From NCBI RefSeq assembly GCF_023055435.1, contig NW_025964001.1:43276001-43340000 (forward strand): a stretch of 64,000 nt of DNA, given 5' to 3'. This document shows positions 1 to 64,000 of the stretch, one piece after another (the stretch's first letter is position 1; every line of letters starts with the position of its first letter). Source of the DNA: Haliotis rufescens (Eukaryota). The notes below the pieces were generated by a model that was not told where the DNA came from, did not search any database, and saw only the letters and a program-made list of their open reading frames with translations. The position numbers were made by a program, and so were the translations under genes.

Positions 1-2754
1 TTGAAGACTGGTATCCCTATACCTTCTGAGATGATGTTCACCAGTACAATACCTGCAAACAGTGATCCTGAAAACAACGGTCAACAATTTACTGCATGTA
101 CATGCGTTTGGGAACAGCAATCGCCTGATGAATAAAGGAACAAATATAAGATCAGCGTTTCGAAATGTTTCACCTCAATGTTGTTGCTGTTTACAGTCTC
201 TTTCTTTTATAACTAATCGGTGCACATTGTTTAACAAATGAACATAGAAAACATTTTGTTTACCCGAATTTTATAGAAAGAGTTGCAGCATCTTGTATAT
301 TATTATTGTTATCTCCTTGTATATATTGTACAGTTTGAGTTTCAGATTGCAGGGTTACTGTTATAGATATTCCAAGCTGCATTGTGAACGTAATCACGAT
401 CAATATGGCCTCCACATGGAGGCTATAAAAATCAGGGTAACATACAGTTGCACCTTAATTAATACCTTGTGTTTCGTCAGCTTAATTGTTAAATCTTATG
501 TCTTCCTTTCCATGCGAATGAATTACACTGCTGGACATTGATGGTTTGTATACAAGGAATTTTAATTTAAAAAAAAGAAAAGGTATCCAACATATTAGTG
601 ACCCAAATAATGCAATGTGTTTGTGACTTGTTACGAGTGATACGCTCGACTTTTTGTGTTCACTTTGTTATCATCACTATTTGATACTGATTGATAAACA
701 CACGTGTATGATATAGTTGGACTCGTACAATGGACCCTGATGATTATTGAGAGGGCTTTGTTGGTTTTATTTAAATTCTTAACTAACAGGACATTTGTTA
801 AATTGACAACTCTTAGAAATGTTGTAGAAAATGTGTTTGAAAAAGATAGCTACTGACTAGTATTTACATCATTTGAGTTAAGCGGTGATTTATGATATAG
901 ACGTAATAATAAAATGAGTGAGTGAGTGAGTGAGTATTGTTCTACGCCGCTTTTAGCAATATTCCAGCAATATCACGGCGGCGGACACCCGAAATGGGCT
1001 TCACACATTGTACCCATGTCGGGAATCGAACCCGGGTCTTCGGCGTGACGAGCGAACGCTTTAACCGCTAGGCTACCCGACCGCCCCTAATCATAAAATG
1101 AACCCTCATGATTATGGAAAGGGCTTCGTTGTTTTTTTGAAAAATGTGATTGCACTGCCCACTTTATTATCATTATAGGCCATTCAAAACATTACAGCTG
1201 TCCCACTCTTTGTCTTTGTTATGTCATATGCATTTGAATGTTGGTAGCATGGGATCCTCTCTTGCTATGTTTATACCAGTTATATAATAACGTTGATGAC
1301 AACACTTTTTTTTAAAGAACAAATGAATGCCAGAAGAAGGATATCTTTTGATGATGAGCTTGGCCATCAACAACTATCTGCATACTCACCCTGCATTTCA
1401 GCAGGGGCCATCCTTGACATGATAGCCCGCAGTGACGGAAACAAAGGGCCTGCAATAGCATTGGGCAAAACAACTGCAACAAACCATACTCTTTAAACAA
1501 ATGCAAAGTATAATTAATGTCAATATATACCTTATGTTCTGAAAATATATTGAATGATATTTCATCGACAAGATATCCTTTTATCAAATCCTCCTCAGAA
1601 GTATTACCATGAACTTATGTTATTTACTGCGATGGTGACTTACAAGAGAAGAGCAAGACGTCAGTGTTGGCCAGTCCGTGTAGGACATAGGCTCCCGCCT
1701 GTATGATGGATGTTATGATACATATTCCTGGATCGGAGGTGCACATATGGAGGAGTTTGATGACTGGAATCCCTAGAAATTGTCTTGTAAGGGACAATGC
1801 CATATTGAAATAGCCGATGAGCTCTGGGCCCCAACAGAAAGGCAGGTTTAGTTGGAAAAGATATTCTACAAAATACACACCACTCTGACTGAAATATAAT
1901 ATAAAATATGATGCAAGTGAGAGCAGGAAGAGGCTTCTCTTTGGTCCAAAATCTTTTGAAAAGTAGAATCCAAAGACATTTTTCACTGCTTTCACTGGAG
2001 TTGGGTATTGGGATCTTCTATCTGAGTTGATAGTTTCCGGGAGAAGAACAACGACAAGGACGAGAGACAGAAGCATGAGTAAGGCAGTAGTCACAGAGGG
2101 GTAGAGATAGCCTAGGTTTTTGATGAAGTATCCAGTAATGACCTGAGAAGCTGCAGCAGCCAGGTAGGTGGTGAAATCTATCACAGCGATCCATACTGTC
2201 CGTGAGTTCTTAGGTGGTGTGTTGTCAGCCGTGTAGGCATAACTAGCTAGAATCACACCATTGTATCCCCCTGAAAAACCTTGAAGTGCCTCACCAATGT
2301 ACAGGTATCTCACATCTAGATTCCAGTAAATAACAACTGTCGTCAACCAAAACTTCACAACCACTCCAGCTAAAGGTACTATGAAAAGGACCCGTCGACC
2401 AAGAAAATCAGAATATGCCCCTAGGAACATGCAGCTGATCACTGCTCCGGAGCTTCCAATAACTGTCAGTATTGTTTGACAGTTCGAAGTATTTTCTTGA
2501 ACCTTTTCCTGTAGCATATATCCTGGATCCGATTCATTGACGTAACACTGGGATGTTTGGTTAGGAGAGTTGACATGCCCTGTGCTGTTATTGAACTCCT
2601 CATCGGAGTACCTCTTGTATAGATATTGTGTTACCAGTGGATTGCGGATATTGACAGCCACTTGAAAAACAAGAAACACAACGTTAGCCTTGAGTAGATT
2701 TCCCAGTTTAGACTTGTCTTTATCCCTGTCTTCAAGAGGCGGTGCAGACTCCAT
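1..2754 (-). CDS. SLC46A-like: SLC46-family (PCFT/SLC46A3-like) MFS transporter, copy A, 3'-partial; exons 1644-2754, 1390-1473, <1-67
   Basis: Exon 1 has GAYSDFLGRR, ASYAYTAD, RTxxIAVID and LFQLNLPFCWGPELIGY motifs plus a glycosylated loop with a conserved Cys. Donor T|GTAAGT at 1643. Exon 2 (CAG|...G|GTGAGT) reads FVLPNAIAGPLFPSLRAIMSRMAPAEMQG. Exon 3 begins TTTTCAG|GA and reads GSLFAGIVLVNIISEGIG. Confidence 0.92.
915..1087 (-). mobile_element. tRNA-derived SINE family 1 (tRNA-Asp-like head, (ACTC)n tail)
   Basis: A box TAGCCTAGCGG, B box GGTTCGATTCC, (CACT)n tail, near-perfect TSD taat(a/c)ataaaatga. Homologous copies at 18.4, 34.1 and 37.3 kb. Confidence 0.85.
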
Positions 2755-3409
2755 GTTCGTCCAGTGTCATGCAACCAGGAGATTGGGACGAATCTTGGTT
2801 GATGTGTTCTTAACAAATGATGTGTAACCTAATGCCGTGATAAATGCGCAGTGCATATTGTAAGGCTGATTAACTTGGTGTGTGTGACATGTGGACATGT
2901 GACATAATGTTGAGATAATCAGTTGCATTGTGACAGAGTGTTCCAGTATCTAGTTGTGAACACTCTCGCTGTGTGGATATGTTAAATGGCACATATTATG
3001 GATACTCAAACTACCTCTTGTGATCTTCAGCTAAATATATTTATGATAAAACATGGGAGGTTAACTTGTTGCTGTTATTATAATGAACTAATCTGTAATC
3101 TGTAGAATGATAAGCCGGAGTTCCTGCACCCTTGTTGGATTATTTGAGAGACGTCGCAAACTTCGTTCAATTTCATCCCAGAAATTTTTGTCTCCAAGAC
3201 TGGGTCTTCAGATAGAGGAGTATCTTCAGAGTACCTTTGTACATGGCATCAATTGACAGCAATTTTACTGTCTTCATAAGTTATATAAAGTACAAATTGT
3301 ACTGTAAAGAGAGATGTTTCAGAATTGTTTTATTTTTGATCATCCATTAGTGATTATCCTCATATTTTTTACATATATTTTAAAAGAAAAATCTAATTTA
3401 AGAGAAAAT

Positions 3410-4020
3410 ATGTCACTAAATTTGCTGACGATACAGCACTCGGCTGTTCTTCACCAGATAATCAACTAGCTAAATTAACTCTAAATTTAAAATGTAAGCA
3501 AGCTGTGTAACAGGACAATATGCTGGTCAATTAAATTCAACCCAGATAAAACCGAAACGGTTAAATCTTCAATAAAAGATGAATCAGACCTTATTACCTT
3601 GTACTTTGATGAATGTAAAGTTAAGAATGTTCAAAGTCATAAACATTTGTGTATAACGTTTGCATCAAACGGAAAATGGTCCTGTCACGTAGATAATATT
3701 ATTAGATCAACATCAAAAATGATAAATTCAATGAGACAATTAAAATTCATATTGAACAGAAATACATTAGATAAAGTATATACAATTTTTATAAGACCCC
3801 ATTTCGAATATGCGTGTTAAGTGTGGGATGTGTGTAATGTGGAAAAGTCTCTCTTTTGTATATTTCTTTTATATCTATACACTCATCTTCTTTTCTGTTT
3901 TCCTTGTATATGATATACTGTACAAGCTTTTGTAAATACCACGGAGAGGGAGTTTTCACCAGATAAGTTGGATAACTTGTTCACAATCCATTCCAATCTG
4001 AATAAAATATGTTTAAACAA
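3410..4020 (+). mobile_element. Decayed CR1-group LINE 3' fragment (RT C-terminus)
   Basis: KFADDT, WSIKFNPDKT, HKHLCITF...W..H and IFIRPHFEYAC*VWD motifs with stops; AATAAA-type 3' end near 4000. Confidence 0.75.
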
Positions 4021-4189
4021 ACAAACTAAATATGCCAATCTGCCGCTCTTCCAAGGATGAGGCCATGTTTAGGTTTTGTGAGCGAGTGCGTGAAATTGCG
4101 AGATTATGTCATCAACACACCACAGAAAGCGCTAAATTGAACGTCTGTGACATTTGACATTGGATGCAAGCTGATACTGTGCGTTTTGA

Positions 4190-4380
4190 ACATACCACAA
4201 TGTCAAGCTTTTGGTTGTCCAAAGAGGAACAACTGAGGTGAAGGGACACCGCTATGAGGAAATCATAGTTTGTAATCCCAAATGCCTCTAAATATCCAGG
4301 AAACGATATGACCGACAGGCTGCACAATACTGGCACTGGCTGGACATGAGCAACATTCACATTTGGGAAGCAAAAGGTAG
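4190..4380 (+). pseudogene. Degenerate THAP-domain exon (DNA-transposon relic)
   Basis: Reads IPQCQAFGC...KS*FVIP...LHNTGTGWT*ATFTFGKQKV across frameshifts, matching the C-x4-C/F-x-x-P/W layout of THAP N-termini. Confidence 0.5.
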
Positions 4381-4729
4381 ATAAATTGTTTGTACTGTTG
4401 CTTTTCTGAAGAAAACCAAGGAATGTTAAAACTTCTATTGTATCGATAATTTGAGCATAATTTGTGATTATTTTGTAAATAGAGATTATTATGTGAGCAT
4501 GTGTGTCATACTGATGTTCCAAATTGAATCTCAGAATTATTGTATTTGCCGATAGAGAGCTTTTTCTTGGGGGGAAAAGAAAAGCTACAATGAGGTTTGC
4601 GCGAGGAGCGTTTGGGCAAAAAGTACAATATTGCCCTTATTACGTTTTTGGAACATGTGACTGGTAATTATGTTTGGGTAAGGTAACATAAGTCCATTTC
4701 CACTACTGTTCTACTCACTTTTATGAAAG

Positions 4730-7700
4730 AATGATAACCCGTTTGCCGTGGGTGCGTCCCTGTTTTGGTGGAGAAATGGATTCTGGTGTTTGAGGGCACT
4801 TGAGCCAGGAACAGTGTTCATATTTACCAACATACCCCGTTCCTGACTTCACCTGGACGGGTGGTAGAATGGGCCTGGTTCTATCAATTGGCTGGTCATG
4901 TCAAGCCCTGTGTATGAAGTTTTTGATATGGTTTGACTCAATTCACTTAATTTTCAAATAGTCTTCTGTTCATCAAGTTTATGATACTTGCCAAGAGCGT
5001 AGTCCCAGAAGGTGGTGGCTCAAGGGCCTAACTTGTTGACCCTCCGTGGCAGGGACCAGGTTTGCTGAACCACAATAAATACACAATATTTGTTTTGTGC
5101 CATGGTAAAGACAATACATTTTTTTCCAAAACAGTAACTATCAGAATCTTATTCTGAGCTCGAGTCATCTTATGATGACACAGTGACCAGGTTGTTGTAT
5201 TCCGAAAGAGATACCTGGCCTCGGTTTCTTGTCATTGAAGCTAAGGGTGACCATACTCCAACTGTGTACTCACCATTTCCATGGAAAAAGGACTCAAGAG
5301 TAAAGCTTGTGAGTTGAAGGTTGTTATGAAATTAAGATCTGGAGCGTTTTTGATTGAATATACTCGGAAAACACAAGCCATCAATCTCATGACGCCAACT
5401 AAGTTTGCTGATATAACTGTCAGCTGTTCTGCTCGCAGGGCCCTAAATTTAAGCAAGGGCACAATCTGAGACCGTCATCACAGTCTGGCCAAAGAAACTA
5501 TTGACCAAATTGTATCTGAACTTCAGAGTCAAGGTGTGATTAAAACCAAATGATTCACATATCATAAAGAGTGTTTTTCCATCAAACACATATCTTTTGA
5601 CCTTCGAAACAACAGCTCCGTCAAGTAAGAGTTGGTTGTTTCTCCATGCCTGTGGACCTCTACATCCCACGGCCTACTCGCTGTTTTAATGTCAGAAATT
5701 TGGACATGTGCTGAATTAATGTACATGTAAAGCTACTTGCTTTAGATGTGATCATGATTGTAACATATTTACTCAGCCTCTGAAATGCTCTAACTGTCAA
5801 GGTAATCATATGTCTTCTTCAACTGACTGCAGTGAATATAAGTTACAAACCATTGTCCAAAACAATAAATATGAACAAAACATCAGTTACTTCGATGCCA
5901 GGAAACAAGCAAAACGAGTCGCATCTGCTGACACAACACAACATTCTTATGCTTCTGTAGTTAAAACCGGTGAAACGGTTAAAACTGTATCAGTTCACTG
6001 TCAGACAGATCAGTCATGGGCAGTAAGAGACACGCAAAATCAAGTTTCTGAAATCAAAACTGACAAACATGAAACAAAGTTACAAAGTCTGAACATGACG
6101 ATCTTTGTGGAAGTGATAATTTTCTCACTGTTTTAAAAGCTGTAAAACCGGATAATGGCTACCCTTTATCGTATAAAATTTTACAAGGGCCAATTGGTCC
6201 TTGTATGAAATGTTATGTGCTGAGAAAATAAAACCTGATTATTCCAGAAATGAACCAGATCCCATCCAGTTGTTTTCAGCTCAACTAAATTAAATTACTG
6301 ATCATACATTTCTTATGTCCGCTCAAATCCTCATATTCGTAAACCATGGTTAAATAATGAATGCAAACAAGCAAGAAAGTGTAGGAAGAAAGCAGAACAA
6401 ATATTTCCGCTGACACCCTACAGCAAAATATGTGGCAAACATGGAGGAACTGTGTCTACAAAATTAATTCACGCACACCCATGTCCAAGGCGTGGAAGAT
6501 GGTTAAGAAAATAAAAAGGCAAAGGTTCAAAATCTTCTGTACACCATCTTAAAGATGGTGACACATTAATATCTGACACATCTGACATTGCAAATATACT
6601 TCTTCATCATCAAATTATGTCTTGAGACACTTTGAGATACATGTGATCATACATGGACTTCAGGGAATATTCCTCCTTCATGGCATAATGCCATTGTAGT
6701 CCCCATACCAAAACCTGGATTCATACAGATCCCTCAAATTACCGCCCTTTATCGTTAACCAGTTGCGTTTGTAAAACCATGGAACAAATGGTAAACAATA
6801 GATTAGTTTGGTATCTGGAAACCAATAATCTTATCACAAATATTCGATGTGGTTTCTGGAAAAATAGAAGTACTATTGATCATTTAGTACCATTAGAATC
6901 ATTTGTTCAAAGTGCTATAGTAAATAAACAACACATAGTATCCATTTTCTTTGATCTTGATGTGGGCACGGGTGGCCCAGTCGTCTGAGCCGCCGCGATT
7001 CGCTGTGCAGAATTGCGTCCCTTGGGTACGCCAGAAACCTGTGATTGTGGGTTCAAATCCCGGTTCACCCTGATTATGTTTCTAGGTTTGTCAGCACCAT
7101 ACCCGTGCTGTTGAGTTTCACCGACGTGGTAAACGTATGAGACCTGCATCACTTTGGGTTTTCCTCTCACATTTAGCTGACACGCCGCCAAACTCAAACA
7201 CTCACTTTGATCTTGAGAAAGAATACAGTACAACCTGGAAGCATGGCATTTTAAAAGATTTACATGATTTTGGCTTGAGAGTTCGTTTACCGCATTTTAT
7301 ATCACATTTTTAACAGACAGGCAATTTCAAGTCAGAGTCGATTCATTCCTGTCCGACCATTATACTCAGGATCAGGGTGTCCCACGAGGCAGTATTTTGT
7401 CTGTCACATTATTTAGTATTAAAATAAATAGTCTTGCAAAGGATTTAAGTGATTCCATAGATGGATCAATCTTCGTGGATGAATATTTAATATTTCTTGT
7501 TGTGGTAAAAATAGGCATACAATAGAGAGGCAGTGACAAATCTGTCTGAATAAACGGGTTTGAATTTTCTAAATAAGAAACAAATTGTATACATTTCTGC
7601 AGAAAATATAAGGCGCATAAGCACCCTAAACTATTTTTGAATGGCGCCCCTATCAAAGTTGTAAAGGGGGCAAAGTTCTTGGGACTTTCCTTTTTACCGC

Positions 7701-8290
7701 ATATTAAATATCTTAAAGCTAAATACATGAAGGCTCTTGATTTGTTGAAAGTCGTTTCTAATTCCAAGTATAGAGCAAATCAGACAACCCTCTCACACTT
7801 GTATATTTCACTGATCCGCACTAAACTTGATGACGGCTCCATCGTCTATGGTGGAGCATTTTAAAGTAATTTCTAAAAAGCTGGATACTATTCATCACCA
7901 AAGCATGAGCCTTTGCCTTGGAGCATATCAGACTTCTTCTATTCATATTCTGTATGTGGAGTCGGATGAGCCATCCCTGAAACAACATCGTCTGAATTTA
8001 TCATTACAAAACATCACCCAATAATGCTCTAATCGAACAAATCTAGTGCAACTATCATTGGATCCAGAACAATATCTTCAAGATACAGTTCAATATTCAC
8101 AGCAGAAACACATTTTTACTGCTTTAAAATCTACAAACAGCCAATCTAAACATAAACAGTTCATAATATTTTTACATTCTCTTTCTTGCCTTCATGCTAT
8201 TAAAAATATGTCTTGCACGCATCCACTTTAATCGAAATGTTTGAGTTTTTTAATGATCTTGCACCTGGCCATTATGACATCGTTTTTTTA
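4730..8290 (+). mobile_element. Decayed I/Nimb-clade LINE (ORF1 with zinc knuckles, RT, RNase H remnant)
   Basis: ORF1 remnants WPRFLVIE, KLRSGAFLIE and CSNCQGNH. RT motifs NYRPLSLTSCVCKTMEQMVNNRL, GFWKNRSTIDHL, FFDL and GVPRGSILS. RNase H-like IFLHSLSCLHAI. Many stops and frameshifts. Confidence 0.85.
6961..7204 (+). mobile_element. SINE family 2 (tRNA-Leu-like head) inserted in the LINE RT domain
   Basis: Perfect TSD ctttgatcttga (6949-6960 and 7205-7216); homologous to 52105-52389. Confidence 0.85.
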
Positions 8291-9043
8291 ATGAAATTCC
8301 CACATTTAGATGTCACAAAGTGTTATAACGAAACTACTTCACAAGCTATTGAAAATCATTGTCACTGTTAACAATATCATATTTAATGCATTCTGGAAAT
8401 ACATTTAGAAAATAAATGATGAACAAAATGTCAAACGGGCATCTTAAAATTCTTGGTGTTTGCTACCTCAAAGTATTTTCAATATATTGCTGAAGATTTA
8501 ATTCTAAATATATGCCTATGAAAGTATTGTACATTTGAGAGAAGCATAGTTGTTCAAATTGATGACGTGTGCCCTGACTGTAGCTATTATAACCGTATTG
8601 TCGAGTAATGAGATATAAGTCACATCAGCAATATCTCAGCTATATTCTGACCGGCACAACTTATACTTTACTTATACCTACAACCCACCGACGATAGACA
8701 GTATAAGCTGGAATATTACAAATGTGTATATAAAACTAGTATAAGAGAATTAAAAGGTTATAACTAATATTTGACAGTGCAATGTATAACCGGGCTGTAG
8801 ATGGCCAGCAACTGATGGTAGATCTCCAGACTAGGGACCACGGGGACTTACGGATACAGACCTCAGCAGGATTTCTTCAAACTCCACTAATGTCAACAAT
8901 GCAAATATGTAGTATCACACAAAACTGTTTTGTAGTTTACTATGAACATGGCTTCCACCTGAGCATAAAGTCAGTTTCGCAGGACATAGGCTCCAGCCTG
9001 TATTGCAGGAATCACCAGTAACTGTATGGAATGGAGCTAGATT

Positions 9044-9313
9044 TGGTTTGGTTTGGTTTGTTAATTAACGCCGCGCCCAGCAATATTCCAGCTATATGAC
9101 GGCGGTCTGTAAATAATAGAGTCTGGACCAGACAATCCCGTGATTAATATCATGAGCATCGATCCACGCAATTGGGATCGATGACATGCATCAACCAAGT
9201 CAGGGAGCCTGACCACCCGATCCCGTTAGTCGCCTTTTACGACAAGCATAGTCACCTTTTACGGCAAGCATGGGTGGCTGAAGACCTATTCTATCCCGGA
9301 ATCTTCACGGGTC
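9044..9313 (-). mobile_element. SINE family 3 (GACCCGTGAAGAT... head, (CAAAC)n tail)
   Basis: Homologous to copies at 17686, 39632 and 61725; shares the GCTGGAATATTGCT...GGCGTTAAAC tail domain with the other SINE families. Confidence 0.8.
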
Positions 9314-10199
9314 AGACTGAATTACACACCACCTCACTGAAAAGTAGTACGAAATAGGCTTGAAGGTTAAAAATGGTACCAATATCGTTAACAAAATAGA
9401 AAACAAAAACCATTTTGCCGCCTTCAACCAGTCAGATATTGAGTAGTTTGGGTGCATGAAAATAACCTCTGTTAGCCTATTGTAATGATTGTAAAACTGT
9501 TTTGTTACAAACAAATGTTCACTGTCGTTTATCAGATTTAGCCTTGGAGTCTTGGTGTTTTCATTCTGATAAGGGGAAGACATACAACTAGAGAATAACA
9601 ACGTTCGAATTAAAAAATGATGATAATAATAAGAATCGATCGCTGAAAATATGTCTGAATGTATGTATGCCATAAAGTTTCTGGAATGCCTTTGTTTTAA
9701 TAATGGCCGTTCGTTGTGAAAGAAAATATTCGATGAAATGTCATGTCATTTCACTAATATTTAATTACTCTTTTCATGTTTAGTATATCTCTGGACATAT
9801 GTGGTGACTGATTAGTGGTGAGATGTGTCATAATGACCTACAGTACATTTGTGATAACATTCAGTCACGTGAAAATCACGCCATCCAAGCTGTGATAACC
9901 GTGTTTTCGGAGATACACTCTACTGTGTATACCAACGGAAAAAAGTAACTGTGCTTCATGTAAAGTTCAATAAAAATACATTTATTCTGAAATTAAATCA
10001 TGCAGCATTAAGGTCCTGATTCATAATTTGCACGTGCATGCTAATAAACGGCGCCAAATTTGGATGTTTGCGTGATTATTGGGACCAGCCTGTATAATGT
10101 GTGCAACTTCCAAAGTGATTATCAATCCATGTTAAATATCTCCTCTTCACTGTTAACTTATAACCTTTTTTGTACTCTCCTACGGAGGAATAAAAACTT

Positions 10200-11520
10200 A
10201 TATATAGTGAGGTGAACAGGGGGTTAGCCGGGAGCTTGACAGCTTTCACGATGATATCAGTACATTTACAAACTTTCTTGTGGAGAGATTTAAATAATTT
10301 CTATGAGTTTTTAGCATATTGGCTAATTCTTATATTTACATGAGTTATATAGTTTATGAGCATCGTTAAAATATGTTTATTTTTTAAATATAATGTTATT
10401 CAACAACCACATAATTCATATCACATAATTAACAAATCCGATTACTTATTGGCGTGTTATTCCATCTTCCTGTTTCAATTGGCAACCGGTGGCAAGACGT
10501 TCGAAAGAAGAGCACTTTAAGGGCAAAAATGAAATATGAATATTTAATAAATATGATTCAACCTTATTATCAATATTGAAGACTTATGACAACATAGCCA
10601 AGGCCATTCGGATCTAAAATTTGTTTAATAAACGTGAGCCATTTGCAAATTCTACAGTTGGTTATTGTATCTTTATGTAAGAGCATGTACAAAATATAGG
10701 ACAGAATACTACATTTCCAGAAAAAGCTTTCACCAAAATGTAATGATTCCTGTTTTAATATCTATGAGAAGGGGAGTTGTACCCAGCGCATCATAAAGCA
10801 TAAAAAGTGGTTACTTTCTTTTTAACTTGGATAAGTTTCCTCAGAAAAATGTTTTCAATTAACTATATTATTTTCAAAAACCCAAACTTAAAATCCATTC
10901 ACGAGAATAGGTGTTATCATGGCATCGAATAAATCAAGTTGACATTAAGTGAAAGGTTATATGTGCGTGATTTACTTGAAGCAAAGTACATGTCTTTAGT
11001 AGCTTGACCACACAGGCTTTTGATTGATTTTCTTTTTGTTTTTTTTCTTTCTGAAAATTAATCCCAAGATACTTAAATTCATCTACAAATTCAACATTAA
11101 TTTCATCTAAAACTGCTATTCTTTCTTTTGTCATATTCATTCCCCAAAATAATTACTTTTGTTTTACGCGTATTTATGACGTTTCCATTTTATGCAATAT
11201 GAGTCAAAACAATCTAAAGAATGTTGTTAATTGTAGGCATAGAAAACACAAAGAAAGAGATTTCTTTGAGGACATAGGCTATCACATGATACTTTGACTA
11301 ACAGTAAACAGTCATATTTTGTAGGGATATCCTTAAAATATCTGTTGAAACATCTTCAACAAGGATAGCTGGCCACCTGGTCTGGCGCTTGAGTTTGTGT
11401 TCTTTGTATAGCTGATAAAGTGTGGAATGTCAACAGTATCACAGTCATCTAGTTCAGGTTTTCCAAGTTGAGTTATATTAGATGATTTAATGAAATGAAG
11501 AAATTCAGTATGAATTGAAA
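10200..11520 (-). mobile_element. Decayed, internally deleted CR1/L2-group LINE
   Basis: Endonuclease-like segment (EFLHFIKSS...VDIPHFISYTK) and post-RT motif EFVDEFKYLGI. Confidence 0.6.
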
Positions 11521-11599
11521 TTTCGTTGTCTACAGCAGGGCAACACTCATAATCTGTTAGGGCCCGGTCGCCCACGTGTGACGTCACGTCAACAAGACA

Positions 11600-12050
11600 A
11601 CAATATTCGGTTGGTGCGTCTACTAAATCGATACCAAACTGCCACATTAACAGCTAGGCCAATTCCTTGGTTAGTGACAAATTAGTGGCAGAACCGTACG
11701 CAATCGTTTGAATGAGCACAAAATCTGGCCCTACGTCCAGTGATACGCTCACGTTTTGCTTCTGAGTCAGCATCTGAGGTTCAGAAGACAAGACTGGGAC
11801 AGCATATCGTTCACAGATGAGTCCAGGTTTCATCAAGGGTCGTAGAAGGGTCTTCAGGCGTCCAGGAGAATGTTGAAGTGACGCTGCCCGCCCACATATA
11901 TTGCACACATTGTGACAGACATTTTGAGGCATCATAACATTGATGCCCTGCCATGGCTGTTGAAATGGTTTTCTAGTCATGGAACCTCAAAATGGTAAAC
12001 ATTCGGACTTCAGTCGCTTGTCGTACCACAGATGTCATCAAACTCATCGT
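11600..12050 (+). mobile_element. Tc1/mariner transposase relic
   Basis: Plus-strand fragments RTVRNRL, WDSISFTDESRF, RVFRRPGE and AARPHIAHIVTDILRHHNIDALPW, with deletions. Confidence 0.7.
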
Positions 12051-13846
12051 CTGTCGCTCACTTGTATGTGATAACATTTAAAACGGAAGAGATTTCCTTA
12101 GGCCGTTGGAAGTACTGCCATCAATCTCGGCCATCTATTAGACATTCCAGAATTTTTGTTTGTTCACTTTTCAAAATTTGAATCGAGAAGTTTCCCCAAA
12201 TATTCGACTTGTTGTTTGTAATTTCATCGGTTGGCGAAAGGTAGTTCTGACATGACCTGAATTGGGATGTCCTGAGATCTTTGTTTAGCTGAGAACAATG
12301 ACCTGACTTTAGCTGGTAATATAGCCTTGAGTTAAACACTTTAACTGTTTTAGCGCATGTTATTCATTATACTCAGTGTTGAACAAACTCACAGAATAAC
12401 CATAATGTAGACACCAAACCAAAATTGTATCTACTGTTTAATACAAAATGTGAAATTTGTAAGAAAATAAGGTGATATGGTGATATGTTAATAAGAATGT
12501 TGTTATCGCCGTTGACAAGGAGATGGTAAGAAAGCATGTGACATGTTAACGTGGAAATAAGAACAGTACACTAAATGATAGTATATTACATGTAATAGTT
12601 ATGACGTCAACTTTCTGTTAGTCAAGTTTGTGTTATGGCGTCAACAATATGTTAGTTAAAGGTTGAAACTATATCTGATTCAAAGAATTCCTTATTCATG
12701 GAGACACAGTCGTCTGGATATACTGAAGCGCTTGACAATAGTTTCTAGGGCAAAACACCTGGGTGATTGTTTCATGAATGCAACCAAAGTGTCAAGCGAT
12801 GGTGTCATGTCTGGCTCCCAACATACTAATGGTCCTGTTACTGATGATTGTCCTTATACGTTGACGACGTGAGCTGTTATTAAATGTAAATGCATCCTGT
12901 GATCATGCTGCAAGCGCATATAAAGTTCAGGGAAAAGGTAATTAACACGTAATTCAGTGAACTAAAGAAAGGTTTCAAGATGCACCCATGATGCACTTAC
13001 ATGACAAGATAATACTATTTCATGTTTCAATCCAGTATATTTACCGCATGCATACGTTTGCATTACATTTATCAACGCTTTAATGAATGAACATCTTTGT
13101 GTTAACTCATTTCAACGTCCCTCGAGGGAAGCATTATGGCAAGAATTTACGTTCAACAGTGGAACCATGTTGAATCATGAGGATGAACCCAATTTTTTTA
13201 TCACAATCATCGAGTCTTTATTGGGAATGTAATTCGTACAGGTAACCTAGTGTCAAGTGTGCAATAAAAGAAACATATGTTCTATAATAGGTCAGTGCAG
13301 TAAAAATATACCTCAGTGTTGTTGGATATCATAAATTGCTAGTCATGTAACGTTCACAAACTGAACCATCTAATTAGGTGGCTTTTAAATATGAAATATG
13401 AATGAGTTTAGCACATTTACAGGAAGTCACGGCGAGAAGAACGTTTTGCAATGATTCTCCCTACTGTCATGATTTTGACATTATGCCTGTAGACTAACCC
13501 GAGCACTACGTGGTATGTGTCTTCTATCACACTTTTGACATGACAATTATGGCAGTCACTTGAGTGTCTATTATCAGTTTTAGGCTTCAAGTAATATGCA
13601 CAGACATAAATGTAAAGTCATACTTGAATATCACTTACTGCTTAAACCATATATGGTCGTTCGCGACAGTAATCTTCCCGGAAGTGTCTGGACTAACAAC
13701 GATTCACCGTATTAAGAGTTGGGCTTTATGTCAATATCTATGCTTCAGGTATAAAGGCTTCTCCAGTCACAGGCATCATCCAGTGCCACTACATCGTCAT
13801 GTCATGATAGCCTTGTCCTGGGGATGACAGACCAGGCCAGGCCAGG

Positions 13847-16800
13847 CTACTGATCGGGGTCATTGATCACAACAACAGGTGAGGTATCAGTGTCGATGAT
13901 ACGGTGTGATATACACAGAAACAATCTGCAAGATACATATATTAATATATACGAGTTTGTGTCAAATCATAATTTTAAAGGATGAGTAAAAGAACCATAT
14001 TTAAATTGTAAAAGGTCAACCCTACATATGATGTGATATCGTACTTATTAGTCAGTGAAGTGTAAAAATAATACTGAAACTAAATAGAACAGAGAACAGA
14101 TATGGACACTGGAAACACTAGATGTCCTCTATGTATAATGTCAACACTATGTAATATGTGTACTGGCATTGAGAGACGAAAGTGCTTTCATCAAGAACAG
14201 TTAAATAGAGAATACTAAACGAGCTCCCGTGTAATACCAATTTTATGAAACGAGGGAATAGTTCTTGTATTTGACGAGCGAAAGCGTGCCAGATACCAGA
14301 GTTTCATAAAATTGGTATCACACGTGAGCGAGTTTAGTATTTTATTTATTACTTGCCAATTATAGCTATTCTTTTTCAGAATTTCACTGTAAGAATAGGC
14401 AGACACCTACACGATCCACAACGTAATCCACTTGAGTTTAACAGAATGATACCTGCAAAACGTCAAACGTTGACACATATTAATTTACCATATAACGGCC
14501 AACCGTTAGAATTCAGGCATCCGTTCTATAAAGTTATCGTAGCGCTAAGGTTATCGTATCTCACATTACACCTGTCGTTGCGCCACAATATGATCGCCTT
14601 ATGGAACGGGATCTGCACCACAAAGTTTACAATCACGTCACAATACTCTATGACGCGATTTGTGGAATTTTGTTGGCAGATCCACCGGCGAAACAATACC
14701 ATGTGACGTCAGTCTAGCAACGGTGTAGCTGGGATCATTGAGTGTGCATAAACTCCTCTCAATGATCAATCATCTCCTCCCGCAATGTCGTTGAATAATC
14801 CAAGGGATGCTGAGAGCTTTCAACGTTTGTTAGTGTAACTTTTTCCCGCCGTACATAAGCACGCGCTTAGATATTACACAATGTGTAATACAGCTGTATG
14901 TTTATTTAACAGGTGATAATGAAAACTCGTGTACATTTTCCCTGAAAGGTAAAGTACCCAAACCAATGCATGTACTCACACTATAATGACCACAGCCAAC
15001 ACGTGACAAGCTGCACAGACGAAGAAGGCAAATCCACGGAATATCTTCACAGTGGCATCATATATCTCGTTGTACACTGTTACCCCCATTCCTGCTGAGA
15101 TGATGTTAATTAGCCCAACCCCGGCAAACAGTGATCCTGCAAGAAATAGGTGTCCGTATGCATACGAATCGGAATCAGAATCGTAAACTGTTCTGATTGG
15201 AAAACTCAAAACAAGGGCATTAGGCCAAGAAGTTTAAATTAAGATTCGTGTATACCAAGGACTTTAAATCGCTCAGTAATGATCAAATAGCCAATTCATC
15301 CAGTAAAACAGCCTCATCTGGTTCATATTTAGATCCATGCATACATATTCAATGATTTGGTCCGGATGACAACTTTCCAATTGTTAACTATCACTCTATG
15401 TTGAGCCATATTCCAGCAGCTCTAGCCTTTGGTGTCTACATTTCAGAACGTTTGAGGTTTTATGTTAGACGTGTGGAGGTCATTTCTATATTTGACGCAT
15501 CAGTGACCAAAGTGATGTCCGATGCAATTCCCCTTTTTTTACCTGTACCATTTATTCACCTGGTATCATCAATATTTGATATACTATTAATATATATTTG
15601 ATTCATTTACATATCAGCTTATGGTGTTGTTGGAATCGTAGATTGGCGTAAAGTGTATATTATAAATGATGCATTACATAACTGAGGTTTATCTTTCCCT
15701 AGCACATATGCACTTCATCTATCTGAGACTCACCCTGCATTTCCGCAGGCGCCATCCTTGACATGATAGCTCGCACTGCCGGGAGGAGAGGGGAAGCAAT
15801 GCCACATGGCAAAATAACTGCAATGAAAACAAAATAAATTTATATGTACATGCCTTTATTTCCCATTTTATGGAAATCCTACAAACAGTATTTGTCAAGA
15901 CCTTATGGTATGGATACTTAGTCAGTGTTACAACTAGGAGGGAAACGTGGCAATTCACATCAATGAACATTGTTATCAGAGCATCTTGCATTTTCTAAAT
16001 GCAGCTTACGCTTCAATGACATCATGCTTTTCTTTATTCTTTAGATAATTGTCAATATGACGTACCTGCGAAAAGCATGACGTTGGTATCAGCCAGGCCC
16101 TCTAGGACATAGGCTCCAGCCTGCATAACAGATGTTATGATACATATTCCTGGGTCTGAGGTGCACAGGTGGAGGAGTTTGATGACTGGAATCCCCAGTA
16201 GTTGTCTGGAAAGGGACACCGCCATATTGTAGTAGCCGATGAGCTCTGGTCCCCAACAGAATGGCTGGTTCAGTTGGTAAAGATATTCTACAATGTACAC
16301 ACCACCGGTGTTAAAGTATATCAGAAAATATGCTGCAATTGAGAGCCAGAATAGACTTCTCTTTGGGCCAAAATCTTTCGAAAAGTAGAATCCAAAGACA
16401 TTTTTCACCGCTTTTACCGGCGTTGGGTACTGAGATCTTCTATCTGTGTTGATCGTTTCTGGGAGCAGAATAACGACAACGAGTAGAGGGAGAAGCATAA
16501 GTGATGAAGTAGTCACAGAGGGGTAGAAATACCCAAGGTCTTTGATGAAGTATCCAGTCATGATCTGGGAAACTGCAGAAGATAAGGAGGTGGTGAAATC
16601 TATCACAGCGATACCTACTGTTCGGGAGTTCATAGGTGGCGTGTTGTCAGCCGTGTAGGCATAACTAGCTAGAATGACACCATTGTATCCCCCTGAAATC
16701 CCATCTAAGACCTCGCCAATGTACAGGTATCTAAGATCTAGATTCCAGTAAATAACAATGGTCAACGTCATATACCTCACAAGCTCTCCAATTAAAGGCA

Positions 16801-17173
16801 CAATGAAAAGAAATCTTCGACCAAGAAAATCAGAATATGCCCCAAGGAACATACAACTTATGAGTTGAATCGGGCTTGATATAGCTGTTAGTACAATCTG
16901 AATGTTTGATGTCCTGTCTTGAACCTTTTCCCGTAATATATACCCTGGATCCGACTCATTGAGGTAACACGTGGATGTTTGGTTTGAAGTGTGTGCAGTG
17001 CTGTTATGGAACAACTCATCGGAGTACCTCTTGTAAAGATATTGCGTTAACAATGGCTCGTGGATATTGACAGCTAAATGGTAAACCAGAAACACAACGT
17101 TAGCTTTGAGGAGGTTTCCGAGTTTAGACTTGCCTTCTTGATTGTTGTCTGCTACTAGTGGTGTAGACTCCAT
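13847..17173 (-). CDS. SLC46A-like: SLC46-family transporter copy B (~475 aa); exons 16066-17173, 15734-15817, 14980-15136, 13847-13925
   Basis: Canonical GT/AG sites in the same phases as paralogs. Exon 2 VILPCGIASPLLPAVRAIMSRMAPAEMQG; exon 3 GSLFAGVGLINIIS...VLAVVIIV; exon 4 LFLCISHRIIDTDTSPVVVINDPDQ*, with an earlier stop than copies C and D. Confidence 0.88.
14211..14341. repeat. Fold-back/palindromic MITE-like element (41-bp inverted arms)
   Basis: Left arm aatactaaacgagctcccgtgtaataccaattttatgaaac versus reverse complement of the right arm aatactaaactcgctcacgtgtgataccaattttatgaaac. Confidence 0.75.
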
Positions 17174-17685
17174 GCTCGTTGAGTAAAATGTGACCAGTAT
17201 TTAGAGCTTGCTCCAAGATAGTATATCTTTGAAGCCTTGAATTTCAAACCTGTTGACATGTGGCATAATGACCTTGTTTGCTGGTGATATACACGATGGT
17301 TGTTTGTTGATAACACATTGAAGCTGTTTGGATGCAGAAAGTGAGCGAGACAAGATAACACCACTATTCTTGGTATATATAACATATATCAGACATACAT
17401 TATAGAGTTTAGTCAACCTCTTTAATACTATTTACAAAATATGTTCTATCCTGTCAGCAACCACAGCCAGACCAGCCAACTGTTGATCATTGGGACTGAC
17501 AGAACCGGTGATCTCGGCACGATGCCATGGGATTGTGTGTAGACAACTTTAGCAACATCTTTGGATTTTAGTCAATGGACTTCAGAAAGATAGTATAGTC
17601 TTCTATATTACTGTTTATTTTGTTTGTTTGTTTTTTAATGCCGTACTATTCAAGCTGCATGGTTGTTTGGTCCTCAGCAATATTC

Positions 17686-17880
17686 GCTTGCCGTAAGAGG
17701 AGACTAACGGGTTCGTGTGGTCAAGCTAACTGACTTTGTTGATGCATGTCATCGTATCCCAATTGTGTAGATCGATGCTTATGATGTCAATCACAAGATT
17801 GTCTCGTCCAGACTCGATTATTTACAGACCGCTGTCATATACTGGAATATTGCTGAGTGCAGTGTTAAACAACAAACAAA
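17686..17880 (+). mobile_element. SINE family 3 copy (5'-truncated)
   Basis: Matches 9044-9313 in the opposite orientation; (AACA)n tail. Confidence 0.75.
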
Positions 17881-18442
17881 GAACAACAAAAATATGTCTG
17901 CGATTTGTAAATAATCAATTCTGGACCAGAAAATCCAGTGATTGACAGGCAACTCTAGGGACGGGCTGTGCGTCAATGGCGTTACACCATGTGTACAGAC
18001 GAATCAAGGTGTCTCCTCCGATTCACAGATAGCAGAACACGTTTTTGGCAATCTCATTAAAATCAGAGCTTCGTTCTCGCTTATCGCTAAACAAAGACTA
18101 AATTGGGTTGTTGGCGACGTTGCGGCGAGCGGTTTGCCAGGTCCTGTCGTTGTCCATTCGCTAAAATTATCCGCAGAAATTTCGAACTGCAAGTGGACAA
18201 TGCCAGACCTCAGGTCGTCACCGATTACCTCCCTCGAGAAGCGAACGGAAGTCCCTGACATTTCCAAAAATAGAGCATCTGTGGTACTTTACACCGTCTT
18301 GTGGCCCGGTATCATCAGATATATTAAGAACGTTAACACTGCAGGATCCACAAACTAATGCTAGGTTAAAAAAACAGATTGAGTAATTTCTGTGAAACCT
18401 GTTGTTGCGATGTTTACCTTCTTATTAATAAGTCCTTTGAAC

Positions 18443-18616
18443 ATGAGTGAGTGAGTGAGTGAATATGGTTTTACGCCGCTTTTAGCAATATTCCAGCAAT
18501 ATCACGGCGGGGGACACCAGAAATGGACTTCACACATTGTACCCATGTCGGGAATCGAACCCGGGTCTTTGGCGTGACGAGCGAACGCTTTAACCACTAG
18601 GCTACCCGACCGCCCC
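18443..18616 (-). mobile_element. SINE family 1
   Basis: A/B boxes, (CACT)n tail, 13-bp TSD cctttgaacatga (18434-18446 and 18615-18627). Confidence 0.88.
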
Positions 18617-19121
18617 TTTGAACATGAAATGATTCGATGAAACATTATGTCATATGCATGAAATATAATCTGTCTCAGATGTTTAGTGTATCTTCAGATA
18701 TATATGTAGACTTAGTGGTGTTGGTGGTGGTGTGTTAACACCCTGTTCAGTGTCATACTGACCTATTGTACATGTGTGATTAATAACTCGACCAACCTGT
18801 GTATGCCTGAGGGCATGTTATTTATATTTCCCTTAATGTTTTAATTATTCTGGCGCATTTTATTGATTATACTAATTGCTACACATATGCCTATGTTTTT
18901 CAAAAACTGACCAACATGTATGTAAGGAATAACAATACATAAATTATGTATATAAGTGAAGGTTTATTTCGCCATAGTCAAGGTCTAAAATGAAAATAGT
19001 GTGACAAGTTAATGCGTTAATATCAAAGATAGTTTATTACATGTATTATTTATGACAGTGATTGGGATTCAACAATAAGTTGACACACGTCTTCAACAGT
19101 CATAAGCATTGCCCATGGAGA

Positions 19122-22100
19122 CTACGTCATCGTTTCGGTGATAGCCTTATCCTTGGAGATGATGGGACTAGGTTTCCAATCTGTGTCGTTGATACTAACA
19201 GCAGTGGAGGTATCAGTGTCGACGATGCGGCGAGAAGCAAGCAGGAATATTCTGCAATACATGAATATCTATTTGTTTAGTATTTCAGCTGGCTTCCCTT
19301 ACAGGAGTAGTAAAATGTGATTGCTTACGTCTTGCATGCATCTCAATGGCTCAAAGGTGTTGGTCAGTGATGAGTAAAAAAGGAAATACAGAAATCAATG
19401 TATAAAAAGAACACATGTTATGTCAGATGTTTAGGTTGGCTATGGGCGTCCTTTATGTTGAATACCCCCACCGCGACATGTACTTACACTATGATAACCG
19501 CAGACAACAGTTGGAATCCCGCACAGGCGAAAAAGGCAAAACCACGGTGTACTTTCACAGTGGCATCATATATCTCGTTGAAAACTGTTATCCCTATAGT
19601 CCCTGAGATGATGTTCACAAGTCCAATGCCGGCAAACAGAGATCCTGGCAAAGACAAGTACATGTAAATACGATATTTGGGAACAGTACTCAACTGCTCG
19701 TTGAAAATGTTCCAAAATATTTCACAGTGTCAATAAGCTTCTCAAATCCTCAAGAATAAGATGGACCAAATAAATAAAAGCATCTTGAGTATTGCTTTGG
19801 AAAGTTTCCTTTTTAAGAGATTCTACATGAATATAGAGAATATTCAACACTCGTTCAGTGAAGAATAGTTGTTTGTTATCAACATTGCAATTATATGACA
19901 GCAACTTGTAAATAATCAAGCCAGTGATTGAAGTAATGTACATTGCTCAAAGCCATCAAGGTATGAGGTCACGCATTCAATCAACTGACCGAGCATGAAC
20001 ATCATTTTCATCATGTCGCCTCGCACAGGCCATGGTTCGTGGGGACCTATTCTAACGGGGAATCCCTACGATTCGTTTGTTTTAACGCCGAAATCAACAA
20101 TATTCCATTTATATGATGGCAATATGTAAGTAATCAAGCCTGGACCAGACATTCAAGTTGTTGACATCAAGACATCGATCCACACAATTGGGATACGTTG
20201 ACATGCAATCAACCAGTACACCGAGTATGACCATCCGATCAATCTGGTCGACTTGCACGACATGCATAGATGGCAGGGACCTATGTTCTTCCCCAGAATC
20301 CCCACAGGTCATTATCAAACGTATGTTAACATTAAGGAGGTATCCTTTATGACTGTTTTACTGTTTAAAGAAACAGTTCTTTCCAGGCTGTATGTTACAT
20401 TGTACATATATAATGTTTCATTATATCAGATCACTGATCAGATACTATGCAATATGTTATGGAAATTATTTCTCAATAAATTTATATAATGTCATTGTTA
20501 GATCAGTAAAAGATGATTCCTAATTTCATGCTGGGACAGTTAAATCAAGTAATAAAGATATATCTACAATCTTGCTTCTGAAGCTAATTTTCGGAAACGT
20601 TAGACCCGTTTGAATTAAGTACACTGCTACCAATTCATGTTTTAAATAAATCTTGCTAGAACTAGGTTTAAACGAATGACTCCATTGTACTCTCTACTGT
20701 ACATAAAATACAAGTCAAAACTGCTTCACTCTTTACCGTTGCTACCGTAAGGCAAATGCAACGGTAAAAACATTGCAACGATTTACTGTTCACACAAGCG
20801 AATATGACTGACACAAGAGCGTTTTCTGTGAAGGACATGCATGACCTCCTCCTTTGACATTTCTCCGTGTACTCACCCTGCATTTCAGCAGGCGCCATTT
20901 TCGACATGATAGCATTTACTGTCGGCAACAAAGGGCCTGCAAGACCATTGGGCAAAACAACTGCAAAAGAAAGACTTCAAACAACAAGCATGAAAAACTC
21001 ATATCCACAGCCAAAATGACATGTCTGGTTGTGTGCAAGGCAAGAAATATACGGTTTTCAAGATCTGCTCCGGAAAAAAGCACTATCGCAATTTTCAGTC
21101 TAAGTCAAACTCGAAAAATAAAATTACCAAAATCCAAAACTATCAAAAGGCACCAGTGTACAACTAGATCTTTCTATGTGCCAAGTTTGGTTAAGATTTC
21201 TCTCATGGTTTTTTAGTAATGATTCTGGAAACGAATCATGACGGAAAGACGTACGGACAGCACCCATTCCTATATCCCTCTTCTACTTCGGGCGGGGGAT
21301 AATAAACAGGTTAATATTTAGTTCTCATTTATAGTTTTACGAAGGGCTCTCCAAATTGAAACGCAAAACTTAACCCAGACATCAGTACTGTGCAATCAGT
21401 AAAGGACCACATCTGATCAATGAATAATATATAAGTTATATTATAACACACATATTTAGGTCCACAAAAAAGCAATAATCAATGGCAGGAGCAATAAGTA
21501 ATAGGGCCCGTTATTAATATTCGTGCACTCGCACATATCAGAAATTAGCTCACCATCTTAGGTCGTGAAACAGGCCAGTCTCCGTTTTCAAATACAGAGT
21601 AGTATGAAAGCTAGCAGGAATTTGATGTTTTCAAATGTTTTCGATTTTCGGAAAGTAGACACAAAGACAACTAATTTCTGATGGTCTTTAAGCCTTTGTT
21701 CTTTGAAATGATCAAGTGGTTCCAGACCAAAGACTAACTACCTAGACTAACAAACGATTCTTGAACTGACTGTCTAGGTGCAAATAATAACCGAAGCTAA
21801 AACCTTTTCACATGTTTTGTTAAAACTCAAAAGACCAGTTATATGAGAATATGTTCATGAAATCTCAGAAAAACAACAGTGGGGTGAAAATCTTTCCACT
21901 CATCTTCAGCAGAATCTTCTAGAGGTCTCTATGTCTCATCATAACACTATCTTGGTAGTAGATACAAACATGAACTCTGGCAACCTCACTGGAAGAAAGT
22001 GCTAGCCTGGCGAGTGTGTGAATTTCTATATCGTCACCCTGAGAAGAAATGCGTTGAGTTTGAGAGAGTACAGGGAAATAAGCATTACTGCTTGACAAGG

Positions 22101-24805
22101 TACTGAAGAAAATGATCCATAAAAGTACCAACAAGATCAGAAGTGGCCTCATTTTTATTTACAAAAACCTGGGAGATCTGGGTAGCCAAAGAACAGATCA
22201 CAGCACATGAAAGAATTATACCTGGAAGTCTTCCTGAAGTCATTCAATGCTCTCTGAAGTTCTTGGATAAATGCTCTTATACAACGTTTGAAATTATTAC
22301 CAATCAGCGAGTTAACGTCTGGAGTGAGTGAGTGAGTGAGTTGGGTTTAACGCCGCTTTTAACAGTATTACAGTAACATCGCGGCGTGTCAGCTATTATG
22401 TGGGAGGAAAGCCCGAAGTGATGCAGGGGTATGGTGCTGACAAACCTAGGGATTCGAACCCACAATCATAGGTTTCTGGCGTGCCAAAGGGACGCAACTC
22501 TGCACAGCGAATCGCGGCGCCTTAGACGACTGGGCTACCCGTGCCCCCTGTTAACGTCTGGAACTGGGAGAATTGTCCTGACGCCTTTTTCTTTAAACCT
22601 GACCTTTAATATGACTGCAAATCAACAAAATGGAGAAACCAAAAACCTCAAACATTTCAAAACAAAGGTAAACTACTCCTCCCTACCGGCAGCAGACTTT
22701 GGTAGATGGATACCATAAACATACTCCTCCTCAGTGTTTAATGGCATAGGATTTGACGTTCACAAAATCATTGTGTGTTCTTTGTGATTGATATTTGGCT
22801 TTAAACACAATCGGAATTCAAATAACCTGGCATGTAACAATGTCTAATACCAGACGACACACATGAGTCGTTTTTCAAACCAGCACACAAAGTCAGCGAT
22901 CTCACCCACGCAGCCACTGAGGGAAATCCGACAAAAGTAAGTGTTATCCCAGTTATAACATTTGTCACATTTGACCACTCGCCAAAAAAGACATTTTGTA
23001 TCGATAGCTTTTGGCCATAGGAGCCGTGCCAATTTAGACTTATCAGAGGGTACACAAAGTATGTCATCTAGACTACCAACTGTCGGACTTGTGGAAGAAT
23101 CGGTGGTGTTCATGTTGAAATAAGCGTGGATAACTCAAATTATTGACAACTCTCAATTATTTGATGCTTCTAACAAAGTCTATTTACAACAGCCTAATGA
23201 CATATGCCAAAATTGTTATGTGGCAGTAGATATATTGTAACTGCCCATAGTTGTTCACTGTCGATGCTCCACTCCAGCGCATGGATACTTGCTACAATGC
23301 CCTTTGGGGAGTGACGATCTCATTCGAGTTGCCTCGCAAGGCAACAGTTTCTATAGGTCTGGCTGTACCTATATGAGAATCAAATGAGGTGATTCGAGCC
23401 CTTTTTATTATTGTAGACCTAATAAAGTCATGGGTCATGTGTTCATTGATCTCATGTGGTTACTTACGGATTTCACTATTTAGTTCTGTACTTACCGATT
23501 TCTGGGTTAACCTTCACGTTTCAATTTGAGAAAAAAACACGTGACAAAAGAATTAATTATTTTTCATTGAAAACTTACAGAACAGCTTATAAAGGACAAT
23601 CTACTTCTCTACTAATTCTCACACTTTTGCCAGAAATCATGCTACTGCGAGAAAATAATTTATAAATCTAAAAGCAATTGTTATAAATACTCACATGAGA
23701 AAAGCATGACGTCAGTGTTGGCCAGGCCGTCAAGGGCAAAGGCTGCTGCCTGTATGACAGATGTTATGATACATATTCCTGGGTCTGAGGTGCACAGATG
23801 GAGGAGTTTGATGACTGGAATCCCCAGTAATTGCCGAGAAAGCGACAACGCCATATAAAAGTAGCCAATGAGTTCTGGTCCCCAACAGAAAGGCAGGTTT
23901 AGTTGGAAAAGATATTGGACAAAGTACACACCAGTCTGACTGAAAAAGGATATAAGATATGCTGCAAGTATAAGCCAGAAAAGGCTTCGCTTTGGTCCAA
24001 AATCTTTCGAAAAGTAGAATCCAAAGACATTTTTTACTGCTTTCACAGGACTTGGATATTGAAGTCTGCGATCAGTGTTGATAGTTTCAGCGAGCAAAAC
24101 AACAACAAGGAGTAGAGAGAGAAGTATGAGTGAAGTGGTGGTCACGGCAGGGTAGAGATAACCTAGGTCTTTCATAAAGTATCCAGTACTGGCTGAGGAA
24201 GCTGCAGCAGCAAGGTAGCTGGTGAAATCTATTAGCGCAATGCCTATTGTCCGGGAGTTCTTAGGTGGTGTGTTGTCAGCCGTGTAGGCATAACTAGCTA
24301 GAGCCACACCATTGAACCCCCCTGAAATACCCTCTAAGGCCTCACCTATATACAGGTATTTCAGATCTAGACTCCAGTAAATAACTGCTGTTAGAAATAA
24401 CTGCCTTAGAAACTCTCCAATTAATGGTACTATAAAGAGGAATCGTCGACCAAGGAAATCAGAATATGCCCCTAGGAACATACAGCTGATTACTGCCAAG
24501 GAGCTTCTAATGGCTGTGAGTATAGTTTGACAGTTTGCTGTCCTTTCTTGAACCATTTCCTGTAACATATATCCTGGATCCGACTTATTGACGTAACACT
24601 TGGAGGTTTGATTTGGAGTGCTGGCAGACCCTTTGTTATCGAACACCTCATCGGAGTACCTCTTGTAAAGATATTGTGTCACCAGTAGATCATGGATATT
24701 GATTGCCAAATGGAAAACAAGAAACACAACGTTAGCCTTGAGTAGATTTCCCAGTTTAGACTTGCCTTCTTGGTCGTTTGTTTCTGGTAGCAGTGAAGAC
24801 TCCAT
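19122..24805 (-). CDS. SLC46A-like: SLC46-family transporter copy C (~493 aa); exons 23695-24805, 20877-20960, 19488-19644, 19122-19251
   Basis: Canonical splice sites and an open joined frame. Exon 2 FVLPNGLAGPLLPTVNAIMSKMAPAEMQG; exon 4 IFLLASRRIVDTD...DWKPSPIISKDKAITETMT*. Confidence 0.92.
21060..21305 (+). mobile_element. Non-autonomous Helentron/Pearl-like short element
   Basis: GTGCCAAGTTTGG core, short ACGG/GACG repeats, GC-rich 3' hairpin-like end followed by GATAATAAA. Confidence 0.5.
22324..22549 (-). mobile_element. SINE family 2 (internally deleted)
   Basis: TSD gttaacgtctgga on both sides; homologous to 52105-52389. Confidence 0.85.
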
Positions 24806-26649
24806 GTTTGTTCAGTAATATTTGAACACCGTTCAAGAATTGCTTCTAGTTATACATATATACTTGAGGCCGTGATTTTCGAACCATGTAGACGTGTGAC
24901 AGCGACCTTGTTTACTGGTGGTGCTTACTAGATAACACTATCAACCATCGTTGAATCAGATCGCTTTGTCTCTGTCTTGTCTAATGACCTTTATTAACAT
25001 GGTATTTGTGACACTGACTCTATGTCCGGAGATAAACACAGACTTGACTCGGGTATTACAACAACGAAGTGTTAATAAATATGGATCAAGTATCCTTCTG
25101 CATTATTAATTACATTTTAACAACATTGCAATATAATGTGTTTATTGCATTGTGGACAATCTCTGTCTAAAGCCCCACCCTGACTATAAATAGCCCGCAA
25201 GGTGGCGGTGTTTCAGTTTCGAACAAGGACTGACAATTTAAACACAGCCGAGTGCCGGGAGAAGCTTTTTGAAAACCGTACGCAAACAAGATAACCATTG
25301 ACCATCAAACTTCGCATCAACTTGAATGACAAACTCTGGATACCACAAATGGCTCCATATCTAGATACAAGTCAATAACTTTTCAGTAGTTTTATCATAA
25401 AAAATCGAATCGATCGTGTTTGGCGTCTGATCAATCACAGTGGGCGGAGCTTATTTACGGTTGCGCTATAAAAAGTTAAGCACATAGTCATATGTGCATG
25501 TGACACATTCAATGCATTTGTGGTCAAAGTGTATTGTTTTGTATATTTTTACGGCAGAACAGCAGCAGAACAACAGTTTCGGTTAATGTAACAGTAACGA
25601 TACATAAATGCGAAATTGACGACAAGATTCATTCAGTTCAATCCGAAAATTACAGATATTTGTTTAGTTTTGGTCATTTGGATTCAACAGTTAGATCTAT
25701 ACCACACAATAATCAGATAATATTTATAAACTTCAATTATTACACAGATTTTTCAACTGGTGTTTAGGAAGGGGTCTAATTTGAAGCACCAGTAGTTGCG
25801 CCAATAATTAATATGTCTTAGCTTGACTACAATATATGAATATGTCACGTGTATAAACATAACAATGCACATAAGCAACTAATAAATAAGTAACGAAATA
25901 TACTTGATGTTTTGACCTACATTAGGCGTTAGGCGTATCAAGATGATATTATACTTTCGATAAACGAAAACTCAAACTCAACTTGAATTATGGATTTCCT
26001 TTCCTTTCTCAGAATTTTCACACACAAAACTGAGTTTGATCATTAGATCCACGTTGGCCCATGAATTTTTTGTTCGGGGAATTTGAATACACTTCGCGCA
26101 CAAATTTTAAAATACAATCTGGGATCCCTTTGCTGTTTTGTTCACACAAATCCTTCATCTGCTGCAACGTTTGATATCCGTTTCTTGAAGTCCGACTATC
26201 TACGATCTCTCCCAAAACATCGTCTATATAACTCAGTCCAGAAGAATTTGAAGCACTGTTTTCGAGTTAATGAATAAGTTCTGTAACAGTAAATTAGTAA
26301 AGGTTAATAAGGGATGCCAAACACGTTAATTAATGAAAGAAGAGAAGTCAAAACACTGTCATTTCCTGTTCAGGACATCACACCCCTAAACGCTAAGGTC
26401 GGTGAGGAACCTTCTCATCAAAGAAAAGACACAGTCAAGATACTGACTTTTCGGTACGGACTCTCGGTATGTAGCTATAATTATCAGTTTATTACATTAC
26501 TGAAGATGTATTTTGATTCAAACTCAATTAAATGAGCAAAACAATTGAGATCTGCCTAGATATGCACGTTTCGTTTTATTATTCTGCAATCCATTTTTAG
26601 TATTACCCGCTGGCCCGGCCCGGCCCGACTTTTCTTGGCCCGACTTTTA

Positions 26650-27610
26650 GGCAATCCCCTCGTTTAGCATGGTGTATTGCGCAACAGAACTGGAATCGGA
26701 GAACTTGGCGATGGACCCATTGGTCAAAATTGGTCACTGATGGAAGAACGAGAGTTTGGAGGCACTGGAAAACGGCCTACACCCCAAGGAACATTTAACC
26801 GACTGTTGCATACGGCGGGGGCTCGGTAATGGTTTCGGGGTGTATCTCTCATAATTGCAGGTTGGATTTGGTCACCATAAGGGGCAACTTATCAGGGGCT
26901 CGGTACATCCGGGACGTTTTGAGGCCAGTCGTCGTTCCTCATGTTGACAACCACCCTCTTGCTACTCGACCTCAGTACATGGATGACAATGCCAGGCCTC
27001 ATCGTTCGCATGCAGTCGTGGATTACATGAGGGTCAATGCAATTACGACTCTACCCTGGCCAGCAATGAGCCCAGATTTGAACCCCCTTGAACATGTTTG
27101 GGATATTCTGGGGCGGCGCATACAGGCACGAGATCCTCCTGTACAAGATTTACGCAAATTGGAAGCAGCATTGCACCTGGAGTGGTTGTTGTTGACCCAT
27201 CAACAGATCCAACGTCTGACTGTAGGCATGACGTAGGGTGGAATGCGTCATCCGGGCACGTGGCGGTTTTATCCGCTACTGATCTGTTTCACGTGTCATG
27301 TCAAGTAGAGACTTTAAGGAACATTTTCACATGAAACATCAAACGTAACTCGTTTACTTAATCCTGCAGCTCCATACTTTTTTGAGGTACTGTCTCAGGT
27401 CAAAAACAGTACCTGTGTTACCATGATGTTTATGTCACTAAATTTCAATCACAACTCACCTGCAATATCTTCTTTATTTGTTGTCAAATGTATGTTATAT
27501 CCGTTGATATTGGTATTGCCCAGCTCCTGTGGTCAGTCATCCCATGCCATGAATTTTGTCATTTGTCATGGTTCTGAAATGGGGTGTGCTTAACGTTTTT
27601 CTTTGTGTAT
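26650..27610 (+). mobile_element. Tc1-family (DD34E) transposon relic
   Basis: ORF 26829-27236 has MDDNARPH...WPAMSPDLNPLEHVWD, with 34 residues between D and E. The N-terminal part is frameshifted and the element ends near 27600. Confidence 0.85.
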
Positions 27611-27934
27611 ATTATAATAACAAATACATGTTCATTGCGATTTGTCAGTTGCAACGTGATCAAAATCATCAAATGCATGTATAAGCACAATGTGTAATCG
27701 TTACTGGCTACTAGGTTGAAATAAACTGCTGGCCAAAATCTTTGAAATAACATACCTAGAAACCTGTGTTAATTTACAACCTTCTAACACTTCTTCTAAC
27801 ACAATGAGAATACAATTACTCTCATATACATAATCATATATCCCAGAGTAAATGTAGTGTCTTAAAAAATGTAACTGTGCTTCATATGAAGTTAGAAAAT
27901 GCATGTATTCTTAAAGTAAATAATGCATCTTTCA

Positions 27935-28548
27935 GTACCTGTTCATGAAGACATCTCCTCGTGATTCACAATTTGCACGTGCAAAAACTTTTTTTACAAA
28001 GTATCCAGTACAAGCTTGGTGGGTGGTGAAATCTATCATAGCGATCCCTAATGTGTGTGAGATCTGGATGTGGATGGATGGATATTGACAGCAAAATGGA
28101 AAACCAAAAGCACTTCATTAGCCTTGAGCTTACCCATTCTTTTTTACAAAGTATCCAGTACTGGTCTGGGAAATTTGCACAACCTTGGTGGGTGGTGAAA
28201 TCTATCAAAGCGATCCCTAATGTGTGTGAGTTCAGACTTCTGGATGTGGATGGATAGATATTGACAGCAAAAGGGAAAACCAAAAGCACTACATTAGCCT
28301 TGAGGTTTCCCTATATTAGCAAACTTTCTTGAACGTTAATTTCGGGAACACCTGGTGTCGTTGTTTTTAATTTTCATTGATCCATTGCGAACACCTGGTG
28401 TCGTTTATATATTTTCAGTGATCCATTCTTAAAATTTGCATCGCTATTTTGCCTTTGACAGCCAATGGAATCTGTTTCGTCGGATAATTGAGACGAATTA
28501 TTCCCTGGCGTTGACGTTTTATATTTCTGGTAGCATTGTAGGCTCCAT
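27935..28548 (-). pseudogene. Scrambled SLC46 exon-1 relic (psi1)
   Basis: ATG GAG CCT ACA ATG CTA CCA GAA ATA TAA at 28548. GNLKANVVLLVFPFAVNIY is fused through a ~400-bp deletion to NSHTLGIALIDFTT, and this fused block is tandemly duplicated. Confidence 0.8.
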
Positions 28549-28699
28549 GCTTGTACAATATAATTTGACCACCCTTCAAAGGTTATATAAACCAAAACAT
28601 TTTAATCGTTATTAAAGTTTACTATGCTGAAAACAGTCGCTGAAAGTCACGAAACTTGAAGTCCAAACACAGTCATGATACCCTCTGTTATCCGTCACG

Positions 28700-29575
28700 A
28701 TCGAATAACCTTTTCTTTTGGTTTCATTTTAGCTACCATTAAACATCAGTGTATACCGACAACGGAGATTATGCCAAACAATATCGGATGTTTTCTAGAT
28801 GTTGGCATGGGGAGATCTAAAAGACATTAGAGAAATGTGGGTAACAGATCATAAGTGTCCAGACACATCACAAACGTAAAATATATTTTCATTCCTTCAA
28901 AGTGCTCGGGATGAGGGGAAAATGTCCTATCTGCATGGAGATAAGCTTGTCATCGACAATGAAGTTTATTCATATAACAACGAGGATTCCAACATCATAG
29001 CTCTCGTGCCCAAGAACCGCTCGACATCAATGGGAACAGATTGGACATAGGACCGGACTTGATCATTTCGGACAATCAACATGAAGCAGGTACTCGTCAT
29101 TCCTCTACACTGAGAGTTTTAGGATGGAATGTACACGGTTAAATACATAAGCTCAGTTTTACAGACTTCAAGCGACTTTTGGATCAATATGACATGTTTT
29201 GTCTCATCGAAACTTTGGCGAAGTCATTTGACAAGTTTTAGTAATGCATTTGCTGAATGTGACTGTTTTCAGATAATTTAAAAGAAGAAATGTAAATTTT
29301 GAAGATGCAGTAGTTGAACAGCAGTAAATGACAAAATGCATGTCTTAACAAGCCCCAACAAATCAAAGTGGATTGACCTTGTTGGTTTGACATCTTAAGG
29401 GAAAACCTTTCAGGAAAAATACCTAATATTTGCGTGTGTAGACATAATACCAGAGTTAATGTCAGGACTGGAAATAAATTTGACTTTATAGAATATGACA
29501 ATATAGATAATTTACCTACCGATGAAAGCACATGCATTATGTCTAATGGTTGTCCACAAGTGAGATATAATAAAG
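28700..29575 (+). mobile_element. 5' part (ORF1 end/endonuclease) of a decayed CR1/L2-group LINE
   Basis: LRVLGWNVHG*...DQYDMFCLIET endonuclease start near 29110; probably continues at 31845 after an insertion. Confidence 0.6.
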
Positions 29576-30426
29576 ATGCCGGTGTCACGAAATATATTCG
29601 CCCCCAGAATAAAATCTCCCCCCCCCCCCCCCGGCGAATTTATACCGGTACAGTTCCACCCCTCGAAATAAACTGTACTGAAATGGTTCTGTACATTCTA
29701 CAGAATGGAGCTGTGCGTAAGCGTCGCTGATATAGGTAACATGTAAAAGATCAATCGTTAGACGAAATAAGATTTGAAACGTATCAAATACTTCAAGCTA
29801 TCGTGATACAAATTTACATCTGTCGGCGTAGCGTTTATATTCATAGGAACGTACAAGGTACTCAAAGTGAAGCCCTTTTCCCTCTACATTCTCAACATAG
29901 TCTCTATCAGAAGTGTTTGGGTTGTGTTGGGTCCGACTTGGCCCGGGCTGTCAAAATCAACTTTAAACACACAGATGTATCATCAAATGTGTCTACATCT
30001 ATAGACAAGTATTATGTCTACCTAAAAACCACTTTATAGTGTATAAGATCGCGGTATTTAAAGAAAACAAGGAACTCAAAGTGAAGCTCCTGTGTGTAAT
30101 CGGTTAAATTGTACGGTATACATTGTAGACAGACAGACAATAATTTATTAATGTCTCACTTGTGTACACACATAAAACAGCTTTGTACAAATCAACATTG
30201 ACAAAATGTACCGAACCATTCAATAGAATTATGAGAGATTATCCCACTGCTAAGTATATGATAAATTGTTGAATTAACATTAGATAAGGTTGAGAATTAA
30301 ATGTGTGTTTTTTCAATACATCGTAGACTGGTGAGTCGTCTGCTTGATGATAACCAGCCTACTCATATTTTTACCATTGTTGGAAAGTGTGTCGGCTCAA
30401 CCTGCTAGCTGGAGCCATCTGGTAAC

Positions 30427-30638
30427 AATTAATCACAAGCTGTCAATATACAATACATTATAACACATCAAGATGGCAGTTTCCATGTAAAGATTAAGTA
30501 TTTCTAAGCAACTTAAAGATATGCACAATATCTAGATATATGTATCTTTAATTTGCTTAGAAATATTTAATCTTTACATGAAAACTGTCATCTTGATGTA
30601 TTATTCTGTTTTGTATATTGACAGCTGGCGATTGATTA
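30427..30638. repeat. ~210-bp imperfect palindrome (hairpin)
   Basis: Arms agctgtcaatatacaa...ctaagcaacttaaagata and tatctttaatttgcttag...ttgtatattgacagct are reverse complements around a short loop. Confidence 0.85.
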
Positions 30639-30899
30639 TGAGGTTATACTGTATCATTTTTACTGTTTTGATATTTTACAATATGTTGTGGTCATCAGTT
30701 ATGCAAATCAGTTTCGGTGTGTCTTTTTAACAAGGCGTTTTTCATTAAGATTCACCGCCAGCCTGATTGTAACAATTACATGTACACTTTGCTTTGACGA
30801 TGCCGGTTGATGTTGTTCAATACAGGCTGGCGGTGGGTGTTTTTGAATCTATTCTACATGCTAATCATTTCGGGAAGATGATACACATTTCTCTATATT

Positions 30900-31070
30900 G
30901 TGGGTTACTTTGCTCATATAATTTCTGAATATCATTCTTAGTTTTACTTTTTCTCTTCTCCTGCGGTGATATCCAGATTTAAAGATTATACATCTAAACG
31001 TACGCAGTCTTAAAGACAAAGTAGATTTAAGCAGTGCTGAATTAGATAGTTATGATGTTGTATGTTTAAA
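30900..31070 (+). mobile_element. CR1-type LINE ORF2 N-terminal fragment
   Basis: FLFSCGDI (2A-like remnant) followed by LKIIHLNVRSLKDKVD...SYDVVCL. Confidence 0.55.
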
Positions 31071-31286
31071 GCCGGGACTGGTCGTCTCGGAGTCAGTAAA
31101 CTGTGTCTGAGTGGGGTATTTATGTTAAACTGCGGCATGGTATCTCAGTGAGCTAGCACTATAATTCGGCATCAGTCCGGACTAGTACAAGCAGCCACAC
31201 ACACGCACATGTGTGCATGCACGTCGCTATATAAGTGCAATAATCTTGGACGCGACGTTAAACCCAATTTCACCTCACCTCACCTA
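31071..31286 (+). mobile_element. V-domain/RUDI-like SINE 3' half with (CACCT)n tail
   Basis: GACTGGTCG.CTCGGAGTCAG...AGCACTATAA...GACGTTAAACCC, related to 47470-48072. Confidence 0.55.
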
Positions 31287-31844
31287 CACTGATACCATTT
31301 TCAAATCGTAGCCTGTATAAAGGAATATATTTTAGATCTTAAATCAGAGTATAACGGAAAGCCTGAGCTGGAGGCGCGCGTGGATATGTTGACAGTTTTT
31401 ACGTAGTTTGCGAGGATTAATAAGATTTCTGAGATTAATAAGAATTCAGTTACGACAGTAACCGTACATGTATTTGTTACATTAAGTCATTTCATTCAAA
31501 TTTGTTTGGTATAATTATGTCTTATAATTATTTTAGAATGGAAGGTACAGTTACCAAATAAAATATGCTGAAATATCAATTCATTATGATCATATTTCAT
31601 AATCTGTTTTTTAAAGTAACCCTCCTTATATTAACGATAACCATTTAAAGAATATAGTACTTAAAGACATTGCAACAAACCGAATAATCAGAGGGGAGAC
31701 TTTATACTGAGGGGGGCGCGAAATGTATCCGCCCGGGGGAGATTTTATTTCAGAACAGATTCTCCGGGGGAGAATCTGTACCGGTATAAAATCCCCGGGG
31801 GGAGACTTTGTACGGGGGAGAGTTTATACCGGGACACCGGCAGA

Positions 31845-33750
31845 ATATTTAACCTGTCTCAGTGGTATAAACAAGGTGCATTATGGGCCTACTACTTTTC
31901 TTCTTATTTATTAAGGAATTGACTGTATATATACGTGATAGTTTTGAAAATCTGATTTATGTTTCACAGGAAATGTCAAATAGTATTGCATTACTTGTTG
32001 CAGATGATGTTATTGTTCCAGATAAAATTACTGGTCTTCAGAACAGATTAAATGCTCTTCAAGATTATTGTGATAAATGGGGTATGGATGTTAATACTGA
32101 CAAAACCAAATGATTGTTATTGAACCTGGCGGGCCCCTCTGTAGGTATAAAAGATGGTAACTGAATGGTAGGCAGCTTGAAGCAGTAAGTAGCTATACAT
32201 ATGTAGGTTTGATACCCACCCCGAAATTAATTTGGACTAAAGGGTGGAATGTTCTATCGGAAAAAAACTATAATATCTATAATATTATTTTGCAGATGAT
32301 CTTATTTGTGTTTCAGATAAAGTTATTGGTCATCAGAACAGATTAATTGCTCTACAATTTTATTGCGATAAAAATGGGGTATGGATGTTAATATTGACCA
32401 AACCAAATATTGTTGGCGGGACCCTCTCTAGGTATAAAGGATGGTCATTGAATGGTAGGCATCTGGAAGTAATAAGTAGCTATACATATTTATGTTTGAT
32501 ACCAACCCCGAAATTAATTTGGACTAAAGGGTGGAATGTTCTATCGGAAAAAAACTATAATATCTATAATATTATTTTGCAGATGATCTTATTTGTGTTT
32601 CAGATAAAGTTATTGGTCATCAGAACAGATTAATTGCTCTACAATTTTATTGCGATAAATGGGGTATGGATGTTAATATTGACCAAACCAAATATTGTTG
32701 GCGGGACCCTCTCTAGGTATAAAGGATGGTCATTGAATGGTAGGCATCTGGAAGTAATAAGTAGCTATACATATTTATGTTTGATACCAACCCCGAAATT
32801 AATTTGGACTAAAGGGTAGAAGGTTCTTTCTGTACAAGCTCCCAAAACTCTTTTCCCTGTAAGATCTATAATAAGGATTTTTAATTAAAATCTATAATAA
32901 GGATCTGCCCGTAAATAATTCATTTAAAATCTTTTACTGGGAAATAATCCCTATTTGGAAGCGAAATATAGGGATTTGTTTATAGAGAAAGTATTGAATG
33001 TATCTATAGGAAATTTTGTAAATTCCAATTAGGGGTGGGGTAAAGATTTTCAAATGCGTCCACCTATGAAGAATGTGGGAGACTTCCTTTAAGTCTATTT
33101 ATTTTGTTAAATGTATAAAATATTGGTGAAGGTTATTAAATATGAATAATGATTCCCTTTTACCCAAGATTCCATTTTGAATCTTATATAATGATGAGAA
33201 ATACATGTGATAGAAGGCACCCAAATCGGGCAAATATGGTTTTGGCTATGCTTGGATGACACAGCATCTTGGTAACTCAGATTTGTTTAACCAGTTATTG
33301 TAACAACGAGTTAGAGACTGGCACTCTTGGTCTCAAACCCCTCTTTAAGATTTTGTACACAACTTAAATCAAACTTTCGATGTGAAAACTAGAACTATAG
33401 AATAGAACTACATTGTCAAAACATTGAATTGGTTATACTATACTTGGTGTCCAGAAATACATAAGAAATAATTCTTCTGATGAATGAAGATGAATTTCTT
33501 TGTCCATTTTGTTGTGTGCTTGAACATGGAGCGCACGTAATCTTCAGTTGCCCTCTGTACTCTCAAACAAGAAGTAAATATTTGTCAAAGTATAACATAT
33601 TTTTAAACCATTAAATTGTAGGTATTATTATTTATTTCGTATCTTACTATGTATGCTACTAATGTTCTGCTTGTTCCATATTGTTCATACCCACACTGTG
33701 AGTCACGTGACCTTAAACATGAATGTACTTAGGCCTTTATGATATTAAAT
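31845..33750 (+). mobile_element. 3' part (RT and downstream) of a decayed CR1/L2-group LINE, containing a ~286-bp triple tandem duplication at 31985-32820
   Basis: ALLVADDV, WGMDVNTDKTK and LEVISSYTYL motifs; the ccgaaattaatttggactaaagggt marker recurs at 32221, 32508 and 32793. Confidence 0.75.
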
Positions 33751-34115
33751 GCTTGAATCCTTTAATATTGGATGTTGTAGTTAAGGATTGCTTCAGCTAA
33801 ATATATATGAATTGTACAGAGCCAGGGCAGATGTGAGTGCAGCTTCGCGTTTATCGACATATCTTAAAGGCCGACCACGGTCTACCTTTCGAACATCTGT
33901 ATGTTGATGCTGTTATCAGTTTTATCATGTTGTCATGAGGCAGCAGACCTTTCGTTTATGTGTGTCAATCAGCCCTGTCAACTCAAAGGACGTCATTCCT
34001 AATTTCTACTGCTGGTTTTATTCTGGGATTTTACAACAATAAAGAAAAAGGTTTGAGGAATATGTGATTGATTTACAACTTAAAAACAAAAAAACCCGGC
34101 ATTCTTAAAAACATT

Positions 34116-34283
34116 CGGGGCGGTCAGGTAGCCTAGTGGTTAAATCGTTCGCTCGTCACGCCGAAGACGCGGGTTCGATTCCCGACGTGGGTACAATGTG
34201 TGAAGCCCATTTTTGGTGTCCCCCGCCGTAATATTGCTGGAATATTGCTAAAAGCGGCGTAAAACCATACTCACTCACTCACT
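34116..34283 (+). mobile_element. SINE family 1
   Basis: Full head with A/B boxes and (ACTC)n tail; matches 915-1087. Confidence 0.85.
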
Positions 34284-35058
34284 TAATTACATTTGATAAT
34301 CACTATAACAGATATTACTAATAACAGTCAGATGAGGAGATTAACCTAAGCCATGTTTCAAGTTACTTGTGGTCGGCCTAAGCCACCTTAGGAATTCCAA
34401 GGCTGTGTAGGCCCCCATCGACGGAGTGGATCAGTGATCATGCTCTCAAGAATTAGTTTTTTTGACTAATGTATATTTGGATTATTGTTGACTGCAACGT
34501 AAAACAACACTCGTCCCTTACCCACGCGTGTGTAGAGAGCAGATAATGTCTCGACAAAACGTTATGTCACTGAAATCAAATCTCTGTTTGATATGTTTGG
34601 TGTACCTCCAGGTGTATGTGTTGACAGTGTAGTGGTAGTGTATTCCCTCACGGCTCAGTGACACACTAGCCTACTGTACATTGTGATAACATTCACAGTC
34701 ATATGACTATAGATTCGCCCAAACTAGGATAACCGTATGCATGAGGACATTCTATGTATGCTGCCTTGAGTTTTTAACTTTTCTGGCGCTTCTATCCGGA
34801 CTAATTGCTGGACATACGAGCCCTAGTACTCGCGAATCACAATGTTTTTCAAATACTGACAAACATGGATTTAAGCAATACCTAATACATATTTTATGCA
34901 ATATAAGTGAAGATTGTTATCGCAAGCAAATACAATGAAAATATTTTGACGCGTTGACGCATTTATATCAATGGTAGTTTATCATATGTATGTTGTGACA
35001 GTGACTGCTATTTAACAAGAAGTTGTTATACGTCTTAAACAGTTTTTGACAAAGGACA

Positions 35059-38000
35059 CTATGTCGTGTTTTCGGTGACAGCCTTGTCCTGTGAGATGAT
35101 GGGACCAGGTTTCCAGTCTGGTTCGTTGTTGACAACAACAGCAGAGGTTTTGGTGTCGACCACGCGACGAGATGTACACAGGAACACTCTGAAACACATG
35201 GATATGCATTTGTTATTCATATAATAGCTCTTTCCTTACATGATTAGTAGAATTGGATAGCTAATGAGATTGTATCTCAATCTTTCCATTCATTCTCCTG
35301 TCAACTTTAGGTACCAAATGTACATTTATTGCAAACGCCAATGCAACATTAACATGGGTATAAAATAGCGAAGTGTAAAAACAATGAAATATAGACATAA
35401 TGGTTTAAATAGAAGACAGGTTACATAAGTCTTTTTTGGGAACTAACACTATGATAGTGTGACGTAAAGCTTTAACTCACTCACTCACTCACTCACTCAC
35501 TCACTCACTCACACTATGATAGCTGCTGACAACAGTTGGAATCCCGCACAGACGAAAAAGGCGAAGCCACGCAGTATCTTCACAGTGGCATCATACATCT
35601 CGTTGAAAGCTGTTATGCCTATAGTTGATGAGATGATGTTCACAAGTCCAATACCGGCAAACAGTGATCCTGAAATCAATGTTCAACATAACATTACAAA
35701 CGATATTTAGGAACAGTACTCAACCGCCTATAAAACATGTTACAAAATATTTCACAGTGTCAATTGGCATCTTTTCCTCAAGTGTAAAGTTCCTTTTATT
35801 TTTATTCCTTTTAATTAAATGCTTTGTCAGTGAACAAGATGAACCAAATGAATAAAGACATCATCTCAATTATGCTATGGAAATATAATTCCAATATATT
35901 CTACATAGATAGTGGTCAGTGAGGTTTTGTTGTTTGTTGTTCAGCGACGCACTTGGCAAACCAAATATCCAGCAATGTGACAGCAGCTTGTAAATAATCG
36001 AACCTGGACCAGACAAACCAGTGATGTGCGTTGTCCCAAGTCATCAAGGTATGTGGCCACGCATTTAACCATCAAAATGAGTGTGACCACCCGTTCCAAT
36101 CAGTGGTCGCTTACAAGCTTAGACTGATGGGGACATATTCTAGCCAGAAATCCCCCGACTCGTTTGTTTGTTGTTTAACGCCACACTCGACATTATTCCA
36201 GTTATACCACAGTGGTCTACCGAATGTAGGTTAGACAATCAAGTGATTGATCCACTCATTTGAAATATGATGACATGCAATCATCAAATAAAGCGACAAA
36301 ACCCTTTCCACATCCAATAGAAAGCTCTGCTTAAAGCAGAGTCGATAGTACGATTCCGACCATGTCATAAGCATGTGTTTATGAATCACTATCAAATAGT
36401 GATGATTCGCGAAAAGGTTAGGGTTAGCGCATCCTGCCCCACCGGTGGAACCCTTCACAAACACATAGGTAGAGCATTTATAAATGTCGGTGTATACCTC
36501 AGGGTCAATAAAATGTTACACACTGAATAATCTGAATTCTTTCCAGTCTATTAAGTTGTTTTACGTGTCAAATGACATCACTATACTACTATGAAATGTA
36601 CACTAACAAATTGGAACGTATCTTACGTGGCATTTTAAAAGCTGAAGTATCAGTGTGTGTTTGTGTGATCGTTGTTTAACGCAGCACACAGCAATATTTC
36701 TGTTATATGACAGCGGTCTGGAAATAATCGAATCAGAACCTGACAACCAGGTGATTGACAACATAAATATCGATCCCCGTATCCAATAAGATACGATGAC
36801 ATGCAATCAACCAAGTCACCGAGCCTGACCCGCCTCGTAGGATAAGCATGGGTTGATGAGGATCTTTGTTCTAATCGATAATTCCCTTGGTTATTATCAA
36901 ATATATGTTACTATTAGTGAATTAACCTTTAAAGAAAGCATTCTTTCCAAATTCCCTCAGTGCATGTTACATATATTAAGTTTCAACATATCACTTTACT
37001 GCTCAGCTTCAATGCGGTATGTTAAGGAAACTCTTCACGATATATGTGGTTGAATTAATCTCATAGTCAGAATCAGTGAGAGCTTTAAATTTCTTGATTT
37101 CTAATTTATGTTTTGAAGTTTTTCTAACAGATAATGAAATAGCAACAACATTGCTTCTGTAGAGCATTTTCGGAATGGTTTACCATTTCCACTCGTTTGA
37201 ACTAGGTAAACTGTTCTTAATTCTTGTATTTATACATCTTGCTTAAATGAAAGTGTCCAAAGTATACTCTTGACTGTAAGGGCGGTGGGGTAGCCTAGTG
37301 GTTCGAAGACCTGGGTTCGATTCCCCACATGGGTACAATGTGTGAAGCCCATTTCTTGTGTTCCCTGCCGTGCTATTGTAGGAATATTGTTTAAAGCGGC
37401 GTAAAACCATACCCATTCACTCCCTGTACTGTAAATGGTGACTGACACAAGAACGCTGTCTGTGACTGAAATCCATGACTTCATCTTTGACATCTGTCTG
37501 TGTACTCACCCTGCATTTCAGCAGGAGCCATCCGCGACATGATAGCCCTCAGTGTCGGCAAGAAAGGGGCTGCAAGACCATTGGGCAAAACAACTACAAC
37601 AAAAAGACATCAAACAGCAAATAGCAACGGCTGATAATACTTTCTGATATATATAGCAACCATATAATCTTCCTTGACCATTGGGCAAAACAACAACTAC
37701 AAAAAGACATCAAAAAGTAAATAGCAAAGGCTGATAATATTTTCTCATATATAGCACAATATAATTTTCCTTGGGGCATGAATTCTCACCCTTTTGCCGG
37801 AAACATGCCAACTTCTTGGAAACATTTAAAACCTTGACGCAATTGTTCTGATGACTTACATGAGAAAAGCATGAAGTCAGTGGTGGCCAGGCCCTCAAGG
37901 ACAAAGGCTCCTGCCTGTATGACTCCTGTTATGATACATATTCCTGGGTCTGAGGTGCACAGATGGAGGAGTTTGATGACTGGAATCCCCAGTAATTGCA

Positions 38001-38967
38001 TGGTGAGGCAGAACGCCATATTAAAGTAGCCAATGAGCTCTGGTCCCCAACAGAAAGGCAGGTTTAGTTGGAAAAGATATTGCACAATGTACACCCCAGC
38101 CTGACCGAAAAAGGATATAAAATATGCTGCAAGTATAAGCCAGAAATAGATTCGCGTTGGTCCAAAATCTTTTGAAAAGTAGAATCCAAATACATTTTTC
38201 ACTGCTTTCATTGGAGTCGGGTATTGAGATCTTCGATCCGTGTGGATAGTTTCTGGGAGAAGAAGAACAACAAGGAGGAGAGAGAGAAGCATGAGTGAGG
38301 TTGTAGTTATCGACGGGTAGAGATAACCTAGGTCTTTCATGAAGTAACCAGTACTGACTGAGGAAGCTGCAGCAGCCAGGTAGGTGGTGAAATCTATCAC
38401 AGCGATCCATATTGTGCGAGAGTTCTTAGGTGGTGTGTTGTCAGCCGTGTAGGCATAACTAGCTAGAATCACACCATTGTATCCCCCTGAAATACCATCT
38501 AAGGCCTCGCCAATGTACAGGTATCTCAGATCGAGATTCCAGTAAATAACAGCTGTTAAAAACACATACCTTAGAACCTCTCCAATTAATGGTACTATAA
38601 AGAGGAATCGTCGACCAAGAAAATCAGAATATGCCCCTAGAAACAGACAGCTTATTACTGATAAGGAGCTTCCAATAACTGTGAGTATAGTTTGACAGTT
38701 TGATGTCCTTTCTTGAACTATTTCCTGTAACATATATCCTGGATCCGACTTGTTAACGTAACAGGTTTGATTTGGAGTGTTGGCAGACCCTGTGCTGTTA
38801 TCGAACACCTCATCGGAGTACCTCTTGTAAAGATATTGTGTTACCAGTGGATTACGGATATTGACAGCCAAATGGAAAACAAGAAACACAACGTTAGCCT
38901 TGAGTAGATTTCCAAGTGTTGACTTGTCTTTTTTAACTTTGTTTTCAAGTAGCGGTGTAGACTCCAT
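35059..38967 (-). CDS. SLC46A-like: SLC46-family transporter copy D (~492 aa); exons 37860-38967, 37510-37593, 35513-35669, 35059-35188
   Basis: Open joined frame. Exon 2 FVLPNGLAAPFLPTLRAIMSRMAPAEMQG (TAG acceptor); exon 4 VFLCTSRRVVDTK...DWKPGPIISQDKAVTENTT*. Confidence 0.9.
35475..35512 (-). repeat. GT(GAGT)9 microsatellite forming the exon-3 donor of copy D
   Basis: (ACTC)9AC on the plus strand abuts the exon-3 end at 35513. Confidence 0.9.
37279..37422 (+). mobile_element. SINE family 1, internally deleted
   Basis: GGGCGGTGGGGTAGCCTAGTGG...GGGTTCGATTCCC...GCGGCGTAAAACC. Confidence 0.8.
37576..37772 (-). repeat. ~100-bp tandem duplication spanning the exon-2 acceptor of copy D
   Basis: gaccattgggcaaaacaac...aaaaagacatcaaa...ctgataata...tcctt occurs at 37576 and again at 37676. 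Confidence 0.85.
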
Positions 38968-39631
38968 GTTCCCCCAGTATCATGCCATCAGTCGATTGTG
39001 AATACCACATGATCTGTATCCTAATATCATGTGATAGATGTACAGTGTATGTAGTCGTATCTCTAACATAAGTGATAAACACCCAGTTATCCGTCATCCA
39101 GACCTACGCACATATCACTCGTAGGGTGAATGAACTACATATGCATGGCTATTTTTGGAATCATTATGTGTCCTGATTTACTGATACATATATGTCTAAA
39201 GTGTCTGAAAATCGGGCACAGTTGATATATATTGGTCAGTATGTTTATTGTACATATTATACTTATACTCATCCACTCATTAGTGACAGAAGTATGTTCT
39301 ATAATCTTAAACTTTGCTTCATCCATTGATGGTCACAAAGACGAATTAATGGATATCTGAACTCTTCTGCTGAGCAAAGGTACATTATTAATCCATGATT
39401 TAACTTTACCATAACCATCCTAGTTGTACGACATATGTATGCCAATTTGGATAGCTTCAAATACATGCCATGGAACCAGATTGATATTCAGAAAGACATT
39501 ACAATTTGTTACTTATGTTACGTTCTGATTAAACTAATCAAATACAGGTATCAACACAATATATCAAAGTAATTCAGGTAGAAAGAACCTCCTCGGTTAC
39601 ATACTCCACAGATTAAACATTATTGGTAACG

Positions 39632-39843
39632 TTGGTTGGTTGGCTGGTTGGTTAACGCCGCACTCAGCAATATTCCAGCTATATGACGGCGGTCTGTAAA
39701 TAATCGAGTCTGGACCAGACAATGCAGTGATTAATATCATGAGCATCGATCCACGCAATTTGGATCGATGACATGCATCAAACCAAGTCAGCGAGCCTGA
39801 CCACCCGATCCCGTTAGTCGCCTTTTACGACAAGCATAGTCAC
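39632..39843 (-). mobile_element. SINE family 3
   Basis: Near-identical to 9044-9255. Confidence 0.8.
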
Positions 39844-40594
39844 GAGTAACGAGGTTAAAATACATAACAGTCGGGCATCATGTATGGATTGTACTACTAT
39901 ATAAAACATGATGAGAATAAATGTTCTCTGGTACGTACATGTATATATAGAATACCAAAGGAGTTCTCGTGTAATACCAGTTTTATTTTATGAGCGAAAG
40001 TGAATCAGATACCGGAACTATTCACGAGTTTCATAAAATTGCTTTACACGGAAGTGAGTTTAGTATGTTATTTATTATTTGCCCCTTGTGACTTTTTAAA
40101 AATTTACTCTCGTTTGTGATGGGCAGACATCTATGCGATCAACAGCATAACCCTATTGAGTTTACCAGAATCAAGCTCCAAACACATCAAAAGTTGATAC
40201 GTATTAATTTAATACCATAAAACGGCCTCCCTTTAGAATTCAGGAGTCCGACCCAGAAAGCTTTGTAGTGCTAAAGTTATCGAAACTCATAGACTTAGGA
40301 CTGTCGTGCGCTTTGATAGCCTTGCAGATAGGGGCTCTGCACCACAAAGTTTACAATCACCTCAAAATATCCTATGACGTAGTTTGTTGAATTTTGTTGC
40401 ATGATCCACCTGCGAAACATGTAACGTCAGCTCAGCAAAGGGATTGCTGGGGTCATCGAGTGTGCATAAGCTCCTCTCAGAGATCTATCATCTCTACATG
40501 CAGTGTCATTGAATAACCCGAGGGATGTAGGGAGTTTTCAAAATTTGTCAGTGAAACATGTTCCTGCAGTACTTATGCTAATGCATACACTCAC

Positions 40595-43500
40595 ACCATG
40601 ATAACTGTAGACAACAAGTAACAGGCATCACATTCAATGAAAGCGAAGCCATTGAACATCCTCACGATGGCAGTATACATCCGGAAAGATCATTTTAGCT
40701 GATTTTTTTTTTTCATTTGATTTACAGATTGCGCTTTTATCAAGTAAGCATATTTCGTTGTCAAAAATTTGTATGATTCAAATGACACATAACTATTCAT
40801 AAACTATTCAGGAATTGCACTCACGAATCGATGTAGTGTCATGTCAGAGTCACGGCTCACAATTCAATAATAACAATGTCCAGTTCATTACATGAAATAC
40901 TTCTCTCTGTCTCTTTGACGTAATGTATCCTTGTGTCAGCAGTAAAAGAAAACAGTCCCATAGTTCAATAAGATGTGGAACTGTTTTCAAGATATCGTTT
41001 CAAGAATCACGAATTACTCTTTAGATAAACCAGGGTGAATTGGTAACAGAGTGTGGTTGTTTCATTCAAAATGGTTTCAGTTTCTTATCAACTGTACTAA
41101 GATGGAAGCAGTGTTGAGTATCAACATAAACTTTTGTTTAACGTAATTTTTGAAGCAGATTGTTGGTGCTCAAGTTATGTCAGAATGAAACTAAATCACT
41201 TCCTCCCCAAAAGCGATAAAATAGACTCTTCAAACGAAGTTCAAGAATTAGAAAAGTATTCGTAGCCTTAAACAACAAAAAGCCATGGCTTAAATGTGCG
41301 TTGTTCACAAAGGGACATAAATAAGATGAATTCTTCAGTTGAACAAGTTATGCCTGAGTTCACTTCATTTGAAAGTCATGGATATTATTACTCGGGCTTA
41401 CATTTACTCATGGCATAGAGAATGTGCACAAGGCAGATGCTGAAATATCATAACAAGATGAAACTTCTGAAGTGATAGAAATAGCACAGGGGTACTTGGA
41501 TAATGGTTCAACTGCATTTCAATAATAGATTGTATAGTTTGGTCAAAGGTGATAAAAAGCTTGACCTTAGTTGAGGTCAAAATCCAGTTGTAGAACAAAG
41601 GGATGACTTCAATGGAAATATGAAAAGCAACAAGTGGTATTTAAGGAGGTCATACCAAAGATGTTCAGAAATATAAGGAAGGGTATTCTGTAAAACAGTC
41701 AAAAGCATATGGAAAAATTTGGGGCTTGTGTTACACTGGTGATCAGTATGATATTTCTCATCGCACTGAAGGTAGGTTAGACAACACAGAAAACCAAAAA
41801 TCGCTGCTGGTAACGGTATTCGGAAACAACTGAAACGCGTTTAGATACCAGTATTTCAGTCTCCTTCAATTACAGTATACAGACTTCTTCAATTGTGACA
41901 GTATCATGTGAGGCCTTTAAAGTGACAACATGTGCTAATGTTTCTCCCCAGTACTGGAATTTAGAATAGGAACGTTCTGTTAAAACAACTTAGAAATAAA
42001 AGTTCACATATAAAAGTGGACTTAATCAACAATTGAGTGAGTGAGGTGGGTTTAACGTCGCTTTTAACATTATTCCAGTCATATCACGGCGTGTCCGCTT
42101 AATGTGAGAGGAAAGCCTGAAGTGATGCAGGTCTCGGACATTTACCACTTCGGTGAAACCCACGAGCACGGGTATGGTGCTGACAAACCTAAAAACATAA
42201 TCCAAATAGGTAGGTAAACCTGTTAGAATAGTAAATAGTGTAGATATTGGTGAATCTCCCAATTACTGTTTACTGTGACATACACAGTAAGAGCATACAG
42301 GAAATTGCTATTATAAGAAAAGATCAAACAAATAGCTGATACAAGTACTTCATCTTTCATAGGCATCAGTTACCGTGTCCTGTCTTGCATCGGTCTGGTA
42401 CTCACTCTGAACTTCAGCAGGAGCCAACCTCGACATGATAGCTCGCACTGCCGGCAACAGGGGAGCGACAATACCGCAGGGAAAAAACAACTGCAAACAA
42501 AATAAATGAGTTTATGGTATATGTGGCAAATATATGATTTTGTTTCCCTTTTCTTGAAAATCTTCAAACTAAAAGTTACTTAAAATTTTGATTAACGTGT
42601 TACAGCCTGGAGTGAATATGCATTGAAGTTGTCATCATGTTATTCTTTAAGATGTATCCATTCCTCCATTATAACAGTGCCTTCTCTACCTTATTCTTCA
42701 ACAGATAATGTCCATTATGACTAACCTGTTAAAGGCATGAAGTCAGTGTTGGCCAGGCCTTGTAGGACATAGGCTCCTGCCTGTATGATAGATGTTATGA
42801 TACATATTCATGTGTCTGAGGTATATAGATTCCTAAGAATTGCCTCGTAAGGGACAACGCCAAATTGTAGTAGCCGATGAGTTCAGACTCCAACAGAAGG
42901 ACAGGTTCAGTTGGAAAAGATATTCTATAATGGAAACACCATCTCCACTAAATATATTTCAAAATATGGTGCATTTGAGAACCAGAAAAGGATCGCTTTC
43001 GTCCGCAATCTTTCGAAAAGTAGCATCCAAAGCCATTTTTACCGCTTTTACTGGTTTTGGGTTTCGACATCTTCGATCCGTGATGATACTTTTTTGGAGA
43101 AGACAAACGACAATGGGTGGAGGGATAAGCATGTAGCAGTGACGGCGGGGTAGAGATAACCCAGATTCCTAATGAAATATCCAATACTGGCTGAAGAAGC
43201 TGCAGCAGCTAGGTGGGTGGTGAAGTCTATCAGCACAATGCCTTTTGTGCAGGAGTTCTGGGTGGTGTATTGTCAGCCGTGTAGACATAACTAGCCATCA
43301 TCACACCATCGTACCGTCCTGATAAACCATTTATGACTTCTCCTATATTGAAGCATCTCAGGCCTTGTTTTCAGCAAATAATGTCATCTTCATATACATG
43401 TATTTCAGGAACTCATCGATTAAAGGATCCATAAAAAGACATTTTCGACCAAGAAAATCAGAATATGATCCAAGAAACATACATCTAGAAACGGGCTTGA

Positions 43501-43781
43501 TGTAGCTGTTAGTTAAGTCCGAATGTTTTATGTCCTGTCTTGTACCTGTTCCCGTAATATATATCCTGGATCCGACTCATTAACATAACACTTTAGGATA
43601 TGGACTGTGATGTCACTGAACACCTCCTCAGCGTACCTCTTGATAAGATATTGCGTTAATAATGGATCCTGGATATTGACAGAAAAATGGAAAATAAGGA
43701 ACACGACGTTAGCCTTGAATAAATTCCCCAGTTTAGACTTCCTTCTTTGTCTTTGTTTTCTGGTAACAATGTGGTCGCCGT
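40595..43781 (-). pseudogene. SLC46 pseudogene psi2 (B-like lineage); exon 1 ~42726-43781, exon 2 42406-42490, exon 3 remnant 40595-~40680
   Basis: Start codon changed to ACG, in-frame TAA after QVQDRT, several frameshifts in exon 1, an 85-bp (+1) exon 2, and the 5' half of exon 3 lost (remnant MYTAIVRMFNGFAFIECDACYLLSTVIMV). Confidence 0.9.
42034..42203 (-). mobile_element. SINE family 2, 3' half
   Basis: Matches the 3' half of 52105-52389. Confidence 0.75.
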
Positions 43782-44690
43782 TCTCGTTAACGATGATTTG
43801 ACCAGCGTTCACAAGGCTGACCGTACCCTTGCTAAGGATTTATCTGAGGTCGTGAATTTTAAACCCTGTAGGCACGTGACTTAGTGACCTCGTTTACTTG
43901 TGATGTACGCGAGATAACACAATGGAGCTGTAATATACAACGTGCGACATTTAAATAACTAGGGCCCAAAAAGCTTATTAAATGTGGGCTACATAATTGC
44001 ATATCAGGTTCATTCGCATACAGAATGACACAGTTTTCGTCAGAGACTATATAAGTAAGACGCAACCAGGTTTGTTTTAAAAAATCGATTCATTGGAGAA
44101 AATACTGGACTGAATTACTGTGAATCATATCAGTACCTGGACTTGTATTAACGGTGAAAAAGCGTGGGGAATAATCGAAAATAAATTTGAAGCTTTGTAT
44201 TGTGAACTTATTTTCAAAGTTTAGGTAATACGTTTAGTTAAAGGTAGATGCAGTGCTATGAATAATATGTGACACAACTCAATTTTACTTAATCTGCGTC
44301 GTGACTGTGGACAAGGTGACCCAATATCACCACACCGATTTCGCATACACATGTATGTGCCGGACGATTACATATGAACATATGAAGGCCTTGGCTATAC
44401 GGTGTTGTATATTGTGTTTTCCATTATGCGACGATACCATTTTTACATTTTGAAAAGGGTTTATCAGAAACTTGTTTATATTAAACCTTTTTGGTACTAC
44501 TTTCGATTGATTCATTTATTCACTCATTCATAATTTGATGACAGATGCAAACAAGTATGGATACCTTATAATGTAGGTTTATTCAATAAAACAAAAAGGT
44601 GTACATGACGCTTTTGCATGGTGTCGGTGTAGCAAGCATACTAAGGCTGTTTATATCCGTGCCTAATTCCATGCATGCGTGCAGTGCTAT

Positions 44691-47315
44691 TCACATTTCA
44701 GTGCTCTGTGCTAGGTTGCTTTGGGAAGTTGGTTGACGCCATTCCGTGTCTTGTATTGTCACAGTGTCATCGTGTTCAATACGTCTGTTATGCTTATATG
44801 TCAAACAAGCAAATAACCTGAAAGAAAAGACAAAACTAATATATTAATCTCAGTATTCAGGAGTCTGTCATACCACATTGGAGTCTTATTTCGCAACATA
44901 CACATTTATGTTTAGCGTCGCTTTGAACATTATATCAGTGATATCACTGTGTGGTATCTTAATATGGGCTTCATGACCTTCGTGACCAGGTCATGGACGT
45001 TTTAACAGTAAGCACGATTATGGTACTAACCAAGGATCATAATCGCGGCGAATCTGAGATTGGATTACATGATCATCGGATCCTGGCATGGCAAATGGAC
45101 GGTATTATTCAAAGTGAACTATAGAAAACTGGGCAACCACGCTATTTTCTAACGCAAATAAAAACAACAATTGGGTAACATACTCACACCAAGAGCATAA
45201 AGGCAACCACATGTGTTCCAGCGAAGACAAGGAAGATAAAGCCTCGCATGAAGTTCACAGTGGCCTCGTAGATGTAAGCAAACGAAGGGATGAACATCAG
45301 CCCCCCCACCTTATCAGCGAGGGTCAGACTCGTAAAGAGAGATCCTGAAATACACTTTTGTTCATTCAAGATCCACTTTGGGATCTTCCTGCCTATTTCT
45401 ATGTTCAAACACAAAAATACTTCTCTTTCTGTAAACACCAACGCACGACATAACCTTGACATCATCATATAACCCACACTCCGAGAAATAATGTTGGAAA
45501 TAACTGTATAATAAGTGTTTATAAATATAATTGTATTAAATTATTGTGTATATTATATATTGTTATGTACTTGTTGCAGAAGTGTTATAGAGTTTATACA
45601 TTATTGATGACATCAAATAGAAAAGTACTGTTTATATATCGCAGCATTTAAATGACAATACATCTATAGGTGGTACATGACTAAATTTGTTGTATGGAAC
45701 CATTCATTAACTCTGCATCCCCCGATCTACGTCCCAGTTGCAGACTTGGTGTGGAAGGAAAACTTGCAAAAGGCACCCTATGCAAATTTAAGCAATGATG
45801 TGTGCTGAATGTGTTGGATGTACACTGCCATATAACATATCATCAGGGTCTGGCAGTGACATAGAATTTTCACGAACCTTCTCTCCTGGTACGTACTAAA
45901 TGACCGCAGTTGACTCACGAATCTCCTCGGTAATGCATCCTCCAATGACAGTATTCAGGATAGAAAATGTTGAACGCAGCACATACCTTGACTGTCTTTC
46001 GGGGCCATTCTGGACATGATTGCTCTGATGACAGGTACGGCAGCAAAAGAGAGAGCTCCCGCCATTGCATCTGAAATATAAAAAGGTTAATTCAAATAGC
46101 GAAGTTAAGAAAAAAATGAAAAAGTTTTTAAAAAGCATGGCGTCTTCTTTTATCCGTCTTAAACATTTGAAAATGTGAAATATGTTATATCTTACATCCA
46201 TACATCATCCAGTCTGTTGTTGCAAAGCCATGGAGAAGGTCCGCGACTATGAAGGTAAAGGCACTGAAGACACCAATGACCTCGTCTCCTATGCAGTAGT
46301 GCAGGAGCTTGATCAGCGGCACACCTAAGAGCTGCTTGGCCATTGTTGATGCCATAGTGAAGTAGCCTATCCTTTCCGGCGTCCAGCAGAACGGCAGGTT
46401 CATCATGAATAACGTGTTTATGTTGATTACCGCATTAGCACTGATTTGGGAGAAGAAGTAGCACATGAGACCCAACCAGAACAGGCTCCGTACCCGACAG
46501 GTGTTGTCAAACAGGTACAACCCTACCACGTTTCTTATCCCCTGAGTCAGGTTCACCTTTGATTTGTTGGTCTTTTTGAGGGAATGCTTACTTTCCCGTA
46601 TGAAAAAGACGACAACAAGAATGAGCACCCACATGATGAGAGCAGACACGAGAGATGGGTAGAAATACCCCATATCCTGTATGAAGTATCCTGTGGCAGC
46701 ACTGGTACCTGCATAAGCAATGCTGCTCGTTGTGTCTATGACTGCTATAGCTAATGTCCGAGACTTACGGGGTGGTGTGTTGTCTGCGGCATAAGCATAA
46801 CTAGCCAGGAGTATACCGCTGTTGGTACTACCCAGTCCACACAGAACTTCCCCGATGTAGTACCAGTTTAGATCCAGCTCCCAATGAATGATGGCAGTTA
46901 GCATGGCGCTCCTCACCATGTCACCAATGGCTGGCAAAATGAACACGACCTTCCTGCCGAAATAATCAGAATACGATCCAAGAACTAGAGAACCGACTAA
47001 TGCTGCGGCTGTATTGACGAGGGAAAAGTACATCTGTTGGCTTGTTGTGGCTTTCTGGGCCATTTCCTGAAGAATGTATCCTTCGGATGTTTTGTTGCTG
47101 TAGCAGGTCACGTTGGCTGGGCTGACACTGTCCCCTGAGTAGTTGCCGAAGACTTCCAACGACAACCTCTTATAGAGGTACTGATCGAGTGTCGGGGCAT
47201 GAAAGGCTGACGCTACGTGGTACAGAACTGCTACAATGTTTCCCATCACCAAGTTCCTGATATTAAGGAGAGATTCCCCCTCCTTGGGTTTTTGTAGGAG
47301 TGGTTTCTTCTCCAT
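44691..47315 (-). CDS. SLC46A-like: SLC46-family transporter copy E (~495 aa); exons 46196-47315, 45987-46070, 45188-45344, 44691-44817
   Basis: Canonical splice sites. GSYSDYFGRK and NLPFCWTPERIGY motifs; exon 2 YAMAGALSFAAVPVIRAIMSRMAPKDSQG; exon 4 LFACLTYKHNRR...QSTEM*. Confidence 0.92.
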
Positions 47316-47469
47316 TGTTGTGGTAGCAGTAGTGAATATAGTTCATGTGAGATGTAAATGTATTAGACTGCTAACATGACACACACATAAACTATGCCGC
47401 ATTGATAACCATGTGTCGCGTGACGAAATCCTGCAGATAATCATGTGAAAGCGCCTCCATAATCTAGAA

Positions 47470-48072
47470 GATCGAGCGTTTAACCGGAGGGCGGAATAGG
47501 GTCGGTGGTCCGATCACCTGGCTACGTCATACCTGAAAAGGTTGAAAGGTGGTACTTGCAGCCCTACCTTGCATTCGGCATTAAGGAGATATAGCAAGAT
47601 CTGGTCGGCTCGGAGACAGTATTTTGGTGTGGGTATGCATGTTAAACTGGTCATGTTATCTCGGTGAGCCAGCACTATAAAACCAATAAAATGCCTCACT
47701 GGTACAAGTAGCAAAAGGCACATGCATGTTGGTCCTAAGTGTAGGGGGGAGGGGGCAAGGGTAGCCCAGTTGTCTAAGGCGCCGCGATTCGCTGTGCAGA
47801 GTTGCGTCCCTTGGGCAGGTCAGAAACCTATGACTGTGGGTTCGTATCCGGTTCGCCCCGATTATGTTTCTAGGTTTGCCAGCACTATACCCGTGCTCGT
47901 GGGTTTCACCGAAGTGGTAAACGTCTGAGACCTGTATCATTTGGGGCTTTCCTCCCACATTAAGCTGACACGCCGTGATATAACTGGAATAATGTTAAAA
48001 GCGGCGTTAAACCCAACTCACTCACTCACACTCAGCTAAGTGTAAGAATCTTGAACGAGACGTTAAACCCTA
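47470..48072 (+). mobile_element. V-domain/RUDI-like SINE with a nested family-2 SINE (~47745-48035)
   Basis: V-domain-like GTCATACC...GGTGGTACTTGC...GCATTAAGG. The nested SINE is flanked by TSD ctaagtgta, and the host tail resumes as GACGTTAAACCC. Confidence 0.7.
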
Positions 48073-49699
48073 TTCGAGACGTTACACTCCTCTTGTGCAG
48101 AAACAGGTACATTCATACATTATGTGTGTGTTTCATACACACGCCATCAACCAGTGGTGGGTGGTTAAAGATCACTCGTTATGATACATGGCCCTGCGTC
48201 TGTCGTGACCATCAGATATTGTGCGTTTTCACAACATAACTATGCTATTTATCTATTTACAATAATTTCCAGTTGGGCATTTGTAGGGACGCCAAGCATG
48301 TAAACGTGATGTCTCATATCTCAGAATGCCCTTGGATAATCACTGCATCATACCTCAACCTACAAGCACGGTGGGAGATACTGTTTCACATAGTTGAAAA
48401 CATTCTCAAGCCTTTCTCGAAATCATGGGCCCTGTTCCACACAACACACACCACGTAAACAGTGAAATGATATACCCTACCCCCCAATTATTACAGGTAT
48501 GATTAGGGGTAGAAGTTTTCAGATTATCTGACAAAGACTGTAAATTATCCCAATAACGTCACACAGCTGCCTAGGAGGGTGTCATGGTAATCATAGTTTC
48601 AGATCATCCGATTATTTCATAAAATTTCTTTGAAGTTATATTTATTGTGTATTTTTAACCGAATCACCGGTAGGTGGGTAGAAAATGTGTATACAACTGA
48701 TTGCTATTTCCGGCTTAGTTTACGAGAAAATACACACGGTAATTCTTATTTCTGCATATAAAACAATGCCTAGAAGAAGAGATGCAATTTAAATGGTAAA
48801 TAATCATGTTTAGTGATAATGTTTCTAAATTCCACATTTGCATTGATCAAGTTTGTTATCACCTGATCCTTGACCTGAATTCTCTGAATGGATACTATGT
48901 AGTTTATCATTGTACATAATATTATGTTGACAGAGAGCTGCGCCTTTTCAAGTCATACATGATGCATTAATCAACAACAAAACACGTATCAGTTGGGCTG
49001 CACCTCTTTATTGTAAACCTTTGTTATTATATACGGCTTCTCATTATTTGATGTTCCAGTCGAAACAATCGAAATTATAGTCCTTAATACGCACATTTTA
49101 AATCCGCGAAGAAAAAGCCCATCCATATTTCAATACTTTCAAACTTGGAGTGTTGTTTCCCTTTAACATTACCCAGTGCTTGGGTAAAATAGGTAGAGAG
49201 CAGTTATGTATCTCCATTTGACGATGTGGATAGTTGATAACCCTATCAATGTCCCCGCCAGCATGTAAACATGGACTGCACTTTGGATTAAGAATCGGCC
49301 AGGTGAAGCAATTTTACTGGTCAAGAGTTTTACCAGCTGAGTTCAACACAGGCCACAACAAATATTGCCAATAATGTATAGAGGTTATCACGCGAGTATC
49401 ATGCATTATGAATAAAACTTGTAATGAGAGAGCATCGGTAAGGTAAATGCATATATTGTGTTTGTTCCCTTATACAGGATATTTACCATCCCAAAACCCA
49501 CAAGCGTTATACGTTCTTTATCGCATATAATGTAATTCTTAATTTTTAGCCCTACAAACGGTTCCTAGTTGCAACATTGCAAGTTTTCTTGGCATGTGCG
49601 ATTAATATATTGCGTCCAAAGGTCGGTGCTTAATCACCAGTGTGTGTTTGCGCGTGCGTATGTGCGTGTGTTTGCGCGCACCAACAGAATTACTTAGTC

Positions 49700-52600
49700 G
49701 AAGCAGGAACGTCTAGTTACGACAATAGGCGCAACACATTATATGCTAGGTATTAGCTGAAAGTATCACAAAAAGAACAAACAGGTCGAACTATGCATCT
49801 ATTTTTTTATGTCTATGGTTAATCATCGGAATATACTTTTCTCTAAGATGTTCAAACTTATCACATATTAATAAAACATCAAATTCATCGTGAATTTCCC
49901 CTAATTGGCAATTTTTACAAATACCCATTTCAAAGTCCCTTTTTTCATATCTACGTCAAAAAGTTAAGCTGAAATTGCGAAATGACACTCTGAATTTACA
50001 TAATGCCCTGACAACCGATTTATCATCCAACATACTTATATACTTCTCTTGTTCTGATACCTTGTTATGGCTAAAGATATTATACTATCGTGCCAGTTTT
50101 GACTATACATATCCTGTAACCTTTGTTTAAAAGAGTATAAGAACGAATTTGTATCCCCTACATCTTGGGATATCTACACAAATTAATAGCCACATGAAAA
50201 TAATAAATATCTGACACTGGGCACCCATTTCGTTTTGCCTTTGTCATCGAGAGCTTTCAGTAGTTTATAACATTGGTAAGGATATCTTTGCGGCTCAATC
50301 CTCAGTGATGTTAACCAATATTTTGTCTATCGAAGTTGACTTAATACATGAATGGGATGACGTCCTGTTTCACCTAAAATAGATTTGCTGGAAGCATATT
50401 TTCCAACCATTAAAAAGCGCTTAAAGTAGGAAGCATTTACTTTTTCAAAAGCGTCATTATATTTTGCGCCCTATGTTTCTGCTCCATATAGCAAGATTGG
50501 CCCGATTTTGCCGTTAAATATAGTAAAAGCTGTAGAAAAGGATACATGTATAATTTGGTATTAAAATAAATATTGGCATAATTGCTTTTGATGCTTGCGA
50601 TGCTAGTTGTTTGCACGCAACTGACCATGATAGTTTAGATGATAGCGCCAAGCCTAAATATTTAGAATAAGTAACAATATTTACTAGGCGAAATCATTAT
50701 ATGTCCATTTTTCATTTTTGGCAATGATGCCTCCATTTCTAAAAGAAATCACATATGTTTTTGATAAATTAACTTCATATCCCCATCCACTGCAAAATGA
50801 ATATAACAAATTTAATTGTTTCTGTAAATCATTAACAGAATATGAAAACATTACAATATCATCAGCAACTAGAAGTAACATCTCTAATATCTTGTGTGAC
50901 AAACACACCATGATGACATGCGTTATATATTTCTGTCACGAGCTCATTAGAGAAAAACACACAACAAAACGGGACTAAATATACATCCCTGGCGTACACC
51001 ACTAGATGTTAGGAAGCACTGTGTTCTACCAGATTGTGTTTTCATGCAAGCCTTTACCAGTGAATACATATCTCTATCTACATAATCGAAAGGTTTTTTT
51101 TAAATCTACAAATGCACAATAAAAGCGACTCCTAAGTTTACATAAATATTCTGAACCTAAAGCTAGCAATATAAATAGATTGTCAACCGTTGGATAGTTT
51201 GGGCGAAAACCAGCCTGAGATTCAGATAGAAGATTATTCACATCCAACCAAACTTAGACGCTTTTATGTAATAAAAGTAAACACCTTTCCCCTTACATTT
51301 AAAACAGAAATACCCCTGTAATTACTAGGCTCAGACCTTGTACCCGATTTGTACAATGGCAATATCATACCAACGTTCCCCGACTCCGGATACACTCCAG
51401 TATTCATAATTTTATTAAATAATAATTTTAGATACGGTATCAGAATTTTGCCTGATAACCTATAACATTCAGCTGGTATTCCATCTTCACCGGCAGATTT
51501 TCCATCTTTCAGATTTTGTCAAGCACACTCAATGTCTTTCTCTGATATTTCACCTGATAATAGATCATCTGTAAATGGTTACTCGTTGCAGTCTTCACGT
51601 GAATGGGAATTTACAAACTGCGTTACATAACAATGAAAGGGTTTGGCTTCCAAGTTATTAAATGCAGGGTTAAGTAGGTCTTTAATATGAGTGAATAAGA
51701 TATCTGGTGATAAGGAGTAACTAGAGGTATTACCTCGTATCGCCCTTTTTAATGAATTCCAGAAATGTTTACAGTCTCCATGTTTAGTTGCCAACTTTAA
51801 ATCACCACACAGTTTTGCATCGTTCTTCGTCTTTTTAAGCATTTCTTGTACTCAGATATCGCATTGAGATAAAGGTGTAAATTGACATCACATTTATATG
51901 TTCTAAACTTGTTCCGCAACCTATATTTTCTAGATTTTAGATTAGTACACTCTATATCAAACCAGGGCGGTTGTTGCTTATCGTGCTTTGTAGCTACTTG
52001 GACATATGCTCCTGCATTTCTACCACAATAAATTAAAATATCGCTAAATTTCAACAGTATCAACATTATGTTTTAATGATATAGAAAATTCATCAAACAT
52101 TCCTCTGGCACGGGTGGCCCAGTCGTCTAAGGCGCCGCGATTCGCTGTGCAGAGTTGCGTCCCCTTGGGCACGCCAGAAACCTATGATTGTGGGTTCGAA
52201 TCCCGGTTCGCCCCGATTATGTTTCTAGGTTTGTCAGCACCATACCCGTGCTCGTGGGTTTCACCGAAGTGGTAAACGTCTGAGACCTGCATCACTTCAG
52301 GCTTTCCTCCCACATAATAGCTGACACGCCGCGATATAACTGGAATACTGTTAAAAGCGGCGTTAAACCTAACTCACTCACTCACTTACTCAAACATTCC
52401 TTAACTCGCAGTGCTGCATAAATATTTTTCATACGAAGTAATCTTATCTTCAGGGAGTCTGTATCCAACTGTATGATTTATTAACAAATGAGTAGTGTCA
52501 AGCCTCTTATTGGGTTGACAGGCTGAAGAGTACATCTGATTGGCAAATGGTCTGACTCAGTTTGCTGAAGAACCGACACATCTATTGTATTTGTGAAAAT

Positions 52601-52780
52601 ATATGGGGAAATAATAAAATAGTCAACAACGCTGCATCCAGAATGTGATACATAAGTAAAATTGCCTATGAAACCTGATTTAAATCTTCCATTAACTATA
52701 TGGAAACCAAGTATCTTACACATATCTAATAATTCTAAACCATAGTTGGTTATGCCTTTATCTAGAGATTGGGTTTTAGT
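49700..52780 (-). mobile_element. Decayed CR1/L2-group LINE ORF2 (endonuclease + RT)
   Basis: IVNGRF..FTYVSHSGCSVVDYF, ESDHLPI, PWFDIEC, GVRQG, LLVADDIVMF and KTYVISFRNGG motifs with many stops. Confidence 0.85.
52105..52389 (+). mobile_element. SINE family 2, full length and young
   Basis: A box TGGCCCAGTCG, B box GGTTCGAATCC, (ACTC)n tail, 12-bp TSD tcaaacattcct. Confidence 0.9.
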
Positions 52781-53743
52781 GTGATATATGATGGAACTGC
52801 TGCTTCAGATATTCCGCCCATAAACACATTGTGCTGTTCTATAGTAAGTGACTTGGAACTATTTTTATGTAGCAGTGGCAGCTGTATTAGTAGTATAGAT
52901 CGCTGCTGGACCAGAAAATCCAGTGATTGACATCATGCGCATCGATCCAAGCAAATGGGATACGATATAATGCGTCAACCAAGACAGCAAGATCCCGAGT
53001 AAGTTAATGTCGTATTGACCCTCATAATAGTTTCTTACCTAAAGGGCGATAAGGCGCTAACGCGATAATGCGATAACGCGAAATCATTCAAAATGTCTCT
53101 TTGTCTTGCCTTAGTTAATTTTATCATTGTCTGCTTGATTTGTTATGCCAACAAAGCGACAGTTCCATATCTATTATTCCATCTATTACTGCACACTTTA
53201 GGAGAAACCCCTTCAAGAAAGTATAGGGAAACAGCTTGAACCTGTAAATTACTGATTTGTAATGAATCTAATAAAACGTAAAACACATAAACTCAATCTG
53301 AACTGTGGGGCAAAAGAAAGTATACACCCATGTTTGATGGTGTCTAAAATTGATAACCCCCAAGAAATGGTTATTAGATGGTGATGTATTTCATTCGGGT
53401 GTCAGAGTTGTGTTTTGCATGTTCAGTGTTTCGGCAACTGTTTTCAGCCAAGTAACGTTCGTGATGTTTTGTTGGAAACTAAATTGTAAATCTGCAGCAT
53501 GTAAGGCTAAATCACGACACAGTGCCTTTTGTTCTCAACACTGAAAGGCCACAGGCTCTTGGTACATGTTTTACGCTGAATATGCGGAGAGGCTGTACAC
53601 TCAAATGAATTTTTAATTGACATGGCATGATAAATATACATGTACGTTTCGAACAGTATTTGTATTGATTGATTTCATCAAAGAAACACATTTATCTGTT
53701 TTTGGATGAACGAAATCAGAGTCACTGTCTTTCTGTAACAACG

Positions 53744-56700
53744 TTAGGGCAGAGAATCCTGGGAAGAATACGAGTAGGAACATATATAATGATCGCTGCT
53801 CCTGATTGGCTGTGATATTAGATCGCCACGTGACTGCACGTGTGAACCGCTCCTCTCAAACGACGCCGACAGAGCCGGTGACGAATATGCCCGAGAGCCA
53901 CTGTCCTGTATCGTCACTTCTTCTTCATTATATATGCCGTGTTCAGCACCACGGGACCGACATGCGAACACTCTGAAATCATAATGGACAAACACATGAC
54001 GAGTACGCTTGATGAGGCAAATGAAGCAGGATCACATTCCCAGTCTGCCTAATCAGTTTTATTATCAAGATCAATTTATTAATTAGCGATTACCCAAGTC
54101 GTACATGTATGTACATAAAAAACAATATCAACATACTTAATATGTGCGACAAAACTCTTTCCATATTCATAAGAAATAGCTTCTGAAGGCAGAGTCGATT
54201 GTACGAATCTAGCTATATATGATGAGCATGGGTTTTGGAATAAACTATCAAATAGTGATAATACAGCAGAGTCCATTGTACAGAACGATACGGTATATAG
54301 ACAGAGTTTATACTGTACTGAAATTGCTGTCATTATGCTGCAAAATGATTCATGAACACATACATGCATGTACTTATAAAATGTTTGAAATCGTAGAATG
54401 GACAGCAGGGATTTCTAATGATTATGGAAAGGGTTTTGTCGCTTATACTTATGTGGAGAGGATTATTATGTTCCTCATCTGTATTTCTGTGGTATATTAC
54501 TCTCAAGGTTTAGTTCATCATAGCTTGTGCAATAGTCTTTTTTAATATTGGGTTCAGGTGCTGGGCAGTGCTTTGGTGTATACGCACATGAACACAGTGA
54601 CAGAGAGCAGTTGTAGACCAGCCATGACGAGATAGACACTCCCTCGCATCACCTCAACAGTGGCCTGGTACAGGGAGTTGAACACCGGGGTTCCCAACAG
54701 GGTACACACTGCCTGAACCAGCATCAGACTCGTGAAGAGAGAACCTGACAGAAGATTAAACCAAGAGTGAACCTGTCAGATGATATTACCAAGAGAGGAC
54801 CTGACAGAAGATATAACCAAGAGTGAACCTGATTGAAGATATAACCAAGAGAGAACCTGACAAAAGATATAACCCAGAGAGAACATGACAGAAGATATAA
54901 CAAAGAGTGAACCTGACAGAATATATAACCAAGAGAGAACCTGACAGAAGATATAACCAAGAGAGAACCCGACAGAAGATATAACCAAGAGTGAACCTGA
55001 CAGAAGATATAACCAAGAGAGAACCTGACAGAAGATTTAACCAAGATAGAAGCTGTCCTATGATGTAACCATTCAAGAAGTGAGAACCTGTCACAATTTA
55101 TAATCATTTATGGGTATTGCTTTTGGCAAGATAAAGCTGACGTATTGAAAACGGTATCCTTAGGGGTCATATAGGGATAAAGATGAAAATATGAAAGGTT
55201 AGGAAGGTTTTATTTTCAGTGCTTACAAACAAACATGGAGTTGCCCTTGTCTATCGGCGTTCGAGTCAGAATTAACCATCAGGGATCTGGACTGTTGTAC
55301 AGTTATGACACGTGAAGAGAGAACTCATCACAAGATATGAACATGTAAGCACTCTCTGTACCAGTATGAGAAACGTGAAGAGAGAACCTGTCACAAGATA
55401 TGACCATGTAAGCACTCTCCGTACCAGCATCAGAACCGTGAAGAGAGAACTCATCACAAGATATGACCATGTAAGCACTCTCTGTACCAGTATCAGAAAC
55501 GTGAAGAGAGAACCTGTCACAAGACATGAACATGTAAGCACTCTCCGTACCAGCATCAGAACCGTGAAGAGAGAACTCATCACAAGATATGACCATGTAA
55601 GCACTCTCTGTACCAGTATCAGAAACGTGAAGAGAGAACCTGTCACAAGACATGACCATGTAACACTCTCCGTACCAGCATCAGACACGTGAAGAGAGAA
55701 CCTGTCACAAGACATGAACATGTAAGCACTCTCTGTATCAGCATCAGACACGTGAAGAGAGAACCTGTCACAAGACATGACCATGTAAGCACTCTCCGTA
55801 TCAGCATCAGGCAGGTGAAGGGAGAACCTGTCACAAGACATGACCATGTAAGCACTCTCCGTACCAGCATCAGACACGTGAAGAGAGAACCTGTCACGAG
55901 ATATGACCATGTAAGCACTCTTTGTACCAGCATCAGACACGTGAAGAGAGAACCTCTCACAAGATATGACCATGTAAGCACTATTTGTACCAGCATCAGA
56001 CACGTGAAGAGAGAACCTGTCACAAGATATGACCATGTAAGCACTCTTTGTACCAGCATCATACACGTGAAGAGAGAACCTGTCACAAGATATGACCATG
56101 TAAGCACTCTCTGTATCAGCATCAGACACGTGAAGAGAGAACCTGTCACAAGACAAAAAACCATAAAAGCACAAATCAAACAAATAATTGAATCAAACAA
56201 TCTATTTGCTGCTAAGTATCAGTGACATTTACATCAAATAAAAACAACAATTTCCTATAATTTTTCATATATGTCCAAGTACATGTACGTTTAGTGAAAG
56301 TTGATTTGCGCCGAAGTCAGCAATATCCTTGCTTTATCACTGCGGCATGTGAATAGCTTAATAATCAAGTAGTTTATGCCAACAATGCGATCCACGTGAC
56401 CTTAGTCAGGGTCAACAAGGTTACTGTAACAACTGAATCCCTACTTAAGAAGGTTCTTCTGATAAGCATTGGATACTGGGTATGGTATTTGTATATGCTG
56501 ATGCCTCTTAACAATACCATATCTTTAATAGAATTCGAAGATAGACATGTTGTATTTCAGTACTTTTAATGATTAATACCTTGTCTGTCTTTTGGTGACA
56601 TTCTGGACATGATCGCTCGAACCGTCGGGGAAATCGCAAACGTGAAAGCCTCCAGTCCTGCAACTGATTTAAATAATTCTTTATCACAACCACATCAACA

Positions 56701-58163
56701 TTATGTTACCAGTATGAGGTTTTCCTTATTAAAGTATGTATTTTAGGTCAGTGAGTGAATGTTGGTTTTATGTCAAAGTCAGCGATATCTTAGCCATTAC
56801 ACGTCGGCCTGGTGAATCGAAAATAAATCTGGGATACTAGTGTTTGATAGCAGGAGCAGCGATTAAACACACGCTCACATATTATGATCACATGAGCATC
56901 ATATAAGACGACTCTAGTGATCTACTTTGCCCCAAATCAAGTTGGATTTACATTTGGTGAATTTGTTTTAAAAGATTGTTCATCCATTATCATGTGATGA
57001 TGTTTCTCCTGCATCTTACCCCCATACATCATCCAGTCTGTGTACGCCAGCCCACGGAGAGTATACGCTGCCACCATCACGAAAGAGCTGGCTATTCCAA
57101 TGATCTCATCACTGATACAGTGTTGGAGGAACTTAATGATCGGCACACCAAACACCTGCTTCAGCGCAGTCCCCGCCATTGTATAATACCCAATCGTTTC
57201 AGGAGTCCAGCAGAATGGTTTGTTCAGCACATACAGCGTTCCAGTGTTGGATACACCACTCGAAGGCAAGATGAAGAACAGGTACGTCACCAAAGCTAGT
57301 ATAAACAGGAGACGGGTCTGTTTGGTGTCATCAAATAGATAAAATCCAACAATTCTTTTGATGCCTTTGCGGGGACCAAAACACTCTTTCTGTTGCACTT
57401 CTGATCGCGGCAGAGTCTCCGTGACACACAGAAGAACAAACACGACCGCCAGTAACATCAATATGACCGAGGTGAACGAAGGGTAGAGGAATCCAGTTCG
57501 CTGGATAAAGAATCCACTTGCCGTTTGGGAAGCAGCATTTGCAAGACTCAGAGTTGTTTCAAGAACGGCTATTGCTATAGTCCTGGTTTTCTTGGGAGGA
57601 GTGTTGTCGGCGGTGTAGGCATAACTCGCCAGGAGGAAGGAGTAGTCGTAACCCGTTATACCGGAGATTATCTCCCCAATGAAGTAGTAGTTGAAGTCCA
57701 GTTCCCAGTAGATGATGGCGGTCAGTGTACAGTATCTCACTATACAACCCGTCATGGCCACAACAAACATCACTTTCCGACCAATAAAATCAGAATAGGC
57801 TCCAACGAATACGATATTCAGAACAACAAATATACCCCGGGCCACTGTGAAATACATTTGTTTCCTTGATGTCATTTGCTGAGCCTTCTCCTGAAGAAGG
57901 TAATGTTTATCTGACTTGTTTACATAGCAGGTTTGATTAACAGAGACGTGGTGAGTTTCATTTCCAAACACCTTTTCTGTCATCCGTCTGTATAAATACT
58001 GGTCCATTGTAGGATTATGGAAATTAGTTGCTATGAAATATAGACATACCACGACGTTTCCTATGACGAGATTCCGAATGTTAAGGCTTTGACCTCCAGG
58101 CTTGGGCAGCAATGGGAACGTCTCCGTGCCCCGGCCACGGGTCTGCTTGTCATATACACTCAT
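53744..58163 (-). CDS. SLC46A-like: SLC46-family transporter copy F (~537 aa); exons 57020-58163, 56580-56663, 54588-54744, 53744-53972
   Basis: Exon 2 VAGLEAFTFAISPTVRAIMSRMSPKDRQG; 157-bp exon 3 GSLFTSLMLVQAVCTLLGTPVFNSLYQATVEVMRGSVYLVMAG...; exon 4 VFACRSRGAEHG...QDSLP*. All introns are GT/AG and in the paralog phases. Confidence 0.88.
54737..55044 (-). repeat. 28-bp minisatellite x11, each unit a copy of the exon-3 3' splice site of copy F
   Basis: Minus-strand unit TTGGTTATATCTTCTGTCAG|GTTCTCTC; the last unit is the acceptor of the intact exon 3. Confidence 0.92.
55307..56153 (-). repeat. 63-bp minisatellite x~14, each unit an acceptor plus the first ~38 nt of exon 3 of copy F
   Basis: Minus-strand unit ...CTTACATGGTCATATCTTGTGACAG|GTTCTCTCTTCACGTGTCTGATGCTGGTACAGAGAGTG. 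It translates GSLFTCLMLVQRV versus exon-3 GSLFTSLMLVQAV. One 1-bp deletion lies near 55663. Confidence 0.92.
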
Positions 58164-58524
58164 GTTAAAGGTTGTGTGGGTGGGTGTACGTTAGCCCGGG
58201 CCCCACTGAAGATGAGGTCGCAAGTACATGCAACGACGATGAACACCCACGTCATCACCGTATACAGCAACTTAACACACAAGGTATAGAGTACGTCGTC
58301 CAAGTGGCTAGGCTGTGTTCAAGTAAAAGGTGTATAGAGCGTTATGCTGTGTGTGTACTTTGATTTACAGATAACTGATAACCCCGATGTGCTGATCATA
58401 TCTGTAAACATCCACAATGATATACATATATTGCTATAGTCCTAGTTTTCTTGGGAGGAGCGTTGTTAGCAGTGTAAGCATAGATACGTATATCAATAAA
58501 AAAATCAAATTAACATATTAACCT

Positions 58525-59595
58525 TTTCGTCACAAATTGCATAATGGACATAAACGTCACTTCGTAAATTGCATAAGGGATATCAACTTCACGTCACAAA
58601 TTGTATAATGGAGTCCATAAGCTTCACGTCACAAATTCTCAAGTGGACATAAGCTTTAGGCCATAAACTGTATGATGTATATATATTTTACGTCACACTA
58701 TTCACGAGTATACAAGAAGTACATATAAAGAAATTCACACAAAATGAATCGCCCACGGTTACACATGATTGATTAGTGTGAAAGTATGTAATTGTATGCT
58801 AATAGTTCTTCGGGTCCAACAGTTTGATATTCTCATGTGGTTGTGGTTGGGGTACGGGTTGGGGTGTGTGGGTCTGGGTTTTTATCGCAAACAAAAATTG
58901 TCCCCGAAAATTCAAGAAAAATATTATTATACTTCAAACTGTTGAAAACAAATTCATGGCCAGAGTTGCAAATAAAACAATATCTGGTTCTGTAGCTGTA
59001 GCTGAACAAATAAAATATCTAATTTCGATACGAACTCCCACCCCCTCCAGAATATCAAATGGTCGGTCCCTTAAAAGCTTAGAAAATGATATTCGAAACG
59101 CAATGTAAAATGTCACCTACAGTCGTGGATATATGAAGACACGTTTCAAGGCGTTACGCGGACAACGTATTTGCCTTATTTGCGACGTGAAGTATATATT
59201 CATTATACCCTGGTATTGAAGTCAAGAAAACATCCATTTCACAATTTGTGCCGTGACAGGCATATATCCATTGTACCCTGTTTGTGATGTGAAAGTTATA
59301 TTCATTATACTATTTGCTACGTGAAGGATATATTCAATAATTATGCCCCATTTGTGACTTCAAGAAAATATCCCTTGTACCATATGTGACGTGAAAGTGA
59401 TATATCAACTGTAACATTTGTGACGTGAAAGTCATATATCAACTGTACCATATTTGTGAAGTGAAAGTGATATCCATTACACTATTTGCGACGTGAAGGA
59501 TATAATCGTTAAACCCCATTTGGGACGGAACAAAATATCCATAAAACTATTTGTGACGTGAAGGATATAAGCCACTAAATGTTATTTGTGACGGG
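58525..59595. repeat. Degenerate ~35-bp repeats (ATTTGTGACGTGAAG core) in two inverted blocks flanking a TIR MITE (~58811-59072)
   Basis: CTTCACGTCACAAAT copies at 58525-58700 and ATTTGTGACGTGAA copies at 59180-59595. Central element ends gggtccaacagtttgatattct and agaatatcaaatggtcggtccct. Confidence 0.65.
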
Positions 59596-61320
59596 AACGG
59601 TATCTACACAATATACCATTTTCCTTGAGGTATTGCTCCTGTATATCCAAGCTGCAAAATATGAAGGAAGATGCAGTTATTACGTCTATATTGTTGCTGA
59701 TAAATGTCTAATTGACAGATGGTTGTGTAACTCAATAAAAGAACGACATTGGCACACATGAGGTATCTATATTTAAATCCATTTTTAATGTGCTATATAC
59801 ATCGACTTCTCGAAATGTATTCATCAGTAAAAGTTGTACGTAAATTCATATGGTTTTCCTTCATACAGATAACCGCTACAGCGACCGAAATAAATAAAGC
59901 AACATACAAAATATATTGATGTTCTATCAATACTCTCATTTACTTTAATTTTTGTACAAAGAGCTAGGGAGGTGTTTTACATTTTGAGATAGATTTGTCC
60001 CTCATATATTACATTCAGATTGAATTTAACAAGAAAATGACCAGGAGAACTTGACCGACAAACCAACGTACTTAAACGTGAAAGTCGAGTCCATTGTGAA
60101 AGCGACAGGCACTTACAGTCTAAGAGAGATAACTCTAGTTACCTGAAAAGAGAACGAATGTGAACACTGTCAGTGAGTTGGGGAATTCTAATGTGTCAAG
60201 TAACTGGTAAGAAATGGTAAGTGATCGCATGTTTTGTACATGTTGCTGGATGTATGGTTAGGTTGTGTGGAAGTGACGAGATTGTAGAAATGTCAGTTTG
60301 GGTCTAGATCTTAAATATACAAGTCGTGTTGTGACCAACTGTGTTACGATCTTTTACTATTATGTCTATGATGGCGTCTTGACGTTATCATGAAAACTAC
60401 ACACGATATTGTGTTTATAGATAAATATTTCATTTTCTACTTAGCGTCTGTAAATCAACTAAAGCCTGAAACTGTTACAGTACATAATATACAACATAGA
60501 CAAAATAATGTCCGAAGGAGACTGAACGTAATACCCAGATGTATTGTTCTGGGTGTTTAGTTGTAATGGCAGTTTGTTTTCCCAAGGTTGAGATTTCGTT
60601 TCCTAGCATCAGTGTTCTGGTCCCCATAGCAATCTGAGGCAATGGAAATTCCACATATCGCAGCCAGAAAACACAATTCCACAAAGTGAATAAGAAAAGT
60701 AAAATACATATACACCTTTATTAAAAAAATTAAACATTTGCATTAAACATCACACAGCCTGATCATTGCATCCCTTACACTCTGTCAGCACACACGACAA
60801 GCATTGAATGCTGGGGACTATCCTTCTCCGGAATACTCATGCTGGGTTAGAATTAATGTATTCAACGGCACCTAAATCACATTTAGGTCATCTACCATTT
60901 GTAGAACTAGCAGCGAGTACGTGACTGACATATGCATATCCCGGCAGTCAACAATATGCAGCTATAGCTCGGCGACCTGTACACTGTAGTGGGTCAAACC
61001 ACGAGCATCAAACCCAGCGATTTAGCCATGTTAGACACAAAACAGTTTAATTTTACCACAAGCAAGATATACTGGGGATCTAGTCTGCCCCCAAATCCCC
61101 ACAGAGCATCGTGAGATAATTGAACAGTCATTCATCGGAACTTTATGACGTGAGCAATAAAATAACTCACATACAGCGTGCATAACAAACATATAATGAA
61201 AGCACTTTGGGATATTTTTTTGTATATAGCGTCTGTCATTCAAGTGCAATGGCCTAAGGGGATCATTTCAACTCTTGACAAAGGCAAGCCTTTTACCGGC
61301 GTCGTGAAAATGAACACCAG

Positions 61321-64000
61321 CTACTCGGCTGTTTTAATAAGCGGTCCATCCTCATTGCCATACGCCGACTGAACATGTACGTGTATGCTAGCCTGGGTGA
61401 TCTCTGTCACCTCCTGGCCTGCCACCGACCGCGCATGCTCGTGCATTGTTGGATCTCCGGTTATGTCTGTCTGTGTCCCTTTGTGCACTGTGACCACGCG
61501 CTGAACATGTGGAACACCTGGTTGAACCTGTTGAACATCGCGATCGCGCGAAGCCTGCGGAACATCGCCGTTTTGTCTGATCGGTTTTGACACGAATATA
61601 TAGATCCTGAAACAAAGAATAGGCGTGATAATTGCATCCTTCTATGATAACCCACGTGGAAAAGATTTCAGTGATAATACGTTCAGTTTACTATTACTAT
61701 ATTTACTATTATATATAGGTCTTTACGAGTAGGTCTTCGGTAAACCCATGCATGCCGTAAAATGTGACTATGCTTGTCGTAAAAGGCGACTAACGGGATC
61801 GGGTGGTCTGGCTCGCTGACTTGTTGCATGTCATCGATGTTGCGTGGATCAATGCTCATGATATTAAACACTGGACTGTCTGGTCCAGACTCGATTATTT
61901 ATATGACCGCCGTCATATAGCTGGAATTAATGCTGAGTGCGGCGTTAAACAACAAACCAACCAACCAACTTTATGTTCCGCACTGTATGTAAAATGATCA
62001 TTAATGGAACCTAAAACATTCATTCACTGGGGACAGTTTCTCTGTGAGTATGTGTTGTGCTCTAATTAAGTAAATGTTTAATGTGATAATCTCTCCTGAA
62101 CAATGATACATACCTAAACCGGGCCCTGCGTTTGAATTTACTTATTCACTTCTCGGTTACAAGTTTACAATCAGGATAGGGGCACAATGGACCTACGTGT
62201 ATTTCAACTAGATTCATAGCAAGGGAGTTTGACACTTTAGTCCATGCTCGTGCAGATCTATATTGTTTGTTTGTTGTTTTGAAATATTCCAGCAGTATGA
62301 CGGCGGCCTGTGAAGTCTGGACCAGACAATCCAGTGATTGATATTATGAGCGACTTTCCACGCCGTCGGGGTTTGATGACACGAAAATCAACCACATCAC
62401 TGTGCCTGACAATCCGATCCATTGTGCGGCCTCTTATGGTCAGCATAGTTTACTGGCGATCTATTCCAACCCGGAATTGCCACGGATAGGAGTATTATTA
62501 AAACTGCGCAGCAATCCTCGATCAATCATTAGCTGACAAAATTGATTTAAGACGGTCATGGATTGTGAATATAGAGGAGAAGAAGTAAATTAAATACTTA
62601 CACAAGAACAATAGCACCGACAACATGTGTGCCTCCCAAGAAGATGAAGACCATCCCTCTCCACACCACCACCGTGTCCTGGTAGATGCTGCTGAAGATA
62701 GGAGTCCCCACCAGCGAGCACATCGTCTCCACCACTGCTATACTGGCGAAGAGGGAACCTGCAACAATACAACAGCAATGTACATAGATGTGTATTCTTT
62801 AAAACTACGTTTGTTTACACTGCAGTCAGCAATATTCCAGCTCTAACATGGTGGCAATTGTTAGGCAGACCAGTGACAGAAGGAATAAACAGTTGTGAGG
62901 GTACGATGACTTGCAATCCGCAAAAGACACCAAGTCTGACAAGCCGATCCAATTTAGATACCTCTTAATAAAAACAAATTAAGCAATAAAGTGCTGAGGA
63001 CCTATCCCATTCGTGTCCCCGTGTGGTAATTATGTCTTTAGCATGTATTTAGGCTGAACAACAGAAAGCCACTTATTTTGTCTGCGGAGAGTCATCCGTT
63101 GTATCACAGGCTGTGAGTGAAGGTATTTCATTGACATGATATTCTTATGATATATTCAGTACATCCTCGATAGACACATTCTGACCTTGTTTGTTAGCTG
63201 GAGCCAACCGGGACAAGATGGAGCGAACAATTGGGAACAACGTGGCAGCAGGGGTTTTGATGCTGGCAACTGGAAGAACAATAATATGAAGAGTGTTATA
63301 AATCACACATAACTTAATAAATCTAAGAAAGGAACATTTAAATGTGTCATAGCCCAAATGCTATATCAATATTAAAAGCCAATGTTGATATTTGAATGAA
63401 TATTTTCAGAAATAATGAACCGTCATTTATGCTATTACGAGACAAATGACTCTTTTCTTTATTTTTCAGCACATGTGATCGAAAACTTAAATGTCATCCA
63501 TAATTTATTAAGTACCAAAAGGGAAAACGGATTATATTTCAATTCGTTACCATCACAAATTCCCGGAAATGTAAAATAGTCGATCAAATTCACTATCTAT
63601 TACCTCCGTACATCATCCAGTCTGTGCTTGCAATAGACTGTAGGCTGTCTGCTACACCTATCGCCAGAGAACCAATCACTCCTATCACCTCATCGATACA
63701 GCAACACTGTAACAGTCGCGTCAACGGGACACCGATCACCTGTTGTGCCACAGAGCTTATTGTACTATAGTAACCTATTTTCTCAGGGGTCCAGCACAAT
63801 GGAAGGTTCAGTTTGAATAGTGTTTCAATATTAGACGCCCCCACGCCTGGCAAGGCAGTGAAAACGAATATCAAGATAGCTAATATGAAACATATTCGCT
63901 TCCGTTTACTGCCCTCCAAAATATAAAATCCGAACACTCGACGACATCCTTCAAGAGGTGTAATCCAACTGTTCTTCGGTCTTTTAATCCCCCTTCTCTC
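61321..64000 (-). CDS. SLC46A-like: SLC46-family transporter copy G, 5'-partial; exons 63604->64000, 63186-63269, 62602-62758, 61321-61606
   Basis: LFKLNLPLCWTPEKIGYY motif; exon 2 VASIKTPAATLFPIVRSILSRLAPANKQG; exon 3 GSLFASIAVVETMCSLVGTPIFSSIYQDT...; long exon-4 tail ending EDGPLIKTAE*. Confidence 0.9.
61725..61968 (+). mobile_element. SINE family 3
   Basis: Matches 9044-9313; (AACC)n tail. Further degenerate copies at ~19860-20310, 35925-36150, 36665-36870 and 62263-62480. Confidence 0.8.

What the first reader, a model, noticed from the sequence alone, without database searches (positions are those of the whole stretch)
1..64000. Birth-and-death tandem array of at least 9 SLC46 transporter loci with diversified cavities and sorting signals
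Seen: seven intact paralogs and two pseudogenes, all co-oriented with identical exon phases, running off both window edges. A-D and the pseudogenes are closely related, while E, F and G are older. Established: humans have three SLC46 genes. SLC46A1 carries folate, SLC46A2/A3 are endolysosomal and implicated in cGAMP and muropeptide import, and Drosophila CG8046 supports tracheal-cytotoxin sensing. Inference: this is a lineage-specific repertoire of endolysosomal exporters, possibly diversified for microbial ligands or dietary/algal metabolites rather than folate.
Basis: partly seen in the sequence, partly recalled or inferred. Interest (0 to 1): 0.7.

Follow-up and report, generated by a model that had tools for sequence, protein, structure and literature searches.

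The report
Abalone SLC46 transporter gene array
This abalone stretch holds seven intact copies and two broken remnants of a known transporter gene family (SLC46), part of an array of about 30 copies; none has the folate-gripping residue pair of the vertebrate folate carrier, and they likely move small digestion products out of lysosomes, but such expansions also occur in other molluscs and what each copy carries is untested.

Summary
Seven minus-strand SLC46-family genes (A-G) share 84- and 157-nt exons and phases 1/1/2. One full decayed copy and one 340-bp relic lie among them. The window is a slice of a 29-locus array of mixed strands; the genome gave 45 matches. A-D are 74-83% identical, E-G 38-48%, and orthologs exist in three other abalones, so these are not haplotigs. 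All three introns of F are spliced in 4 of 4 contig sets. None of 37 models has PCFT's Arg156/Asp164 pair, but bird SLC46A3 lacks it too. All seven carry Glu at the Arg156 site, which is rare outside abalone. An N-terminal dileucine-type motif is present in 5 of 7 and altered in A and C. Codon tests found no positive selection (omega about 0.3; cavity sites only slightly higher). SLC46 expansion also occurs in other molluscs (published for Alviniconcha; this scan noted a mussel array earlier). Verdict: a RefSeq-annotated birth-and-death array, likely of endolysosomal proton-coupled exporters of non-folate solutes. The immune-ligand idea is unsupported here.

The parts
1..2754 (-). Gene A: exon 1 2754-1644, exon 2 1473-1390, exon 3 starts at 67 and runs off the left edge; 493 aa in the genome; N-terminal motif reads ESAPPL instead of a dileucine
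   Evidence: matches RefSeq protein P0005
13847..17173 (-). Gene B: exons 17173-16066, 15817-15734, 15136-14980, 13925-13847; 475 aa; N-terminal ESTPLV
   Evidence: matches P0008; orthologs P0009 and P0012
19122..24805 (-). Gene C: exons 24805-23695, 20960-20877, 19644-19488, 19251-19122; 493 aa; Asn replaces the gate Arg384, new Arg in TM2, N-terminal ESSLLP
   Evidence: 97% ortholog P0004 has Ser at that site
27970..28310 (-). Relic (pseudogene 1): two tandem copies of an internally deleted exon-1 fragment, 76-91% to A-D
35059..38967 (-). Gene D: exons 38967-37860, 37593-37510, 35669-35513, 35188-35059; 492 aa; N-terminal ESTPLL
   Evidence: identical to P0001; model pLDDT 80.8, best fold match 7bc6
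39942..43770 (-). Pseudogene 2: decayed duplicate of the B lineage (exon 1 about 43765-42726 with frameshifts and stops, exon 2 about 42490-42404, exon-3 remnant 40683-40594, B-like intron 3)
44691..47315 (-). Gene E: exons 47315-46196, 46070-45987, 45344-45188, 44817-44691; 495 aa; N-terminal EKKPLL
   Evidence: 99% ortholog P0039 has the same tail
53744..58163 (-). Gene F: exons 58163-57020, 56663-56580, 54744-54588, 53972-53744; 537 aa; N-terminal ETFPLL; all three introns seen spliced
   Evidence: matches P0019
54763..56153 (-). Intron 2 of F: 63-bp and 28-bp tandem arrays holding 25 copies of the exon-3 acceptor context, skipped in the spliced contigs
61321..64000 (-). Gene G: exon 1 from off the right edge to 63604, then 63269-63186, 62758-62602, 61606-61321; 551 aa; N-terminal ETEPLL and a C-terminal EDGPLI

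Best explanation
This is a real birth-and-death tandem array of SLC46-family 12-helix MFS transporter genes, whose products likely sit in endosome or lysosome membranes and likely use the proton gradient to export small non-folate organic products of intracellular digestion. Shown: the copies, their shared exon structure, the pseudogenes, splicing of F, purifying selection (omega about 0.2-0.33), mosaic exchange between copies, the PCFT-like predicted fold, retention of the MFS loop D117/R121, retention of the TM5 acid and TM10 Arg gate pair (6 of 7; C lost the Arg), and absence of Arg156/Asp164. Inferred: an N-terminal [DE]xxxL[LIV] motif sends most copies to endolysosomes, while A and C may reach the cell surface. 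Proton coupling would run through the TM5 acid (E193 site) and possibly the abalone-typical Glu at the Arg156 site, with basic residues in TM1, TM2 or TM8 taking over anion binding. Paralogs would have overlapping, polyspecific substrate ranges (SLC46A3-like conjugates or algal and microbial breakdown products) arising from duplication, gene conversion and partly relaxed constraint rather than an arms race.
For: Family and fold: only significant PDB sequence hit is chicken PCFT, E 4.8e-42; Foldseek top hit 7bc6, E 1.6e-20, TMt 0.89. The site mapping is validated by shark PCFT P0145 showing the expected residue at 13 of 13 sites. R156: 0 of 37 H. rufescens models; D164: 0 of 37; D117 and R121: 37 of 37; R384: 32 of 37. 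The dileucine-type motif is in 22 of 37 models and 78 of 135 distant homologs. [quoted passage not shown] Selection is purifying, with no positively selected class. Recombination test p=0.004, and the pseudogene left of the window has an A-like exon 1 with D-like exons 2-3.
Against: No transport, localisation or tissue data were obtained. The motif sits 1 residue from the initiator Met in several copies and was not tested. Human SLC46A3 uses a C-terminal tyrosine motif instead, and 15 of 37 models lack the N-terminal motif. In the FastTree the mollusc radiation is separate from both vertebrate SLC46A1 and SLC46A3, so transferring substrate from SLC46A3 is by analogy only. The cavity site list comes from PCFT literature and was no more conserved than other TM sites even among bird SLC46A3 orthologs (7 of 24 vs 94 of 271 variable), so it discriminates poorly. 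The role of Glu154 is speculation; no coordinates were available.
Confidence: 0.55

Rival explanations
1. The copies are mostly redundant: dosage and drift in a duplication-prone, repeat-rich region, with little functional difference among the close paralogs A-D.
For: No positive selection in 4 of 4 sets. Cavity-to-other-TM difference ratios are similar for ortholog pairs (0.193 vs 0.164) and paralog pairs (0.235 vs 0.188). There are several pseudogenes and fragments and gene conversion.
Against: B, D, E, F and G lineages are kept as orthologs in H. rubra and/or H. asinina or H. cracherodii. Omega is about 0.3 at dS up to 0.57. Charged cavity residues differ between paralogs and some differences are shared across species, such as TM2 Arg in C/P0004 and F/P0020.
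Confidence: 0.2
2. An immune repertoire: paralogs import muropeptides or cyclic dinucleotides from endosomes to cytosolic sensors, as Drosophila CG8046 and mammalian SLC46A2/A3 do.
For: Family precedent (PMC11509177, passages). Acidic plus basic cavity residues could fit zwitterionic peptides. TM7 is the most variable helix in the A-D clade.
Against: No positive selection, which ligand arms races often leave (power is limited with 4-8 sequences). No infection or haemocyte data were obtained. Muropeptide diversity is small relative to 30-50 copies (own knowledge).
Confidence: 0.13
3. Lysosomal copper or metal handling, relevant in an animal that uses haemocyanin (recalled).
For: Mouse Slc46a3 and C. 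elegans slcr-46.1 mutants mis-handle copper. TM1 His32/His38 with nearby Asp/Glu occur in B, C, E and F.
Against: Direct tests of human SLC46A3 showed no copper inhibition or accumulation (PMC9896951). One ion does not explain dozens of paralogs.
Confidence: 0.05
4. They are folate carriers that bind folate through rearranged residues.
For: No gene with the PCFT signature was found in G000 with shark PCFT as query, so some paralog may cover folate uptake. Several copies keep acids at both the E193 and E407 sites.
Against: Glu sits at the gamma-carboxylate-binding Arg156 site in all seven. E407 is Asn in A-D. H289 and Y323 are absent (roles from PMC7612623 and PMC8978580).
Confidence: 0.05
5. 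The copies are mis-assembled haplotypes.
For: The closest pairs reach 93-96% nucleotide identity (A/up1; second-cluster block).
Against: Window paralogs are at most 83% identical as proteins. Shared blocks between array genes were at most about 3.5 kb in the part of the output seen (middle cut). One-to-one orthologs exist in other abalone species.
Confidence: 0.01

Closest known systems
RefSeq 'solute carrier family 46 member 3-like' / 'PCFT-like' genes of Haliotis rufescens, H. cracherodii, H. rubra and H. asinina
   Same: D is identical to P0001; A, B and F match P0005, P0008 and P0019; orthologs are 80-99% identical.
   Different: They are annotated by best hit only. No paper on the array was found in 5 targeted searches; a sixth found the Alviniconcha report.
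Vertebrate SLC46A1 (PCFT; PDB 7bc6/7bc7)
   Same: Fold, lumenal loop sequons and Cys pair, D117/R121, TM5-acid/TM10-Arg gate; the 84- and 157-nt exons match the human gene (recalled; the c.1166 boundary appears in a reference title).
   Different: No R156-D164 salt bridge, H289, Y323 or N350; Glu at 156; about 25-30% identity; N-terminal dileucine; dozens of copies.
[quoted passage not shown]
   Same: Also lacks R156/D164 and keeps the gate acid and Arg (bird P0161); probable lysosomal location.
   Different: Sorts by a C-terminal YxxPhi, which is absent from the 20 abalone tails scanned; it does not group with the mollusc radiation.
SLC46 expansions in other lophotrochozoans
   Same: Multiple paralogs without the PCFT signature; near-consecutive accessions on one contig in Patella and Lingula hint at tandem arrays.
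   Different: The abalone clade containing A-G has its own radiation (22 H. rufescens models) and Glu at site 156 in 14 of 22, against 2 of 130 other rows.
Drosophila CG8046 and mammalian SLC46A2 (muropeptide and cGAMP import)
   Same: Same family; late-endosomal location reported for SLC46A2.

Membership tests
SLC46 family (MFS) | 12-TM MFS fold closest to PCFT | tested here: met
   Pfam MFS_1 above cut-off in 3 of 4 exon-1 products scanned; model of D, Foldseek top hit 7bc6, E 1.6e-20
SLC46 family (MFS) | Sequence homology to PCFT above other MFS; TM2-3 GxxSDxxGRR motif; glycosylated lumenal loop with Cys pair | tested here: met
   phmmer E 4.8e-42; D117/R121 in 37 of 37; 3-4 sequons and both Cys in 7 of 7
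SLC46 family (MFS) | Proton-coupled transport | not testable with these tools
   TM5 acid kept in 7 of 7 and TM10 Arg in 6 of 7; activity not assayed
SLC46A1 / PCFT | TM4 Arg156-Asp164 salt bridge | tested here: not met
   0 of 37 models have either residue; mapping validated with shark PCFT
SLC46A1 / PCFT | His289, Tyr323 and Glu407 folate contacts | tested here: not met
   H289 0 of 7, Y323 0 of 7, acid at 407 only in E and G
SLC46A1 / PCFT | Orthology to vertebrate SLC46A1 | tested here: not met
   P0145 falls outside the 140-row clade (support 100) holding A-G in a midpoint-rooted FastTree; no formal clade test was run
SLC46A3 | Orthology to vertebrate SLC46A3 | tested here: inconclusive
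   Bird P0161 is outside the mollusc clade but on a long branch, FastTree only
SLC46A3 | C-terminal tyrosine lysosomal motif | tested here: not met
   No YxxPhi in 20 of 20 tails scanned; N-terminal dileucine-type motif instead
SLC46A2/CG8046-type muropeptide importer | Muropeptide- or cGAMP-dependent signalling | not testable with these tools
   Needs cell assays
Birth-and-death multigene array | Tandem paralogs of mixed age, pseudogenes, trans-species orthologs, purifying selection | tested here: met
Positively selected (arms-race) repertoire | Site class with omega > 1 | tested here: not met
   M2a/M1a, M8/M7 and M8/M8a all non-significant (one set; 4 of 4 sets); few sequences, limited power

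The most novel reading that the evidence does not exclude
The abalone-specific clade rewired the SLC46 pocket by putting Glu where PCFT has its folate-binding Arg and moving basic residues among TM1, TM2 and TM8. This would give a panel of about 20 carriers, each tuned to different seaweed or microbial metabolites, with one-residue changes in the dileucine motif switching sister copies (up1 versus A) between lysosome and cell surface.
Probability: 0.15. Interest if true: 0.6.

Novelty: new member of a known kind. Interest (0 to 1): 0.3.

Why it matters
SLC46 substrates are disputed even in mammals (folate, steroid conjugates, muropeptides, cGAMP, copper). A natural panel of about 37 intact variants with swapped pocket charges, and near-identical pairs that differ in a sorting motif, is a handy resource for mapping specificity and for abalone nutrition. 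As a genomic pattern it is an ordinary invertebrate transporter expansion that is already annotated and paralleled in other molluscs.

Tried and rejected
Positive selection: own codon-model code (F3x4, branch lengths from M0 rescaled). No omega>1 class was found in A-D clade sets of 6 and 8 sequences, G/H/I/J or N/O/P/Q. Cavity versus other TM omega: 0.46/0.35 (p=0.24), 0.43/0.30 (p=0.041), 0.23/0.22, 0.39/0.26; one of four is nominally significant and does not survive correction. Variable-site Fisher tests were significant in 2 of 10 sets. Cavity sites evolved faster in the 36-row deep set (p=0.007) but not in the 16-row A-D clade (p=0.16); the deep TM7 alignment is uncertain. The RefSeq isoform P0018, which uses the 63-bp repeat as last exon, had no supporting joint in 4 contig sets; contigs drop rare forms, so this is not disproof. 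Run search: no RNA holder listed as on record; runs are guessed RNA and carry no tissue labels, so expression level and tissue were not assessed. The first lay was swamped by repeats and showed no intron joints among the 15 listed of 233, though contig pieces stop at the C and D exon-4 acceptors and the D exon-1 donor. A true SLC46A1 ortholog was searched for with shark PCFT and none with R156/D164 was seen; 5 further loci were not fetched. The careful IQ-TREE run did not finish; the quick tree was used. No exon 3 was found for loci Y and c2h, exon 4 is uncertain for several distant paralogs, and C223:43.600-43.655 and 43.675-43.710 Mb were not fetched. The primary PCFT structure paper and the CG8046 paper were not held. 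HIV-protease hits are a spurious 30-residue match. No tRNA genes were found. No supplements were read.
Full report
What is there. Six-frame translation and tblastn show seven large minus-strand exon-1 frames and matching small exons. Splice-site modelling gives four-exon, stop-free genes A-G of 475-551 aa, each with an 84-nt exon 2 and a 157-nt exon 3 and intron phases 1/1/2. Exon 1 of D is 100% identical to RefSeq protein P0001, labelled SLC46A3-like from Haliotis rufescens. A and G are cut by the window edges but complete in G000. Between D and E lies a decayed duplicate of the B lineage (15 indels in exon 1, shared introns). Between C and D lies a 340-bp relic of exon 1. All three introns of F are bridged by contigs in 4 of 4 runs laid, at exactly the predicted sites (the runs are guessed RNA).

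Extent. A genome search with exon 1 of E gave 45 matches: 29 at C223:43.24-43.75 Mb (21 minus, 8 plus), 8 at C223:5.47-5.56 Mb, 4 at 57.6-59.7 Mb and 4 on other contigs, three of them intronless. A search with shark PCFT added about five more loci. I built 37 stop-free models covering exons 1-3 or whole intronless frames.

Not haplotypes. A-D are 74-83% identical and E-G 38-48%. C, E and the second-cluster gene c2a have 97-99% orthologs in H. cracherodii; B, D, F and G lineages have orthologs in H. rubra and/or H. asinina. Young pairs exist (up1/A dS 0.058; G/H 0.089). A recombination test gave p=0.004, and the pseudogene left of the window is a mosaic of A-like exon 1 and D-like exons 2-3. 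This is birth-and-death with exchange between copies.

Family and pocket. Chicken PCFT is the only significant PDB sequence hit and the best fold match for the model of D (pLDDT 80.8). I mapped PCFT residues taken from PMC7612623 (passages and section 5) and PMC8978580 (passages); shark PCFT shows the expected residue at 13 of 13 mapped sites. None of 37 models has Arg156 or Asp164. All seven window genes have Glu at the Arg156 site, as do 14 of 22 members of their clade but only 2 of 130 other rows. The TM5 acid is kept in 7 of 7 and the TM10 gate Arg in 6 of 7; C has Asn and its H. cracherodii ortholog Ser, and both have a new Arg in TM2. Basic and acidic residues in TM1, TM2, TM7, TM8 and TM11 differ between paralogs. 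Bird SLC46A3 also lacks Arg156/Asp164, so the pair looks like an SLC46A1 speciality and its absence is not an abalone novelty.

Sorting. An N-terminal [DE]xxxL[LIV] motif occurs in B, D, E, F and G, in 22 of 37 models and in 78 of 135 distant homologs, so it is ancestral. A reads ESAPPL while its 96% sister up1 reads ESAPLL; C reads ESSLLP, as does its ortholog. Two proteins of H. rubra and H. asinina lost the motif separately. No C-terminal YxxPhi was seen in 20 tails. That the motif directs endolysosomal sorting is established knowledge (recalled); it was not tested here.

Selection. Overall omega is 0.20-0.33 in four paralog sets, and no positively selected class was found. Twenty-four literature-defined cavity sites have slightly higher omega (0.43-0.54 vs 0.30-0.35 in the A-D sets), nominally significant in one of four sets. 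The same sites are no more conserved than other TM sites among 15 bird SLC46A3 orthologs.

Breadth. A profile search found 1504 clusters (50% identity) at E<=1e-30. In a 192-row FastTree, A-G lie in a 35-row clade (support 97) of abalone-like sequences only; its neighbours include Lottia, Patella, Batillaria, Littorina and Biomphalaria proteins, and older array members group with Patella, Gigantopelta and Batillaria (I named 30 of the 150 hits). Vertebrate SLC46A1 and SLC46A3 fall outside the mollusc radiation. Searches found no paper on the abalone array; subscription journals are not covered.

How it most likely works. By analogy with human SLC46A3 (PMC9896951, passages) and C. elegans SLCR-46.1 (PMC13216265, passages), the proteins likely sit in endolysosomes with the glycosylated, disulfide-tied loop in the lumen. 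Lumenal protons would protonate the TM5 acid (and perhaps Glu154), break the TM5-TM10 gate and release a bound organic solute to the cytosol. Molluscs digest food intracellularly in the digestive gland (recalled), which makes export of diverse algal and microbial breakdown products the simplest use for many overlapping carriers (0.55). Rivals are redundancy (0.2), immune import of muropeptides or cGAMP (0.13; precedent in PMC11509177, passages), copper (0.05), folate (0.05) and mis-assembly (0.01).

Verdict. The array is real, larger than reported and already annotated gene by gene. It is a new member of a known kind. The features worth an experiment are the Arg-to-Glu pocket reversal, the loss of the gate Arg in C and the up1/A sorting-motif contrast. 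Interest 0.3.

Noticed in passing
window 54763-56153 (intron 2 of gene F): Two tandem arrays (63-bp x13.5 and 28-bp x11.5) are built from the exon-3 splice acceptor and exon start: 25 near-copies, 13 with an exact AG-GTTCTCTCTT. Contigs of 4 runs skip them all and use the last, true acceptor; RefSeq isoform P0018 uses the 63-bp array as an open last exon.
   Followed up: partly
G000 C605:43207169-43208665, C501:509926-511398, C57:35032210-35033694 (L040, L048, L050): Three intronless, full-length SLC46 genes. The C605 and C501 genes nest among intron-bearing paralogs and have close homologs (97% and 80%), so they are likely functional retrocopies.
   Followed up: partly
G000 C223:5.47-5.56 Mb (L029-L039): A second SLC46 cluster 38 Mb away, with a three-gene block duplicated at 88-96% and one A-D-clade member; c2c, c2d, c2f and c2g have 130-140 aa N-terminal extensions.
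   Followed up: partly
G000 C223:57.57-59.67 Mb (L051-L054): A third group of SLC46-like genes with an extra intron in exon 1; their exon 3 is the closest match (45-51%) to shark PCFT, but they lack R156/D164.
   Followed up: partly
window 58429-58482: A 54-nt copy of part of F exon 1 (89% identity) just upstream of F.
   Followed up: no
window 26799-27233; 6689-6985; 52484-52804: Decayed transposable elements: a DDE_3 (Tc1/mariner-type) fragment, an RVT_1 fragment of a LINE and a weak endonuclease fragment; many SINE-like repeats starting with (TGAG)n.
   Followed up: partly
G000 C223:43435552-43436188 and 43449236-43449591 (L010, L011): Further broken fragments resembling paralog R sit between O, P and Q.
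   Followed up: no
gene G tail, window 61321-61606: G, H and I have long His/Gln/Val-rich cytosolic tails (82-94 aa); only G has a C-terminal EDGPLI dileucine-type motif.
   Followed up: no
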